Positions 1 to 64,000 of a stretch of 64,000 nucleotides of DNA are shown piece by piece. This DNA comes from Marsupella aquatica. Lineage: Eukaryota > Plantae > Marchantiophyta. The DNA lies in assembly GCA_973895155.1 (NCBI GenBank), contig OZ316893.1, forward strand, positions 5,966,171 through 6,030,170, given 5' to 3'. Made by a program: the position numbers and the translations under genes. The notes beneath the pieces are model-generated. The model was not told the DNA's origin and did no database searches. It was given only the letters and a program-made list of their open reading frames with translations. Within the stretch, counting starts at the first letter, position 1. Every line of letters starts with the position of its first letter.

Positions 1-143
1 TTTGCGATTAGAGACGAACCTCAAGATCGAGGCTAATTAATGAGATTATCATTGATTAGCCCCGTACCTTGCTGCCCGCTGCCCAGTATTACGGACATTT
101 GAATAAGGATAAATACCTGGGGCGAGTCGTTCTGGACACCAGC

Positions 144-216
144 TGCCCCTAGTCTTGGTGGTAGAGGGAGCTCACTGGCACGGGGCAGGTTTCCGGTTCG
201 AATCCTGCTAGTGGCA
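144..216 (+). pseudogene. tRNA-derived sequence (tRNA pseudogene or SINE head)
   Basis: A-box-like TAGTCTTGGTGG, D-stem TCT/AGA, 7-nt loop CTGGCAC and perfect B-box GGTTCGAATCC at 195-205, with tRNA-like spacing over ~73 nt. The acceptor stem does not pair in canonical register. Confidence 0.4.
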
Positions 217-409
217 ATGTGCAACTTTTGTCAATCACCCCACCCAAAAGTGGGGATCATTCACCTTCTACTTACACTTAGAAAAAATATGAACGAGGAG
301 AAGAAGATGCGGGCAGCGGGTGGTGAAAAGGTGCAGGAGGCTCATTATGAGCCTCGAAGTTGTCTTTCGTCCTGAATTGTATTGAACCTTTGGATCCCAT
401 CAGCATTGA

Positions 410-760
410 AGAGCATGTACTCACATTTGTATTGAAATATCCTTACATTCTGTCTTCGGTTCTGGTGATTGATTCTCAAGCTGGTTCTCACACATTAAAT
501 GTGCACACTTAGTTACAATGACAACATGGTTCCAATTACATATGAGATTTCTCAACAACTTCCTTGTCTCACCTGCATTTCTTTGACTGGCCTCCACATC
601 TTTTGAGCTGAACCTCTGCCAAATGAGTGGGGGTGTACCAGATAAGTTGTGGCATATCATGTGTGCCATTATTGGCTGGAGTGTATGGAAAGACCGGAGC
701 TCTTTCCATAGAACACACAAAGTCCAACCCAGATGCACTCAATACAAAAAGCTTGGCACC
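410..760 (+). pseudogene. Degenerate LINE ORF2 3' fragment (zf-RVT-like region)
   Basis: Translated pieces ACTHICIEISLHSVF (decayed C..C..E..H.F) and LWHIMCAIIGWSVWKDRSSF (W..I...IW.IWK.RN..F-like), interrupted by stops. Confidence 0.35.
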
Positions 761-2108
761 GGCTTGGAGTTTACCTTCGCATGGTCTGGGCCAGACATCA
801 TGCAAAGGTAAGGGCAGGGAAGGCCACCACAGCGAAGGCCTACCAGCCATGTGATTATGGGACACACTCCGGACTTTTGGAAGTACATGAGGACATACTT
901 CATGTTCCCAGGTCCCACCCACCCGCCTTGAATCTGATCGTGTTTCACAAGAATTGATTCTGCACGGCAAGATAGACCAATAGATAAGTAAGCCTATCAC
1001 GGATGCACTGAATGAAACCTTGCCGGAACCTGAGCACTGGCTAGCCTCATGGAGCGAGCTTCTCGTGCTGCAGTAGTTAAATTTTTTGTTTGGCTGCTTA
1101 CCTCCTGGGAGGCTTAGTTTCTTTCCTAGTACCGGCCCCACCGGTTTAGATTACACTTCTGACCTCTGGTTCACCCGTTTGGTTTGCACTTCTGACCTCT
1201 GGTCCACCTTTGGCCTTGTCCTTGTGGTCGCCTCTTTGTATGCTGTTTTAGTGAATTGAATTCAAAAAGATCTTTCAAGTCAAAAGAGTCTACACCTAGC
1301 AAGACTACTAAGACTACCCAAATGAGTACATACGAGGTCAAGAGTGTAAGTAACACAAGGACGTCCCATAGTCCTATAGGTATGACCCTTCAGAAGTACT
1401 TCTCAACTGCTCTAATCAAACGTGGCGAGGGTGCACCTGCGCAAACCGCCCTGCTGATCAAGCAAAGCCGAGGAAATAAGGAAAGGGCCCAGTTGGCAAA
1501 TCCTTAGTGCAAGTGGTGGCACATTGATCCGTGCAAAATTGACATTCGCTAGTCAGCAAAACTTGTAACACGGCTATTAAAGCGGAACGTCGACTACCAT
1601 TTGGTTGAGCTGGGTTGAGTGAGAACTTCATTCAAGTGACTGATTGGATTGTGACTTGCCATTTGATTTGGCCGAGTTCGAGTTGCTATAATTACAAGCC
1701 AGCGACATCTGACATATGCTGTTGAGTTTTTACTCAGTGAAGTTGTGAGGACTAAGTGCATTGTGAGTTGCCATTCGGTTTGGTCGATCTAGTCCGAAGG
1801 TTGACGTAATTAATTTCGGAGCGAGCGGCATCTGACCGCCGATGTTGCTAGTGTTAATGTGGTGAAGTGAGGAGCTTGACAGAATTGTACGTATTGTGAG
1901 TCGCCAGTTGGATTGGTTGAGTGCGAGTTGACATCATTCGAAGCAAGCGACATCTGAGTTCTGTCAATTTCAATTTGTTGAAGTGAGGCCGGAGCGTGAC
2001 TAATTGTCATTGAGTGAAGTGAGGAGGTTCGCAACATTCAGAGAAAGTCACAGCTCACAGCTGCAGCATAGAAAGGAGTCTCTTAGCAACTCAACTGCGA
2101 GGATTGAT

Positions 2109-2774
2109 ATGGCTTCCGAGCAAGCCTTACTAAGCCACACCGCAGTGGAATCCTCTGAGCCGGGAGCAGCGACCACCACACCAGAAGCTGCAGCAGGCAA
2201 ACCGTTGAGGAATCAAATCCCTTACGACGATGGTGAGTTCAACACAAACGGGAAGCACCCCAACACGCAGCCGGGAGCAGCGACCACCATACCAGAAGCT
2301 GCAGGAGGCAAGCCGTCAGCGAATCAAATCCCATACGACGATGGTCAGTTCAACACAAACGGGAAGCACCCCAAGGCGCAGCCGGCAGCAGCGACCACCA
2401 TACCCGAAGCTGCAGGAGGCAAGCCGTCGAAGAATCATATCCCTTACGACGATGATGACTTCAACGCAAAGGCGCAGCACGCCGAGGCGCAGGTCATCGG
2501 GTGTTTTGCGAAGGTTTTTGGGCATCTCGAGCGGCCCACAGCAGATACCACCGGTGACGCCACTGCCGACACCTCCCCCGCTCATGGGACGGAAGGCAGG
2601 GCCTTCAAGCATCTGTGGGATGATGAAAGCATCGAGCAGCAAATGAGAAGCACAACGGCTCAGGTTGTTGGGACTTTAAGGGGGCTTTCTAGTGCGTTTC
2701 ATCAAGCTGAGCAGAAAATACGAGGCGGGTTCAAGAAAACCGGTCCTTCCGGGACAGCGGTGCCGGGGACATAG
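2109..2774 (+). CDS. Intronless hydrophilic protein (221 aa) with three 37-aa tandem repeats, function unknown
   Basis: ATG at 2109 in a 256-codon ORF. 111-bp repeats start at ~2159, 2270 and 2381 (PGAATTIPEAAGGKPSxNQIPYDDGxFNTNGKHP) and keep the frame. Confidence 0.55.
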   Translation: MASEQALLSHTAVESSEPGAATTTPEAAAGKPLRNQIPYDDGEFNTNGKHPNTQPGAATTIPEAAGGKPSANQIPYDDGQFNTNGKHPKAQPAAATTIPEAAGGKPSKNHIPYDDDDFNAKAQHAEAQVIGCFAKVFGHLERPTADTTGDATADTSPAHGTEGRAFKHLWDDESIEQQMRSTTAQVVGTLRGLSSAFHQAEQKIRGGFKKTGPSGTAVPGT

Positions 2775-4187
2775 GTCACTCGACATCACCCAATTCCGAG
2801 GGAATCCGACACTGCAGAAGTGTCCCCTCCTCCACACTACATACAGCTTTTCAATCTTGAAGGCTGAAATTAAGTATGTTCAGTTGACCTTCAGAACATG
2901 ACCTCAAGCTACTTCTTCTGAAATCTAACTCTTTGAAATCGTTGAGAGCAAAACTAAGGCCTCAAGGTACTGCCAAGTAGCATTCAGCCGTAGCAAAGTT
3001 AAAAATATGAGCGACATGTAGCTGCTAGGTGCGTTCCTTCTTACGTTTGTACATATTTCTAGCGTGAGACAACTAGTTTTTGTACAAGTAGCAGTATTTC
3101 GCAATCACGGGGCTGTGAAAAAAGTTCCCCAGAAGTGGGAGCGGTGTGGATTGACACCCTGTTCCCTTGGATGTACAAAGAATAATTATTAATGTTTCGA
3201 TAGATTTGAATTGAGGAACTGTAACCCAATAAGCTTTCCATCCTAACCTCGAATTATATGACTTTGTTACTTTGTAATCAATTCCAGTGAAGAAGTGGCA
3301 CGAAACCACAGTCAAAAAATATTTAGGCAAGTTCCAGCTTCAAATAGTCATTTCAACTACACTGTCTCACACTATAGAGTGCGTGACACACTAATTTAGG
3401 TGATTTGATTTTATCAGGAATCACACCTTCATTTGTTAAGTCACTATTATTGGCGAACCAAAGTTATTAAAATTACCAATTTCAGTCAACAAGATACTAC
3501 ACAACAAGATATCACACAGAAGCATATCAAATGACACAGGAACTTGTAGAATCAATTTCAGAGTCAGAGTAACTTACATTGGATTTGTTAGGCACTTCTG
3601 TGTAAATATTCAATTGATCTTCAATGTTTAGGTATTTTCTTACTATTGACAGTCTGATATGTATGACTTTCACTTTGTATTGGTTTGAGTCTCAGTTTTA
3701 TGCCCTTGGTTGTGTGCTATGATTCTCAGTGTGCTATATTCAAGCGAGCACCTCAATTAGTGAGACTAAATGCATGACTTCATGTGACCTGTATTTAGAG
3801 CAACACCCAAAATAACGTGACTCATGGTATTTTATATGAAATTCTAAGGGCCTCACACTTAGTGTGAATAAAAAATAATATGCAATTAGTGTGACTAAGA
3901 CTAATAGCTCTGGACAGTGTAGGACAGTGTAGCTGTTTCAGAATGAATACTGGTTCAAAAATCCTGGTCATTCTTAATGTCTTTCGTGATATTTCTCTTT
4001 GTAAATGTCTATCCACTTATGGAGAAGAATGCACAGTCTGGGTTTGGATTGCTCATTATGAAGCTTCTCTTCTATTTACCAAAAATAGCGAAAATAAAGT
4101 CTCTGAAGCCATTAAGTGCACATATGTCTCTTCGGTTATGCCCCAAGGTAAAGCCTGGATGGACCTGCATATTGTCCACAATGCCCC

Positions 4188-4331
4188 GGTGGACAAACAA
4201 AATCTCAATGTCAAAGTCTATGGATGTTCACATATGGTGGACAAACAAAATCTCAATGTCAAAGTCTATGGATGTTCACATATGGTGGACAAACAAAATC
4301 TCAATGTCAAAGTCTATGGATGTTCACATAT
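4188..4331. repeat. 48-bp tandem repeat x3
   Basis: GGTGGACAAACAAAATCTCAATGTCAAAGTCTATGGATGTTCACATAT at 4188, 4236 and 4284, identical copies. Confidence 0.95.
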
Positions 4332-5728
4332 GTTGATGTTATCTTGTTGGTTTTGATTTATTCTCAACAATGTCCTGTTACAAGAAAATGAAGAACAACA
4401 ATAGCCCCTCAAAACTTGAACTATAGCCCTCATTTTTCAGGGCATTTTGGTCCACAATGCCTTGTATTCAAGACATTATTATACTTTTGTGGACTCTAGT
4501 TTCTGAGTGAGCATTATTATACTTGTGTGGAGCCTAGTTTCTGAGTGAGCTTTGCCTAAAAAACAGCCATGGCTCATGACAATTTTTTTAATATGTGCAC
4601 TTATCATGTAATGCAAACCACATTCAAGTGCATTGCTTCGCTTCTTCCCAGGAGTGTGCACTTAAAAGGATGGACCCTAGATCTCAACCAGTCAGATGAA
4701 GCCATAAACTCCTCTCTTGGTTGATTTCTGTTTGTATTTCTATGCATGATTAAGAGCCATAACCCCCCTGCTGGGCTGGCCAGGAGGTTATGAGATGTAG
4801 GCCCCTTGGCTAGCCTGCCCCGAGGGTTGTCCAACTTGGGGGACACTTTTCAATCCAAATAGAGCAAAACTACACTATAGGTCACACTGCACATAACAAA
4901 GCCTCCCTTAGACAATGCCCACCACACATCTTACTAAATCATTTGCCATGAGAAGCTAAAGTTGAAGTCTAAGGTTCTAGAGGGAAGTCTCCAAAGTTGA
5001 TATGGATGGAAAGAAGGATGGGACATGTATATTAAAATGATGATCATCCATGACAATTATTTAATATTCTAATGGGCATTCAATCTCATACTTGTAATTA
5101 CAATAGTGATAAGACTCCACTTGATGAAGCCTCCCCTAGACAATGCCCCAACGCGCATAATATTAATATAATTGTAATCACAATACTGATGCGAAAGCAA
5201 TGGGAGGGGATTGGATTGGATGTCGCATTATCACGCGTTTAGAAGAAACAGAGAAGTCTTGACTCGAACGCAATCCACAACAACAAAACGTCCAGTGGAA
5301 TGTCGATGAACTGATGAAGTGCCACTGTTGACAGGACTAGTATTATTATTGCCAGCGGTCGGTGGGGCCGCCGCGATGCTGTCGGGGACAGCAGCACACA
5401 CACACTCGTGTTCAGGGCGGTGCTGTCATCACCGCGCTGCGGCACCTTGGCAACCAAGCATCGTGTCACAACAGAGGTTCCGAACGTTCTTCGCGTTTCG
5501 TGCTCGCCTTCAAAACCAGTCTCCGCTCCTCCTCACCTTGCACAGTCGACTCAGCTTCCACTTCTCGTTACGCTCCCGCTTTTGACCTTCCTTCGTTCTG
5601 TTAGCTTTTGTTCGACACGACTGGGAAAGGATTGTGGCGCTCGTTAGCGGTTTGTGGTGGTAGATTTGTGCGTTTCTGAACAGATTTGCTTATTTGTTGG
5701 AGCGTTGAATAGACTCAGAGGAGGAAAC

Positions 5729-7348
5729 ATGGGCGGTGGTGGTGAGACAGAGGAACTTGTTGGAACCAGCGAGGTTGAGCCGGAGTTTCAACCCGAGGTT
5801 AGTGACGATCGTGTCGAGTCGCGTCGTCTTGATGTTGTTGATGTTGACTTCTGTTCTGTGTGCTCAGCACAAGACAGAACGCAAATCTTTTGTTTCTGTT
5901 GCTCTGTGGTATAGCCGTCTTTGGGTGTGAGTGATATGGGTCTACTTCCGGATATGGATTGAAAGGTAGGGTAAGGTTCGTGGTGAGGCTTGATGAAATT
6001 CTGAGGTGGTAAGGCTCGTCTCTAGAGGCGGAGTACGGACATCTGCTTACCATCAATGAAATCATTTGGAATTTCAGGCAGGGAACATTTCCCCAATGGC
6101 GAGACAGTGGTTTAACGGAAAGGGGGTTCCCTTCTTTTGGTGTCCTGTACAAATTTGATTCCGGCTCCGATTCTGCCAGCTTGGATTCTGGCAGGTGTAC
6201 CGATTTTTAATTGACTGTGCCTAGCCTGGTTCTTTTGCAGATTGCTGAGCCTGGCCTAAAACACTTGGAGTTCCTGCGTGTGGCGATTATCAATGGCTCA
6301 GCGTATGCCGTGAAATTGTATAATTATGGGAAAGAGCACTCGGGTTCCCTGAAGCCACGCGTGGACAGTGTCGAAGGAACTGTGAGATCCGTAGCTGGAC
6401 CGATGGCGCTTAAAGTTGAGGGGAAGTTGCCCGAAATTCTTCAGTTCGCTGATAGAAAGGTAAGTCAACTTGATTATCGAGCTTGACCTGTGTTTTTTAC
6501 TCAAAAGCTGCTACTATTGCAAAGGTTATCAACGCATCCCTTGCACGTCAAAACGAGGTGTGCTGTCTAGTGGGATGATGCGTGCCCAATCTCAAGTTGG
6601 GTCGGTTACTCGAAGCAGCTGGTCCCAGTGTTCTTCAATTTTGTGACTAGGTGGTTCAAAAGGGTAGTTGAAGGGGTTTCAGTAGGCAAACGTATCACCA
6701 GCCAGGTTTTTTAAATTGATATGGCTTTCTGACTTGGTGACTATAAAATGATTTTGAAGTACCTTAGCAGATAATTACCAAGTAATATGAAGTTGAGGAT
6801 ATTGTCGGAGATTATATTATCGCAGCAATTTTGTAGGTGGAGGTCGACACTGTGATAGGGTGTTTTAAAGTCCTAGTGTAAATTTTAGGAAATTTTTCTC
6901 GTCTCTGTCAGCTAATATAATATTACTTCTCTTGACCGTTGTCCAGGTTGACGATACAATTCAGTACTTGGATATTATGCTCCCACAGACAGTGAAGGAT
7001 CGCTCCTCCAAGGCTTTTGATGTTGCCCGAGATGCTGCAAAGCAAGCACCTGGTGCAGCTAGGACAATGGCTGGACAAGTGCAGGAGCAGGGTGTTTATA
7101 GCACAGCTACCGAGTATTACACCAAGTTCCAGCCCATTGCTGAATCATATGGACATCAAGCATTGCAAACTCTAATGAGCCTTCCTATGGCTCCGCAGGC
7201 AGCTGGAGCTGCACGCATTGGTGCCGAGAAGTTAAACCAGATTTTGCTTTCCCTCAGAGATAGTCAACTTCCTCTTTCAGCATATGTCCCGCTGCTTCCA
7301 CTGAACTACTTTGAGAAAGAGGACCAAACTCAGTTCCAGGTCAAGTGA
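5729..7348 (+). CDS. Rubber elongation factor / SRPP / lipid-droplet-associated protein (REF family), 3 exons: 5729-5797, 6241-6459, 6947-7348
   Basis: LKHLEFLRVA..LYNYGKEHSGSLKPRVDSVEGTVRSVAGP..PEILQFADRK|VDD matches the REF/SRPP consensus. GT-AG introns keep the frame. An alternative in-frame exon-1 donor exists at 5774. Confidence 0.9.
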
Positions 7349-8406
7349 GCGAAGTACTTAGAAGCTGCCATAGGGAAGTGACACCTTCTCACCGTGTGAA
7401 ACTGTTGCACAAATCTTGTTCTCTCGAAGTCATTAGGTCGAAAATAAGAAGAGCATCACGTTTATGTGAGATGTGCAGAATAAATAGGCCCGCTGAAATT
7501 TTTTAAGAAATGCTTCTGTCGTAGTGTTGTACATAGTAATTTAGAAGTGATACGTCAAAGAGCTGCGCATTACTGTCACCATTGTGGGACTTCTGTACAC
7601 CTGCGCAAATATAGCAAGGATGTCCTTCATCGTGGTGTTTTCTATTTTGTAATTGAAAAGAGATACATTGTTCAAGTTTTTCCCCCAAACTTGTCTCTTG
7701 AACGTCTTGTAAGTAAGATACGGTGAGAAAAATTGAGTCACTTGGGTGTTAATTGTATTGTATTGACAGGTATACTGCCTTTCACTTCAATTTCGCAGCC
7801 CATCCCAGCAAAGATATCCTATGTTCGACTTCTGCCACCAAAGAAAGTGCAGCTCCTCTCTTATTAACAAAAATAAATAACTCTTCCAGACAAGTGGGGA
7901 AAGTGATCTCCCATAAACCGAAATTCACTGTCTATAACCTCAAATCAAGGCCATTTCCGCCTATGAACCATTCAACTCTTTTCGTTTCCTAAAGCTTTTA
8001 GCAGCAAAGTTAGCCTTCGGTAACTTCATTCTTGAACTACAAAAGTCCCTTTCCATCCACTCAACCAAGAAATCTTAGCAGCAACATTTGACTAGCCTTC
8101 AATATATCCCATTATCTACTTCCTATCCATTGCAACCATTAAAGTTCCCCTTCTGTCCACGCAACCAAAAAGCGTAAGCAAACTTTGACCTTCAATAAAG
8201 TTATCAGTAAACAACTCGAGACTGGGTGAATCATGCATATTCTTTCCTTGGGTTCAAGGTGAGGACTCACTGGGTAAATTATAGATACTTCGACTCGGGT
8301 TGAGGTGGAGTGAAGGTTTACAAATGACGTCAAGTAGTCTAGGTTCCAGTAGACGGTGAAACTCCAAAAACGCCTCCTAAAGTCATCTGACCCTAACTGA
8401 CACCCT

Positions 8407-8701
8407 GGGTTAAATCAACACCGCGTTAATGCGCTCCAAGTTTAGCGGCACCCCGTACGCTGCCCATCACGAAATCCAATGCCGCCTGCCCGTTCCCCGA
8501 CGCGGCCTAGGTTTATGTTCTACCATTTCTCCTTCGACTGCCTAAACTGCGTTTCCGTCCGTCGTCTGTCCGTTTTGAAATCGGGCGGGAGCGCGAACCG
8601 ACTCCCCGACCCTGCCAACGCTACCCTCCCCTGCCCCGTCTCAACAATCGACTGCTGTCGAACCCTGCAATCCCACTCAAGCACGCTGCGCCTGCACACG
8701 A
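8407..8701 (+). repeat. MULE left terminal inverted repeat
   Basis: Reverse complement of ~40224-40536, with a few substitutions and a small indel at the inner end. Confidence 0.95.
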
Positions 8702-8942
8702 CCATTGTTTAGGTTCTATCACATTTCGCCTTCGACCAATTTCGAAACTCAAGCCCAACAACTCACTCGGACATCCTGCTCAAGTAAGCAACTCATTCAG
8801 ATGATCGTTGCTGCATGTCAGACGAGTACTTTGTCTCTGGTGTTACCAATTAAATTGATTGTTTCAATGTCGCTCCCAACTCTTGCTTCAGATTCACAGT
8901 TTATGTTCTACTCAGCGTTGCTTTGGTACTGTCATGCAGGGA

Positions 8943-11900
8943 ATGGCGCCATCTCGGCAATGTGCCGTAGGGCCTAGGAAGGGGAAGCCTCCTGTTCCAC
9001 CAGAGTCAGAATGGGAGAAGTTCCCAATAGCCAAGATGAACGAACATTGGATGCGAGCTAAAAATCCATCCCACAGAAGAACATTAGGGTCAGGTTTTCT
9101 TTGCAAAATCATGACGGATGACTCATGTCAACACTTCGTGAAGAAGCAGGCTTTTCTGGATCACATGCGATCAGTACATCGCATGAATCCAGAACCGTGT
9201 CCGGTTGGTCGTCCCAAAACGGCAGCACGGTAGAGGTTCGACCATTTTGCGTTCATTCCACACACGAGTACTAGTTCATGTTCTGGTATGGATTGATTTC
9301 ATTACTTCTGGTTTATGTTTTGCTATTCAGATAATGCTTTGGTTTGTGTGTGCCTAAAGGAATCCACTGAGTACGGCAGCCACGATTCACAACAAAGAGT
9401 CGACTTCGGGTTCCTACCCTGCACGAGTGTGGAAACTCAAGCGACAGCGAATGTCATGGTTGCTACGATGGGCGAATAACCTCAAGTTAGCTCATGAAGG
9501 GGATGAGGATGAGACAACATGGGTTCTGAGTAAGGCCACAGAGCGGTACAATGCGTGGAGAAAATCTAAGCGCTTCACCAGCTTGCTCAACGCTGTGAAA
9601 TCAAACGTTGAAGATTTCTGGAAAAAGCATAGATGCCAAATTGATCCAGAGGAGATGCGAACTAGGGTATGTGCAATGTAGTTGATGTTTTGTCGGTATG
9701 AGGTAAGTTCATTGTAGTTTATGTTCTGTCGGTGCCAGGTATGTGCAATGTAGTTGATGTTCTGTCAGTATGAGGTAAATTCATTGAGTTTATGTTCTGT
9801 CGGTACCGGGAACGTGAAATGTAGTTATGTTTTGTCGAGAAGGGTATGTGAATTTTACTTTATGTTGTATTGCTATATTAATGCGGTAGTGATGTTTGAC
9901 ATATGAAATGCATAATTGTCATAGGCAATGCTTCCAAAAGATGTGGCCGAATGGAGCAGTGACGATGGGATGCCCCAACTGGATCTTTCCCGCTCTGATT
10001 TGGACGTTGACAACATTGTATATAAGAAGCGTGTCCTTGTTGAGAAGGACCCACCTCCGAACACTAGAGCGAAGGGTAAGGGTAAGGCCCCATGTAAGAA
10101 GCCTGCTAAGAATTCTGAAACACAAGGACAGAGACAGGGCTTGAGGTCTAGGGCCAAGGCCACACCGGGAAGGAACACCTCCATCGACAGCCAGGTTAGG
10201 CACATTCATATGCTATCTATTCAGGACATTAATGTTCCAAGCAAATTCATGTTCTTTCCTTTGTATTATGGAATGCGACTCTTTGTACTTGTGTGCAGGA
10301 AAAAACTGTAGGTCCTGACAGACCGTCTACACGGAAGAGAAGGCCAAGAACAACCAAGAACAGCCAATAACCAACTCAAAAGAAGCTAAAAAAACATCAA
10401 CAACACTCTCCATGTACCTCACATTGTCTTTGCCTTTATTCCAAGACCTCCTATCCTATCGCAATTTTGTATGATGTGTTTCCCTATGCCATTCATACTA
10501 GGCATGTCTCCTGGTTTATGTTCTGCTTCTGGTATATGTTTCGCTTCTGGTTCATGTTCTGCGCCTGGTTTATGTTTCGCTCTGGTTCATGTTCTGCTTC
10601 TGGTTTATGTTCCGCTCTGGTTCATGTTCTACTTGTGGCTTTTGGTTTATGTTCTGCTGAAGATGTTTGTCACGGGTTCCAGACGGATGACAACACAGAT
10701 GATGAAGCTGAAAAAGAAAGGGGTGGAGACAGGAAAGACATTGATGGGGCCACAGAAGATGGGGCAGAGGACGCCACTAGTGAGCAGGCTTCACAAGAAC
10801 AGGCCGAAGAGGATGATGATGATGGGGCCACAGAAGATGGGGCAGAGGATGCCACTAGTGAGCATGCTTCACAAGAACAGGATGGAGAGGATGATGATGA
10901 TGATGCCACAGAAGATGGGGGCAGAGGATGCCACTACTGAGCATGCTTCACAAGAACAGGCTAGAGAGGATGATGATGATGGGGCCACAGAAGACAAGGC
11001 AAATTCTGATGGGGAGACAGAAGATGGGGCCCAAGATGACAAGGCAGAGTATGATCCTGCCACAAAAGATGGGGAGACAGAAAATGGGGCCCAACATGAT
11101 GGGGAGACAGAAGATGGGGCTGAACGGATGGGGCCACAGAAGACGGGCCCGAGGATGATGGTGTCCCAGGAGATGGGCCCCCAGAAGATGGGGCCCAACA
11201 AGAAAACTTCACAACAAGACAGCCAAGAAGCGACGGAAGAGAGTAAATTTGCAGAGGAACAGGAAGGAGATGGAGGAGAACCTACAGATGAAACTTGTCT
11301 GAAGGCATATGAGAAACGCTTGTCGGAAATTAAGGTGAGGCTACAGTCTATGTTCTTTCCTGTTCTATGCCATTTGCTGTTGTTATATTCCCTAATTCAT
11401 TGAATGTCATGCCTGATGTTCTTGCAGGGAAGGGAAAAGCAACAGCACATTAGCAGGAAAAAGGTGCCTGGTCACAAAAAACAGGCAAAGAAGACAAAGA
11501 AGGTGTCTTTCCTCAATGAAGAACACACCAGTGCACCCCTACCTGGTCTAGAATCATGGACTAAGATGAGATGGACCCAAGAATTGGGCAACATCATAAC
11601 ACATCACGTTGAAAACCTGACCAAAATTATTCCTCCCTATTCAGACTTAGTTGTGGATGGGGTTAGTATTCCATTCATCGACACCTATAATGTTGGAGGC
11701 AAATACAATAGGAACACCTGGTTGCCTTTACATGCTGCGAGGCGCAAGACCTTCAGCAGCATTCAAATTTGGCACTGGGTTTATCACACAAGGTAATCAC
11801 CCTTTGCTCGTAACAATCTGGTCAACACTTGATTCATGTTTTGCATATGTCCTAGCCGTATGTGTAATGGTTTATGTTTTGTGGCGCAGGAAAATTGTTG

Positions 11901-12145
11901 TGCCTTTTCGACCTATTCATGCAGATCATCCATGGCCGGGGTACCTTTTTGTGTGGGTGGGCCCGGATGGCATCCCAATTCTACCAAGGCATGTCGACTG
12001 CCTACTTGCAAATCGCCGTACCCTCATCAACCTTCAAATTCAGAAAGCCTCGGGACAGACTTGTCCAAGCATTGGGCCTCTAGATGACGTTTGCAAGTTC
12101 CCTCTCCTGAAATGTGATCCTGTGTCCAAGGTAGCCTTCGTGTAA
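8943..12145 (+). CDS. MULE accessory gene (multi-exon, probably partly decayed): C2H2-like zinc finger, GRP AT-hook-like motif, basic region and acidic repeat tract
   Basis: Exon ~8943-9229 encodes FLCKIMTDDSCQHFVKKQAFLDHMRSVH..PVGRPK. In-phase GT-AG joins lead to exons at ~9360-9666 and ~9925-10194. Acidic repeats DGATEDGAEDATSE at 10740-11200 contain frame slips. Last exons ~11429-11792 and 11891-12145. Confidence 0.6.
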
Positions 12146-13119
12146 GCGTTTCCTATGTAAAGTGAACTGCCTGTTGGCAACTCTCAATACAATGAATTTT
12201 CCATAAACACGATTTCGGACCGACCGAGAAGTGTGTCGGAGTTCTCGTTTAGCCCGATCCCATTTTTTTCTAAGGCAATGCAATGACCGATAAAATTGGC
12301 AAAAACTCTCCGAAACGCCACTTTCCTCCATTGCATCGCCGCGGGAATGCAGGGAGCGATACGTGCATTGGGTTTTACATTCCGTCAGTGAAAAAGTCCG
12401 AACTGCGAGTAACTTGGTCCGAACCGCGTAATCCAGGAACGACCACGCACTAACCCAGGTAAAAGGGGAACTTAACCATGGTTAAGGGGAAATTAACCAT
12501 GGTTTAGAGCATCTCCTATATAAAGAGGAGCGGGCTGCCCATAAAATGTTTGCTTTCGCCAGAGCAAATATCTCCTGACTGAGAGCGAATACCAAACTCC
12601 CATCAAGTCTTACATTCCTCCCAAGCGATTCGACTCTTTCTACCGAACACCCGATAAATTTATCGGAACAGCCATTCCTGTTCAAGTTCTCCATGTAAGA
12701 CTAACTAGTCATTTAGTGTAAAATGTCCAGATCCGAGCGGACTGCGATAAATTTATCGCATTTTGCATTCCTCTGTTGCAATCATTTGATCCAGTGTGTT
12801 TAGAGAGGTGTTGCCTTCATTCCGATAAATTTATCGGAGTCTCCATTCCTTTCATGGAAAGAGGAGTAATTGAGAATCCGATAAATTTATCGGAGTTGTC
12901 ATTTTTGTGAAAGATTGAATTCAGGGCTTAGGTGTTTGAGGAAGTCATATTTTCAATTCGAATGCGGAGTGCGATAAACTTATCGCATCCTCCTGTGAGA
13001 ATCATTTTCCTTTGTTTTGTTTGGAGACTCATCTTCATCTCTGATGTCGCAGTGTTGCCGGGTTTAGGAGGCACAACGGAAGGTCGATTGCACTCCGTGG
13101 ACAACAGGTATTGTGACAA

Positions 13120-13449
13120 ATGGCTGTCTTCCTTGAAAATCGTGTCAAACGTGCACGCCGGTTGTACAAGAGACTCGTGCAACTCAAAGTTCTCCCCATC
13201 GGTATAGGAGCATTGTGGATGGGTGGTACTGATCCTGGAGATAGGCAGAATCCTCTCCGCATTGAATTCTGCGGAATGAATGATGCAGGAGTTCCAATTC
13301 GTTCGAGGTTGATGTTAACGGCGTGTTTACATTCTTTGGAGTTTTCTTGTAACTATTGTTGTCGTCGTCTTGATAACAAGTACCACAAACAGGCTCACTT
13401 CTGTTGTAAGATTTGGAACGAAGACCCTTGGGTGAACCTTTCACGATGA
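13120..13449 (+). CDS. Small Cys/His-rich cargo ORF (109 aa), unknown function
   Basis: ATG-initiated intronless ORF ending CLHSLEFSCNYCCRRLDNKYHKQAHFCCKIW; first of a co-oriented run of ORFs. Confidence 0.4.
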   Translation: MAVFLENRVKRARRLYKRLVQLKVLPIGIGALWMGGTDPGDRQNPLRIEFCGMNDAGVPIRSRLMLTACLHSLEFSCNYCCRRLDNKYHKQAHFCCKIWNEDPWVNLSR

Positions 13450-13637
13450 GTGTTTCGACCTTTTCATTGAGGCGCATCTTGGAAGGACATATTTAAATAA
13501 ACAAGTCCTACCCTTGCGCAGCGAATATAATACGTCACGAGTCCTAATCGTTAAACTGTCGTGCAGGGTTGGTACTGTGTTTGGTTACACCTGGTGATTG
13601 AAGGTATTTTTATTGGTGGTTTTGGTAGCTCTGCTTC

Positions 13638-14186
13638 ATGGCTGCATCGGAGAATCTAATCGTTGCAAAGATGGGATCCGTTTTAGCCCACGAGCGTAGG
13701 AAATATATTCGAGGAAAAGTGCCCGGTGTGGAATGCGGAAGTTTGTTGAATGGACTTCCCGATGAACTCGTTGAATCTCACATTTGGCCCCTCCTAGCCT
13801 TGTCTTGCACACAAGATGAACACCTTGGCCTTGACCTAAAACTTCTACCAGAAGAACGACTGACTCGAATGAGAACAATCATTTGTCTTGGAGCCACCTC
13901 GAAGAAATGGAACCATCTTGTTGTTGGTACACGATTTTGGGCGCCATTGAAATATGCAGTCCGTGAGATCAATGACATAAACAAAATGCTCGCAAGCATT
14001 CCTAATGCCGTCCTTCTCTCAAACCTACATATTGCTAGGGTCTTCCGAGAGGAAACTCATTTCCTCCCTCCCATAGATATGCTTGGGTGCTTCTCGTATG
14101 ACCGATTAGATGCGTTTCTTAGAGTTTGGGTGAATCTTGGAGAAAGCGGGAAGCGGACAATTCTTGCATGGCATGGACGAGTCTGA
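13638..14186 (+). CDS. F-box-like cargo protein (182 aa)
   Basis: LLNGLPDELVESHIWPLL resembles the F-box N-terminal helix motif (LPxElxxxIxxxL), followed by CLGATSKKWNHLV (the VCKxWxxL-like F-box end). Confidence 0.55.
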   Translation: MAASENLIVAKMGSVLAHERRKYIRGKVPGVECGSLLNGLPDELVESHIWPLLALSCTQDEHLGLDLKLLPEERLTRMRTIICLGATSKKWNHLVVGTRFWAPLKYAVREINDINKMLASIPNAVLLSNLHIARVFREETHFLPPIDMLGCFSYDRLDAFLRVWVNLGESGKRTILAWHGRV

Positions 14187-14478
14187 GTGGATGAGGCATT
14201 GCAGCGAACATCCGATAAATTTATCGCACTCCTCATTCCTCTAGTCGATTTTGGGTGCTTGTAAAGAAACACTTTGAATATAATTGACTCTGCCTCCCCT
14301 GACTTCGGGTTGTGTGGTCCAGAGTGTATTTTTTTGCGCCTCTTCGGACGATTAGCTGACAAGTGCATTGGCTTCACAGCCCGTTATACAAGGTACTGTA
14401 AAGTTGGATGAAACTTGTAGAATTGTAATTAGTATGTTCTCCAAAATTTATTCCTGATTTCTATTCGGTGATCAGGCC

Positions 14479-15196
14479 ATGCTCGAGCGACGCATTTTTG
14501 TACCCTTCCCGGATCCTCCAGAATGGGGGAATGGAGCCATGCTGGACCAGCTAAGGAGGCTGGATGAGTCACTAATTTTAAAGATATGCAGGCTGGTAGT
14601 AAAACCATTTTACCATAACGCATTTCACTTCTACGTAGATCAGGTAGGGGAAGAAATTTATATTCGGTGGGATAGATATGTTGGATTTTCTAGAAGAGTT
14701 ATCCTACTCTTTCTGAAAACCGGTGCAGTAAGACGTTTTATACTCCACTGCTGTCATGTTGTGAAGGGCAATCCTGCTTATGAGCCAAAATTCTATGCCG
14801 ACAACAGACATAGAGCATTCGATGAGATTCAGGATGTGATTGACGAGCTGGACAATCCTCTTGCCACCGAGTTTTTTATTGACACTGGTGGGAAACTATA
14901 TTCATACAAGATTCGTCAACTCCCCCCCCAGCCGGTCTGTGGGCTCTTTAACTTGATCTATGTAAGTTGCCTGTGGATGAATGTCCTTGCCAATATATGG
15001 TGAGATCTGTCCATGCTGCACAAATGCTTGTTGTGACATTCCGTCACGCCGGTATTCAGTAGCAGTAGTGAATCCTGAGACTGGTGAAGTTGATTTCCAT
15101 TGGCTGTGGGCTTATGATCATCGCGTCACTCATATTCCCCAATGGCCCAAGAAGCGGATCGAACGCTTCGCTCTGGCGAGGTTCAACTATGATTAG
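14479..15196 (+). CDS. Cargo ORF(s), probably one frameshifted gene with a Cys-rich C-terminus
   Basis: 174-aa ORF (14479-15003) overlaps a 71-aa ORF (14981-15196, EICPCCTNACCD). A C8 run near 14922 is a possible slip site. Confidence 0.4.
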
Positions 15197-15234
15197 GGTT
15201 TAGGTTTAGGGGTTAAGGTTTTGGATTTAGGGTT
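15193..15234 (+). promoter_or_regulatory. Cluster of telomere-like / telo-box motifs upstream of the MTase gene
   Basis: TTAGGGTTTAGGTTTAGGGGTTAAGG..TTTAGGGTT about 200 bp upstream of the ATG at 15417. Confidence 0.45.
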
Positions 15235-18200
15235 CCGTAGCTGATTCTTCGACCTGTACACTCGGCCGTCAATTTAAAGAAGGCTCACTTTTGCGATAAT
15301 TTTATCGGTCTCTTTGTCCTTGTGTGATGAGATGTCGTGTCCACATGTGCTGCGAGATTGGCGGCGATAATTTTATCGCTCTTTGCATTGGAATTTGTTT
15401 ATTTGCAGACTTTTCCATGGCTGCTAGTGGAAAGAGTGGATCTGCTGAGGCAGAAAGTCTCATGACAAGCCTCACCAATGCAATTTGGACAAGTGAAGAC
15501 ATTTGTGAAGAGATCAAGTGTATCAAGAAGTCATGGTACTTCCGTGACGCCAGATTACAGTCCACGGGTTTCGAAGACTGTGTTACCCCAATCCTTTGGG
15601 TCCAGTTGCAAAAATCGGCGAAGGTTAATGTTTTGTATGGCCCTGTCATTGCTGTTGCCGTCGTCGAGTTCATGGTTGGCCACGGGGAGGGAAAAGTGTT
15701 GACAGAGGGCCTTAGTTTCTTGACAATGTATGGGCGCAAGGGTTTCATATCTCTCATTGTTACTCTCGATAACTTTGATGAGAAATCGATGGACAGTTAT
15801 CCAGAAGATCCCCTTGTTGCCGATGTTCGGGCAGCAAGAGAGATGAATGTTATGGGTTCGGCTTGGATCGGCCAGTATGTGCAAGATTGTGATGCCATCA
15901 TGCTTCCAAGGGTGAACGCAGAGTACAAGAGACTTGTGGGTGAAGAGTTCAAACCTGTCCGCAAAATTGTTTTCAAGAAACCAGGTTCAAGTGGAAGCGG
16001 TGGTTCTAATGCCGATAAAATATCGGGGTGGAAAGAACCATTGCAATCCTCTACACATATTGACGTGGACGAACCTACAACTTCTGGTCGGGTTTCGGGA
16101 AGTGGAAAAGGGAAAGGGAGAGGTAGCGGCAGGGGAGATGCCGCGGGAACCTCTGACGGTGGGAAGAAGAGCCAAGAAACTGGCGGTAGTGGGAGAGGCC
16201 GGGGCAACCATCGAGGACCATCTGTTAAACCAAGCGAAAGTAAAGGATCCGAGGGATCCGGGCCATCTGGTTCTGGACTTAGCACAAAGAGGAAGAGGAC
16301 TGGCTGGACTGAGACGGTGGCTGCAGAAGTAGATAGAGCTCCGTCAATTCCATCAGTTCCAGTCGCAGTTCCTACGGCGCCATTGGTAAGTACTACGTCG
16401 TTGTACTGTTTAACAAACACGAAATCCGATAAAAATCTCGTTGTTTATTTCCTGAATTGCGGATTGTGGAGTTATGTTGAACAAATGCGAACTCCGATAA
16501 AAATCTCGCAGTTTCTTTCCTTAATTGAATTTGTAACGCTTTTGTAGGCTGATCAGGAGGAGGAGACGGCTCTTTCGATGTATGAGACGGACGCGATCAA
16601 GGCAGAGCTCAGTCTTCTGATGCAACGAAGGGTGCAAAGGACAACTGTGCTTCTACATGTCGACAATCTCATATTTGATGAGGAGGGGGATTTGACAACT
16701 TTGATTAGACCAGTGGATAGATTGCATGTGGAAAATATCAAGATACTTCTCATGAAAAACCCCACCAACTTCAGTGCCCCGTTCGTGCTGTGTGTGGATC
16801 CAAAGGATTGTCCCACAACCGCAGATTGGGACATCCTGAAGTCAAGGGTATGGAAGTATAGAATTATTGGAGGGAATCATGGTGCTCGGGCAAAGTCCGA
16901 GTTGTTTAAAATGTACGGGAAGCAAATATATGGTGAGCTGGAAGCTTGGGTTTACGCTGGGCTTACGAGATCCGAGGTCCGAAAGTTAACTATGACCAGG
17001 AGTATCGGAAGAACATGACTAAAATTGACCAAGTTCGCGCTTGTCACAATATTTTCCTTGAAATGGGTGTGGGCTCGACTAAAGATGTCCGCGAAGCATG
17101 TTGTCAAGAATGCATGATGGAGTACACGCCAGGAGTTCGTGACTCCATGGCCAAACATGATCCGGCTTTCCAAATTGCTTTCCGAACAGGTGAAATTTGG
17201 GATCTTCAGAAGCAGATTTTCCAGATGTGGGAGAAAGGTGTTGTCTTAGGACAACCCAAAAAAATTGTGGCAACGACGAACGCAAAGGGAAAGGTGAAAC
17301 CTTTGACGGTAAGGGAGATTAAAATGAATAAACTTGCTGGTGACCTCAACTTAAATTCATTTCGAGGTCTCCAAGGACTGTCAAATAAGGAGCATGTCAA
17401 GCGTCTCTTGAATAGGGTTATCGGGAAGGTGATCACTTTGGATCAAATGCACAAGGAAGGTGAGAAGTTGAAAAAGCTTGCCAAGGTGAAGAAACTATTT
17501 TTGCAGATATCTGGTCAGCCAGATTGGGCAACATGCAGAGAAATGTTTCCCAACGAAACAGATGTCTCGGTCCTTGGCATATGGGCGGAGAAATTGAGTG
17601 ACGCGGTAAGCATTCCTCTCACAGCATGCTCTATCGCGAGATTTTTATCGGCTTTAGCATTCCTTTGTTGGTTTCTAAGCGATTCCATTTATTGGCTAGC
17701 GTGCTCCATCGCGAGATTTTTATCGGCCTTAGCATTCATCTCACGCTATTCTAACTATAGATGTGTCTGACATTCTTACAGCTGAAGATTAATTCAAAAA
17801 GGAAAAGCAAAGTGGTTCCGGCTGTCACTTATAATTCTGCGGGGGAGGTTATTGTTCCCTCAGTTGAAATCCCTTATGTGTTTAAGAATTTTGTGCTTGC
17901 TGCAATCGATAAGTACAATCGGCTGAGGTCCTTAGGCGAGGGCACAACAGAAGCGTTTGAACAAACATGGAAAAATGCAGACGGGGATTCTTTTCCCTAC
18001 TATCTCCATGTTGGTGATGTTCGAATTTTGGATTCTTTTGTTCAGCCAAGGGCTTACACCCTTGCGGTTGCGGATATTCCGTATGGTTTTAATGCTCCTG
18101 GTTCGGAGTTTGATGAAGTGGCCTTCACAGAAAAGGACATTTTAGACATGTTGACAAGTTTCTCAAAGATGACGACCGCTAAGCAGTGGAGGTTTGTTGT

Positions 18201-18804
18201 GATCCATTCACTACAACAAACGCATATAGTGCACTGGAGAGTGTATGCAACTGTGGGGTCGAGGCTGGAATCTGGGAGAAGACTAACATTCATGAGCGTC
18301 CCGCTGGAGCTCGATTGGCGTGGGGTTTTGAGAACTGGTCGATAGGTTTCTATAGCGAGGAAGGCATTCGGAACATGAACATGTACAATTTCCAACCGGA
18401 TGAGTCTCGCGTCACACTAGAAGAAAACATGGCCCTTTATGACCAACCGCCCAATGACGGAAATGCATAAATGACCTAAATTCTCAATGACACAAAATGA
18501 ATGACCGGAGAATGACTGTCCAAATTGACCAATAGACTGAAATGACAAAATGATTGTTTTTGCGTCATTTTGTAAAATGTCTGTAATGACTAATATGACC
18601 AAAATGACACAATTTTCTTAAAATGGTCAATTTAGACATATGTCCTAAATGACACAACCAATCACCACAATGATAAATCAGTGTTTAGCACCATTGTAGT
18701 CACTTTGGACAATGATTAAAATGACCGAAAACCTATTTGGGTCATTTTGGACAACAATAATAAATGACAAAAAACCTGTTTGTCATTTTAATCGATGGTG
18801 CTAA

Positions 18805-19225
18805 ATGACTAAATCTATGGTCAATCAAAATATCAAGATATATCAATGTTTACAACAATATACAGTCATTATAGACTTGTCTCATAAATGACTAAAGCTA
18901 ATGTCAATCAAAAACTCTTGATATATCAGTGTTTACAACAACATACAGTCATTATGGACTTGTCTCATATATATGACTAAATCTAAGGTCAATCTAAAAA
19001 TTAGGATATATCAGTGTTTATAACAACATAGAGTCATTATGGACTTGTCTTATATATGACTAAATCTAAGGTCAATCTAAGAATTAGAATATATCAGTGT
19101 TTACAACAACATACAGTCATTATGGACGTGTTTCATAAATGACTACTGTCTTGTAGAGTCTATCTAAAAATCAAGATATATCAATGTTGATGACAATATA
19201 TTGTCATTACAAACTTGAGTCATAA
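18805..19225. repeat. ~83-bp tandem repeat, ~5 copies (CACTA subterminal)
   Basis: Unit ATGACTAAATCTAAGGTCAATC...GATATATCAGTGTTTACAACAACATACAGTCATTATGGACTTGTCTCAT recurs at ~83-bp spacing. Confidence 0.85.
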
Positions 19226-19599
19226 ACCTTGGGCCCTCAGTCTTAACTAATACGTGGAGGACGTGTGAATGCTCAAAAGATAGTTTTTATTCATTTTGAA
19301 CTAATAGTTATAATTATTACCGGTAATAAGGGGACTTTTAATGGTAACATGGAAATAACAAGGGGTTAAACATGAAAATGGCCCGATCGTAGGGGGTCCA
19401 CTTCTTTTACATGGAGTGAGGGCCCAGGGGTCATAAATGACTACTTATAGATACATTAAGCTATGTTGGATATATCAATGATTAAAATATTGTATAGTCA
19501 TTGCAGACATAGGTCATAATTGTAGAGTCATTGAAGAATGCCAATGACTACATTAAGGGCAATATTTGCTGTCATATTAGATGTCATTTTGACCAAATG

Positions 19600-22500
19600 A
19601 CTGCATATGTCGTCATTCAAGACATCCCTCATGGTGTCATTATGGAAAAGCAAAAATGACCATTTTTGGTCTACGAGCTTAAGGTGGGCCCGAGTGTGCC
19701 ATGGGCCCTACATAGAGGTGAAAAACTCTCCACTAGGTGCGGGACACTACACTCATCATTGTCCAACCACTAGTTGCAGCGTCAACACTTTGGACACATG
19801 TTTTTGTGTTTACTTAAGGCATGATGCACCTTTGGGGAAATCACTCCCAAGTCGTACGACTTTGGAGTGATTTGCTAGAAGTGTCACCATGGATGCATAT
19901 CATCACATCCAAACGCAAACAAAAGTGGTATTTTTGTTCTCCAAGAGAGAGTGCAACACCAATAGAATGGGTGTGGTTGTTGTGCTTCCCTATATGGTGT
20001 GTGTGCGGGTTTAGGGTAGAGGAATATTCTAACCTTGCAAGGATCTAAAGCAGGCTCTTTGTGGAGGTACTAGGGCCTTTATTGGGTCATTTGTGAACAA
20101 TGGTCTGTCATAAATGCCAATGACTAAAAGTAGGGTCATTAAAATTGTCATATGGGAAGTCATATAAGTCAAGTGACTGGACTTGTGGTCATTTGTGTGG
20201 TCCCTCATGCAGTCATTAAACAGAAGCACAAATGACCAGTGTGAGGCTAGGGGCTGAAGGTGGGCCCGAGTGTGCCATGGGCCCTACATAGAGGTGAGAA
20301 ACTCTCCACTAGGTGCGGGACACTACACTCATCATTGTCCAACCACTAGTTACGGCATAAACACTTTGGACACATGTTTTTCTGTTTACTTAAGGCATGA
20401 TGCACCTTTGGGGAAATCACTCCCAAGTCATATGACTTTGGAGTGATTTGCCAAAAGTGGTATTTTTGTTCTCCAAGAGGGAGTGTAGCACCAATGGAAT
20501 GGGCGTGGTTGTTGTGCTTCCCTATATGGTGTGTGTGCGGGTTTAGGGTAGAGGAATATTCTAACCTTGCAAGGGATCTAAAGTGGGCTCTTTGTGGAGG
20601 TACTAGGGCCTTTATTGGGTCATTTGTGAACAATGTCCCGTCATAAATGCCAATGACTAAAAGTAGGGTCATTAAAACTGTCATATGGGAAGTCATATAA
20701 GTCAAGTGACTGGACTTGTGGTCATTTGTGTGGTTCCTCATGCAGTCATTAAAGAGAAGCACAAATGACCAGTTTGGGGCTAGGGACTTAAGGTGGGCCC
20801 GAGTGTGCCATGGGCCCTACATAGAGGTGAGAAACTCTCCACTAGGTGCGGGACACTACACTCATCATTGTCCAACCACTAGTGGCGGCATAAACACTTT
20901 GGACACATGTTTTTGCGTTTACTTAAGGCATGATGCACCTTTGGGGAAATCACTCCCAAGTCTCCATGGATGCATGCATCCCATCGGTTCCAAAGGTAAA
21001 TGAAGCCATTTTTTTTGTCTCTCCAAGAAGTCGCGCAACACCAATGGAAGGTTGTCATACGTTTTAGGAACGTGTCATGTTTGTGCCAGTGTTTGGATGG
21101 GGAATACTCCATTTTGCATACGAATAGTGTCGGGGCATTGTGAGTAGGTGTTGTAATCTTCATTGGGTCATTTTGGAGGAATAGAGTGTCATTAATGCCA
21201 AAGACTACAATAAGGGTCATTTTGGCAGTCATTTTTGAGGTCATTTTTTAATGTGCCAAATGACGGCATATGGGGTCATTATAGAGGTCCCTCATGGTGT
21301 CATTATGGACCAACAGAAATGACCATTTTTGGTCTAGGAGCTTAAGGTGGGCCCGGGTGTGCCATAGGCCCTACATAGAGGTGACAACCCCTCCACTAGG
21401 TGCGGGACACTATACTCATCATTGTCCATCCACTAGTTGCGCCATAAACACTCTAGACACATGTTTTTGTCTTTACTTAAGGTATGATGCACCTTAGGGG
21501 AAATCACTCTCAAGTCATACGACGTTGGAGTGATTTGACAAAAATATGACCATGGATGCATACCATCGTATCTAGCAAATGGAGCCATTTTTTGTCTCTC
21601 CAATAAGTAGCGGGACTTTGATTTAATTGTGTCATGTTTGTGTTGGTGTTTGGATGGGGAATATTCTATTTTTCAAATGAAGAGTAACGGGGCTGGTTAA
21701 AGGTAGTACTGTAATCTTTATTGGGTCATTTCTGAAAAAATTGTGTCATAGGTTAATGCCAATGACTACAAGTAGGGTCATTAAAATAGTCATATGGTAA
21801 GTCATATAAGTCAAATGACTGGACTTCTTGTCATTTGAGGGGTCCTTCTTGCAGTCATGAAGTAGAAGCACGAATGACCAGTTTGGGGCTAGGGGCTGGA
21901 GGTGGGCCCTAGAGTGCCATGTGGCCCCACATAGAGCTGACAACCCCTCCACTACGTGCGGGACGCTATACTCATCATTGTCCAACCACTAGTTGTGCCA
22001 TGAACATTTTGGAGTTATCTTTTTGCGTTTACTTAAGGCATGATGCACCTTTGGGGAAATGACTCCCAAGTCATACGACTTTGGAGTGATTTGCCAAAAG
22101 TGTCACCATGGATGCATATTACCATATCCAAAGGAAAATGGAGCCTTTTTTTGTCTCTCCAAGAAGTAGCACAACACCAATGGAAGGCTGGACATCATCC
22201 TTTGATCTAATTGTACATGTCATGGTTGTGCCGGTGTTTCAATGGGGAATATTCTATTTTGCAAATGAATAGTGGCGGGACACTCAAGGAGGTAGTGTAA
22301 TCTTTATTGGGTCATTTATGAGAAAAATTGTGTCATAAATGCCAACAACTACAATTAGGGTCATTAAAATGGTCATATGGGATGTCATATAAGTCAAATG
22401 ACTGGACTTGTGGTCATTTGAGGCGTCCCTAATGCTGTCATTTAGGAAAAGCAAAAATGACCAGTTTGGGGCTAGTGGCTAGAGGGACGCCCTAGAGTGC

Positions 22501-23800
22501 CATATGGCCCCACATAGGGCTTGCAACCCGTCCACTAGGTGCTGGACACTCTACTTACTATTCTCCAACCACTACTTGCACCATAATTAATGTTGAGCCA
22601 TGTTTTTGCGTTTAGCTAAGGCATGATGCAGCTTTGGGGAAATGACTCCCAAGTCATACAACTTTGGAGTGATTTGCCAAAAGCGTCATCATGGATGAAT
22701 ATCTTATATTCCAAAGGCAAATGGAGCCATTTGTTTTGTTTGTCCAAGAGTTAATGCAACACCAATGGAATGGGCATGGTTGTGGTGCTTCCATCTATGG
22801 TGCATGTGCATGCAGGTTCAAGGTAGAAGAATATTCTAATTTTGCAAGAAATCTAGGGCGGGCTCTTTTTGGAGGTACTAGGGCACAAGTTGGTCATTTA
22901 TAAAAAATGGTGTCATAATTGCCAATGACTACAAGTAAGGTCATTAAAACAGTCATCTAGGATGTCATATAAGTCAAATGACTGGACTTGTGGTCATTTG
23001 AGGCATCCTTTGTGCAGTCATTATCAAGAAGCACAAATGACCAGTTTGGGGCTAGGGGCTGGAGGTGGGCCCTTGAGTGCCATGTGGCCCCACATAGAGC
23101 TGACAACCCCTCCACTAGGTGTGGGACACTATACTCATTATTGTCCAACTACTAGTTGCGTATTGAACACCTTGGAACCATGTTTAAATGCGTTTACTTA
23201 AGGGATGATGGAACTTTGGAGAAATCACTCCCAAGTCATACGACTTTGGAGTGATTTGCCAAAAGTTGCACCATGGAAGCATACCATACTATCCAAAGGC
23301 AAACAAAACATATTTTGTCTCTCCAAGAGGAAGTGCAACACCGATGGAATGGGCGTGGTCATGGTGCTTCCCTCTATGGTGTGTGTGGATTCAAGGTAGA
23401 GGAATATTCCACTTTTTTCAAGGAATCTAGAGAGAGCTCTCTTTGGAGGTACTAGGGCCTTCATTGGATCATTTGTGAACAATTGTGAACAATGGCGTGT
23501 CATAAATGCCTATGATTACAAATAGGATCATTGAAATGGTCATATGAGATGTCATATAAGTCAAATGACTAGATTTGTTGTCATTTGAGGGGGTCCCTTG
23601 TGTAGTCATTTAGGAGAAGCACAAATGACCAGTTTGGGGCTATGGGCTGGAGGTCGGCCCTACATAGAGCTGGCAACCTGTCCACCGGGTGCATGACACT
23701 CTACATACTATTCTCCATGCACTACCTGCAACATAAACACCTTGGAATATGGGGGTTCTCTTTTGGAGGTACTTGTGCTTCATTGGGCCATTGATGAACA
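19600..23800. repeat. ~530-585-bp tandem repeat, ~8 diverged copies inside the CACTA element
   Basis: Anchor CCACTAGGTGCGGGACACTACACTCATCATTGTCCAACCACTAG recurs near 19730, 20307, 20839, 21394, 21949, 22533, 23113 and 23683. Confidence 0.9.
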
Positions 23801-26800
23801 ATGCTAGGTCATAAATGCCAATGACCTTATATACTTGGTGTCATTGTGGCTATGAGGAGAGAGGTTAAAATGACCAAATTGGGCCAGGGCTAGAGGTCCT
23901 ATACTTGACAGTCGCCCAAACTATTATTTTACCCAACAAATAGTCTCCCTTATGAGGGTTTGCGTCCTCCATTCTACAAAATCTCCCTTATGAGGGGTTG
24001 CGTCTTCCATTCTACACTGTGATTTGTGGCCGTGAACAATTTTCTAAAAATAATGCAACATTGGTGGGATACCATGTTTTAGACTTTGTCATGTAGATCA
24101 TTTAATTAATGAGCAGGGTAATAATAAATCCTTTGTGAGGGAAAATCGTAGGTCTTCTAGCAATTTGGAAGTGTTTACATTGACTATGAAAATGGCAAAC
24201 AATCACACAACTTGACTTACAAATCTTAAAAGGGATGGAATTGCTGTTTACACCTCCTTTGCACCCCATTTACAGCTGGTTTATAGGGTCTATAAGTCAA
24301 GACTTCCTCTATTGTAAATATACTGGCTACTTCTCCTTTCTAACTTGACTTTGGAATTCAACTTTTGCTTTCACGGTCATCCAAATTGACTGGGGTGTCA
24401 GTCTACTAAAACCAACCCTTACACTACCTAGCTTTACACTGGTTACCGTCAGTCTACCGGTCCATAAGGAGTGATTATAGTGTAAAACGGCTTCTACTAC
24501 TTGCCTTTGTATTTTCAAAATCCCCACTCATGGGAAACGTCACGCGCGCTCGGATCTTGGGGTGCTGCCATACTTTCAAGCTCCCGAGCGTGCTCCCAAG
24601 CTGTGGAGACTGGACTTAATGCCCTATCACTCCGACATGTTCACTGCATCACAACAAATTTGCTCATTGTTCTGTCCTCTAGATGATTCCATGGCTTGAT
24701 CCGCATTCTTTAGAATGTTGCGAGATTTGTTTCAACTACTGATTCTTCCTCTACTCCATTCGACTACGCGCTTTCAATTTGACTTCTTTCCCATCTTTCC
24801 TGGCAGGCTCTTGCCAAGATAGGCCGCCGCTTCAATTTGTATCAATGTTCCCTGCTTCGTCATGCTCTCCGCAACCAGCCGTTCGTTGCAATGTCCAAAA
24901 TAGCTGCCTTTAATTTTTGCTCTGCCCTTACTTCGCAAATTTCCAATTTGATCTTGGGGCAGACAGACTGAGTTTATGTATGAATACATGAATCAGCAGC
25001 GGCGGTCTGAGAAGTTTCCGTGACGTTCAAAAAGTTGCGAGCCTCAATGGAAGGAGTGCCACTCAGGTAACACATTGTTCACTTATTGTGGCTGTGAGAA
25101 ATCTTCAAAGCTTTGCAGATGGTTCACGTAAGCTTTTCTACGCACAAGGGCCCTAGTCTTACTACTTGGTTAGTAGTTAGAAGTCAATTTTCCTCCTCGA
25201 CAAGCGTAGGACGAGTTTCTCTTGCCCAAGTGCCTGGGTAGTGCACTCGGTTTCAACAGGGGCTGCAGATTGATGAGAGATTGATATTGATTTAAGAGTT
25301 CACACAAATTGGGGGATCAAATGCTGATGATCTTGAAAGAGGTTTTGTGAGAGTTCTTAATAAATACGTCCCCATTCTAAATTTCTGTTATCTAATCTTC
25401 TGATCCTTCTATGCCACGCGTATGCAAGTCTTGAGCTTAACATTGTTGGTCGTGGGCTTAAGGAATAATTGTTTGGATAAGTACTTTAAAAGTTGTAGTA
25501 TTCCACTTGTGAGACCGTGCAGCCAGTCTTTTGCAATGAGATAAATTCAGAAAGGTCTTACGTATTGAGCTTTTTGACTTTGGCAGGATTGTTTTCTAAT
25601 AACCTTTGCTGAGTACAACAGCAACAGAAATGACACACTCCACGGTAGGTTTGATTCTATTTTAATCAATTGGCTGGCTGCAGCTGTGAGTATCTTGCTA
25701 TTGCACCCCAAGGTCACTAGTTTGCAATTGCATCGAGGTATCTCCGTCTGTTTTCTCCAGGCAGCTGCTGCCTTGGTTTTGACCTCACAGATTTCAGAGG
25801 AAACTGGGAACATGAACAAACTACAGTACAATACTTTGGCGTGGACTATTGAAGGGGAAGCTGCCTTCCAGGGTTTAAGGTTTCTTTCTGCCTCCCCAGC
25901 GTTCCATGACAATGGCAGAGCACGTTGCCAAGAGAAGAATGCCTTTGGGTACGTTGCTGAGTGCTCATCCATTAAGTGCGCACCTCCATTTCTCTGGATT
26001 GGGGAGAAAGGGAAGCTCTTAGTGCCTGAAGAGTATCTTACATTCCTCACAGTCTGCCAATAAAAAAATTATTTGTGAGGGCAAAACCAACATGGATGGC
26101 AGATGTTCAATTAATCAATCCAAACATACACAAGAAACTAGGAAACTTACCGGAGGCCACTAGAAGCTTGGGAACTGACTGTAGGCCACTAGAAAGAAAG
26201 AAAGTCACATTTTTGATTGGACGGTAGAGTCTCGAGAAGTGGAAATATTGCAGTATCCTGGGGCGCCAAAGATTTAAAACTACCAAGAAATAACATGGCA
26301 GATGCGTAAGAAATCAGAAGCAGCACTAGTCAAAATCAAGGACAAGTTACGCTTGTCTACGATAGAGTTGGAGAATAAAATAACAAGGAGTCTCCATTTG
26401 AGTCACTAGAGGCCCCTAAATAAAGCGAAAAGGTATCCCTAGAGGCACCTAGAAGACAAACCAAAAGGTTCTACCTTTGGGCATATATACCTGTTTAGAA
26501 GAAAAGTACGTGATTGTCTGGTCCTCACTATGCCGACGGGTTGTTTGAATTTGTGATGAATTTGTGATGGATATTTACTTCTGATCATTTACATCTCTGC
26601 CAACATCAACAGTCTTCAGTTTGACAACTCACTCGTTTGACCCAGATGAAACATTTTGAGAGAGTAAAGACGTAGATTAGCTCGCAGTCATTACCTTGCT
26701 ATTGAAGTGTAGGATCCTGAATATATAGAACAGGGTATCTGATTGTGCTTTCTCAAAGTGTCATTAAATGTGTAAAGTGTTTCTGCCAACATCAACAGTA

Positions 26801-29800
26801 TTCAGTTGCCTGGGCTTTTATACTGATCGGATATATATCATCAAGATTCCTCCATGTCGGAGAGAAACGCCTGTTTATACGACTCACGTATAATATTCAA
26901 CTCTTAACGCCCAAAAGAGGTTGGACTCATCTCTTTTTCAGCCTGGGACACTTTCTCGTCTCCCCATACTTCTTCCCCGACTTCTTCAAGTCCTGCTCAG
27001 TTCGTGAATGATCTTTCTTGCCGCCTGCACTTATCTGCATTTGCCTTGCTTTCAGACAAGTTACACTTTTATTGAAGGTCATCTCTCTTTATTGTATTGC
27101 TTTTCCATTTAAGACAGCATTGTCCCCACTACTGCTTGTCTCCCGGCTGAGCTTCTTTATTGCCTGTTATAATTTATATCAATTTTTTGCTCACCTGCAT
27201 GAACTTGTTGTTCTGGATTTATCGTCGAGCCTTCTGCCTAATAGGCTAGCTAGCTACACGGTCTGCCATATTTCTTGTCCACAAGTTCAGCTTTGAATAA
27301 ATGGCGTCAGAGCATCTCTACTGTAGTGATCTTCTCTTTTTCATAGGGAATCAAAAAATTCTCTATCTTCATTGGCTTTTTGAATGGCTGGCGATGAAAC
27401 TTCATTATTGACAAGTTCTCTTTCTCTCTACTTTCCCGTTTTCTTTATATAGCGGGCTCATTGTTTGACGTAAAGTTGTTGGCATTTTCAGCTTGAGTTA
27501 ATACTGAACCTTGCTCCTATGGATGTCATGTCCTACAACAGGTTATATTGATGGTGACATTGGTCAAGAGCTGGACTCACGCCTTTTAAGATAAATAGGA
27601 TTGAAGCACGTCAAGGCAATGAGGTAGTGCTTAAACTCTTTTAGCTAAGTGCTCTCACATATAGATTGCTTTATCTAAGCCTGGAAGAATACTGTAGATC
27701 TGAGCTGTGAGAAGACTCTACTATAGAGATTTGATTCAAACACGTTTGTGATTATTCAGTTCAAGAACAGTTGTGGAAGTTAATAATTACTGACTAAAAC
27801 CTTTCCCAGTTATATCTCAAGTTATATGAATGTGAAGTTTTGACAATTGCTAGGTCCCTTGTTTGCTTGACTATTTGTGTCCGCTAAGCTGACTTCAGGT
27901 TATGTTTAATATGGAGTCAAATAAGTTGCGGATATGGTACCTGGCAAGCCTTGTTACATTCTGACTGGAATCATTCTATATTTTTTTAGCAAAGCCAACG
28001 GAGGATCCCTTTGAGATCAAGAAGGTGCATAAGATGCTGGGAACTTTACCTGTTGGAAAGGTTGATACCCTCAGTGGAGGAAAAGTTGAATTGCATCCTC
28101 GATAAACATAAGGTGACTGCCCTCAGTATTGTTTTCAAAGAAATAGATTGATAGACTTGAAGTTCAGTCACTGTTATAAAAATACCAGACAATGTACTTT
28201 AATTATTTAGTATGGTATAATTAAGGAACTCTAGGATTTGGTTGATGAAATGGATCAGTTCTTAAAGATTGAAGGTTAGAGGACATTGAAAGTTTAGGGC
28301 CAGCTATAAGTGTCAGACTTAGGAGTCTTCTTGGTCGAGGTCAAGCTCTTCTCAACAATTAATCTGCTTGTATTTGGTGAATCTCTCTATATATATATAT
28401 CGATATAAGGGACAACTACTGCCTCTGACTTCTCCTCCTGTCTAATTTACACAGCCATAGTGATGTACTCTATATCATGCATTTGGAATTTGAGAAAAGT
28501 TCTGAGCTCTTCTTGTTTTCCTTTTGCAGAATGATGACATTGTATTATATGCAAGCTCAATTTGAGTCTGATGAGAGTTTGGGATGACTGGAAGTCTGCA
28601 ATGTACGTACAATTTACCAAGAACTGGATCCTTTTGGGCAGGTAGTGTTCATGATTAATTGCAAATGAAACAACAGGACCTCGAGCTTACCTTTTGAACA
28701 TTGCAAGGTTGCAATTGCCATTATGAGTTTGCAAGCCTAATGAATGACGGGTGCATTTCTAGCGAGTGAGCCAATTGGAATTGGAGAATTTCAACTCCTC
28801 TGTAAGTCTCTGATCGCACTCCCTTGTGTGGTATGTATGTCTTGGAATACCTAGATTACATGGTTTATGGGACTACAAATTCACAACCAGCTACGTAGTC
28901 TCAATGTGATGCATTTTTTGCTCTGATGCATATGACCTGTATTTTCCATTTGCTGATACAGGAGCGGGAAACTACAAGCTACCTGACATGAAAGGGACAA
29001 CCACACTGTGGAATTCCAGATTGCTTAAGAAGCAATAGTTGTAGATTTGAGGGATGCAGCTCCTGTACAAAGTATAATCATAACTTTTTTGATTCATTTG
29101 TTGATCACAAGCTTGATTGCTGGAGAATAGGATTAGATGCTCAACAGTATTCTAGTGTAGATCATTGATGAAATATTGTATGACACTCAAAATGACATTA
29201 TAAATAATGTGCATTATGATATCCAAAATGAGTCCATCATGTATGACATTCCAAATGAATTTATAAATGACGTGTGTTGTGACATCATTTTAATGACGCC
29301 TTCTCAAGTCATTTCCATCATTGGAAAATGACATCTTTTATGACTGTCCAAAATGACTAAATGAAATACGTCATTTTTTACAGATGAAAATGACTACTGA
29401 AATTCGTCATTTTGGACAGATCCAAAATGACAACTAAGTATATCCATGTGTCTATCACACAATGATCCACATGGTGGCTAATGATTTGTGAGAGCTTTCG
29501 TCATATTAGACATGTCTGAAATGACAAGAATTTATTGCCCCATGTTGATTATGAAAGATGCCACATGTCTATGGTTCATTTGTTCAAAATATGGGTCATT
29601 CTGGACATGTCTAAAATGACATATTATTTGTTTAGTGGTTGGACACGTGGCTTTTTTTAATTGGTGACGGTGACCGTCAATGGTGAACGGCACAAGACCG
29701 TTGATGACACTTTTTTACGTCATTTTGGACTGTTGGTCATTTTGGACCTTTGGTCATTTCTAGTAATTTTGGACAATAACCAATGACCATGGGATTTTTG

Positions 29801-30747
29801 CGTCATTTGTCCGATAGGACCATGACGCATTTGTCCAATGCAACGTGTCTGGAAAGACACAAACAAATGCGTCATTGGTTTGATGAAAAGACCATGTCAA
29901 TAGTCATTGTTACAGTCATAAATAACCCTGTTTTCTACTAGTGTCAATATCATCAAGGTTCCATGTGTAACCAAGAAGTCCGTTGATCCGTTGGGATTTG
30001 TTGTGAACCCATATCAGAAGCCTGTTGGTTTAGGGGCTTGGTTTGTTTCCCATTTCTCTGAGAAAGAGGATTGGGTTATTGATCTTTGTTGTGGAACCGG
30101 ATCGGCATTAGCTGCTACGCTCCTCAATTCTCGCCAGGGTTGTGCTGTTGATAAGAGTTCTGCGCAGATTGGTTTTGTAAAATCCCGGATCATGATTCTG
30201 GAGTCAAACTGGAATTTATATGAAGAATCCCAGATTGAAGGGCACGGCGTTGAAGGTCATGAGATTCAACCACCAATTGCAGGCCAATTGGGTGTACTCG
30301 GGACATCGACTTACATAGTTGAGGTCGTGAAGGAGACCGAAGAGGAACAAGAAGAAACTGAGGAAGAGCCTCCCAGAACACCAAATGAGGATGATCTCAA
30401 CGACATGTTATTAGATTAGTTGCGTGTGCTCGTTAGGATAATGTCAATCACCAATGAAGTTGTCGATAAATTTATCGACTTCTGTATTCCATGAGGAAGA
30501 ACCTTTGTCACATTTATTAATGCGATAAATTTATCAGACTTTGCATATATCGGACTGTCGCGGTGTTCCTGCTGGGGGAATGGAGTTGTCGATAATCTTA
30601 TCGGACAACATTGTATTCTCTAACTGGTTTGTCATTGCAATTATTAAAAAAAAAAGATATCATTATAGCTTCGGAGTACATAGTCCTAGAACGATAACCA
30701 CTGTACATATTCATGGGAACGATAACCATTATAACTTAAACCTGAAA

Positions 30748-33700
30748 CTAGCTTCGACTATCAACGACTACAGTCTCCATTGCATTTTGAATGATTCGTC
30801 TTGTTTGTATAGGGAGAGTACTATTTGCCAATAACGCAAAGTTATACGCATAAACGGCAGTTTCTGATAGGGACAAATCATCCTCCAGTACTTTGCTAGA
30901 CGAAGCCTCTTTCTCCGGATAATATCTGCCTTCAATTGTAGACTCTTCCTCCGAATCCATTGCATACCAAGTGATTTTAATCCGCTCCGGGATGTCGTTA
31001 ATTCTTGTGAGAATCTCAGTCACTTTTGCCATCCAGAATGGTCTTCCCTTGGGATCCTGATGGGCTGCTACACATATCATTGCAAATTTAGTATTCACCT
31101 CTAGATCCTTGAAGTCTCCAATTTCCGTGACTTTTCTTCGACTTCCGGAATACATGACTGTCCTCACACCCGCTACTTTATCAACCAAGCTAGGTTCCAT
31201 TGCTGCTTCCGTAGGATTACTCGGAAGTTTTCTCTGTACGTTTACCTTGGGCCAACTCCAATCAAAACTCCATTGTGCAGGTTTCAGGTGGTGCTGAATC
31301 ACTTCTTTTTGTTTGTCAAAAAAACGACCCCACCATAGACGATCTGCGTCGTCAAAGTAATTGAATCCATCTTCAATTGCTTTTCGATATTTTTGAAGAG
31401 TTGACAAATAACTTTGAGCCGGCCGCTCATCTTGTTCCTCAGCATCATTCTCTTGCTCTTCATTGTCTCCTGTCGCTCCCGTGGCCGACTTCAATGCCAT
31501 TTGTGGTGCGACCCACATTCCAGATGATGGAATGTACCGAACAAAATCCACCGTCTCCCCCCAATCGATTGTCGTTGAAAGATGTTTGGCATGGAATACG
31601 GACCGAGCACTTCCATCTTCGAGTACTCTAGTAATCCAAAATTGTTTTTGAGCACTTATGCCGTGGAGAGTACGTAGAACCTGACCATCCATATCCTTGT
31701 CATTTGCTTGATCCTTGTCTGACACAAATTTCTTGAAATCGGCAACCTCGTCGACAAAAAATATCTTTGCCGTAGGATTGTAGGATTCCTCTATGATTGC
31801 TGAAAGAGTGTCCAACCAGAAAGCTTTCCGCTTGTTCAATTTTGAAGAAAACTTGCTAAACATTTTATCAATTTGATCATGGGTGTGCCCCACCAATAGG
31901 AAACCAACCTTTATTTTCTGGAAAACACCTATCTCCACCAACATATTCAAATATGCCATAAGATATTTATTCTTGTTTTCCCGAGCTGTGTTATCAAGCT
32001 GGAGGTAAAGCACTGGAGGGAGCAGACCTTCCCAGGTATTCAGAATATGCTGGATAACGTGGATGGTTAGGTTGCTATCATTGTGAATATTTGGATAGTT
32101 CAAAAAAACATTTGAACTTAATTGTTTGTTGAAGATCAAACAACCCACTACGTGTACGGGGATGAAATACTTTTCATCCATATTCTTCGGATACCGAATG
32201 AAATGAGGTAACTCTGTCTTCTTTTGATCCATTCCATCAATACAGATGCCCAAATATTTCTCCGGACTCTTGTAACATTTGCTCCGGTGCTTTGCTAACT
32301 TCTCCCTCTCGACTGCTTGTGCCTTCCGATGCTTGTTTAGCAATGTTGAGAATTTTCCTACAACAATAAAAAAATTTAGGACAAAACATGATAACCGCAA
32401 TGTTGAACCCTGACAGCGATAAATTTATCGGGTTCAGTATTCAAACACGAGACCGTAATGATAAACCCTGACAACGATAAATTTATCGGGTTCAGTATTC
32501 AAACACAAGACCGTAATGAAAAACTGTGACAGCGATAAATTTATCAGGTTCAGTATTCAAACTGTTCAAACGATATATTCACTCACATGGCCAAAGAAGA
32601 AGCACATGAATACTCAACCCGATAAAATTATCGGGAGTAACACACAGGTTTAGAAATTTACTCTTTTCTGCTTTGAGTGTTGCCTTGTCACGGAGTGCTT
32701 TGAATTCAGTACACGGGGCGCAGGTGGAGAAATGGCTCCTTTTGGGGATGCGCACGCGAGGAAACTCCTTGTTCCAAATGCGAACAAACCACGAATATGT
32801 CATGCCTTGTTCTTGGCGCATTAGAGTTTCGGACTGGAAGGCATCAAAAACTTATGTTTTTGTCCAATTGTCAGGTAAATGAAAGATATCCTTGTTGGGG
32901 AGACTCTCGACATTTGTGGAAAAAAATCATCCAGCCATTGGACGAGACCAAGATGTGCGGGTGATTTTTCTCGACAAACTGTACCAATCTGTATCCGAGA
33001 AAACATGTTCTGCGAGATTTTTTGGAGACGATTATTTCCCAGTGAAAATAATTTCTTAAAACCACTTTGACAAAAGGATCTACCGCTAACTGAGTAACCA
33101 CTTGCACCAGCATGCCCACCCTTCACACATCCTCTTAGAAGGACGTTCTTCTCTGGGTAGGATAGCCCATAGTAATAAGTGCGTTGTTTCGTCACGGCTA
33201 GCAGACCCAAATTCCGCAGACAGTAATTATCACAACACGAATACTTATGAATTTCTCTCATTTTGTTTCTATTCAATTTGTCATTTATCACATTGTCTTT
33301 CCTAGTAATTCGGTCCCTATCTTTTTTACTAGGCTCATTTGACTTCTCTACAACCTGAAATCCGTTCATAACATTGGCATTTTCGGGTCCTTCAGGTGCC
33401 TCGCGAATAGATGCATCACTCTCTGCTGAGCTACCATCCTCTATAGATCTCCTTGACGCATTTAGAGGGGCACTGAATAGACGACTATAGCTATTCTCTT
33501 CGACAACTCCTTCTAAACATTCAGACACAACTTGTGCTATTATATTGGATTCTCTATCTCCTTCCTCATCTTCGTCCTCCGATGCACTCGACTCATCTGA
33601 AAACACAATTGGACTCCGTGGCTCTCTATACATAACCCGAATGCCACTAAGACCTCTCCTCGATACTTGGAGCCTGGAACCAATGACAGTCCGCCCTTGA

Positions 33701-34308
33701 GAACTTGGATATTCTGGATTCGCACGTGCAGTCCCAACGACTCTGCGAGCTGCTGGAAAATTGAGCACTTGTTCACCACGATTCCCACGGACCATTCGAG
33801 AAAGGGCCGAGTCTGGACTTCGCAGTCCGATTCCCTCGCTTGCTCGCACATCCAGTCCAGGCAATGCAAAGACCGATCGCCGTATCGGTCTTTGTATTTC
33901 TGTGTCCCGATCCTCACCCGGAGACTGAAAGATCCGTCGTTGAACTTGTGTTGAATGTGGCGACTTGAATGCCGACTGTGATACGCGTATCGGTCGCCGG
34001 ATACCCTCTCCATAACCCGGGATGGATGGCCTGAAGCGACGTCTCGGACCTAAACCTTGGATTGAAAGTTTCTCATTTCTTGGCGATGGAACGCTCAAGA
34101 GACGACGCTTCTCAGGTTTACTAGGCGACACATAGTAAGCACTGGGCTCAAGATCAGAACTTGCATCAGAATCTGAGTCAAAGATTTCGGGCACTATTTG
34201 CTGTGAGAGAGGTAGAGCTTTAAGTATGCGACTTGGCAAACAGCGAGCGACAAGATTAGGAGAGGATTCAACTGAACTGGAAGGTGAATCTGTGTCTGAT
34301 TGAGACAT
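30748..34308 (-). pseudogene. Sola-like DDD transposase (exons 34308-32662 and 32357-30748) with a BAH/SH3-fold-like C-terminal tail
   Basis: Motifs CCDNYC..FCQSGFKKLF..NNRL, FSTCAPC, ICIDGMDQ, LYLQLDNTARENKN and FLLVGHTHDQIDKMFS. Phase-1 GT-AG intron at 32358-32661. Frameshift in a homopolymer run near 32920 and an in-frame TAA near 32853. Confidence 0.8.
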
Positions 34309-34450
34309 GGCTATCCGAGACACTATGGGGCTTTGCATTCCTCCCACAATCAGGGAAAACGAAAGGCTCAACGGACAGAATGTTGCTCCAAGAACACAAC
34401 TCCCAAAACTCTACTCTCGATAATGACGCCAAAAACTTATCGGCGGTGGC

Positions 34451-34501
34451 CCTTTTATAGTGTCTGTTGAGGGGTTGGCCCACGTGTCCACTTTTGATTG
34501 G
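34451..34501 (-). promoter_or_regulatory. Putative transposase promoter: CCAAT box, G-box/ABRE (GACACGTGG) and TATA box (CTATAAAAGG)
   Basis: On the - strand the order is CCAAT (~34500), GACACGTGG (~34485), CTATAAAAG (34452-34460), about 150 bp upstream of the ATG at 34308. Confidence 0.5.
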
Positions 34502-35588
34502 CTGTCACCCTAAACGATAAAATAGCAGAAAAGGGTATATTTCTTGGATTTCCAATTTCATTCTCACACGTGCATCGTGGCAAAATTATATAGTTTTGAA
34601 ATTGAAGCGATAAATTTATCTGATGTTGGTATTGCAAAAGTGGTTCCTTCATATGGAAGTTGCAATTTTGAAATTGAAGCGATAAATTTATCTGATGTTG
34701 GTATTGTGAAGAGTTTTCTTCATATGGATAGGAATTTTGAAATTTAACTGATGAACCGAAGGATCTTAGTATTGTCGACTAGTATTTTTGTCGCCCGTAG
34801 TTTTCGTGATAATTTTATCGGACTGCGCATTGCTGTTGAAAGAATGGCATGTTGACTATGGTCACTTGCGGAGGTAACTGGTCAATTGCGGAGGTAACTG
34901 CAAGGTAAATTTGACGAACCGTGCAGTAATTCTTATCGACTGTGATGTAAAATATTTTTGGTAAATATCCAAAAACTGAGAAACCTGAGATTGGGTCGGA
35001 GTTTTCGTGGCTCAAATCCGGAGTCCGATACAGTTATCGCACTTGGCTCGAAACATGGATATGGATTTATAGATAAGACCTTTCATATATCTTCGGAGAG
35101 CGTGAATATGAGGTCGAGGAGAAAGTTTTTCGGATCTAATTGTTCCTTGATAATATGAATGTTTGTTAGCATGAATTTCATTGGTTTTGATCATTATTAA
35201 ATTTGTTGTTTCAATCCGAACTCCGATACGAATTACATTATTTCCCCAAAAACGCGTTTTTGATGAAAAAAACTGCCGATTTCGCGAGATTCGGCGGAAA
35301 ATAAAAATACACTTCTCGTTTAGAGGAAATAGTTCTCGTTCGGTCCAAAATCGTGTTCATATAATGGTGTAATGGTTGATTGTCCCCTCCCACAGTTTGA
35401 CACAATGGTGTTTCACCCTTTTTATGCTATGGGTTATGAATGGTAGCCTAAATTTTTTGTTCGTCGACGCACTTGTCATGCCAAGACCAATAATAAAGTC
35501 AACCTATCTTGAACAATAGCTATATCCTGAGTTATGTTTTGACACGCACTGATATGCGACCGACATCTCCATCCGCGTGCAAGTAATG

Positions 35589-36045
35589 GTTTATGTTCTG
35601 TCATCAACATGTACATCGTAGTTGATGTTCTGTCATCAACATGAACATCGTAGTTGATGTTCTGTTATCAAAATGAACATCATAGTTTATGTTCTGTCAT
35701 CAACATGTACATCATAGTTGATGTTCTGTCATCAAAATGAACATTGTAGTTTATGTTCTGTCATCAACATGTACATCGTAGTTTATGTTCTGTCATGAAC
35801 ATACTTGGGTTTCTGTTCTGTCATCAACATGTACATCATAGTTGATGTTCTGTCATCAAAATGAACATTGTAGTTTATGTTCTGTCATCAACATGTACAT
35901 CATAGTTGATGTTCTGTCATCAAAATGAACATCGTAGTTTATGTTCTGTCATCAACATGTGCATAGTAGTTTATGTTCTGTCATGAACATACTTGGGTTT
36001 ATGTTCTGGCATGGATTATGGACATAGTAGTTTATGTTCTGTCAT
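35589..36045. repeat. 32-bp tandem repeat array (~14 copies) built on the MULE motif GTTTATGTTCTG
   Basis: GTTKATGTTCTGTCATCAACATGTACATCGTA at a 32-bp period. The core motif is also present in both TIRs (8511 and 40421-40432). Confidence 0.9.
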
Positions 36046-36180
36046 GAGTTTTGTGTACTTTTGACCGAGTTATGGTTCATGTTTTGCATTCACTCGCATA
36101 TTATGTGTATCACAAGACTCATTGTCAATGTTTTGCCGCACACATATACAAGGGTTACAACAAAGGGGTATTTTCTGTTA

Positions 36181-39100
36181 TTATTCATCATTTTCCAAGA
36201 GAGGTACAACATTCAGATCGATATTGACATTCATGTCAATATCTCTACCACCCCCTCCAAGATGAATAACACGGTTTGGAACTACTGGCAAGGACGAATT
36301 AGCAGTCCTTCGCCGCCGCTTGCCTTCCTGACATTGTAGTCCTATCCTACATAGATGTTGTCTGTTAGATTCCCTAGTTACTTTACGCTTTGAAGGCAGT
36401 GCACATGGCACCGGGCGTTCATCACATTGTATAGATGGTGCGTGAGTTCATTGCCCTCTCTTGCCCCCATGGTAAATATCTATAACCCCCAAGCGACGCT
36501 TAGATGTCAGCCCTATAGGCCTTACAAATGCATCTGCAGGACCTATATTGGCCTTCCCTGAAAGCACTTTCATTTGTTGTTGAGCTTTGAGTTTGGTGAG
36601 TGTGACTTGTGATGCCAAGAATGCTTGTTCTGTGAGGTAGTCATCTCCTTCAACAATAGCCAATTGCTGATAAAAAATGTGGATTAAGTTCGCCCTCATA
36701 TTTGGCTCTCTATTCTGAACAGCTACAGTAGAGTGTTGTAAAATCTGAATCACAGACAATTACAGTAAGATGTTGCTAACAAACATTGGCAGAACATATT
36801 AAACAAAGGTGTAGAACATAAACTTAAACTTACGCCGTCAACGTGAACATGTGTAGAACATAAACCTCAACAAACACCATCAACATGAACATGTGTAGAA
36901 CATAAACCGCAACAAACGCCGTCAACATGAACATGTGTAGAACATAAACTTAAATAAACTCTGTAAACTTAAAGCCAGAGAGATTTGCAGAACATGAACC
37001 TGTTCAGGTTGTTGGTTGATGTCTGTGTCCTCATGGACTCCGGTTGGTTGTCCTCCTTCCGGCTCTGTTTCTTCGTGTTGAAGCAGTTCCAAATGGTCAA
37101 TGCCACCCATCTGAGTACCAAACCTAGACCCTAATTGTTGTACTAGAACACCTCCATCGAAGCCTCTAAATAAGAGAGCCTTAATCTGATGTTTACACAT
37201 ATTTCCCTCATCCGCCCATTTACAATCACAGGAAGGAAAGTTCGAGAATATATTTCGAACAATGTGCTCCTTCCCATCAGGCTTGGCACTTCTTACTATT
37301 GCCTGGTTGGGCAGGCTCGGATCAGGAAAATAGACTTTGTGGAATTTCATGGCATGCATGGCCTTGTGGAGGCTATTGAGGACAACCTCTTCCTTTTTGC
37401 AATTGATGACTCTCCCCTTTGCTTTGCACCGAAGCTGGTACCAAAAAGCATAACCTGGAACAAAGAAGTGACAACCCTGTCTAGACGCAGAGCTCCAATG
37501 GACCCAATATTCCTCTTGATCATCTTCTTCAATGTTAAATGCCAAGCTTCAATTGCACCATTTGTATTCTGGTTGGCTCGAGGCATGTCTCGAACAGCCC
37601 TCATCCACTTTGCTGTGATTCCACAAATGCATAAAAACAATAATTAGGTGTAATCATGAGAAAACTGCCAAGAAATATGCTTGACTCATTGCAAGGAAAA
37701 ATGAGTAGGAGGTCGGGCAGAACATGAACCTGTTCTGTGCATCCAAGTGTCTTCAAAATAAGCTAGGAATCGTTGTTCCATGTGGTACTTTGCTTGGAAG
37801 GATCGCCACTTAACTTGCATGTCTTCCTCAGTATTGGCATACATGAGATCCCCCAGATCATCGTTCATATCCAGAAGCTTGGTTCTATTTGGTACAGTCT
37901 TGATCAAATTCTCCTTCCAAGCTCTGTATACACAAACACATAAGTGGGTTGGGCAGAACATGAACTTCATAGGTCGAGTTACAAATATGGTAACATTACT
38001 TGCAACACAAAATGTTTGACATGTGGAAGAACATACCGTCGAACATGCCAACTGCAAAAATAAATGGGGATATCAAGAAAGACAACTTTCAATGCGCTGA
38101 CTTCAGCCTGAGCACAGTCAATAATGAAGCAGCTAGGACTCCAATCAGGTTTGTGCACCAAGGCTGTATCCTTTACTGCCTTCAAAAAAGTAGCGATGTG
38201 CTCAACTGATTCAGACTGCTGGATGCACCATGCTATGGGTAATCCCATCTGGTGTTGATCAAAAGCAACGAGCGTGAAGAAAGGGAACTGCAACCGCACT
38301 GGGGTTAGAAAGGCAGAACATGAACTAGAAGACAAATAATGAACTCAAGTACATTGTGTAGTGACATGGCAGAACATGAACTACAAGACATCAAATGAAA
38401 TAGGTCACATGGCAGAACATGAACTATAATACTAGAAACAAAATATATGAAGAGCAGAACATGAACTATAACAGAAGGGATAGACACAACAAAACATATG
38501 AAGATGGCAGAACATGAACTTCAACAAAGATACAAAATGAAGTCGCATGGTCAAATAGGTGTGATGGGTAGAACATGAACCATAATTGAAGGAACAGACA
38601 CAAGAAAACATATGAAGATGGCAAAACATGAACTAGAAGACATGGAATGCAATGAAATGGAGATCTTGAGGAGATGAAATGCTAATTACATACCCCATAT
38701 TTATTAGTTGCAAAGGTACTATCTAACGCCAAAACTGATCCATGAGATAGGGTGATCATCTACGCTCGTTGCCAAGGTGACTGCAATTATGAAAGTATGA
38801 ATTCCTGCTCTGGTGGGCCCGCCATGTACTCCTATGAAAGAAGCACTCTCTCAGGATACATCCCCATCCATTTGCGCATCGATGCCTGGTCATTATCAGA
38901 CCATAGCCAGGTCTCCTTGTCAACTTTTTGTTTGAGGTTTCGAAGATCTTGTTTAGAAACCAGGTCGTCTCTCCCATCGAAAGTTAGTGACACACCAGGA
39001 TCAGTGGTATTGTGTCCACGATCATGACCATCTCTTTCAAACTGCGATTGACAATGGAGGTCATAAATATCAAGGACGGACCATCCTGCCCTCAATAAGT

Positions 39101-39842
39101 CCTCAAGGTGCTTCCGGATCTCTTTGGTCAACCATGGAGCAATGCTGCATTTTGGTCCCCAAGAGGGCGGCCCCAATTGTGGATCCCAATCGCCATGCAC
39201 AATGTCCCCTCTTTGATTACAATGCTTTCTGCAATTGGAACACAGACAGAACATAAACCATTGCATACAAAATAAGATGGTAGACAGTAAAAACAACTAT
39301 GTGCACAAAATTAGGCAAAACCTAAACTGCAGCACATAAATTCATGTCAACGTGGACCTTGCAACGGACTTGGAGTATGCATAATTAGACAGAATGCATC
39401 CTTGCCTGTTTATGTAGGAGAGCTGAACAGTATCAGGGTTGGGTTTCATCCTCTTCGCAATGAAATGACACTGACATCCTCGCTTGGCATGGTTGTTGAA
39501 TGCATTCTTCCGTAATCTAGGTCTACTCCCAACTCCTGATGTTGGTTTTGTTCCAGGCAGTGGAGGAATAGCTACGCTACGCATGTCTTCCTCTTGTGGG
39601 CCATAGGAACACTAGAAGATGGCATATTCTATCCAATCAGTGTTATTTGAATTAGATTTTCTTGAGGTTCTAATATGAAATGAGCTCTCAAATTTTGGAT
39701 CCTTTCTGCCTTCGCCATCTTTGAAATCAGTGAGACGGTTCCATGGAATGAGAGCTTGGTCACATGGGCTCCAAACAATCTGTAGCGACGAAAATTTCCC
39801 AGCCGGTGGAATCTGTACGTACTCCCATGTTTCATGACTCAT
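36181..39842 (-). pseudogene. MULE (MuDRA-like) transposase, multi-exon, inactivated
   Basis: WRKY/GCM-like KRGCQCHF..H region, catalytic LDSTFATNKYG (D 38721), FIIDCAQAE (D 38117), CSWH, TNGAIEAWH (E 37548) and SWIM finger CDC..CKH. In-frame stops at 39612, 38832, ~38787, ~38760 and 36448; frameshift near 37450. Confidence 0.9.
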
Positions 39843-40223
39843 TGGATTACGCAAAGGCTCCCAACAATTATCCTGCCAAGGCGTTGGTAGAACATAAACT
39901 ACAAGACGAATATTTCTGGTACAGAACTCACACCGCGCGATCGGGTGCATTTGCATTGCAAGGGCAATTGAAATTGAACTGCAACGTGTTTGCAAAGTAG
40001 TACCACGAACGCAAAGACAAAGAGCATGTGAACTGACAAATACCAGAAACATTTAGGGGGAAAGCCAACCGGTGGAAATGAACAGCGGCATAACATGATA
40101 TCAGGTGGCAATGGCAGAATCACACGCACCCTTTGCTTGCAATGACGATCACATTGAAAGTAGTGGCATCACAATCCTGACACTTCAGAATGAAAATCAA
40201 TCTGCCATCATTCTACCGTGAGC

Positions 40224-40536
40224 TCGTGTGCAGGCGGTCCGGAAACGCGCTTGAGTGGACCCTTGAGTGGGATCGCAGGGTTTGACAGCAGTCGACTGTC
40301 GAGACGAGGCAGGGGAGGGTAGCGTTGGCAGGGTCGGGGAGTCATTTCGCGCTCCCGCCCGATTTCAAAACGGACGGACGACGGACGGAAACGCAGTTTA
40401 GGCAGTCGAAGGAGAAATGGTAGAACATAAACCTAGGCCGCGTCGGGGAACGGGCAGGCGGCATTGGATTTCGTGACAGGCAGCGTACGGGGTGCCGCTA
40501 AACTTGGAGCGCATTAACGCGGTGTTGATTTAACCC
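40224..40536 (-). repeat. MULE right terminal inverted repeat
   Basis: Reverse complement of 8407-8701. Confidence 0.95.
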
Positions 40537-42846
40537 GTTAGACTCAGAGTTCTAAAACAAGAGCGATGTCCAAAGCCTGCAGGAGATGTCTAAGCCTGCA
40601 AGAGACTTTAGCTGCGAGAGAAGAATCGGGACTATGCTGGCTGCTGACAGAGGACTCCACAGATGCAAACTGCTGGATGGTGGAAAAGGTGTCTGAAATC
40701 TGGAGAAGCAGCATTTTGAAATTGGAGGAGTAGGGACCTTGTTGCTTTTACATGGTGTCAGCTAGTCCCTCAAGCTCACATTCGCATCTGAGTATCTTCG
40801 CTTCATTGTTGATGCAATTGCAAATAGTCATCTTTGTGATTGTCAGTTCAGAATTAAGGGAAAGGTTCAATGTGTTGTTTTTGCTTTTGTGTGTCAAATG
40901 TTTTTCAAATCAAGCATGACTTCACCAGGGTTAAGAAGGTTCATTGATAGATTTATTGGAGCACCAACTTCCTCAAAAAGTAATTCAAGCATCAATTTCC
41001 TCATTTTTAAATAAATTTTTGTTGGGGGAAATCTGTGGAACTCACAAAAAGGAAACAGTCGTTCACAACAATTGAACCCAGACTACTTGACCTTCCTTTG
41101 CACATGGCGTACTGGGCAATTGCTAGGGCAGAATTTGTCTCCCATCTTTCAAAAAAGGAAAATTCAGCCACCTTGAACCTAAAAAAAAGTACAGTAAATG
41201 AATACTTAGCTTTAACCACCGCTGTCCCAAAAGTTGTGGGAGCACAATAAAGTGACTCCACTTTGTTAACAAGCTAACTAATTATTACCCTGGGTATACC
41301 AGGTTTTCAAAATGTGCACTGGCGTTTGGTCATTTGATTCTTTCCAACTGTCTGCCTCTCTATCCACCGAGACAAATATCAGGTGCCACAGTGTTGTAGC
41401 ATGTGTTACAAGGCATAACTATTGAATGTGACAAAGAAAATTGTTTGGATGTGAGGCTCACAAGGGCCTACAAGTTTAGGTGTGCCTACATAGCATATAT
41501 GTATGGGATTAAGAGAATGTATATATTTGGATGAGAGGTGTGAACATGTGCAGCAAACATAGACATCAAATTAACAGACGGATGTCACTTTTTCATCCCA
41601 CTTGATGGGTCTAATTAGGACCTCTCAAACCTCAAATTTTGATGGACTTTAACTTGGTAGTTAAGGTTAGGAACTACCAATTTCATCACCTAAAATATGA
41701 AGCTTTGAGACGAAAAGTTGGAGTGAGAATAACCCCAAACCCCCCAAGCCTACGAAAAACCACTCTTGAGCAACGTACATGATTATCTTCAAGCGTGCAA
41801 GGGAGGACTTTGGAACAGTGTATTTTTTAAGGTTTTTACTTTTTGGCCACAGTGGCCAATCTCCAGTGTGTGAAGGAGAAGATGCTCTAAATATTTTTTA
41901 TCTGCTTATTTTCGTGACCTCAGATCTCCCTAGTTTTAAGAGATCTCCCTACTGTAGCTTTAAGGATGACCGATAGATTCTGGCTAATGGAACCCGTGAT
42001 TAGGTGGAACATGGGTAATGAGAAAGAAAAATACCAGTTAATTTTGGCCAAAAATGGCGAAAGCTTTTTGGGGAGGTGAAATGTGACGAATTTTCGCCGC
42101 TTTGGAAGCCATCACCATTTCCCACAGAAGAGAAAGTCATAAGCCGTCCGCACTTCCGCGTTGCTTAGCTCCTGCAACGCAATGCTCTCGACTTCCTAGT
42201 CTAGCACACCAGATCTCAGGTCCGCCGAGCTGGATTGAAGTTGAGTGCTTCTGCTGGAGGTAAAATCAGAGGACCCATAAGCCAGAGGTAATCCCATAAG
42301 CCAGAGGTAATCCCGGCAGCAGAGCTCCCAGACTGTGAAGTGTACGTTCTCATTATCCAGGTTCGGTCGTTTAAGTTGCTGAGTTTGGAAGTTGCTTGAT
42401 TGATGATCCAACATTCCAATCGCCTGATAAGGTGGTAGCCCAAGTGTGAAGATAAATTTGATTTGATTGCTTGAACCAGGCATGTTGGGAGCAATTGTTG
42501 AAGCTAGGTGGCATTGAATCTAAGCGGGCATGTAAAGCTTGGGAGCTAGAGTCGCAATTATCAGTGGAATGCTTTGGGCCATTTTGATTGGCTCATTCTG
42601 TTCTCAATGTCTGTAACAAATTGAGGACTCCTAAAGTTGTTCACCCACAGTTGCTCTCGGAGTAAAGTATGTGTGAAATCTGTCCATCTGTTTGTGTATT
42701 TTCAGCAAAGGTACGTCAAATGGCGAGAGTTTGTTTCCTGTGGATTTGCCTGAAGATTGTGACTATCTACTGTTTGTTGAAATTCACTCCGTTTGAGTCT
42801 TACGTTGAACCTTGCGTTGTTGTTCTGCTTTGTTGCAGTTCCAGCG

Positions 42847-45174
42847 ATGGGTTCAGTCAAATGTGATGAAAGGAACAAAGCTCACTTGCTTTTCATACCT
42901 ATACCCCATCATGGGCATCTGCTGCCAGGGTTAAGGCTCGTGACCGAGCTTGCTCGAAAGGGTATCACTATTACCTGTGCAGTCTATGATGACTTACTAG
43001 CTAGGCTTTCCTCCAACGGTTTACTATCGGACCTTCAAAGTCTCGACGTCCAATTCATTGGAGTGCACAATCCCTGGGGACCAACCGATGACATACCTGC
43101 GATAGATTCAAGGAACCTACAGGCGTCTTTCAGGGCAGTGTTGGAGAAGCTACTCCGTGATAGGAGCTCTGGCATTCCAGGTCCTACTTGTCTCTTAACA
43201 GACATGTTTCTTACATGGGCTCAGGTACTCACGCTCTCCTTGGCAACCGGTGACAGTGCGATTGCAGACTATCTGAAATCTGTTGTTGTGAGTTGGAACT
43301 GGTAGGACTTAAAACCATAAACTAAGAGTTATCTCAAGATCTGAAATACGGACCTTGTTTTTCCTTCTGATAGCCTTCATCTTTTGTCTCTATCCTTTTC
43401 GAGGGAATTACCGCTGATAAAGTATTGTCATCTGGAATCGAATGACTAATTATTTTGTAAAGGCTAAGCCGTGAAAGAGCATGCCTTTCTTTAGGCACAC
43501 AGTATGATGGAGCTATGATATTCATATTGTCAAGATACTCAAACTGTACCAAGTCGGCATTTTGCCTTGAACATTAACTGACAAACGGTGCAACAGGACC
43601 TGTCCGAGAAATTAGAGATACCATTTTACATGTTCATTCCGTCTGGAGCAATCTTAGCGAAACTGATGCAAGAAAATATTCGGCTCAGGGCGCAAAATAT
43701 TTTTAAGCTAGATCCGGATGGCATGCTCTCCAAATATGACGGAGCCATTGGTATGGATGGTCTTCCGTCTCTGCGTTACCACGAGCTCATTTATTCTGCA
43801 AAACAACATCCTGCTCATTTCCTGGTTAGAGGTCAAGTAATGTGCAAAGCAGCCGGGGTTGTAATAAATACCTTCTACGAGCTTGAAGAAACGGTTATTG
43901 AGTCCATCGTTAATCCAAGTCTTCTTGGATTTGAGGAGAATAAGGTATGGTGCTTTCTTCCCACAGAAGTGGAACTTTACACTTCAGCTGAACTGGATGC
44001 TTGTGTCGTCTGATGCTCGTGTGACTAACTTGCTCCACCCCCAAGTAATCTCATCGTGGTGCCAAATATCCAGTGACATTGACACTTTTTTTCTTGTTGG
44101 TTCTTCAAGTATGATTGTCCCACCTTAAGCCTAGAGCCTATTATATTCCCAGCCCTTTCGTGGTTTTCTTGTGTGTACGTATTCTCTCCACCAACATCTC
44201 CATGCATAGGGTTTATTTGAAACTAGGCGAATGAAGTGAAGGCTAACTTGCCTTGTGATTCTGCTGCAGGTGGGAAAGGTTTTTCCTGTGGGTCCTTTGT
44301 TTACGGCATCACCCAAGCTCCGTAGCATTTCAGTTGTGAAGGAATTAACAGGCTCTGCAGACGGATCCATTTCTTGGCTGACTTCCCAGCCTCCCTCTTC
44401 AGTGCTCTATGTCGCTTTCGGGACCATGGCCAAACTCTCTGCAGAGAAGATATATGAGCTTGCATTGGGGCTGGAGGGCAGTAAACAGCGTTTCTTGTGG
44501 GTTCTTCCACAACGAAAATTCGGCTCGGAAGAGAATATCTCTTCAATCACTGATTTTCTTCCCGAAGGTTTTCAAGCACGAGTACTAGGTGACCGTGGCC
44601 ACATTGTTACTGGCTGGGCTCCTCAGCTAGAAATTCTGTCTCATTCAGCCACCGGGGGTTTCCTCACACATGCCGGATGGAACTCTTGTATGGAGAGTAT
44701 CACAATTGGTGTGCCAATGATTGCATGGCCACAATGGGCGGAGCAGCATCTTAATTGCAGGTAAGGAGTTTCGCTTCACAGGATGTGACCATACTGAACC
44801 AATTCATCTAGTAGATCCCTCTTCATTAACTCAAGTAGGTTTTTCTTCTCCTGGATCAGTCGTGACACATTGACTTGTCTGAGAGATATGCTTGCAATGG
44901 GAAAATGTGTTGCCACAGGTACATGGTGGATAAGTTGAAGATAGCTGATGAAATTCATACAGGACCTGACAACATTTTAAATCGGAAGGAGGTTGAGAGG
45001 GCCGTGATGCTGTTAATGGTACAACCAGAAGGGAAGGAAATGAGGAGACGAGTAGAGGTGCTCAAAAGGAAGGGCGCAGAAGCAGTAGCCGAGGACGGCT
45101 CTACGGCAAGGGCGATTAATGACTTAGCATGTGATATATATGCCCGTGTCCCCCATCGTGCTAAGAAAGTCTAG
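42847..45174 (+). CDS. Family-1 UDP-glycosyltransferase (490 aa), exons 42847-43224, 43597-43944, 44270-44760, 44919-45174
   Basis: Catalytic His in PHHGHLLP, Asp in TDMFLTW, INTFYELE, and PSPG box WAPQLEILSHSATGGFLTHAGWNSCMESITIGVPMIAWPQWAEQ. Splice sites keep the frame. Confidence 0.95.
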
Positions 45175-48100
45175 AACTTGGCCAGGGACAGGACTGATCA
45201 TGGCATTTAACTAGAATACTCATGTCATCAGCATTATTGATTGCTACTCTTGGGGGCTTATGCCCAAAGAGACCGTTGCATGCAGAGGCTCAGGGGATGG
45301 ATGATGCCAATTTCTAGCAAGCAATTTGGATACTTTCTGCTCCATCTAAATATCGTCTGTTTGGCCACGTTGGCTAGTCCGCAAATCGCTATTCTACGAT
45401 TCTTTCGTGGCAGGATGAGCTCATTGTACATGTTCTGTGAGGCTAATTTAGAATGAGCTCAATATACATATTCTTTGGCGGTACCATGGCCAGCCTAGAT
45501 AGAATTCATTCTACAAATTTGAGTGGTCAGCTTGGCCAGTTCAAGAGAAGGCTCCGAAGCCTTTGCCAAACAACCTAGTTGGTAGCACCAATCTCAAAAC
45601 CCTAGTGGTAGCATCCTTGCCGAAAAACTGAGGTTATAATCTCCTTGCCTTCGTACATTGATGGTCAGAAAACCCGGTGTGTTGTGTAGTGAATCTTCGA
45701 TTGCTACATTGGGCCACCACAGCCATAATAGCATTTCCTCGCTGGCTCTCAGGTGATCCTGAAGCTGCCGGCCAATGTAAAAAATAGTGAATCAACGTGA
45801 TTCGTGTGGTAACTACAATGAGGTTGTTGACAAATTATAAGATTCGACCGGATGCTCGTTTCTTACAGAGAGAGGGCTCTCACAGGCAATTCTAGTCGTT
45901 ATGAGAAGAATGCCGATGTATTCAAACTATTGTCTCGTTGGCTGGACATTTCAGGTCCTCGATGACTGTGATGCTCCGTTTCATCACGAGGGTGATGAAT
46001 TTGACTTCGTACTATTCTGCAACATCCCCCTGTCGTATTGGGATTTGCGAAATATAGCATTAGCAGAAAGCTTCAGGAGGCTCACATGTTGTTGCGAAAC
46101 CTTGTACTCTGTGTCTCCTCGAAAATGTTTTCTTTAACTCCCTTTGGATCAGTTCTGCTTCAAGATATACAACAGAATTTGGAACACAAACCTGTTTGAC
46201 ATAACCACGAGTCTATCAGTCTGTTGCACTTTCACACTGCCTAAAGTTGGCCTACCCCTTCCCCACCCACAAGGAGTGAATGCCCTCGCTTCGCTCTACA
46301 ACAGCAATCCATGACAAATGAAATTGCTCACTCCAGGCCTTTTCAATAATGTAAATTATTGATGTAGTCATGGTCAAGCATTACCAAACAATCCAGACAA
46401 ATAGATTTCCTCCCCACAACCTAACCACATCTTTCCAAGACAGTCATTATCCTGTTTACTGTGACTGCTCACCATCTCCAACCCTGACTGAAAAGCCTTA
46501 CAGCAATGCAGTGTTGACCCAACCCAGATAAAGTGGGAAAAGGCATGTCCAGTGGACTCATGGCAATGCTATCACAGATTCCAGGAGCCAGTAATCTTAC
46601 AAATCCTAGTGAGTTTGAGTTTAATTATGCTCACTGAGGATCGTTTGTCACGAACTTTGAGGTGGTATTGTGTAATGCGAGCAAACAGGAATTTTGATAG
46701 CGAGCAGAATGTTGTTAGCGAGACACTAGTGGTTTTAAATTTCTTTAGCTTTTTTGCTGAATTTAATATTTTTTTGGTTAGGAAACTCACTAGCCATGTT
46801 TCCTAACCAAAAGAGGAGTCCCAAGGATTCTGGCCTCAACCACCTCAACTCTCCAATCTCTGCAAACTCCTTCAGCATCTGCCGTTTCCGAGACCGGAAG
46901 AGACCAATTCGCCACCACAATGATAGCTCCACGAAATGCCTAATCCTCCGCTTCTACCCTACACTGCCTCAGCTTTCTCCTCTGCCTTCTTCTGGCCACT
47001 CCTCTACTCCTCAAACAACAAAAAACGACGGTCGAGGCTCTACACTAGCTACCCACCACTCTACCAAATGACTCTCAGCCTTGCAGGAAGACCTTAGTCG
47101 ACCGTTTGTGAAGCTGGGTATCAATGACAGTTACATAAGCTCAAGTCAGGATCACAAGAATGTTGCTGCAAGGAGGGAGTCTGAGACTAACCTCCAAAAC
47201 CAGACGATTGTGGCAATAGCGCATCTCAACATTCAAGTAGCATTCCAGAGATATCCTGGTCAAAGCGGTTCATCTCGAGATCAGGATTGCTCTTTTCCAG
47301 AACATTATCTCCTAAGACACCAAGAGACTTGCATTACTTTGCAAGCTATGGTCTGTTGTCCATGGACGTTGACTAAGGCACACCAGCAAAAATAGGATGT
47401 TGGGACCACCCACCTGGGGTGCAACTAAAGTTGAAAGCCAATCTAATGCCGCTTTTGTTGAATGCAACACTGCCAATTCCTTTACATTTCCCAGATCCAA
47501 CAAGTACCCCTGGCTAACACCAGCCAGCCAGTCTAAAGTGGGACTTTATTTTGATCCTAAAGTGGATCCTGCCCATTTTGCTGATCGTCTATTTGCAAAA
47601 TGTTACATGGGTGGGATAAAATCATGGTCGGCTGCATAGTATTAATGTTTGTTTGTCACTGTTTGATTGGCTAGAAACACCTCCCCATGTCAGGTCCCAT
47701 GTGCCCTGGCTCCCCACCTTCATGATGTCCCCTCCGCCTTGTTGTCTTTGCCTCAGCCTAGCCCTTTGCACCTCACCTCGCCATTTGTGACCCTTAGTAT
47801 CCATGCCTCACCCTTGCTAATCATGCAACGCACTGGCATGGGCGCATCATAGAATGGTTGTCACTCACACAATCATACATGACTCCTGCCTAGACTGAGA
47901 GAGCCATGAAATCTTACACAAAATCAAGACCTGTACTATAATAGCTGGCGTTAATAGAGTCTAGTTCTCAACTATAGTTAGTTTGGCTTTACTAGGATGT
48001 TAACCTTAGATTAGTCAGAGATAAAATTCAACTAGGCCCACACATCTCAGTCTCCTTGGGTAACTGATATAGGCTGAAGGAAGAGCAATCCTTCCTCATT

Positions 48101-49034
48101 TTTAACATGTATCTCTCATACTATGATCCATAAAGAGTTTCTCAATTGTGTCTTTATGGTTTAGTGTGAGATTGGGTGCACTGTCATGTTCTGTTTCTGT
48201 GCGCCCGGTGACCCACCCCCACACCAATTTTTGCTTACCAGGCTGACTTGCTCTTCTTTGATCCCAAATAGAGGTGAGTACATTCAAACCCACAACCATT
48301 CCACTTATTCCCATTCAATTGGTTTTGAGTGACTCCTGTTTGCTCTATTTTCAGAGCATATGGCCATGTTTTCCACCTCCACCCCATCACCTTAAGTTGC
48401 ACCCCCAAAGCCCAGGCCTAGTGACTTCACTCTAGCCCAGACCCTGAACAGTAGGTTCACATCTCAATTTAGATTTTGTCAAGCAATATAATATGGGTGA
48501 CTGCCAGCCTATTTCCTACTACTGAATGTTTAACTACCATCAGATCTTCCTAAGGATATGGAAAACCCTTAGATCTTCCTAGATCGGGCGAATGAAACAC
48601 AGCCACATGTGTTAATCTGGCGTAATCGCCTCGGTTTTTCAGTTGGTGTTCCGCCATTTGTATGTAGCCAGAGCATCTCGTAGGCAAGGTGTACGCGATC
48701 GAATTTCGCCCACAAAAAGAATGGAGTGGACGAAGAAGAAAACCGCGAAATGGGCCCCGAAATTTGGATTACAGAAGTAGAAGGAAATCAGCCGTGAGCG
48801 ACGAGGCTTTGCTTTCGGCCAAGCAGAGCAGAGCCGGAGCTTTATCATTTCGTTGCAGCTGTTGTTGTTGATCTTGTTGCAGATGGCCGCGGTTTCAGCT
48901 ACTATCGTCGGTGCTCTGACGGAAGGAAGGAAGGAAGGAAGGAGCGATTGTTCACCTATAGCCCTCACTAGCTTAGGAATCTCTTGACATTTCAGACGTC
49001 GACGATTCGGCTCTGTGTTGTGCGGGGCTCAACG

Positions 49035-51261
49035 ATGGCGAGTCAGTCCAATGTCTGTTCGTTCAGCAGCTCTTGTCTAGGAAACCAGTCGCAGCTCAGT
49101 CAATTCAGCTTTGCTTACGCCAATTCAGGTCAGAATCTGTGGCAGTCCAAGGATTTGCCGCCGTTGAGGAGAATGGAGACAAAACTTAGGGCTGAAAGAA
49201 TTACAAGGAGACCGCGAAGGGAAGGTTTCGAGAGCTGGCAGAATTCGGATAGGGAAGACTACGAGGAGCTTGACGGCACGAGTAGTTGGGATGCCAATGC
49301 CGAGAACATTCGTAGGCGAAGATCCAAGAGGATGTATTACTCTAGACCAGAGGAAGAGGATGATGAGCCGTCCCCGTCCATGCGAGAGAGAGACAATATA
49401 TCTGATAATTCTAGGTCGGACTACGACGCAAATGATAGGTCTGGAAATAGCCGTTGGGACTTTGGGACGAGTAGCAAGTATGGCAATAAGGATTGGGATT
49501 ATGAGACGGAACCCAACAGGGCCCAAACAAAAGCCAAAGGTTGGCAATGGTGGTTTGCTGACAACAGTGATGACGCTTATGGGGAGGACGACGGTTATGA
49601 AGAGGAAGATAATTGGCTCTCGTGGCTGAATGTGGATGTCAAAGATGTAAGATTTCTGTCCCGTCCTCGTCCTGTTTAGTAAGGCAGTTTAATTGTATCG
49701 CTGTCTAGGTTATCCCGTGTGGATGAGGCATTCTGGCTTACAAATTCACATGTTCCAAACTTGAAGTCATGGCTACAAACCGACTATTTGTGCTACCTAT
49801 AATTCTTACTCTGTGCTAAGTTGCTGCTTTGGCTCTAATCGCTCGTCCAGTGGAGTCTGTCGGCCCAATACACCAACTGTTGGTTCCCTCCTCGCTAGTG
49901 GATAAGGCTCAAGCCTTAGCTAGTGACATGTCCCGGATGGAGGACCCATTTTGCTGCCTAAGAGGCTAGGAATAAAATATTGGACACGCCCAATCAGAGC
50001 TGCATCCACCTGCATAGGCTGGTTTGCAAATTCCTAATCGCAAACATCCAAAGTGAAACAGTGCCTACCTGGACATAGCCTACGGACAATAAGTGCAGTC
50101 TGAGGTACTAGTGAATCCTAGTACTGTATGGAGAACTCTCAACCTATCGTCCATTCTTTACAAGATTTCCGAGGAGCGAATTGTCCAACCCGCTGATAAA
50201 CTTACCTTCTCAGATCTTGGATCTGCCAATACTGTAGTTGCAGAATCAGAGAAATTGCTACCTCATGATCACTGAAAGTCCGGAATTTTCCGAGAAACCG
50301 GAACTTTCTATTTCTTCGAATAGAACTACTGAACCCATAGGTTTATTATCCCCAATCATCTGGTGAGATTTTCCTGAACTTCCTTCTAATCCGCAAAATC
50401 GAACTAAACTATTCTTACCTCGTTTACTGGCCGGTACAAAACTTATGGCTTTCTATAGGTATTGAAATGGGAGCTTAGACACAAGCGAAGGCCTTTGAGC
50501 AGGGTTTCCTTCCTCTTGCGCACTGCATTTTTTGCTTACCAATTCTGCATAATGTCAAGTAAGATGTGTCTAAGTCAAAGTTATCTCTTCTATTTGACGG
50601 TCAAATAGAAGTGCATAGTGTCAAATAAAAAGTATGTTTAAATCTAACGTTGCAGCTAACGGGGTCTCGGTCTCCGTTATTTCAGGCATTATTGCTTCTA
50701 CGGTGGGGACTACCTGCAGCCTTTTTACTTTGCACTGCAGTGATCCCAGTGATGATAGGTAATCCCCTAATGCTGCTATTTGGGTTTACTATCTTCCCAG
50801 CTGTGGTCAAGTTCCTCAATCCACTTGTCAAGGATTTTTTCCCTTCTGCGGCTAACCCTTTTGGGAGTTCTGCCTCTACTCGCACAAAGAAGCGGCGTCA
50901 ATCTGCTTCAGGAAATTATCGTAGGAGCCAGGATACACCAAAGTACACTGATTCTGCTTCAACGTATTCTCGTAGGAGCCAGAACACAGCAAAATACACT
51001 GATGCTGGCTCCCCGTCTGCGCCCATTAATAGAAGCTACGAGTCTGATGGTCCCAGACAGAATGTCCCCTTCAAGACGAGTGACCTTGGTGGGTGGGATG
51101 ATTTGATTGAAGATAGATATAGGAACAGTGCCGAAAGCCAATGGCCATTGCAGAGAACAGCAAAGTCAGGAAAGAAGCTTGCTAGGAGAGAGCAGCCATT
51201 GGTTATACGAATCATTCTAGCCTTCTTTCCATTTCTGCGTGGTTGGGCTGGTTTATATTAA
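49035..51261 (+). CDS. Putative plant membrane protein of unknown function, possibly plastid-targeted; exons 49035-49646 and 50686-51261
   Basis: Ser-rich N-terminus, acidic WWF..DD..EEED region, two hydrophobic helices, LGGWDDL motif and C-terminal PLVIRIILAFFPFLRGW. Phase-0 GT-AG intron. Confidence 0.8.
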
Positions 51262-51559
51262 CGACCACATGTGAAAGCTTAATATAAATAATCCGTTCTT
51301 TGCTTCGAGTCTTTCTGTTCTCCTGATGATTGAGAAGAAGAGTACATACTTCATGCATCCTTGACTACACTTGGATTCCCTACGTTGGCTGGCTAATTAG
51401 TCACCCTTCTGGGGGTACTTGTGTAGCTGACTATGATAGAGGAGATCTGTGTAGACAAAGCGTAAATTCTGTATGGAATGAAGGTTACTGGTGGGTAACC
51501 TTTTGTACTCCATGCTCCTATTCTCATACTTGGTGCCGGCAATATACAATCTGGTAATC

Positions 51560-52430
51560 TTTTTCCAAACAGGATTTACTTATAATAAGCAAGGTCAGTT
51601 CTAGACTGTAACCCTCTACGTGAATGTTCAAAAAAGCTTCCCTATTTTTCCAAACAGGATTTACTTATAATAAGCAAGGTCAGTTCTAGAGTGTAACCCT
51701 CTACGTGAATGTTCAAAAAAGCTTCCCTACTGCCACTGGTTAGTTTATTCTCACATTCGGGGCAAGGTCAGTTCTAGACTAAAACCCTCAACGTGAATGT
51801 TCAAAAAAGCTTCCCTATTGCCACTGGTTAGTTTATTCTCACATTCCGAACACATGGTTACAGCCTAGTATAGACTGTACCCTCTACCTGAATGTTCAAA
51901 AAAGTTTCCCAGCTGACACCGGTTAGTTTATTTTCACATTCCTGACACAGGTTACAGCCTAGTATCACCCTCTACCTGAATGTTCAAAAACGTTTCCCAA
52001 CTGACAAACGTTAGTTTATTCTCACACTCTGGACACAGGTTACTCTACCTGAATGTTCAAAAACGTTTCCCAACTGACAAACGTTAGTTTATTCTCACAC
52101 TCTGGACACAGGTTACTCTACCTGAATGTGTTTATTCTCACACTCTGGACACAGGTTACTCTACCTGAATGTTCAAAAACGTTTCCCAACTGACAAACGT
52201 TAGTTTATTCTCACACTCTGGACACAGGTTACTCTACCTGAATGTGTTTATTCTCACACTCTGGACACAGGTTACTCTACCTGAATGTTCAAAAACGTTT
52301 CCCAACTGACAAACGTTAGTTTATTCTCACACTCTGGACACAGGTTACTCTACCTGAATGTTCAAAAACGATTCCCAACTGACAAACATTAGTTTATTCT
52401 CACATTCTGGACACAGGGTAGAGCCTAGTA
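51560..52430. repeat. Tandem repeat array ending in near-identical 73-bp and 43-bp units
   Basis: CTCTACCTGAATG units start at 51970, 52043, 52116, 52159, 52232, 52275 and 52348, with more diverged units upstream. Confidence 0.9.
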
Positions 52431-53570
52431 TAACTTGACATTGGTTATCTTATATTAAGTAAACCAAAGAAGTGACATTGGAAATATTATATGGTTATCT
52501 TATATTAAGTAAACCAAAGAAGTGGCATTGGAAATATTCTCTGCTTATCTGATATTAAGTAAACCAAAGAAGTGATATTGGAAATATTATATTCAGGAGT
52601 AGGGACCTGATACTCACCAGCCTGATCCTCACCAGAAAAACTTTAAATCAACTAATCTGGTCCGAACACAGGGTTACAGCCTAGTATCACTTGCCCAGAC
52701 ATCTTATATATAAAGGGCAAAGGGAAACTAGAGTTGAGGTCTAAGCTTCTAGGGTGGAGCCTCTAGGAAGTGACTCTGGGCCCCACCATAATATATGTAC
52801 ATAGAAAGGAGTATGTTATGATATGTATAATTGTTAAAATGATGGGGCCCAGACATGATGATTTTTAATCGTTCATTAATCTTCAAAGAATGAGAATAGT
52901 AACTATATTTTGTTGACACTTTTATTGTCCTATGGTCTATTACTCTCTTGTATTCAAGTTCAAACAACGAGTAGTTGGGGTTAGTTGGTTATCTTATAAG
53001 TAAACCAAAGTAGTGTCTGATATTGGAAAAACTATATTCACATTCAAGGAACGGGTAGTCAGGGCTAGTTGGTTATCTTATAAGTAAATTAGTGCAAGGC
53101 CCCTTGGTTATTTAAGTTTGAAGTTATTAAACTAAGTTAGAGCACATGAAGAGTTGTATACTGGAATAGCTTTGAATATGGAGATGAGGGGAAAAAAATA
53201 GATTTTTCATGGTAGTAGTCCATGCACAATTCCCTTGGTACTCTCGTTCACCATACTTGTACTCAAATGTACTTCAGTATGAGAACTACTGTAGATTTGA
53301 GCCAAATGGATTACAGTAGCACTTGGTACTCCTATGTCCATAGATGCCATGCAAAATGTGTTATAGTCCATGCACAATTCCCTTGGTACTCTGTTGGTAC
53401 TCCTATGTCCATAGATGCCATGCAAAATGTGTTATAGAAGCTGAAGGGTTTCTTACATTCCTTTGGTATTTTTTTATCCATAGTAGTTGAAGGGTTTCTT
53501 ATAATAATTATGTTCCCTTGGTGTTCTTTTGTGGCCATGCAAAATGTTTTATAGAAGCTTAAGGGTTTCT

Positions 53571-54661
53571 TGTCATGCCGAGGGACAGTGCCTCTTATGC
53601 ACATCGGCATGTCCCTCGCCTGCCCGCTAGGTATGTAGTTAGTGCTAGTGTACTACCTGAGTTAGCGACATGTTCTTGTAGCAAGTCTGGGCCGTTCTTG
53701 AAGCAAATGTGCTTGTTAGTGTGACGCCAGGACTTTGCTTGCTTAGGGCATGTCTTTCTTTGTGGGTTTTCAGTTCTTCTTGAATCGCTGTTGACAGAGC
53801 TCAGACAGTGCTCGTCGGTTCCGTACACGGGATTCACACAGTGATTCGTTAGATGCTCCCGACCGATCTTGGCATCCCGCCGGTTGTCGATTCGATTTCA
53901 GTACAATTGTTTCTCTTACGCCTTTTATTCAAGAAGAACTCTTGAGATAGCAGTGAGGGGAAGAAGATTGCTTGTGGCGGTTTCGATAATTTCTGGTGAA
54001 GTCATTGCAATTTCTTCTACGAACATCGGAGCGACGAGTTGAAAGTTATGGATTTATGTTGTTATGTGTATACTTAAGTGTATACACATATCAATGCTCC
54101 CGAGGGGTCCGGAGTTCCTTTTCTGGTTGCACCCGCGACTCCTTTGCTCCTTCTTATTGTCGCTGCCGATTGCTGCCGACCTGCTGCTGTCGACTGCTCG
54201 ACTGCTTTTGGGGTCGTTTTCGCATTTCCAGCCACGGCTGCCGGCGAGTTTGCCTCGGCCACCTCGCGACTACCTCGCGACTGCATAGGACCGAGCCCCT
54301 ATTACATCCTTACGTTCTCGGCCAAGTGACTCCCCTCGGCACTTCTCCCTTTCGCGGCCATTTTTGCTTCATCTCGCCGCACTCTTTTGCCTCGCCGTTT
54401 CCCGATGCCGCTGCCAGCTTCCTGCCGTTGCAATTAAACAAGGGAGAGGGAGCGAGAACCGAGGGCACGAGGCCCTATGAAGAATATACAGAGGTTTACA
54501 CCTCCACTACGTACATACCACTTCATTTGCTTTTTCTTGGCACTTGTGAATGTGATTGGACTTTTTCTATGCATGTTGGTTGTTAGCAGCTTGCACATAT
54601 GCCTTGTCGGTGACTTGTATGTTTTCGATACACTATGGCTACGATACTATATGTCACGACA
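53571..54661. mobile_element. Solo LTR (1091 bp)
   Basis: Starts TGTCATG and ends CACGACA (TG...CA with a short inverted repeat). 4-bp TSD TTCT. It interrupts a local repeat whose empty version (AAGGGTTTCTTACATTCC) is at 53444. Confidence 0.8.
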
Positions 54662-56509
54662 TTCTTACATTCCTTTGGTATTTTTTTATCCATAGTAGTT
54701 GAAGGGTTTCTTATAATAATTATGTTCCCTTGGTGTTCTTCTGTGGCCATGCAAAATATGTTATGGAAGCTGAGGGGTTCTTTCATTCCTTTGGTATTCT
54801 TTATCTATAGTATTTGAAAGGTTTTTTTTATGTTCCCCTGGTGTTCTTTTGTCCATAGTAGCCGAAGGGTTTCTGACACTAGTTACCTTGTTAAATGTTA
54901 CAGTAGTTGAAGAGTTTCTTTTTACCCATGGTTATTCCAAGAATTTCTAACTTAATAGAAAAATCATACAATGTACTGAAAAATATTGATAATTATATCA
55001 ATCATAATCCACCCAAAGGTTCCTTTCTTTCACCCTTTTCTTTATTTATTGAAAAGTTACTTTTCAGTTTTCCATTGTTGTACATTGAGAATGTCTAATT
55101 TGTTTGTTTTTTACTTGTGTCAAACATGCGTAGTCTTCTTTGGTACTTTTTGTATGGCAAACCGTTCTTGTTTGTGACCAATAGTGCTGATGTGGCAGCA
55201 CGTGCTTCCAGGGATTTTGGAAAGAGCTTCCCATGGGGGTCTGTAACCAAAGAAGTGATATTGGAAAAACTATATTCACGTCCAAAGAACGGGTAGCTGC
55301 AGCTAGTTAGTTATCTTATAAGTAAACCAAAGAAGTGATATTGGAAAAACTATATTCAGGAGTAAGGACCTGATACTCACCAGAGAAAATTTTAAATCAA
55401 GGAATCTGCGGCCCAACCTTGCAAGGGGTTATGAACCATAGCTTTCAATGAAAATACAAAATAATGCAGATTCTCAACGACATTTACAAGGGGCTATAGA
55501 CACAGCGTTAAATTTACGTACAACCAGAGTATAAACTAAGATGTACATTCAACCAAGCATTCAACCAGAACATATTAAACCAAAATACTTCTCAAATGTT
55601 CAAATGATTTGGTTTGTGGACAATAAATATAACATAGTATATTAGTTTATGTTTATACTTATGTGACCACTTAGATTTAGCACGCAATGCTTACTATGCA
55701 CGGGTGATAAAAATACGAGGGTTGAGCCCAGACTATGACTTTGGGCTTTTTAGTTCATATGCTTCAATGAAAATAGGAAAGAAGATTCACAAGGAAAGTT
55801 TACGCTTTGCCGAGGACCTACTTTTTTCGCATCTTAGTGCAATTTCATTCCAATTCTGACTTACGATGTGGCACGTGTAGTATTCTTTCCCTTCGATTTC
55901 GATCACTGCTCGATCGGCTCATTCCTTGGGTGGGGAAGTTTCTGATTTTTCACCAACTCTCTCTGTAGACGCCTATGGCGGACTCGCTTCGCTCCGAACA
56001 AAGTTTAGCTCCAAATCTAGTCTATTCGAAGCACGCTATCTATATCTAATGTAGTCACAACACATTGGTGGTGGAAAAGTGGGGGAAGCTCCAAATTCTA
56101 GTCTATGTATCCTGAAGCAATCTGATCCAAAAGCGAGTTCAGGATAACATTTAGAGGGAAAACAAAGCACAAGCTTTCCCAGTGCAACAGGCTGCGGTAC
56201 AATATGCAATATGCAGGTAGATCCGTCGTCTCTCGCGATGAGACTAAGCAGCAAGATATCAAGGACCTCAAATGTCCCGTCAACTGAAGAGACGGCTAGT
56301 TTGAATATATCGGTAAATTAGAATTGCCCGTGCGAACCCTCTCTCGTTGAGAAATGAGCATCCGGTTGAAAATCCATCATCTGTGGACGACCTCGTTCTA
56401 CTTAGCACAAGAATCATGTTGATTGAATAGGTCTTATAGGTCGGCAGCTTCAGAATCACCTATGAGCAGCCTTAATAAATTCCATGACCAGGACTATCAC
56501 TGCCCAAGT

Positions 56510-58779
56510 CTAGACTTTCTTAGAATGATATGGGACACGGGCACATATATCACGTGCTAAGTCATCAACCGCCCTTGACGTCGAGCCATCCTCGGCTACT
56601 GCTTCTGCGCACTTCCTTTTGAGCTCCTCTACCCGTCTCCTCATTTCCTTGCCTTCTGGTTCCACCATCAACACCATCACGGCCCTCTCAACCTCCTTCC
56701 GAACCAAAATGTTGTCAGGTCCTGTCCGAATTTCATCAGCTATCTTCAAGTTATCCACCAGGTACCTGCGGCAACATGTTTTCCCATTGCAAGTTATAAG
56801 CATATATCCCACCATAGCTCTGTCTGTCATGACTGACCCCAGTAGGAAACTATTATTTGAGTTAATCTAAGAGTTGGTGCATCAGTGGCGACAGGAGGAG
56901 CCTACGAAACGAAAGTTCCTTACCTGCAATTAAGATGCTGCTCCGCCCCTTGTGGCCATGCAATCATTGGCACACCATTCGTGATACCCTCCAAACATGA
57001 GTTCCATCCAGCATGTGTCAGGAAAGCCCCGGTGGCTGGATGAGCCAGAATCTCTCGCTGAGGAGCCCAGCCAGTAACAATGTGACCATGGTCACCTAGT
57101 ACTCGGGCTTGAAAACCTTGGGGAAGCAGATCCGTGATTGAAGAGATCTTCTCTTCCGGGCTGAATTTTCGTTGTGGAAGCACCCACAAGAAACGCTGTT
57201 TACAGCCCTCCAGCCCCAATGCAAGCTCAGATACCTTCTCTGCAGAGAGTTTGGCCATGGTCCCGAAAGCGACATAGAGCACTGAAGAGGGAGGCTGGCT
57301 GTTCAGCCAAGAAATGGATTCGTCTGCAGAGTCTGCTAATTCCTTCACAACTGCAATGCTACGGAGCTTGGGTGATGCTGTAAACAAAGGACCCACGGGA
57401 AAAACCTTGAACACCTGCAGCGAAATCACTAATAAAAATCAAACTTCATTCAGAATTCTCTCGAAATATATGCATACATAGGAACTAAAAAATATAGCAA
57501 GTACAGGAGGCTCTAGATTTGAAGACCTTATTTCAAGAATCAACAAGAAGTAAGTGGCAAAATCACAGCATAGCATTGAGTCAGTAGTGAAAGCCGCACC
57601 CTTCAAGATTACTGGGCTTTGATGCAAGTTACCCACACAAGCATCCAGTTCAGCTGAAGTGTAAAGTTTCACTTCTTTGGGAAGGAAGCACCGTACCTTA
57701 TTCTCTTCAAATCCAAGAGTACTTGGCTTAACTGTGGAGTCAATAACCTTTCCATCCAGCTCGTAAAAGGTATTTATTACAATCCCGGCTGCTTGGCGCA
57801 GAACTTGAGATCTTTCCAGGGAAAAGTCAAGATACTTTCGGGCTGACAGGGTGACCTCGTGGTAACGCAGAGCAGGAAGACCATCGATGCAAACGGCTCC
57901 CTCGTATTTGGAAAGCGTGCCATCCGGGTCTAGTCTAAAAACATTTTGCGCAATGAGCCGATTGAATTCTTGCGTCAATTTCGCTAGAATTGCTCCAGAA
58001 GGAAAATAAACGTAAAACGGAATCTCCAATTTCTCCGACACCTCCTGTTGCACCGAGAATTCTTCAGTTAATATTCAAGGCAAAATGCCGACTTGATCCG
58101 CTATTTTTGAAACTTGACAAATTAAATGCTCCATCAGAACGTGAATTTCATAGTCAGATGCAATTCTTCTACGTAGTGAGAATGGTAAACCCGTGAATGT
58201 ACATCTTTCGAGCTTTCAAGGACAAAACGAAGAAGCTATCGAACGGAAAGCAGCTACTCTTACCGTTACAACAGATCTCATAGCAGCTACTCTTACCGTT
58301 GTAACGTACAACAACAGATACCGGCAGCTACTCTTACCGTTACAACAGATCTCATAGCGTCAGCAACCCCAATTAACACATGTTAAGGAGAGCGTGAGTA
58401 CCTCAGCCCAGGTTAAAAACATGTCTGTTAAGAGACAAGTGGGGCCTGCAATGCCAGAGCGCCTATCATGGAGCAGCTTCTCCAACACTGGCTTGAAAGA
58501 CACTTCTACTTTCCTTGCATCTATACTAGGTATATCATTGGTTGGTCCCCAGGGATTGTGCAGTCCAATGAATTGAACGTTGAGACTTTGAAGTTCTGAA
58601 AGTAAACCGTTGGAAGAAAGCCCAGCTAGTAAGTCATCATAGACTGCACAGGTGATAGTGATACCCTTCCGAGCAAGCTCAGTCACGAGCCTGAACCCTG
58701 GGAGCAGATGCCCATGATGGGGGATCGGTATGAACAGTAAGTGAGCTTTCTTCCTTCCATCTTCTTCTAACGAACCCAT
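56510..58779 (-). CDS. Family-1 UDP-glycosyltransferase paralog (490 aa), exons 58779-58402, 58044-57697, 57414-56924, 56765-56510
   Basis: Same exon lengths (378/348/491/256) as the + strand copy. PSPG box WAPQREILAHPATGAFLTHAGWNSCLEGITNGVPMIAWPQGAEQ. Confidence 0.95.
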
Positions 58780-59974
58780 CGCTGGAATTGCAACACATCA
58801 AAGCAACAGCGCAAGGATCAACGTAAGACTCAAACATTCCAAGCGGAGTGAATCTCAACAAACAGTAGACCGCCACAATATTCAAGCAAAAGCAAAAGCA
58901 GAAGTAGAAGCGAAAGCACAGGACACCAGCTCTGGCCAATTGACCATGCTTTGCTGAAGATACACAAACAACATGGAGAGCTTCCAATCAATTACTTTCG
59001 TCCGGCAGCAACTTTGGATGAACAATTTGATATTAACATCCGAACAGATATTCAGCCAATAAAATTGCCACCGCATGCAACCGCTTGTTGCGTTTATAGC
59101 TACCTAAAAGGTAGTTTTGATTCAATCGCATCTACCTTCAACAATTGCACTACTCTGCAGCTTGAAATCCAATGCAATCAACTCAAAAAAAATCCACGTC
59201 ACACTTGGGCTAACACCGGATATGGAGACGGAATGTATAATCATCAATCAAGCAAGTTACAAACTCAGCAACGAAACCTTGAGAATGAGAACGTACAGTC
59301 CTGTGTGGGAGCTTTGCGGCCCGGATGGCAACTGGCTTGTGGATCTTCTGAATGAGCTCGAGCAGAAGCGCTCAACTGCGACCCAGCTGGTCATATTTTA
59401 TATCTGGTCAGCTAGACCACCGAGGCCAACAGCACTTATTGCATTGCAGGATGCTCAACTTGTTGTCCCCTCGCGCACTGGAATCTACTAAGCGCTATAC
59501 AGAACAATAATGGCTTCCGAAGCCCAACAACGGCTTTCAAAAGTACTCCATTGCCGGCTTGAAGACAAACGAGTTGGCTTCAAGGTGAACCTCAGTCTCC
59601 TCGCCTTTCACCTCCACGAGTGTTTATGCCCATTCTTTGAGAGTTAGTAAAAATGATTACACAAAGTATCCCAATGCACATTCTTTGAATATTAATAAAA
59701 ATGATTACAAAACAATCATGCATGATTATCATTCTCACATGATCGATAAGATTCAATATTCCTTTGTATATTAATAAAAATGATTACAAACAATCATGTA
59801 TGATCATCATTCTCACATAAATAATATTCAACATTTCTTTCCAATCCACATGGATTTTGGTGGGCCCTATAGTCATGGTATACAGGTTTCACTCTATAAG
59901 CCTAGACCCCAACTCTAGTTTCTCTTTGAGATTAATTATATATAATATACTAGCCCAATGCCCGTGCACAAAAG

Positions 59975-60500
59975 ATGTCAGGGTGAGAAAAAGATGTCAT
60001 GGTGAGAAAAATATGTTGAGGAGAAAAAAATGTGGATGAGAGAAAAATATGTTGAAGTGAGGAAAAGAAGTTGATGTGAGAAAAGATGTTGAGGAGAGAA
60101 AAGGATGTTGAGGTGTTGAAAAGAAGTTGAATTGAGAAAAGCTGTCAAGGAAAGAAAAGATGGCAAGATGAAAAAACGATGTATAGGTGAGAAAAAGAAA
60201 AGGTGTCAAGGGGAGGAAAGATCTCAAGGATGAGACAAAGATATATGTGAAAGTGGAAAAAAGATGGCAAGATGAGAAATAGATAACATGTCGAGGTGAG
60301 AAAGAAGTCAAGGTGAGAAAAGATATTGAGGAGAGAAAAGATGTCAAGGTGAGAAAAAGATGTCACGGTAAGAAAAAGATGTCAATGAAAGAAAAATGTA
60401 GAGACCTAGAAAATATGATAAGGCAAAGAAAAGATGTTGAGAAGAAAAATATATGTAAAGATTAGTAAAACATGTCAAGGCAAGAAAAGATATCACGATG
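59975..60500. repeat. Degenerate purine-rich minisatellite (GAGAAAAAGATGTCAAGGT-like)
   Basis: Many diverged ~19-20-bp units; they produce the spurious F/S/L-rich ORFs on the - strand. Confidence 0.8.
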
Positions 60501-61009
60501 ACGCAAGAAATATATGTTTTGCAATGTAGTTGTTGAGACATTTTATCAATGTGTGATCCCGACCATACAGTTGTTGTGGTCATGTTCAATACGTGTGCAT
60601 TGCACATAATATGTTGCGTGAAAGATGTCATTGCATAAAAGATGTCCATGTCAAAAAGATGTTGCAAAATTGATGAGAGATCAAGAGTGCAAGATATATA
60701 GGTTATGGCAATGGAGGCAAGCGCATTCAAGCAACGCTAGGTGGAGGGTGACATGCCCTCTGCCCCTTGTGGCCTCCTCTTTGTTTCTCTTGGGCTGCCT
60801 CACCCCAAGAGGTGGTGCCTACTATTATGTGGTGTTTATTATCACATTCCTTTGCTCCACTTTGTCTCATCCCCCATCTCTCATCCCCTTCCCCTACATA
60901 CTTATGGGAGGAGTCTATGGATCTATGCGTGCATCCTTAACTTCTGGGTATGGACCCATTTGTGCATAATTAATTTCTCCTCCCTACTTTGAATTTTAGG
61001 GCTCCTTAG

Positions 61010-61525
61010 CCCGGTTTGACCCTGCCCGTCAAACTGGGCACTGTAGGCCGTCACAACGTCATTCTGTCATCCCGGTCTCCCGGGTTCGGGTCCGGGTCCG
61101 AGTGGGCAGGAGAGGGCCAGGAGAGGGCCGGGTGTTAAAAGGGTCCTGCAAGGGTCCAGGTGGAGGTCCAGGGGGGTTCGGGGGAGTCCAGGCAGGGTCC
61201 CGGGGGGTGGTCCGGGCAGGGTCTGGGGGGGTTCAGGGAGTCCAGGCAGGGTCCGAGAGGTGTTGGGGGGGATCCAGGGAGTCCGTGTGGAGTCTGGGGG
61301 AGTTCAGGCCGGGTTCAGTTGGACCAGGGTTGGGTCCGGGGAAGTCTGGGCCGGGTTTGGGTGGGCCGGGCTGGGGTTTGGGCTGGGTCGAGCCGGAGTC
61401 TGGGGGAGTTCGGGGGAGTCCGGGGGAATAACTTGGAATATGCATCAGATTGCACGTTTTTTTACCATCATTTGACGATTTATGTGCCCGGCAAGCCGTC
61501 AACTTGCCCATCAGGTTAAACATGG
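61010..61525. mobile_element. MITE-like insertion with a G-rich core
   Basis: Flanked by direct repeat GGCTCCTTAG (61000-61009 and 61524-61533). Weak TIR CCCGGTTTGACC / GGTTAAACATGG, a 12-bp hairpin at 61009-61040 and a GGGTCC-rich interior. Confidence 0.45.
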
Positions 61526-61823
61526 CTCCTTAGTCCCTGTTCCCTCACAAATGTGTCTCAACTGTACTCCTAATGTCAACACATGGCACTCACATACCTC
61601 ATATCTCATATGCAATCATGCTCCCTCATAAGTGTGTCTCAAGTGGACTCATCCCAATATCAACACATGGCACTCACATACTAATCATGCTCCTCCTAGA
61701 GAATCTTTGTGATATACCAAAATACCTTGTCTTGTGATTCATTTTTAGAAGTAAAGTGGACTCCAGTGATTCTTGACCGGTAACTTGTAGAGCAAGCTCC
61801 CCTCTGGAATCAAAATAAGTTCT

Positions 61824-62181
61824 TGTTAGATATTGCTCTAGTCTTGTGACTCATGAGCTAACCACAGTTAGTCTAATTCGGGTTAGGACTTAGCTAATGT
61901 TAGCGGTAGTGTTGTTGTGCATATAGCCAGGGCTGATGCCAGACCCTGGAGGAACTTAGGCTCATTGTTACGGAGCTAGTTGAGAGATAGGGAGAGCTTG
62001 TGCTGTGGATGCTTGGTATGGTCGGTCGGCCTAGAGTGTAATAAAACTCTTATGTGTTCCCGTGGATGTAGCCTCATGTCGAGGTGAACCATGTATCTCT
62101 CTGTGCCGACTATTGTGCGTTGGATGGTTCATGGGCTTGCCATTACTAATGTCGTCTATGCTCAACAAGTGGTATCAGAGC
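61824..62181 (+). mobile_element. 5' LTR of a retrotransposon with tRNA-iMet PBS, truncated after the PBS
   Basis: TGTTAG...CTCAACA (61824-62167), AATAAA near 62040, U5-like CCCGTGGATGTAG..GTGAACCA, and PBS TGGTATCAGAGC at 62170-62181. No gag ORF follows. The LTR start is less certain than its end. Confidence 0.7.
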
Positions 62182-62305
62182 ATGTGTAAACGATAAAAAT
62201 TACACCGGCGATATTATAGTTTTTTTTTAGGTTTAGAAGTGTCAACTAGAGGTCAACCAAGAGTATTTAGGAAGTAGTAAGCAAGGACCAGCGGTTATTC
62301 ATTTT

Positions 62306-62917
62306 GTGGAGATGACAGAAAGGCTGGAAGTAGGGGAGGCAACGATCATCTCGATTAACGGTCGTGTAGGAGTCGAGTCCTGCTATGAAGGCTGCGATGG
62401 CCTACTAGCAGATGGCAGAGTATGTGCCTTAGGCACAAGAGCTCGACAAAGAAGGCAAGGGGGGGTGAATATAGAAACCCCCGTTAGCAGGAATCGGTTA
62501 GCTCATGAGTGTAAGTCGCTAGGAGAAGGAGTGCCTATGTTCATGTTCACTATTCGGATCAAAGAAGGAAGCTGTCGTGTATGGGATGCGGCGGGGCAAC
62601 AATTGTTCGGAATGAAGGGCGAAGAGTTCCGCCAACGATTCACCACCGGCGAGGCCATTGAAGAACTCTGTAGAAAGGTCATGCGGAAGAAATGGAATCT
62701 GCTGCTAAGACGGGATAACAGCCACGATCAGCGGATTACATGGCGATTAATCACCGCCGAACAAGTAATCGTGGCCGGCGAACCGAGCAACCCCAAGGAA
62801 GATGACAGAAGTCAGGAGGTCGAGGCACATATGGCAAGATTAACAATCGGGAGTCCGGAAGCTTCCGGATCAGGCGCAACCGAAGGGAATCGAGGAGGCC
62901 ATTGCACAGTTCAGTAA
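62306..62917 (+). CDS. RPA70 C-terminal-like OB-fold / zinc-ribbon protein (Helitron-associated type)
   Basis: SCYEGC..C......HEC..FMFTIRIKE..RVWDAAGQQLFGMKGEEF resembles RPA1 DBD-C (Y.AC..C..C..Y.L...I.D..F...AE.LLG..A.EL). Confidence 0.5.
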   Translation: MEMTERLEVGEATIISINGRVGVESCYEGCDGLLADGRVCALGTRARQRRQGGVNIETPVSRNRLAHECKSLGEGVPMFMFTIRIKEGSCRVWDAAGQQLFGMKGEEFRQRFTTGEAIEELCRKVMRKKWNLLLRRDNSHDQRITWRLITAEQVIVAGEPSNPKEDDRSQEVEAHMARLTIGSPEASGSGATEGNRGGHCTVQ

Positions 62918-64000
62918 CCAGGAAGACAGAACTTCTTGACATAGTAATCAGCAGTTCTTGGCTTCCACTCATCGTTCTGGTAGGCATTAGTTAGCGTTCT
63001 TGATGAATGAGCGAGGAGATCAAAGAGGAGGCGCGAGTCGTCCAACTGTAATCGGCGCACCCCAAGAAGTAGTAGAGGCCTCGGGCAAAGACGGACACGA
63101 GGCATAGGTATTTAGAGGCTGTGGAGCGCTAGGCGCTCTGTCACTTTTTGCTAGAAGTCTGGGGCAAGGTAGGGCTCCGCTCACCTTAGGAATGCCAACA
63201 ATTTTGTAATAGTGTCCCTACTCAGTTGAGTAGTCTTTGAGTATAAAGAGAGAGTTTGGAATGAATGCAACAGAGTGAAGTACGCACTTGAGCAGTGAAT
63301 GAGACCGTCAAATCAGAGAGAGAGAGAGAGAGAAGGAATTTGCCTTATGCAGCAAGTCGTTACTCGTTAATTGCAACAATGAATGAATATTGTCTCATTG
63401 CGAACCAGAACCTTACGGGCCAACGCCTCAAGATATAGGTTGAACAGACAGCTAGTGAGAAGCGGTGTCTGGTTGGAGATAGTGTGTTTTGAAGGCGATA
63501 CACTGGTCGTCATACACCTCCATCATACAAGGGTAAACGTGATACTGGGGTACTTGCTTAGGGTAACCCTGTCATAGTCACCCACACAATCCGGAAATCA
63601 ATTGCCAAGCAGGCTGATTCAAAGGACAGTCGGACTTAATCAGGTCACGGCTACTAAAAACCATGAACGTAGACAGCAGTGACGACAAGTCTTGCTCCTT
63701 GATTACCTTAAGATCACTAGAACTGTGGATCTGTTCTATCGGCACCCATCTTATTTCCCGTCAGTTACTATACGAGAACATTCCGATTTGCTTGATCACT
63801 TACCGCGAGTGGTGTGGGTTCATTGAGATTGTGTATAGAGAGGGGTTAGTGTTGGCCGAGGCTGAAGTGCCTAAGAAGTGGAAGACGGAACTCGACATTC
63901 AAGAGCACTTGGTCAGATTCACTTACGGGGACTGTGTCGAGATAGACGGAGTGCCGCCTCTCGAAGGTTGGTTAATCATTTAAACGAGATTACTGAGGAG

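Follow-up and report, generated by a model that had tools for sequence, protein, structure and literature searches.

A dead Sola1-type transposon of Marsupella aquatica with about 27 palindromic sites, putative targets of its own ParB-methylase

Genes and features of the locus

The window, a 64-kb stretch of Marsupella aquatica contig OZ316893.1, contains a Sola1-type DNA transposon that is enclosed by a MULE and interrupted by a nested CACTA element. The Sola1 element has TIRs of 25 bp (23/25 match) starting with AACAC and a 4-bp TSD, CATA, at 12202-12205 and 35358-35361. Its termini and TSD are similar to those of Sola1-1_Ec32, and its relatives terminate in GTGTT. The features of the locus are listed below.

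8407..40536: enclosing MULE with 275-bp TIRs and MULE and SWIM domains; site-free; CpG o/e 0.57-0.58
12206..35357: Sola1-type DNA transposon, 11.6 kb long if the nested CACTA is not counted
12224..12248 and 35313-35339: short terminal repeat (A/C)CGAGAA, two copies at each end
12357..12370: decayed site with a YATT flank on both sides
12652..12985: cluster of five palindromes (12652, 12745, 12823, 12879, 12972), 5/5 with a YATT flank
13444..13457: weak decayed site with a YATT flank
13639..14186, plus strand: cargo ORF 1, with a weak F-box-like match (E 0.041, below cut-off)
14213..14226: exact palindrome between the two cargo ORFs
14476..15196, plus strand: cargo gene 2 (ORF2), no assigned function; frameshift near 14985
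15294..15378: two variant palindromes immediately upstream of the ParB-methylase start codon (15417)
15417..30419, plus strand: ParB-methylase gene, exons 15417-16385, 16548-17605, 17782-18414 and 29944-30419
16386..16547, plus strand: methylase intron 1, placed from splice signals and phase only; two asymmetric sites
17606..17781, plus strand: methylase intron 2; two asymmetric sites, each with a YATT flank
18415..29943: nested CACTA with a 3-bp TSD, TCA; site-free; CpG o/e 0.40
30464..30603: three palindromes separating the tail-to-tail methylase and transposase genes
30748..34311, minus strand: DUF7869 (Sola-type) transposase gene (DUF7869 E 5.7e-49)
32358..32661, minus strand: transposase intron; four palindromes
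33874..33992: two sites with differing centres (33874, 33979) in the transposase 5' open frame
34608..35039: four variant palindromes upstream of the transposase gene (34608, 34680, 34807, 35026)

The transposase was assigned by its DUF7869 domain, which we take to be a marker of Sola transposases. The motifs DGMDQ, QLDN and GHTHD are conserved and the catalytic exon is open; the upstream exon is broken by a frameshift near 32922 and a stop at 32854. The ParB-methylase gene is also broken, with frameshifts near 16987 and 18232, and is interrupted by the CACTA. The copy in the window is dead. Both of its genes are broken, so that only protein from an intact copy could make its sites more than a relic. 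Cargo ORF2 has four homologues (identity 47-64%) and a weak winged-helix lead (score 0.88), with no match among 80 related loci, the complete element of locus L011 included. A scan of 13 element ORFs revealed no member of the ParA family.

The ParB-methylase comprises, in order, a ParB-like domain, a helical KorB/ParB-like domain and a beta-class amino-methylase; motif IV (DIPY) precedes motif I (DLCCGTG) and both are intact, which is the order of the beta class. The fold was modelled on the domain pair of a relative, L033 (pLDDT 86.7). This model matched Noc and ParB in Foldseek (E 1.6e-5) and aligned with PadC (Z 9.6, rmsd 2.8, 96 aligned) and pNOB8 ParB (Z 8.1, rmsd 4.5, 210 aligned). For the window's own helical domain the top row was KorB (Z 6.1, rmsd 3.7, 99 aligned, domain covered), a Z that is the same as for unrelated small bundles, and Foldseek returned nothing at E 0.001 for the helical domain alone (best 0.97). 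On these models, the accessory protein is predicted to fold like ParB/Noc/KorB, with a ParB-type fold at its N-terminus and a ParB/KorB-like helical domain after it, and to end in a beta-class amino-methylase; this supports the sequence-only reading, which had named it a ParB-MTase. Conserved residues are R in Box I, G and H in Box II and an N in Box III. The Box II motif across the family is GG[NS]H followed by S, G or T (GGNHG in the window), and the arginine position of GxxR is occupied by S, G or T in 47/56 rows, the register being the analyst's reading.

The best match of the methylase profile was the adenine enzyme M.MboIIA (E 3e-10). The best rows were adenine enzymes, and an N4C enzyme matched as well (E 5e-4); the DIPY motif therefore leaves 6mA versus 4mC unsettled. 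Homologues scored above the Pfam cut-off for PF01555, and the C-terminal piece of the window protein alone fell below it (E 0.0015). Longer homologues with the middle domain were absent from a first search, and a profile search returned 574 at E 0.001. A PDB sequence search with the ParB profile gave nothing significant, and word-based searches of low reach found no relative of the ParB domain in viral contigs or prokaryote genomes and no transposase relative in the viral contigs. The atlas search led to fungal DUF3723 clusters.

Palindromic sites in the window and in related loci

The palindrome occurs in 8 exact copies and in 19 matches at ≤2 mismatches in the whole 64-kb window, against 0.13 expected, and none of 100 shuffled sequences gave 19 matches. 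All 19 lie within the Sola1-type element (12206-35357), with none in the nested CACTA, the enclosing MULE or the flanks of the 64-kb window. Allowing three mismatches added six matches. Four of them (16427, 16495, 17637, 17712) lie in the two methylase introns and represent one asymmetric variant on opposite strands; the two outside the element (8193, 40945) are non-palindromic. The core sites thus number 23 (8 exact and 15 variant), close to the 8 exact and about 14 variant copies counted previously, and 5 of the 8 exact copies lengthen into perfect palindromes of 16-18 bp, including the two (12743 and 30462) that had been quoted as such. The presence of sites in all three introns (two, two and four) and their absence from CACTA, MULE and host DNA at ≤2 mismatches were likewise borne out.

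At most sites of the window the palindrome is followed, after 7 bases, by a second component, YATT(C), which reads GAATR on the opposite strand and also occurs in close relatives. YATT was found at offset +8 in 18 of 48 arms in the window (0.54 expected) and, in an independent test on close relatives, in 12 of 24 arms (0.29 expected). In these relatives the 7-base spacer is variable, and palindrome and flank are kept. The flank was not found in the far clade or in L023. All 27 matches to the two-part pattern (23 sites; 1.04 expected) belong to the element's own DNA, and the pattern adds four decayed or older-type sites (12357, 13444, 33874, 33979). Viral contigs scanned with it gave three single matches, dismissed as chance since neither gene is near any of them.

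The dead copy carries about 27 sites, most of them in promoters, introns and gene gaps. The largest gap between sites along the element is 1.8 kb, and a TATA-like box at 12517 lies upstream of the cluster at 12652..12985. All 23 core sites are non-coding, as claimed before; of the four additional ones, 33874 and 33979 occupy the 5' open frame of the transposase gene, so that non-coding positions are the rule, with exceptions. The description of the sites as subterminal is too strong, because the 25-bp TIRs contain no site and the nearest clear palindromes lie ∼450 and ∼320 bp inside the two ends. The range had also been closed too early, as site 35026 falls past its limit yet inside the element, which ends at 35357.

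Related loci were compared using a transposase tree that consisted solely of the window and 73 of 80 fetched loci. The window palindrome itself, at ≤1 mismatch, occurs in none of the 80 loci; many of them have their own family-specific palindrome, mostly of the form CGAT...ATCG, and tandem arrays are seen. The versions include CGA[TG]ACCNGTATCG in L001, L004 and L032, CGATRC-N3-GYATCG types in the far clade and TCATGA-NN-TCATGA in L023, and they track the transposase tree. Different palindromes in related families had been predicted, and they were found in equivalent places: the methylase/transposase gap of L001, L002, L004 and L032 holds in each case its own version, and in the transposase intron L001, L004 and L023 each have palindromes specific to their family, with no intact one in L003. 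Among 57 far-clade loci, many of them near-identical and hence not independent, the space between the divergent genes, 1.3-2.6 kb upstream of the catalytic exon, holds 147 of 153 sites. A site is present in 20 of the 23 far-clade loci that cover this intergenic zone and in 12 of the 14 with a visible ParB-methylase; L068, which covers the divergent promoter, has no CGAT...ATCG site. The strict site was absent from all 29 covered right ends and all 5 covered left ends of the far clade, and a decay-tolerant match occurred at 2 of the 29 right ends. In L011, a complete element (98-7691), the two genes fill the element around one central site.

The transposase and ParB-methylase genes always co-occur in the sampled loci; family-specific motifs therefore fit either protein, and only position discriminates between them. 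The 17 most distant loci were considered as a methylase-free control clade, a control that fails because L073 has a ParB remnant and the L072 array lies in a second element of the clade.

With the sites masked, CpG o/e is 0.80 and 0.88 in the window element, compared with 0.40 for the nested CACTA, which is younger, and 0.57-0.58 for the enclosing MULE. The far-clade transposase exon showed no protection (0.58 vs 0.69 in the flanks, 17 loci), and the window element has no CpG gradient by distance from a site (0.88, 0.81, 0.71, 0.85). As a proxy for loss of cytosine methylation over the element, CpG content gives mixed evidence.

Interpretation of the sites

The palindromes are putative sites for the element's own ParB-methylase, and we consider it probable, if by no means assured, that docking there, likely with adenine methylation nearby, keeps the genes of the element on. 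A protein dimer would read the palindrome via its KorB/ParB-like helical domain, and the fused methylase may read or methylate the YATT flank. The action would be local rather than that of a sliding CTP clamp, and the effect, by analogy with VANC, would be anti-silencing. Sites at most 1.8 kb apart throughout the element fit local action, and the missing Box II arginine makes CTP-dependent loading and spreading doubtful and local action likelier. For both reasons, the load-and-spread cassette proposed in the sequence-only reading is not supported. The palindrome also differs in sequence from the parS consensus as commonly given.

It is unlikely that the palindromes are bound by the transposase, either as internal sites that activate promoters or as helpers of end pairing, although the motif is in step with both the transposase tree and the methylase and some sites in the window lie 150-450 bp from each element end. 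For AtMu1, hypomethylation and activation of the transposon's own family by the transposase alone have been reported, but the own-family peaks were at TIRs (10.64898/2026.08.24.746577). The concentration of far-clade sites between the genes (147/153) and their absence from 29 right ends is evidence against transposase end sites, the left ends (0/5), the low decay-tolerant count (2/29) and the solely central site of L011 pointing the same way. Another short repeat, (A/C)CGAGAA, clusters at both ends of the window element, with 4 of 6 copies ≤45 bp from them, and these terminal repeats are candidate transposase sites. The alternative raised earlier, that the palindromes are transposase binding sites, is disfavoured by position as far as end sites are concerned. 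That tandem duplication and hairpin formation gave rise to the palindromes as neutral by-products is highly improbable. Several copies do lie within short tandem duplications, but copies are scattered over unrelated gaps and introns, the spacer varies where palindrome and flank are kept, and across families position is conserved as sequence changes; the conserved two-part pattern already refutes this reading in large part.

Two further readings leave the sites to the ParB-methylase or to other proteins. A CTP-closed clamp that loads at the palindromes and slides over kilobases while methylating, like VirB or KorB, appears quite unlikely. The alignment of the N-terminal and helical domains with ParB, Noc and KorB, the conserved Box I, II and III residues, the single central array serving a 7.6-kb far-clade element and the flat CpG over the window element would suit such a clamp, and VirB is a loading and sliding ParB-type anti-silencer (PMC10770331). 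Against it stand the S, G or T at the GxxR arginine in 47/56 rows, the repetition of sites in the window element ≤1.8 kb apart and the finding that ParB-fold proteins no longer bound nucleotide once this arginine was changed (PMC12704722). It is likewise quite unlikely that the ParB-methylase, once bound, acts on its own promoters in a KorB-like way, by repression or dosage control, or that a host transcription factor or another cargo protein reads the sites. The far-clade arrays do sit exactly within the divergent promoter, the top fold match of the helical domain, KorB, is a repressor, and ORF2 offers the weak winged-helix lead (score 0.88). However, the high CpG of the window element suits escape from silencing better than repression, a host factor leaves the family-to-family change of the palindrome unexplained, and ORF2 has no match in the 80 loci, complete L011 included.

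If the ParB-methylase reading is true, the element would represent a sequence-targeted adenine or N4-cytosine methylation system of plant genomes and a second, independent route of transposon anti-silencing. A more far-reaching version is offered tentatively, as a lesser possibility: land-plant Sola1 elements could carry a bacterial-derived private epigenetic writer, in which a ParB-derived reader docked on the family's own palindrome brings the fused methylase to an adenine at a fixed distance and so places 6mA at GAATR, 7 bases off the palindrome, with reader and site co-evolving by family. The GAATR 6mA marks on promoters and introns would then shut out host silencing, and the families together would amount to a series of naturally occurring adenine methylases that are site-directed and mutually orthogonal. 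For algal ParB-methylase accessory genes self-binding has been proposed with no defined target. Here, exact candidate sites are given, the family-specific variants provide built-in specificity controls and a methylated position is predicted; the idea is therefore directly testable in land plants.

Comparison with known systems

Among the closest known systems, Sola1-1_Ec32 of Ectocarpus is a Sola1 element in which a gene for a ParB-like plus N4C/N6A methylase runs opposite to the transposase, the termini start with AAC (AACCG there) and the 4-bp TSD tends to end in A, all as in the window; its authors propose that the methylase binds and modifies its own transposon (PMC12477816). It differs in its brown-algal host and in its TIR of 282 bp, against 25 bp here, and palindromes are mentioned nowhere, nor is a site defined or tested, in the available text of that paper (PMC12477816). 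The Plavaka PAG2/PAG3 cassette of Bostrychia also has a ParB-like accessory gene beside inverted repeats in tandem arrays, which were proposed as the binding sites of the ParB-like protein (10.1101/2025.02.11.637652). That cassette belongs to EnSpm-type elements of red algae, with ParB fused to a 2OG-oxygenase and the methylase as a separate gene, and the main text, as far as available, contains no family-by-family site series or intron sites (10.1101/2025.02.11.637652). The ParB-HTH Dam proteins of chlorophytes and chytrids (Iyer 2016) were not grouped with the window system, as they belong to a different methylase group. ParB fusions are mentioned nowhere in the accessible portions of the Marchantia 4mC and rotifer N4CMT papers. 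A literature search, with most subscription papers and bioRxiv supplements beyond reach, returned no paper defining or testing such palindromes.

ParB/parS, KorB, Noc and VirB/virS resemble the window system in having a ParB-type fold at the N-terminus with a helical domain after it, which binds DNA in those proteins and is a putative DNA-binding domain in the window protein, and palindromic sites of a length comparable to those of the window (∼14-18 bp, repeated near the gene); VirB is described as a ParB-type anti-silencer (PMC10770331). Unlike these clamp systems, the window protein lacks the Box II arginine, has a C-terminal methylase fusion and comes with no ParA found, and it sits in a eukaryotic transposon. 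In VANDAL elements, family-specific short motifs occupy intron, intergenic and terminal non-coding DNA, as in the window, and are amplified by tandem duplication with the accessory gene adjacent, like the arrays of the relatives (PMC5735166). The VANC motifs are 9 bases long and non-palindromic, the elements that carry them are Mutator-like, and the action of VANC is demonstrated (PMC5735166), whereas in the window a methylase-fused ParB of bacterial type is the candidate reader. In comparison with these systems, the gene pair and the idea of self-modification are already published for algae, and the site grammar and the positional test are novel in this work.

Element anatomy and site grammar

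The palindromes belong to an element that interrupts an outer MULE and is itself interrupted by a CACTA element:

8407-8681 and 40262-40536: TIRs of the outermost element, a MULE with MULE and SWIM domains
12206-35357: element interrupting the MULE; 25-bp TIRs beginning AACAC, 4-bp TSD CATA
Minus strand, in this element: DUF7869 transposase (E 5.7e-49)
Plus strand, in this element: ParB-methylase
18415-29943: CACTA element nested in and splitting the ParB-methylase gene; TSD TCA

The termini and TSD of the interrupting element are similar to those of Ectocarpus Sola1-1_Ec32. Two cargo ORFs are present besides the transposase and ParB-methylase. The methylase gene contains two frameshifts and the transposase gene one frameshift and one stop, and the window copy is therefore dead. 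The closest transposase relatives share 60-73% identity, and those with names, from ferns and the liverwort Riccia, 31-56%; relatives of the ParB domain were found in Chara, Ginkgo and Riccia. From these relatives, a land plant is the probable host. The consecutive locus numbers of R1sor_010795 (DUF7869) and R1sor_010796 (ParB-methylase), our proteins P0066 and P0146, suggest the same gene pair in the sequenced liverwort Riccia sorocarpa. The cargo gene at 14476-15196 is conserved (CxCC motif; four homologues at 47-64%), with a frameshift near 14985 and a weak Spo11/TopoVI-A winged-helix lead (0.88, under the reliable range), and the cargo ORF at 13639-14186 gave a weak F-box-like match (E 0.041). 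The CACTA interior has ∼8 tandem units of 530-590 bp (19450-23830). In the rest of the window, a UDP-glycosyltransferase gene is duplicated in inverted orientation (42341-45894 and 56319-59297; 81-92% identical), and a gene of the rubber elongation factor (REF) family lies at 6869-7348 (E 2e-20).

The sequence-only reading had described the palindrome copies accurately as marking this element only. The 64-kb window contains 8 exact copies of the 14-mer, five of which reach perfect palindromes of 16-18 bp on extension, and 19 copies within two mismatches against 0.13 expected, all between 12652 and 35039 and none within the nested CACTA. Six more matches appear at three mismatches, four in methylase introns and two, non-palindromic, outside the element. 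All 23 core sites lie outside coding regions, which make up ∼66% of the element (p ∼6e-5 counting nine clusters); they occupy the region 5' to the first cargo gene, the spaces separating genes, the stretches upstream of both the methylase and the transposase, the tail-to-tail gap, and each of the three introns. Of these introns, the first is defined by splice signals and phase alone, and the other two agree with homologues.

The site was found to have a second part. YATT begins at base 8 outward from the palindrome in 18 of 48 arms against 0.54 expected (17 of the 24 sites examined), is never found in more than three arms at other offsets, and is separated from the palindrome by a 7-base spacer of variable sequence. 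When this pattern, defined in the window, was tested on five close loci, four with sites, it was observed in 12 of 24 arms, against 0.29 expected, and at 10 of 12 sites. In the window itself, the two-part pattern matched 27 times at 23 sites (1.04 expected), always in the element's own DNA, and revealed four additional sites, of which two fall within the transposase gene's 5' open frame.

Sites in related elements

A metagenome scan yielded 113 relatives. Among the best 80, which were kept, a ParB-methylase adjoining the transposase was visible in 16, and the window's 14-mer was absent, within one mismatch, from all. A quick tree of 74 rows, with seven loci left out as too short, showed close, far and distant clades. 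The close loci L001, L002, L004 and L032 carry 14-mers with the outer CGA[TG]...[AC]TCG of the window and different centres, placed, as in the window, in the transposase intron or the 3' gap; the close locus L003 has no intact site. The sister-clade element L023 (667-3424) has a different, CG-free palindrome, TCATGA-NN-TCATGA, in seven copies, some in that same intron, and no flank was seen beside them.

Far-clade elements have the transposase and ParB-methylase head to head, and their sites are 15-mers of the form CGATRC-N3-GYATCG. The centres differ by subfamily, tandem arrays are common, and the flank is looser than YATT and different from it. Over the 57 loci counted, which are far from independent and perhaps represent ten families, a zone 1.3-2.6 kb upstream of the catalytic exon holds 147 of the 153 sites. 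A site is present in 20 of 23 loci covering this zone; the other three are L044 (methylase gene inverted), L057 (zone absent) and L064 (divergent). L057 is missing its promoter zone and array, with both TIRs present. Strict sites were found at 0 of 29 covered right ends and 0 of 5 covered left ends. The distant clade is fragmentary, with CGAT-N7-ATCG sites in L006 and L072, and a promoter without such a site in L068; it was rejected as a methylase-free control, as L073 holds a ParB remnant. A second distant-clade element, starting at 9998 in L072 (9998-11240), has an array of CCGATTC-N3-GAATCGG that is decaying, many of its CpGs having changed to TpG.

The ParB-methylase and CpG content

For the related locus L033, the modelled ParB and middle domains (67 sequences, pLDDT 86.7) matched Noc and ParB (E 1.6e-5 to 5e-4), PadC (Z 9.6, rmsd 2.8, 96 aligned) and pNOB8 ParB (Z 8.1, rmsd 4.5, 210 aligned). 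When folded by itself, the middle domain from the window (pLDDT 88.9) gave no significant Foldseek match; in a second aligner, its only whole-domain rows were KorB (Z 6.1, 5.7) and Spo0J (Z 4.4), with short bundles tying. The models indicate that the middle domain is likely a ParB-type DNA-binding domain. At its C-terminus, the protein carries a beta-class amino-methylase domain with DIPY. Among enzymes of solved structure, M.MboIIA, M.RsrI and a DpnA-like enzyme are the best relatives of this domain, and an N4C enzyme matches more weakly. MboII acts on GAAGA, RsrI on GAATTC and CcrM on GANTC; by analogy, GAATR, the flank read on the opposite strand, is no more than a plausible target of the ParB-methylase.

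Masking the sites gives a CpG o/e of 0.80 and 0.88 for the window element; the later-inserted CACTA has 0.40, the MULE 0.57-0.58 and the flanks 0.58-0.63. The high CpG of this one family fits a long escape from 5mC, or could reflect recent arrival; no CpG gradient with distance from sites was seen in the window. Over 17 far-clade loci, CpG o/e in transposase exons (0.58) does not exceed that of flanks (0.69), which counts against escape from 5mC, although promoter zones (0.73-0.81) are richer than flanks.

Proposed role and known systems

The sites' confinement to the element, their grammar and position and the protein folds are established by the analysis. With moderate confidence, we infer that the ParB-methylase would dock on the palindromes as a dimer and have a local action: it would probably place 6mA within the flank or close to it, and the element's promoters and introns would be kept open. 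Binding of the palindromes by the transposase is unlikely, as another short repeat, (A/C)CGAGAA, clusters at the ends instead (four of six copies ≤45 bp from the element ends, at 12224-12248 and 35313-35339) and is a better candidate for transposase sites. The sequence-only reading had proposed loading and spreading, and a ParB-methylase working as a sliding CTP clamp appears distinctly improbable; in Box II, GG[NS]H precedes S, G or T at the ParB arginine position (47 of 56 rows), and one study reports that changing the Box II arginine of the ParB fold abolishes nucleotide binding (PMC12704722). A similarly small chance is given to palindromes serving repression or another reader, and their being neutral is scarcely credible.

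The palindrome pattern is real, and the putative system behind it is of a kind proposed before. In Ectocarpus, the two genes have been described together, with the proposal that the element modifies itself (PMC12477816); inverted-repeat arrays beside a ParB-like gene are reported in Bostrychia (10.1101/2025.02.11.637652). No paper found in the literature search defines or tests sites of this kind, and the Bostrychia supplements may hold repeat sequences. The parS/ParB clamp family, by its definition, does not include the window system. The latter resembles KorB or VirB in parts, and the element's layout matches that of VANDAL/VANC (PMC5735166).
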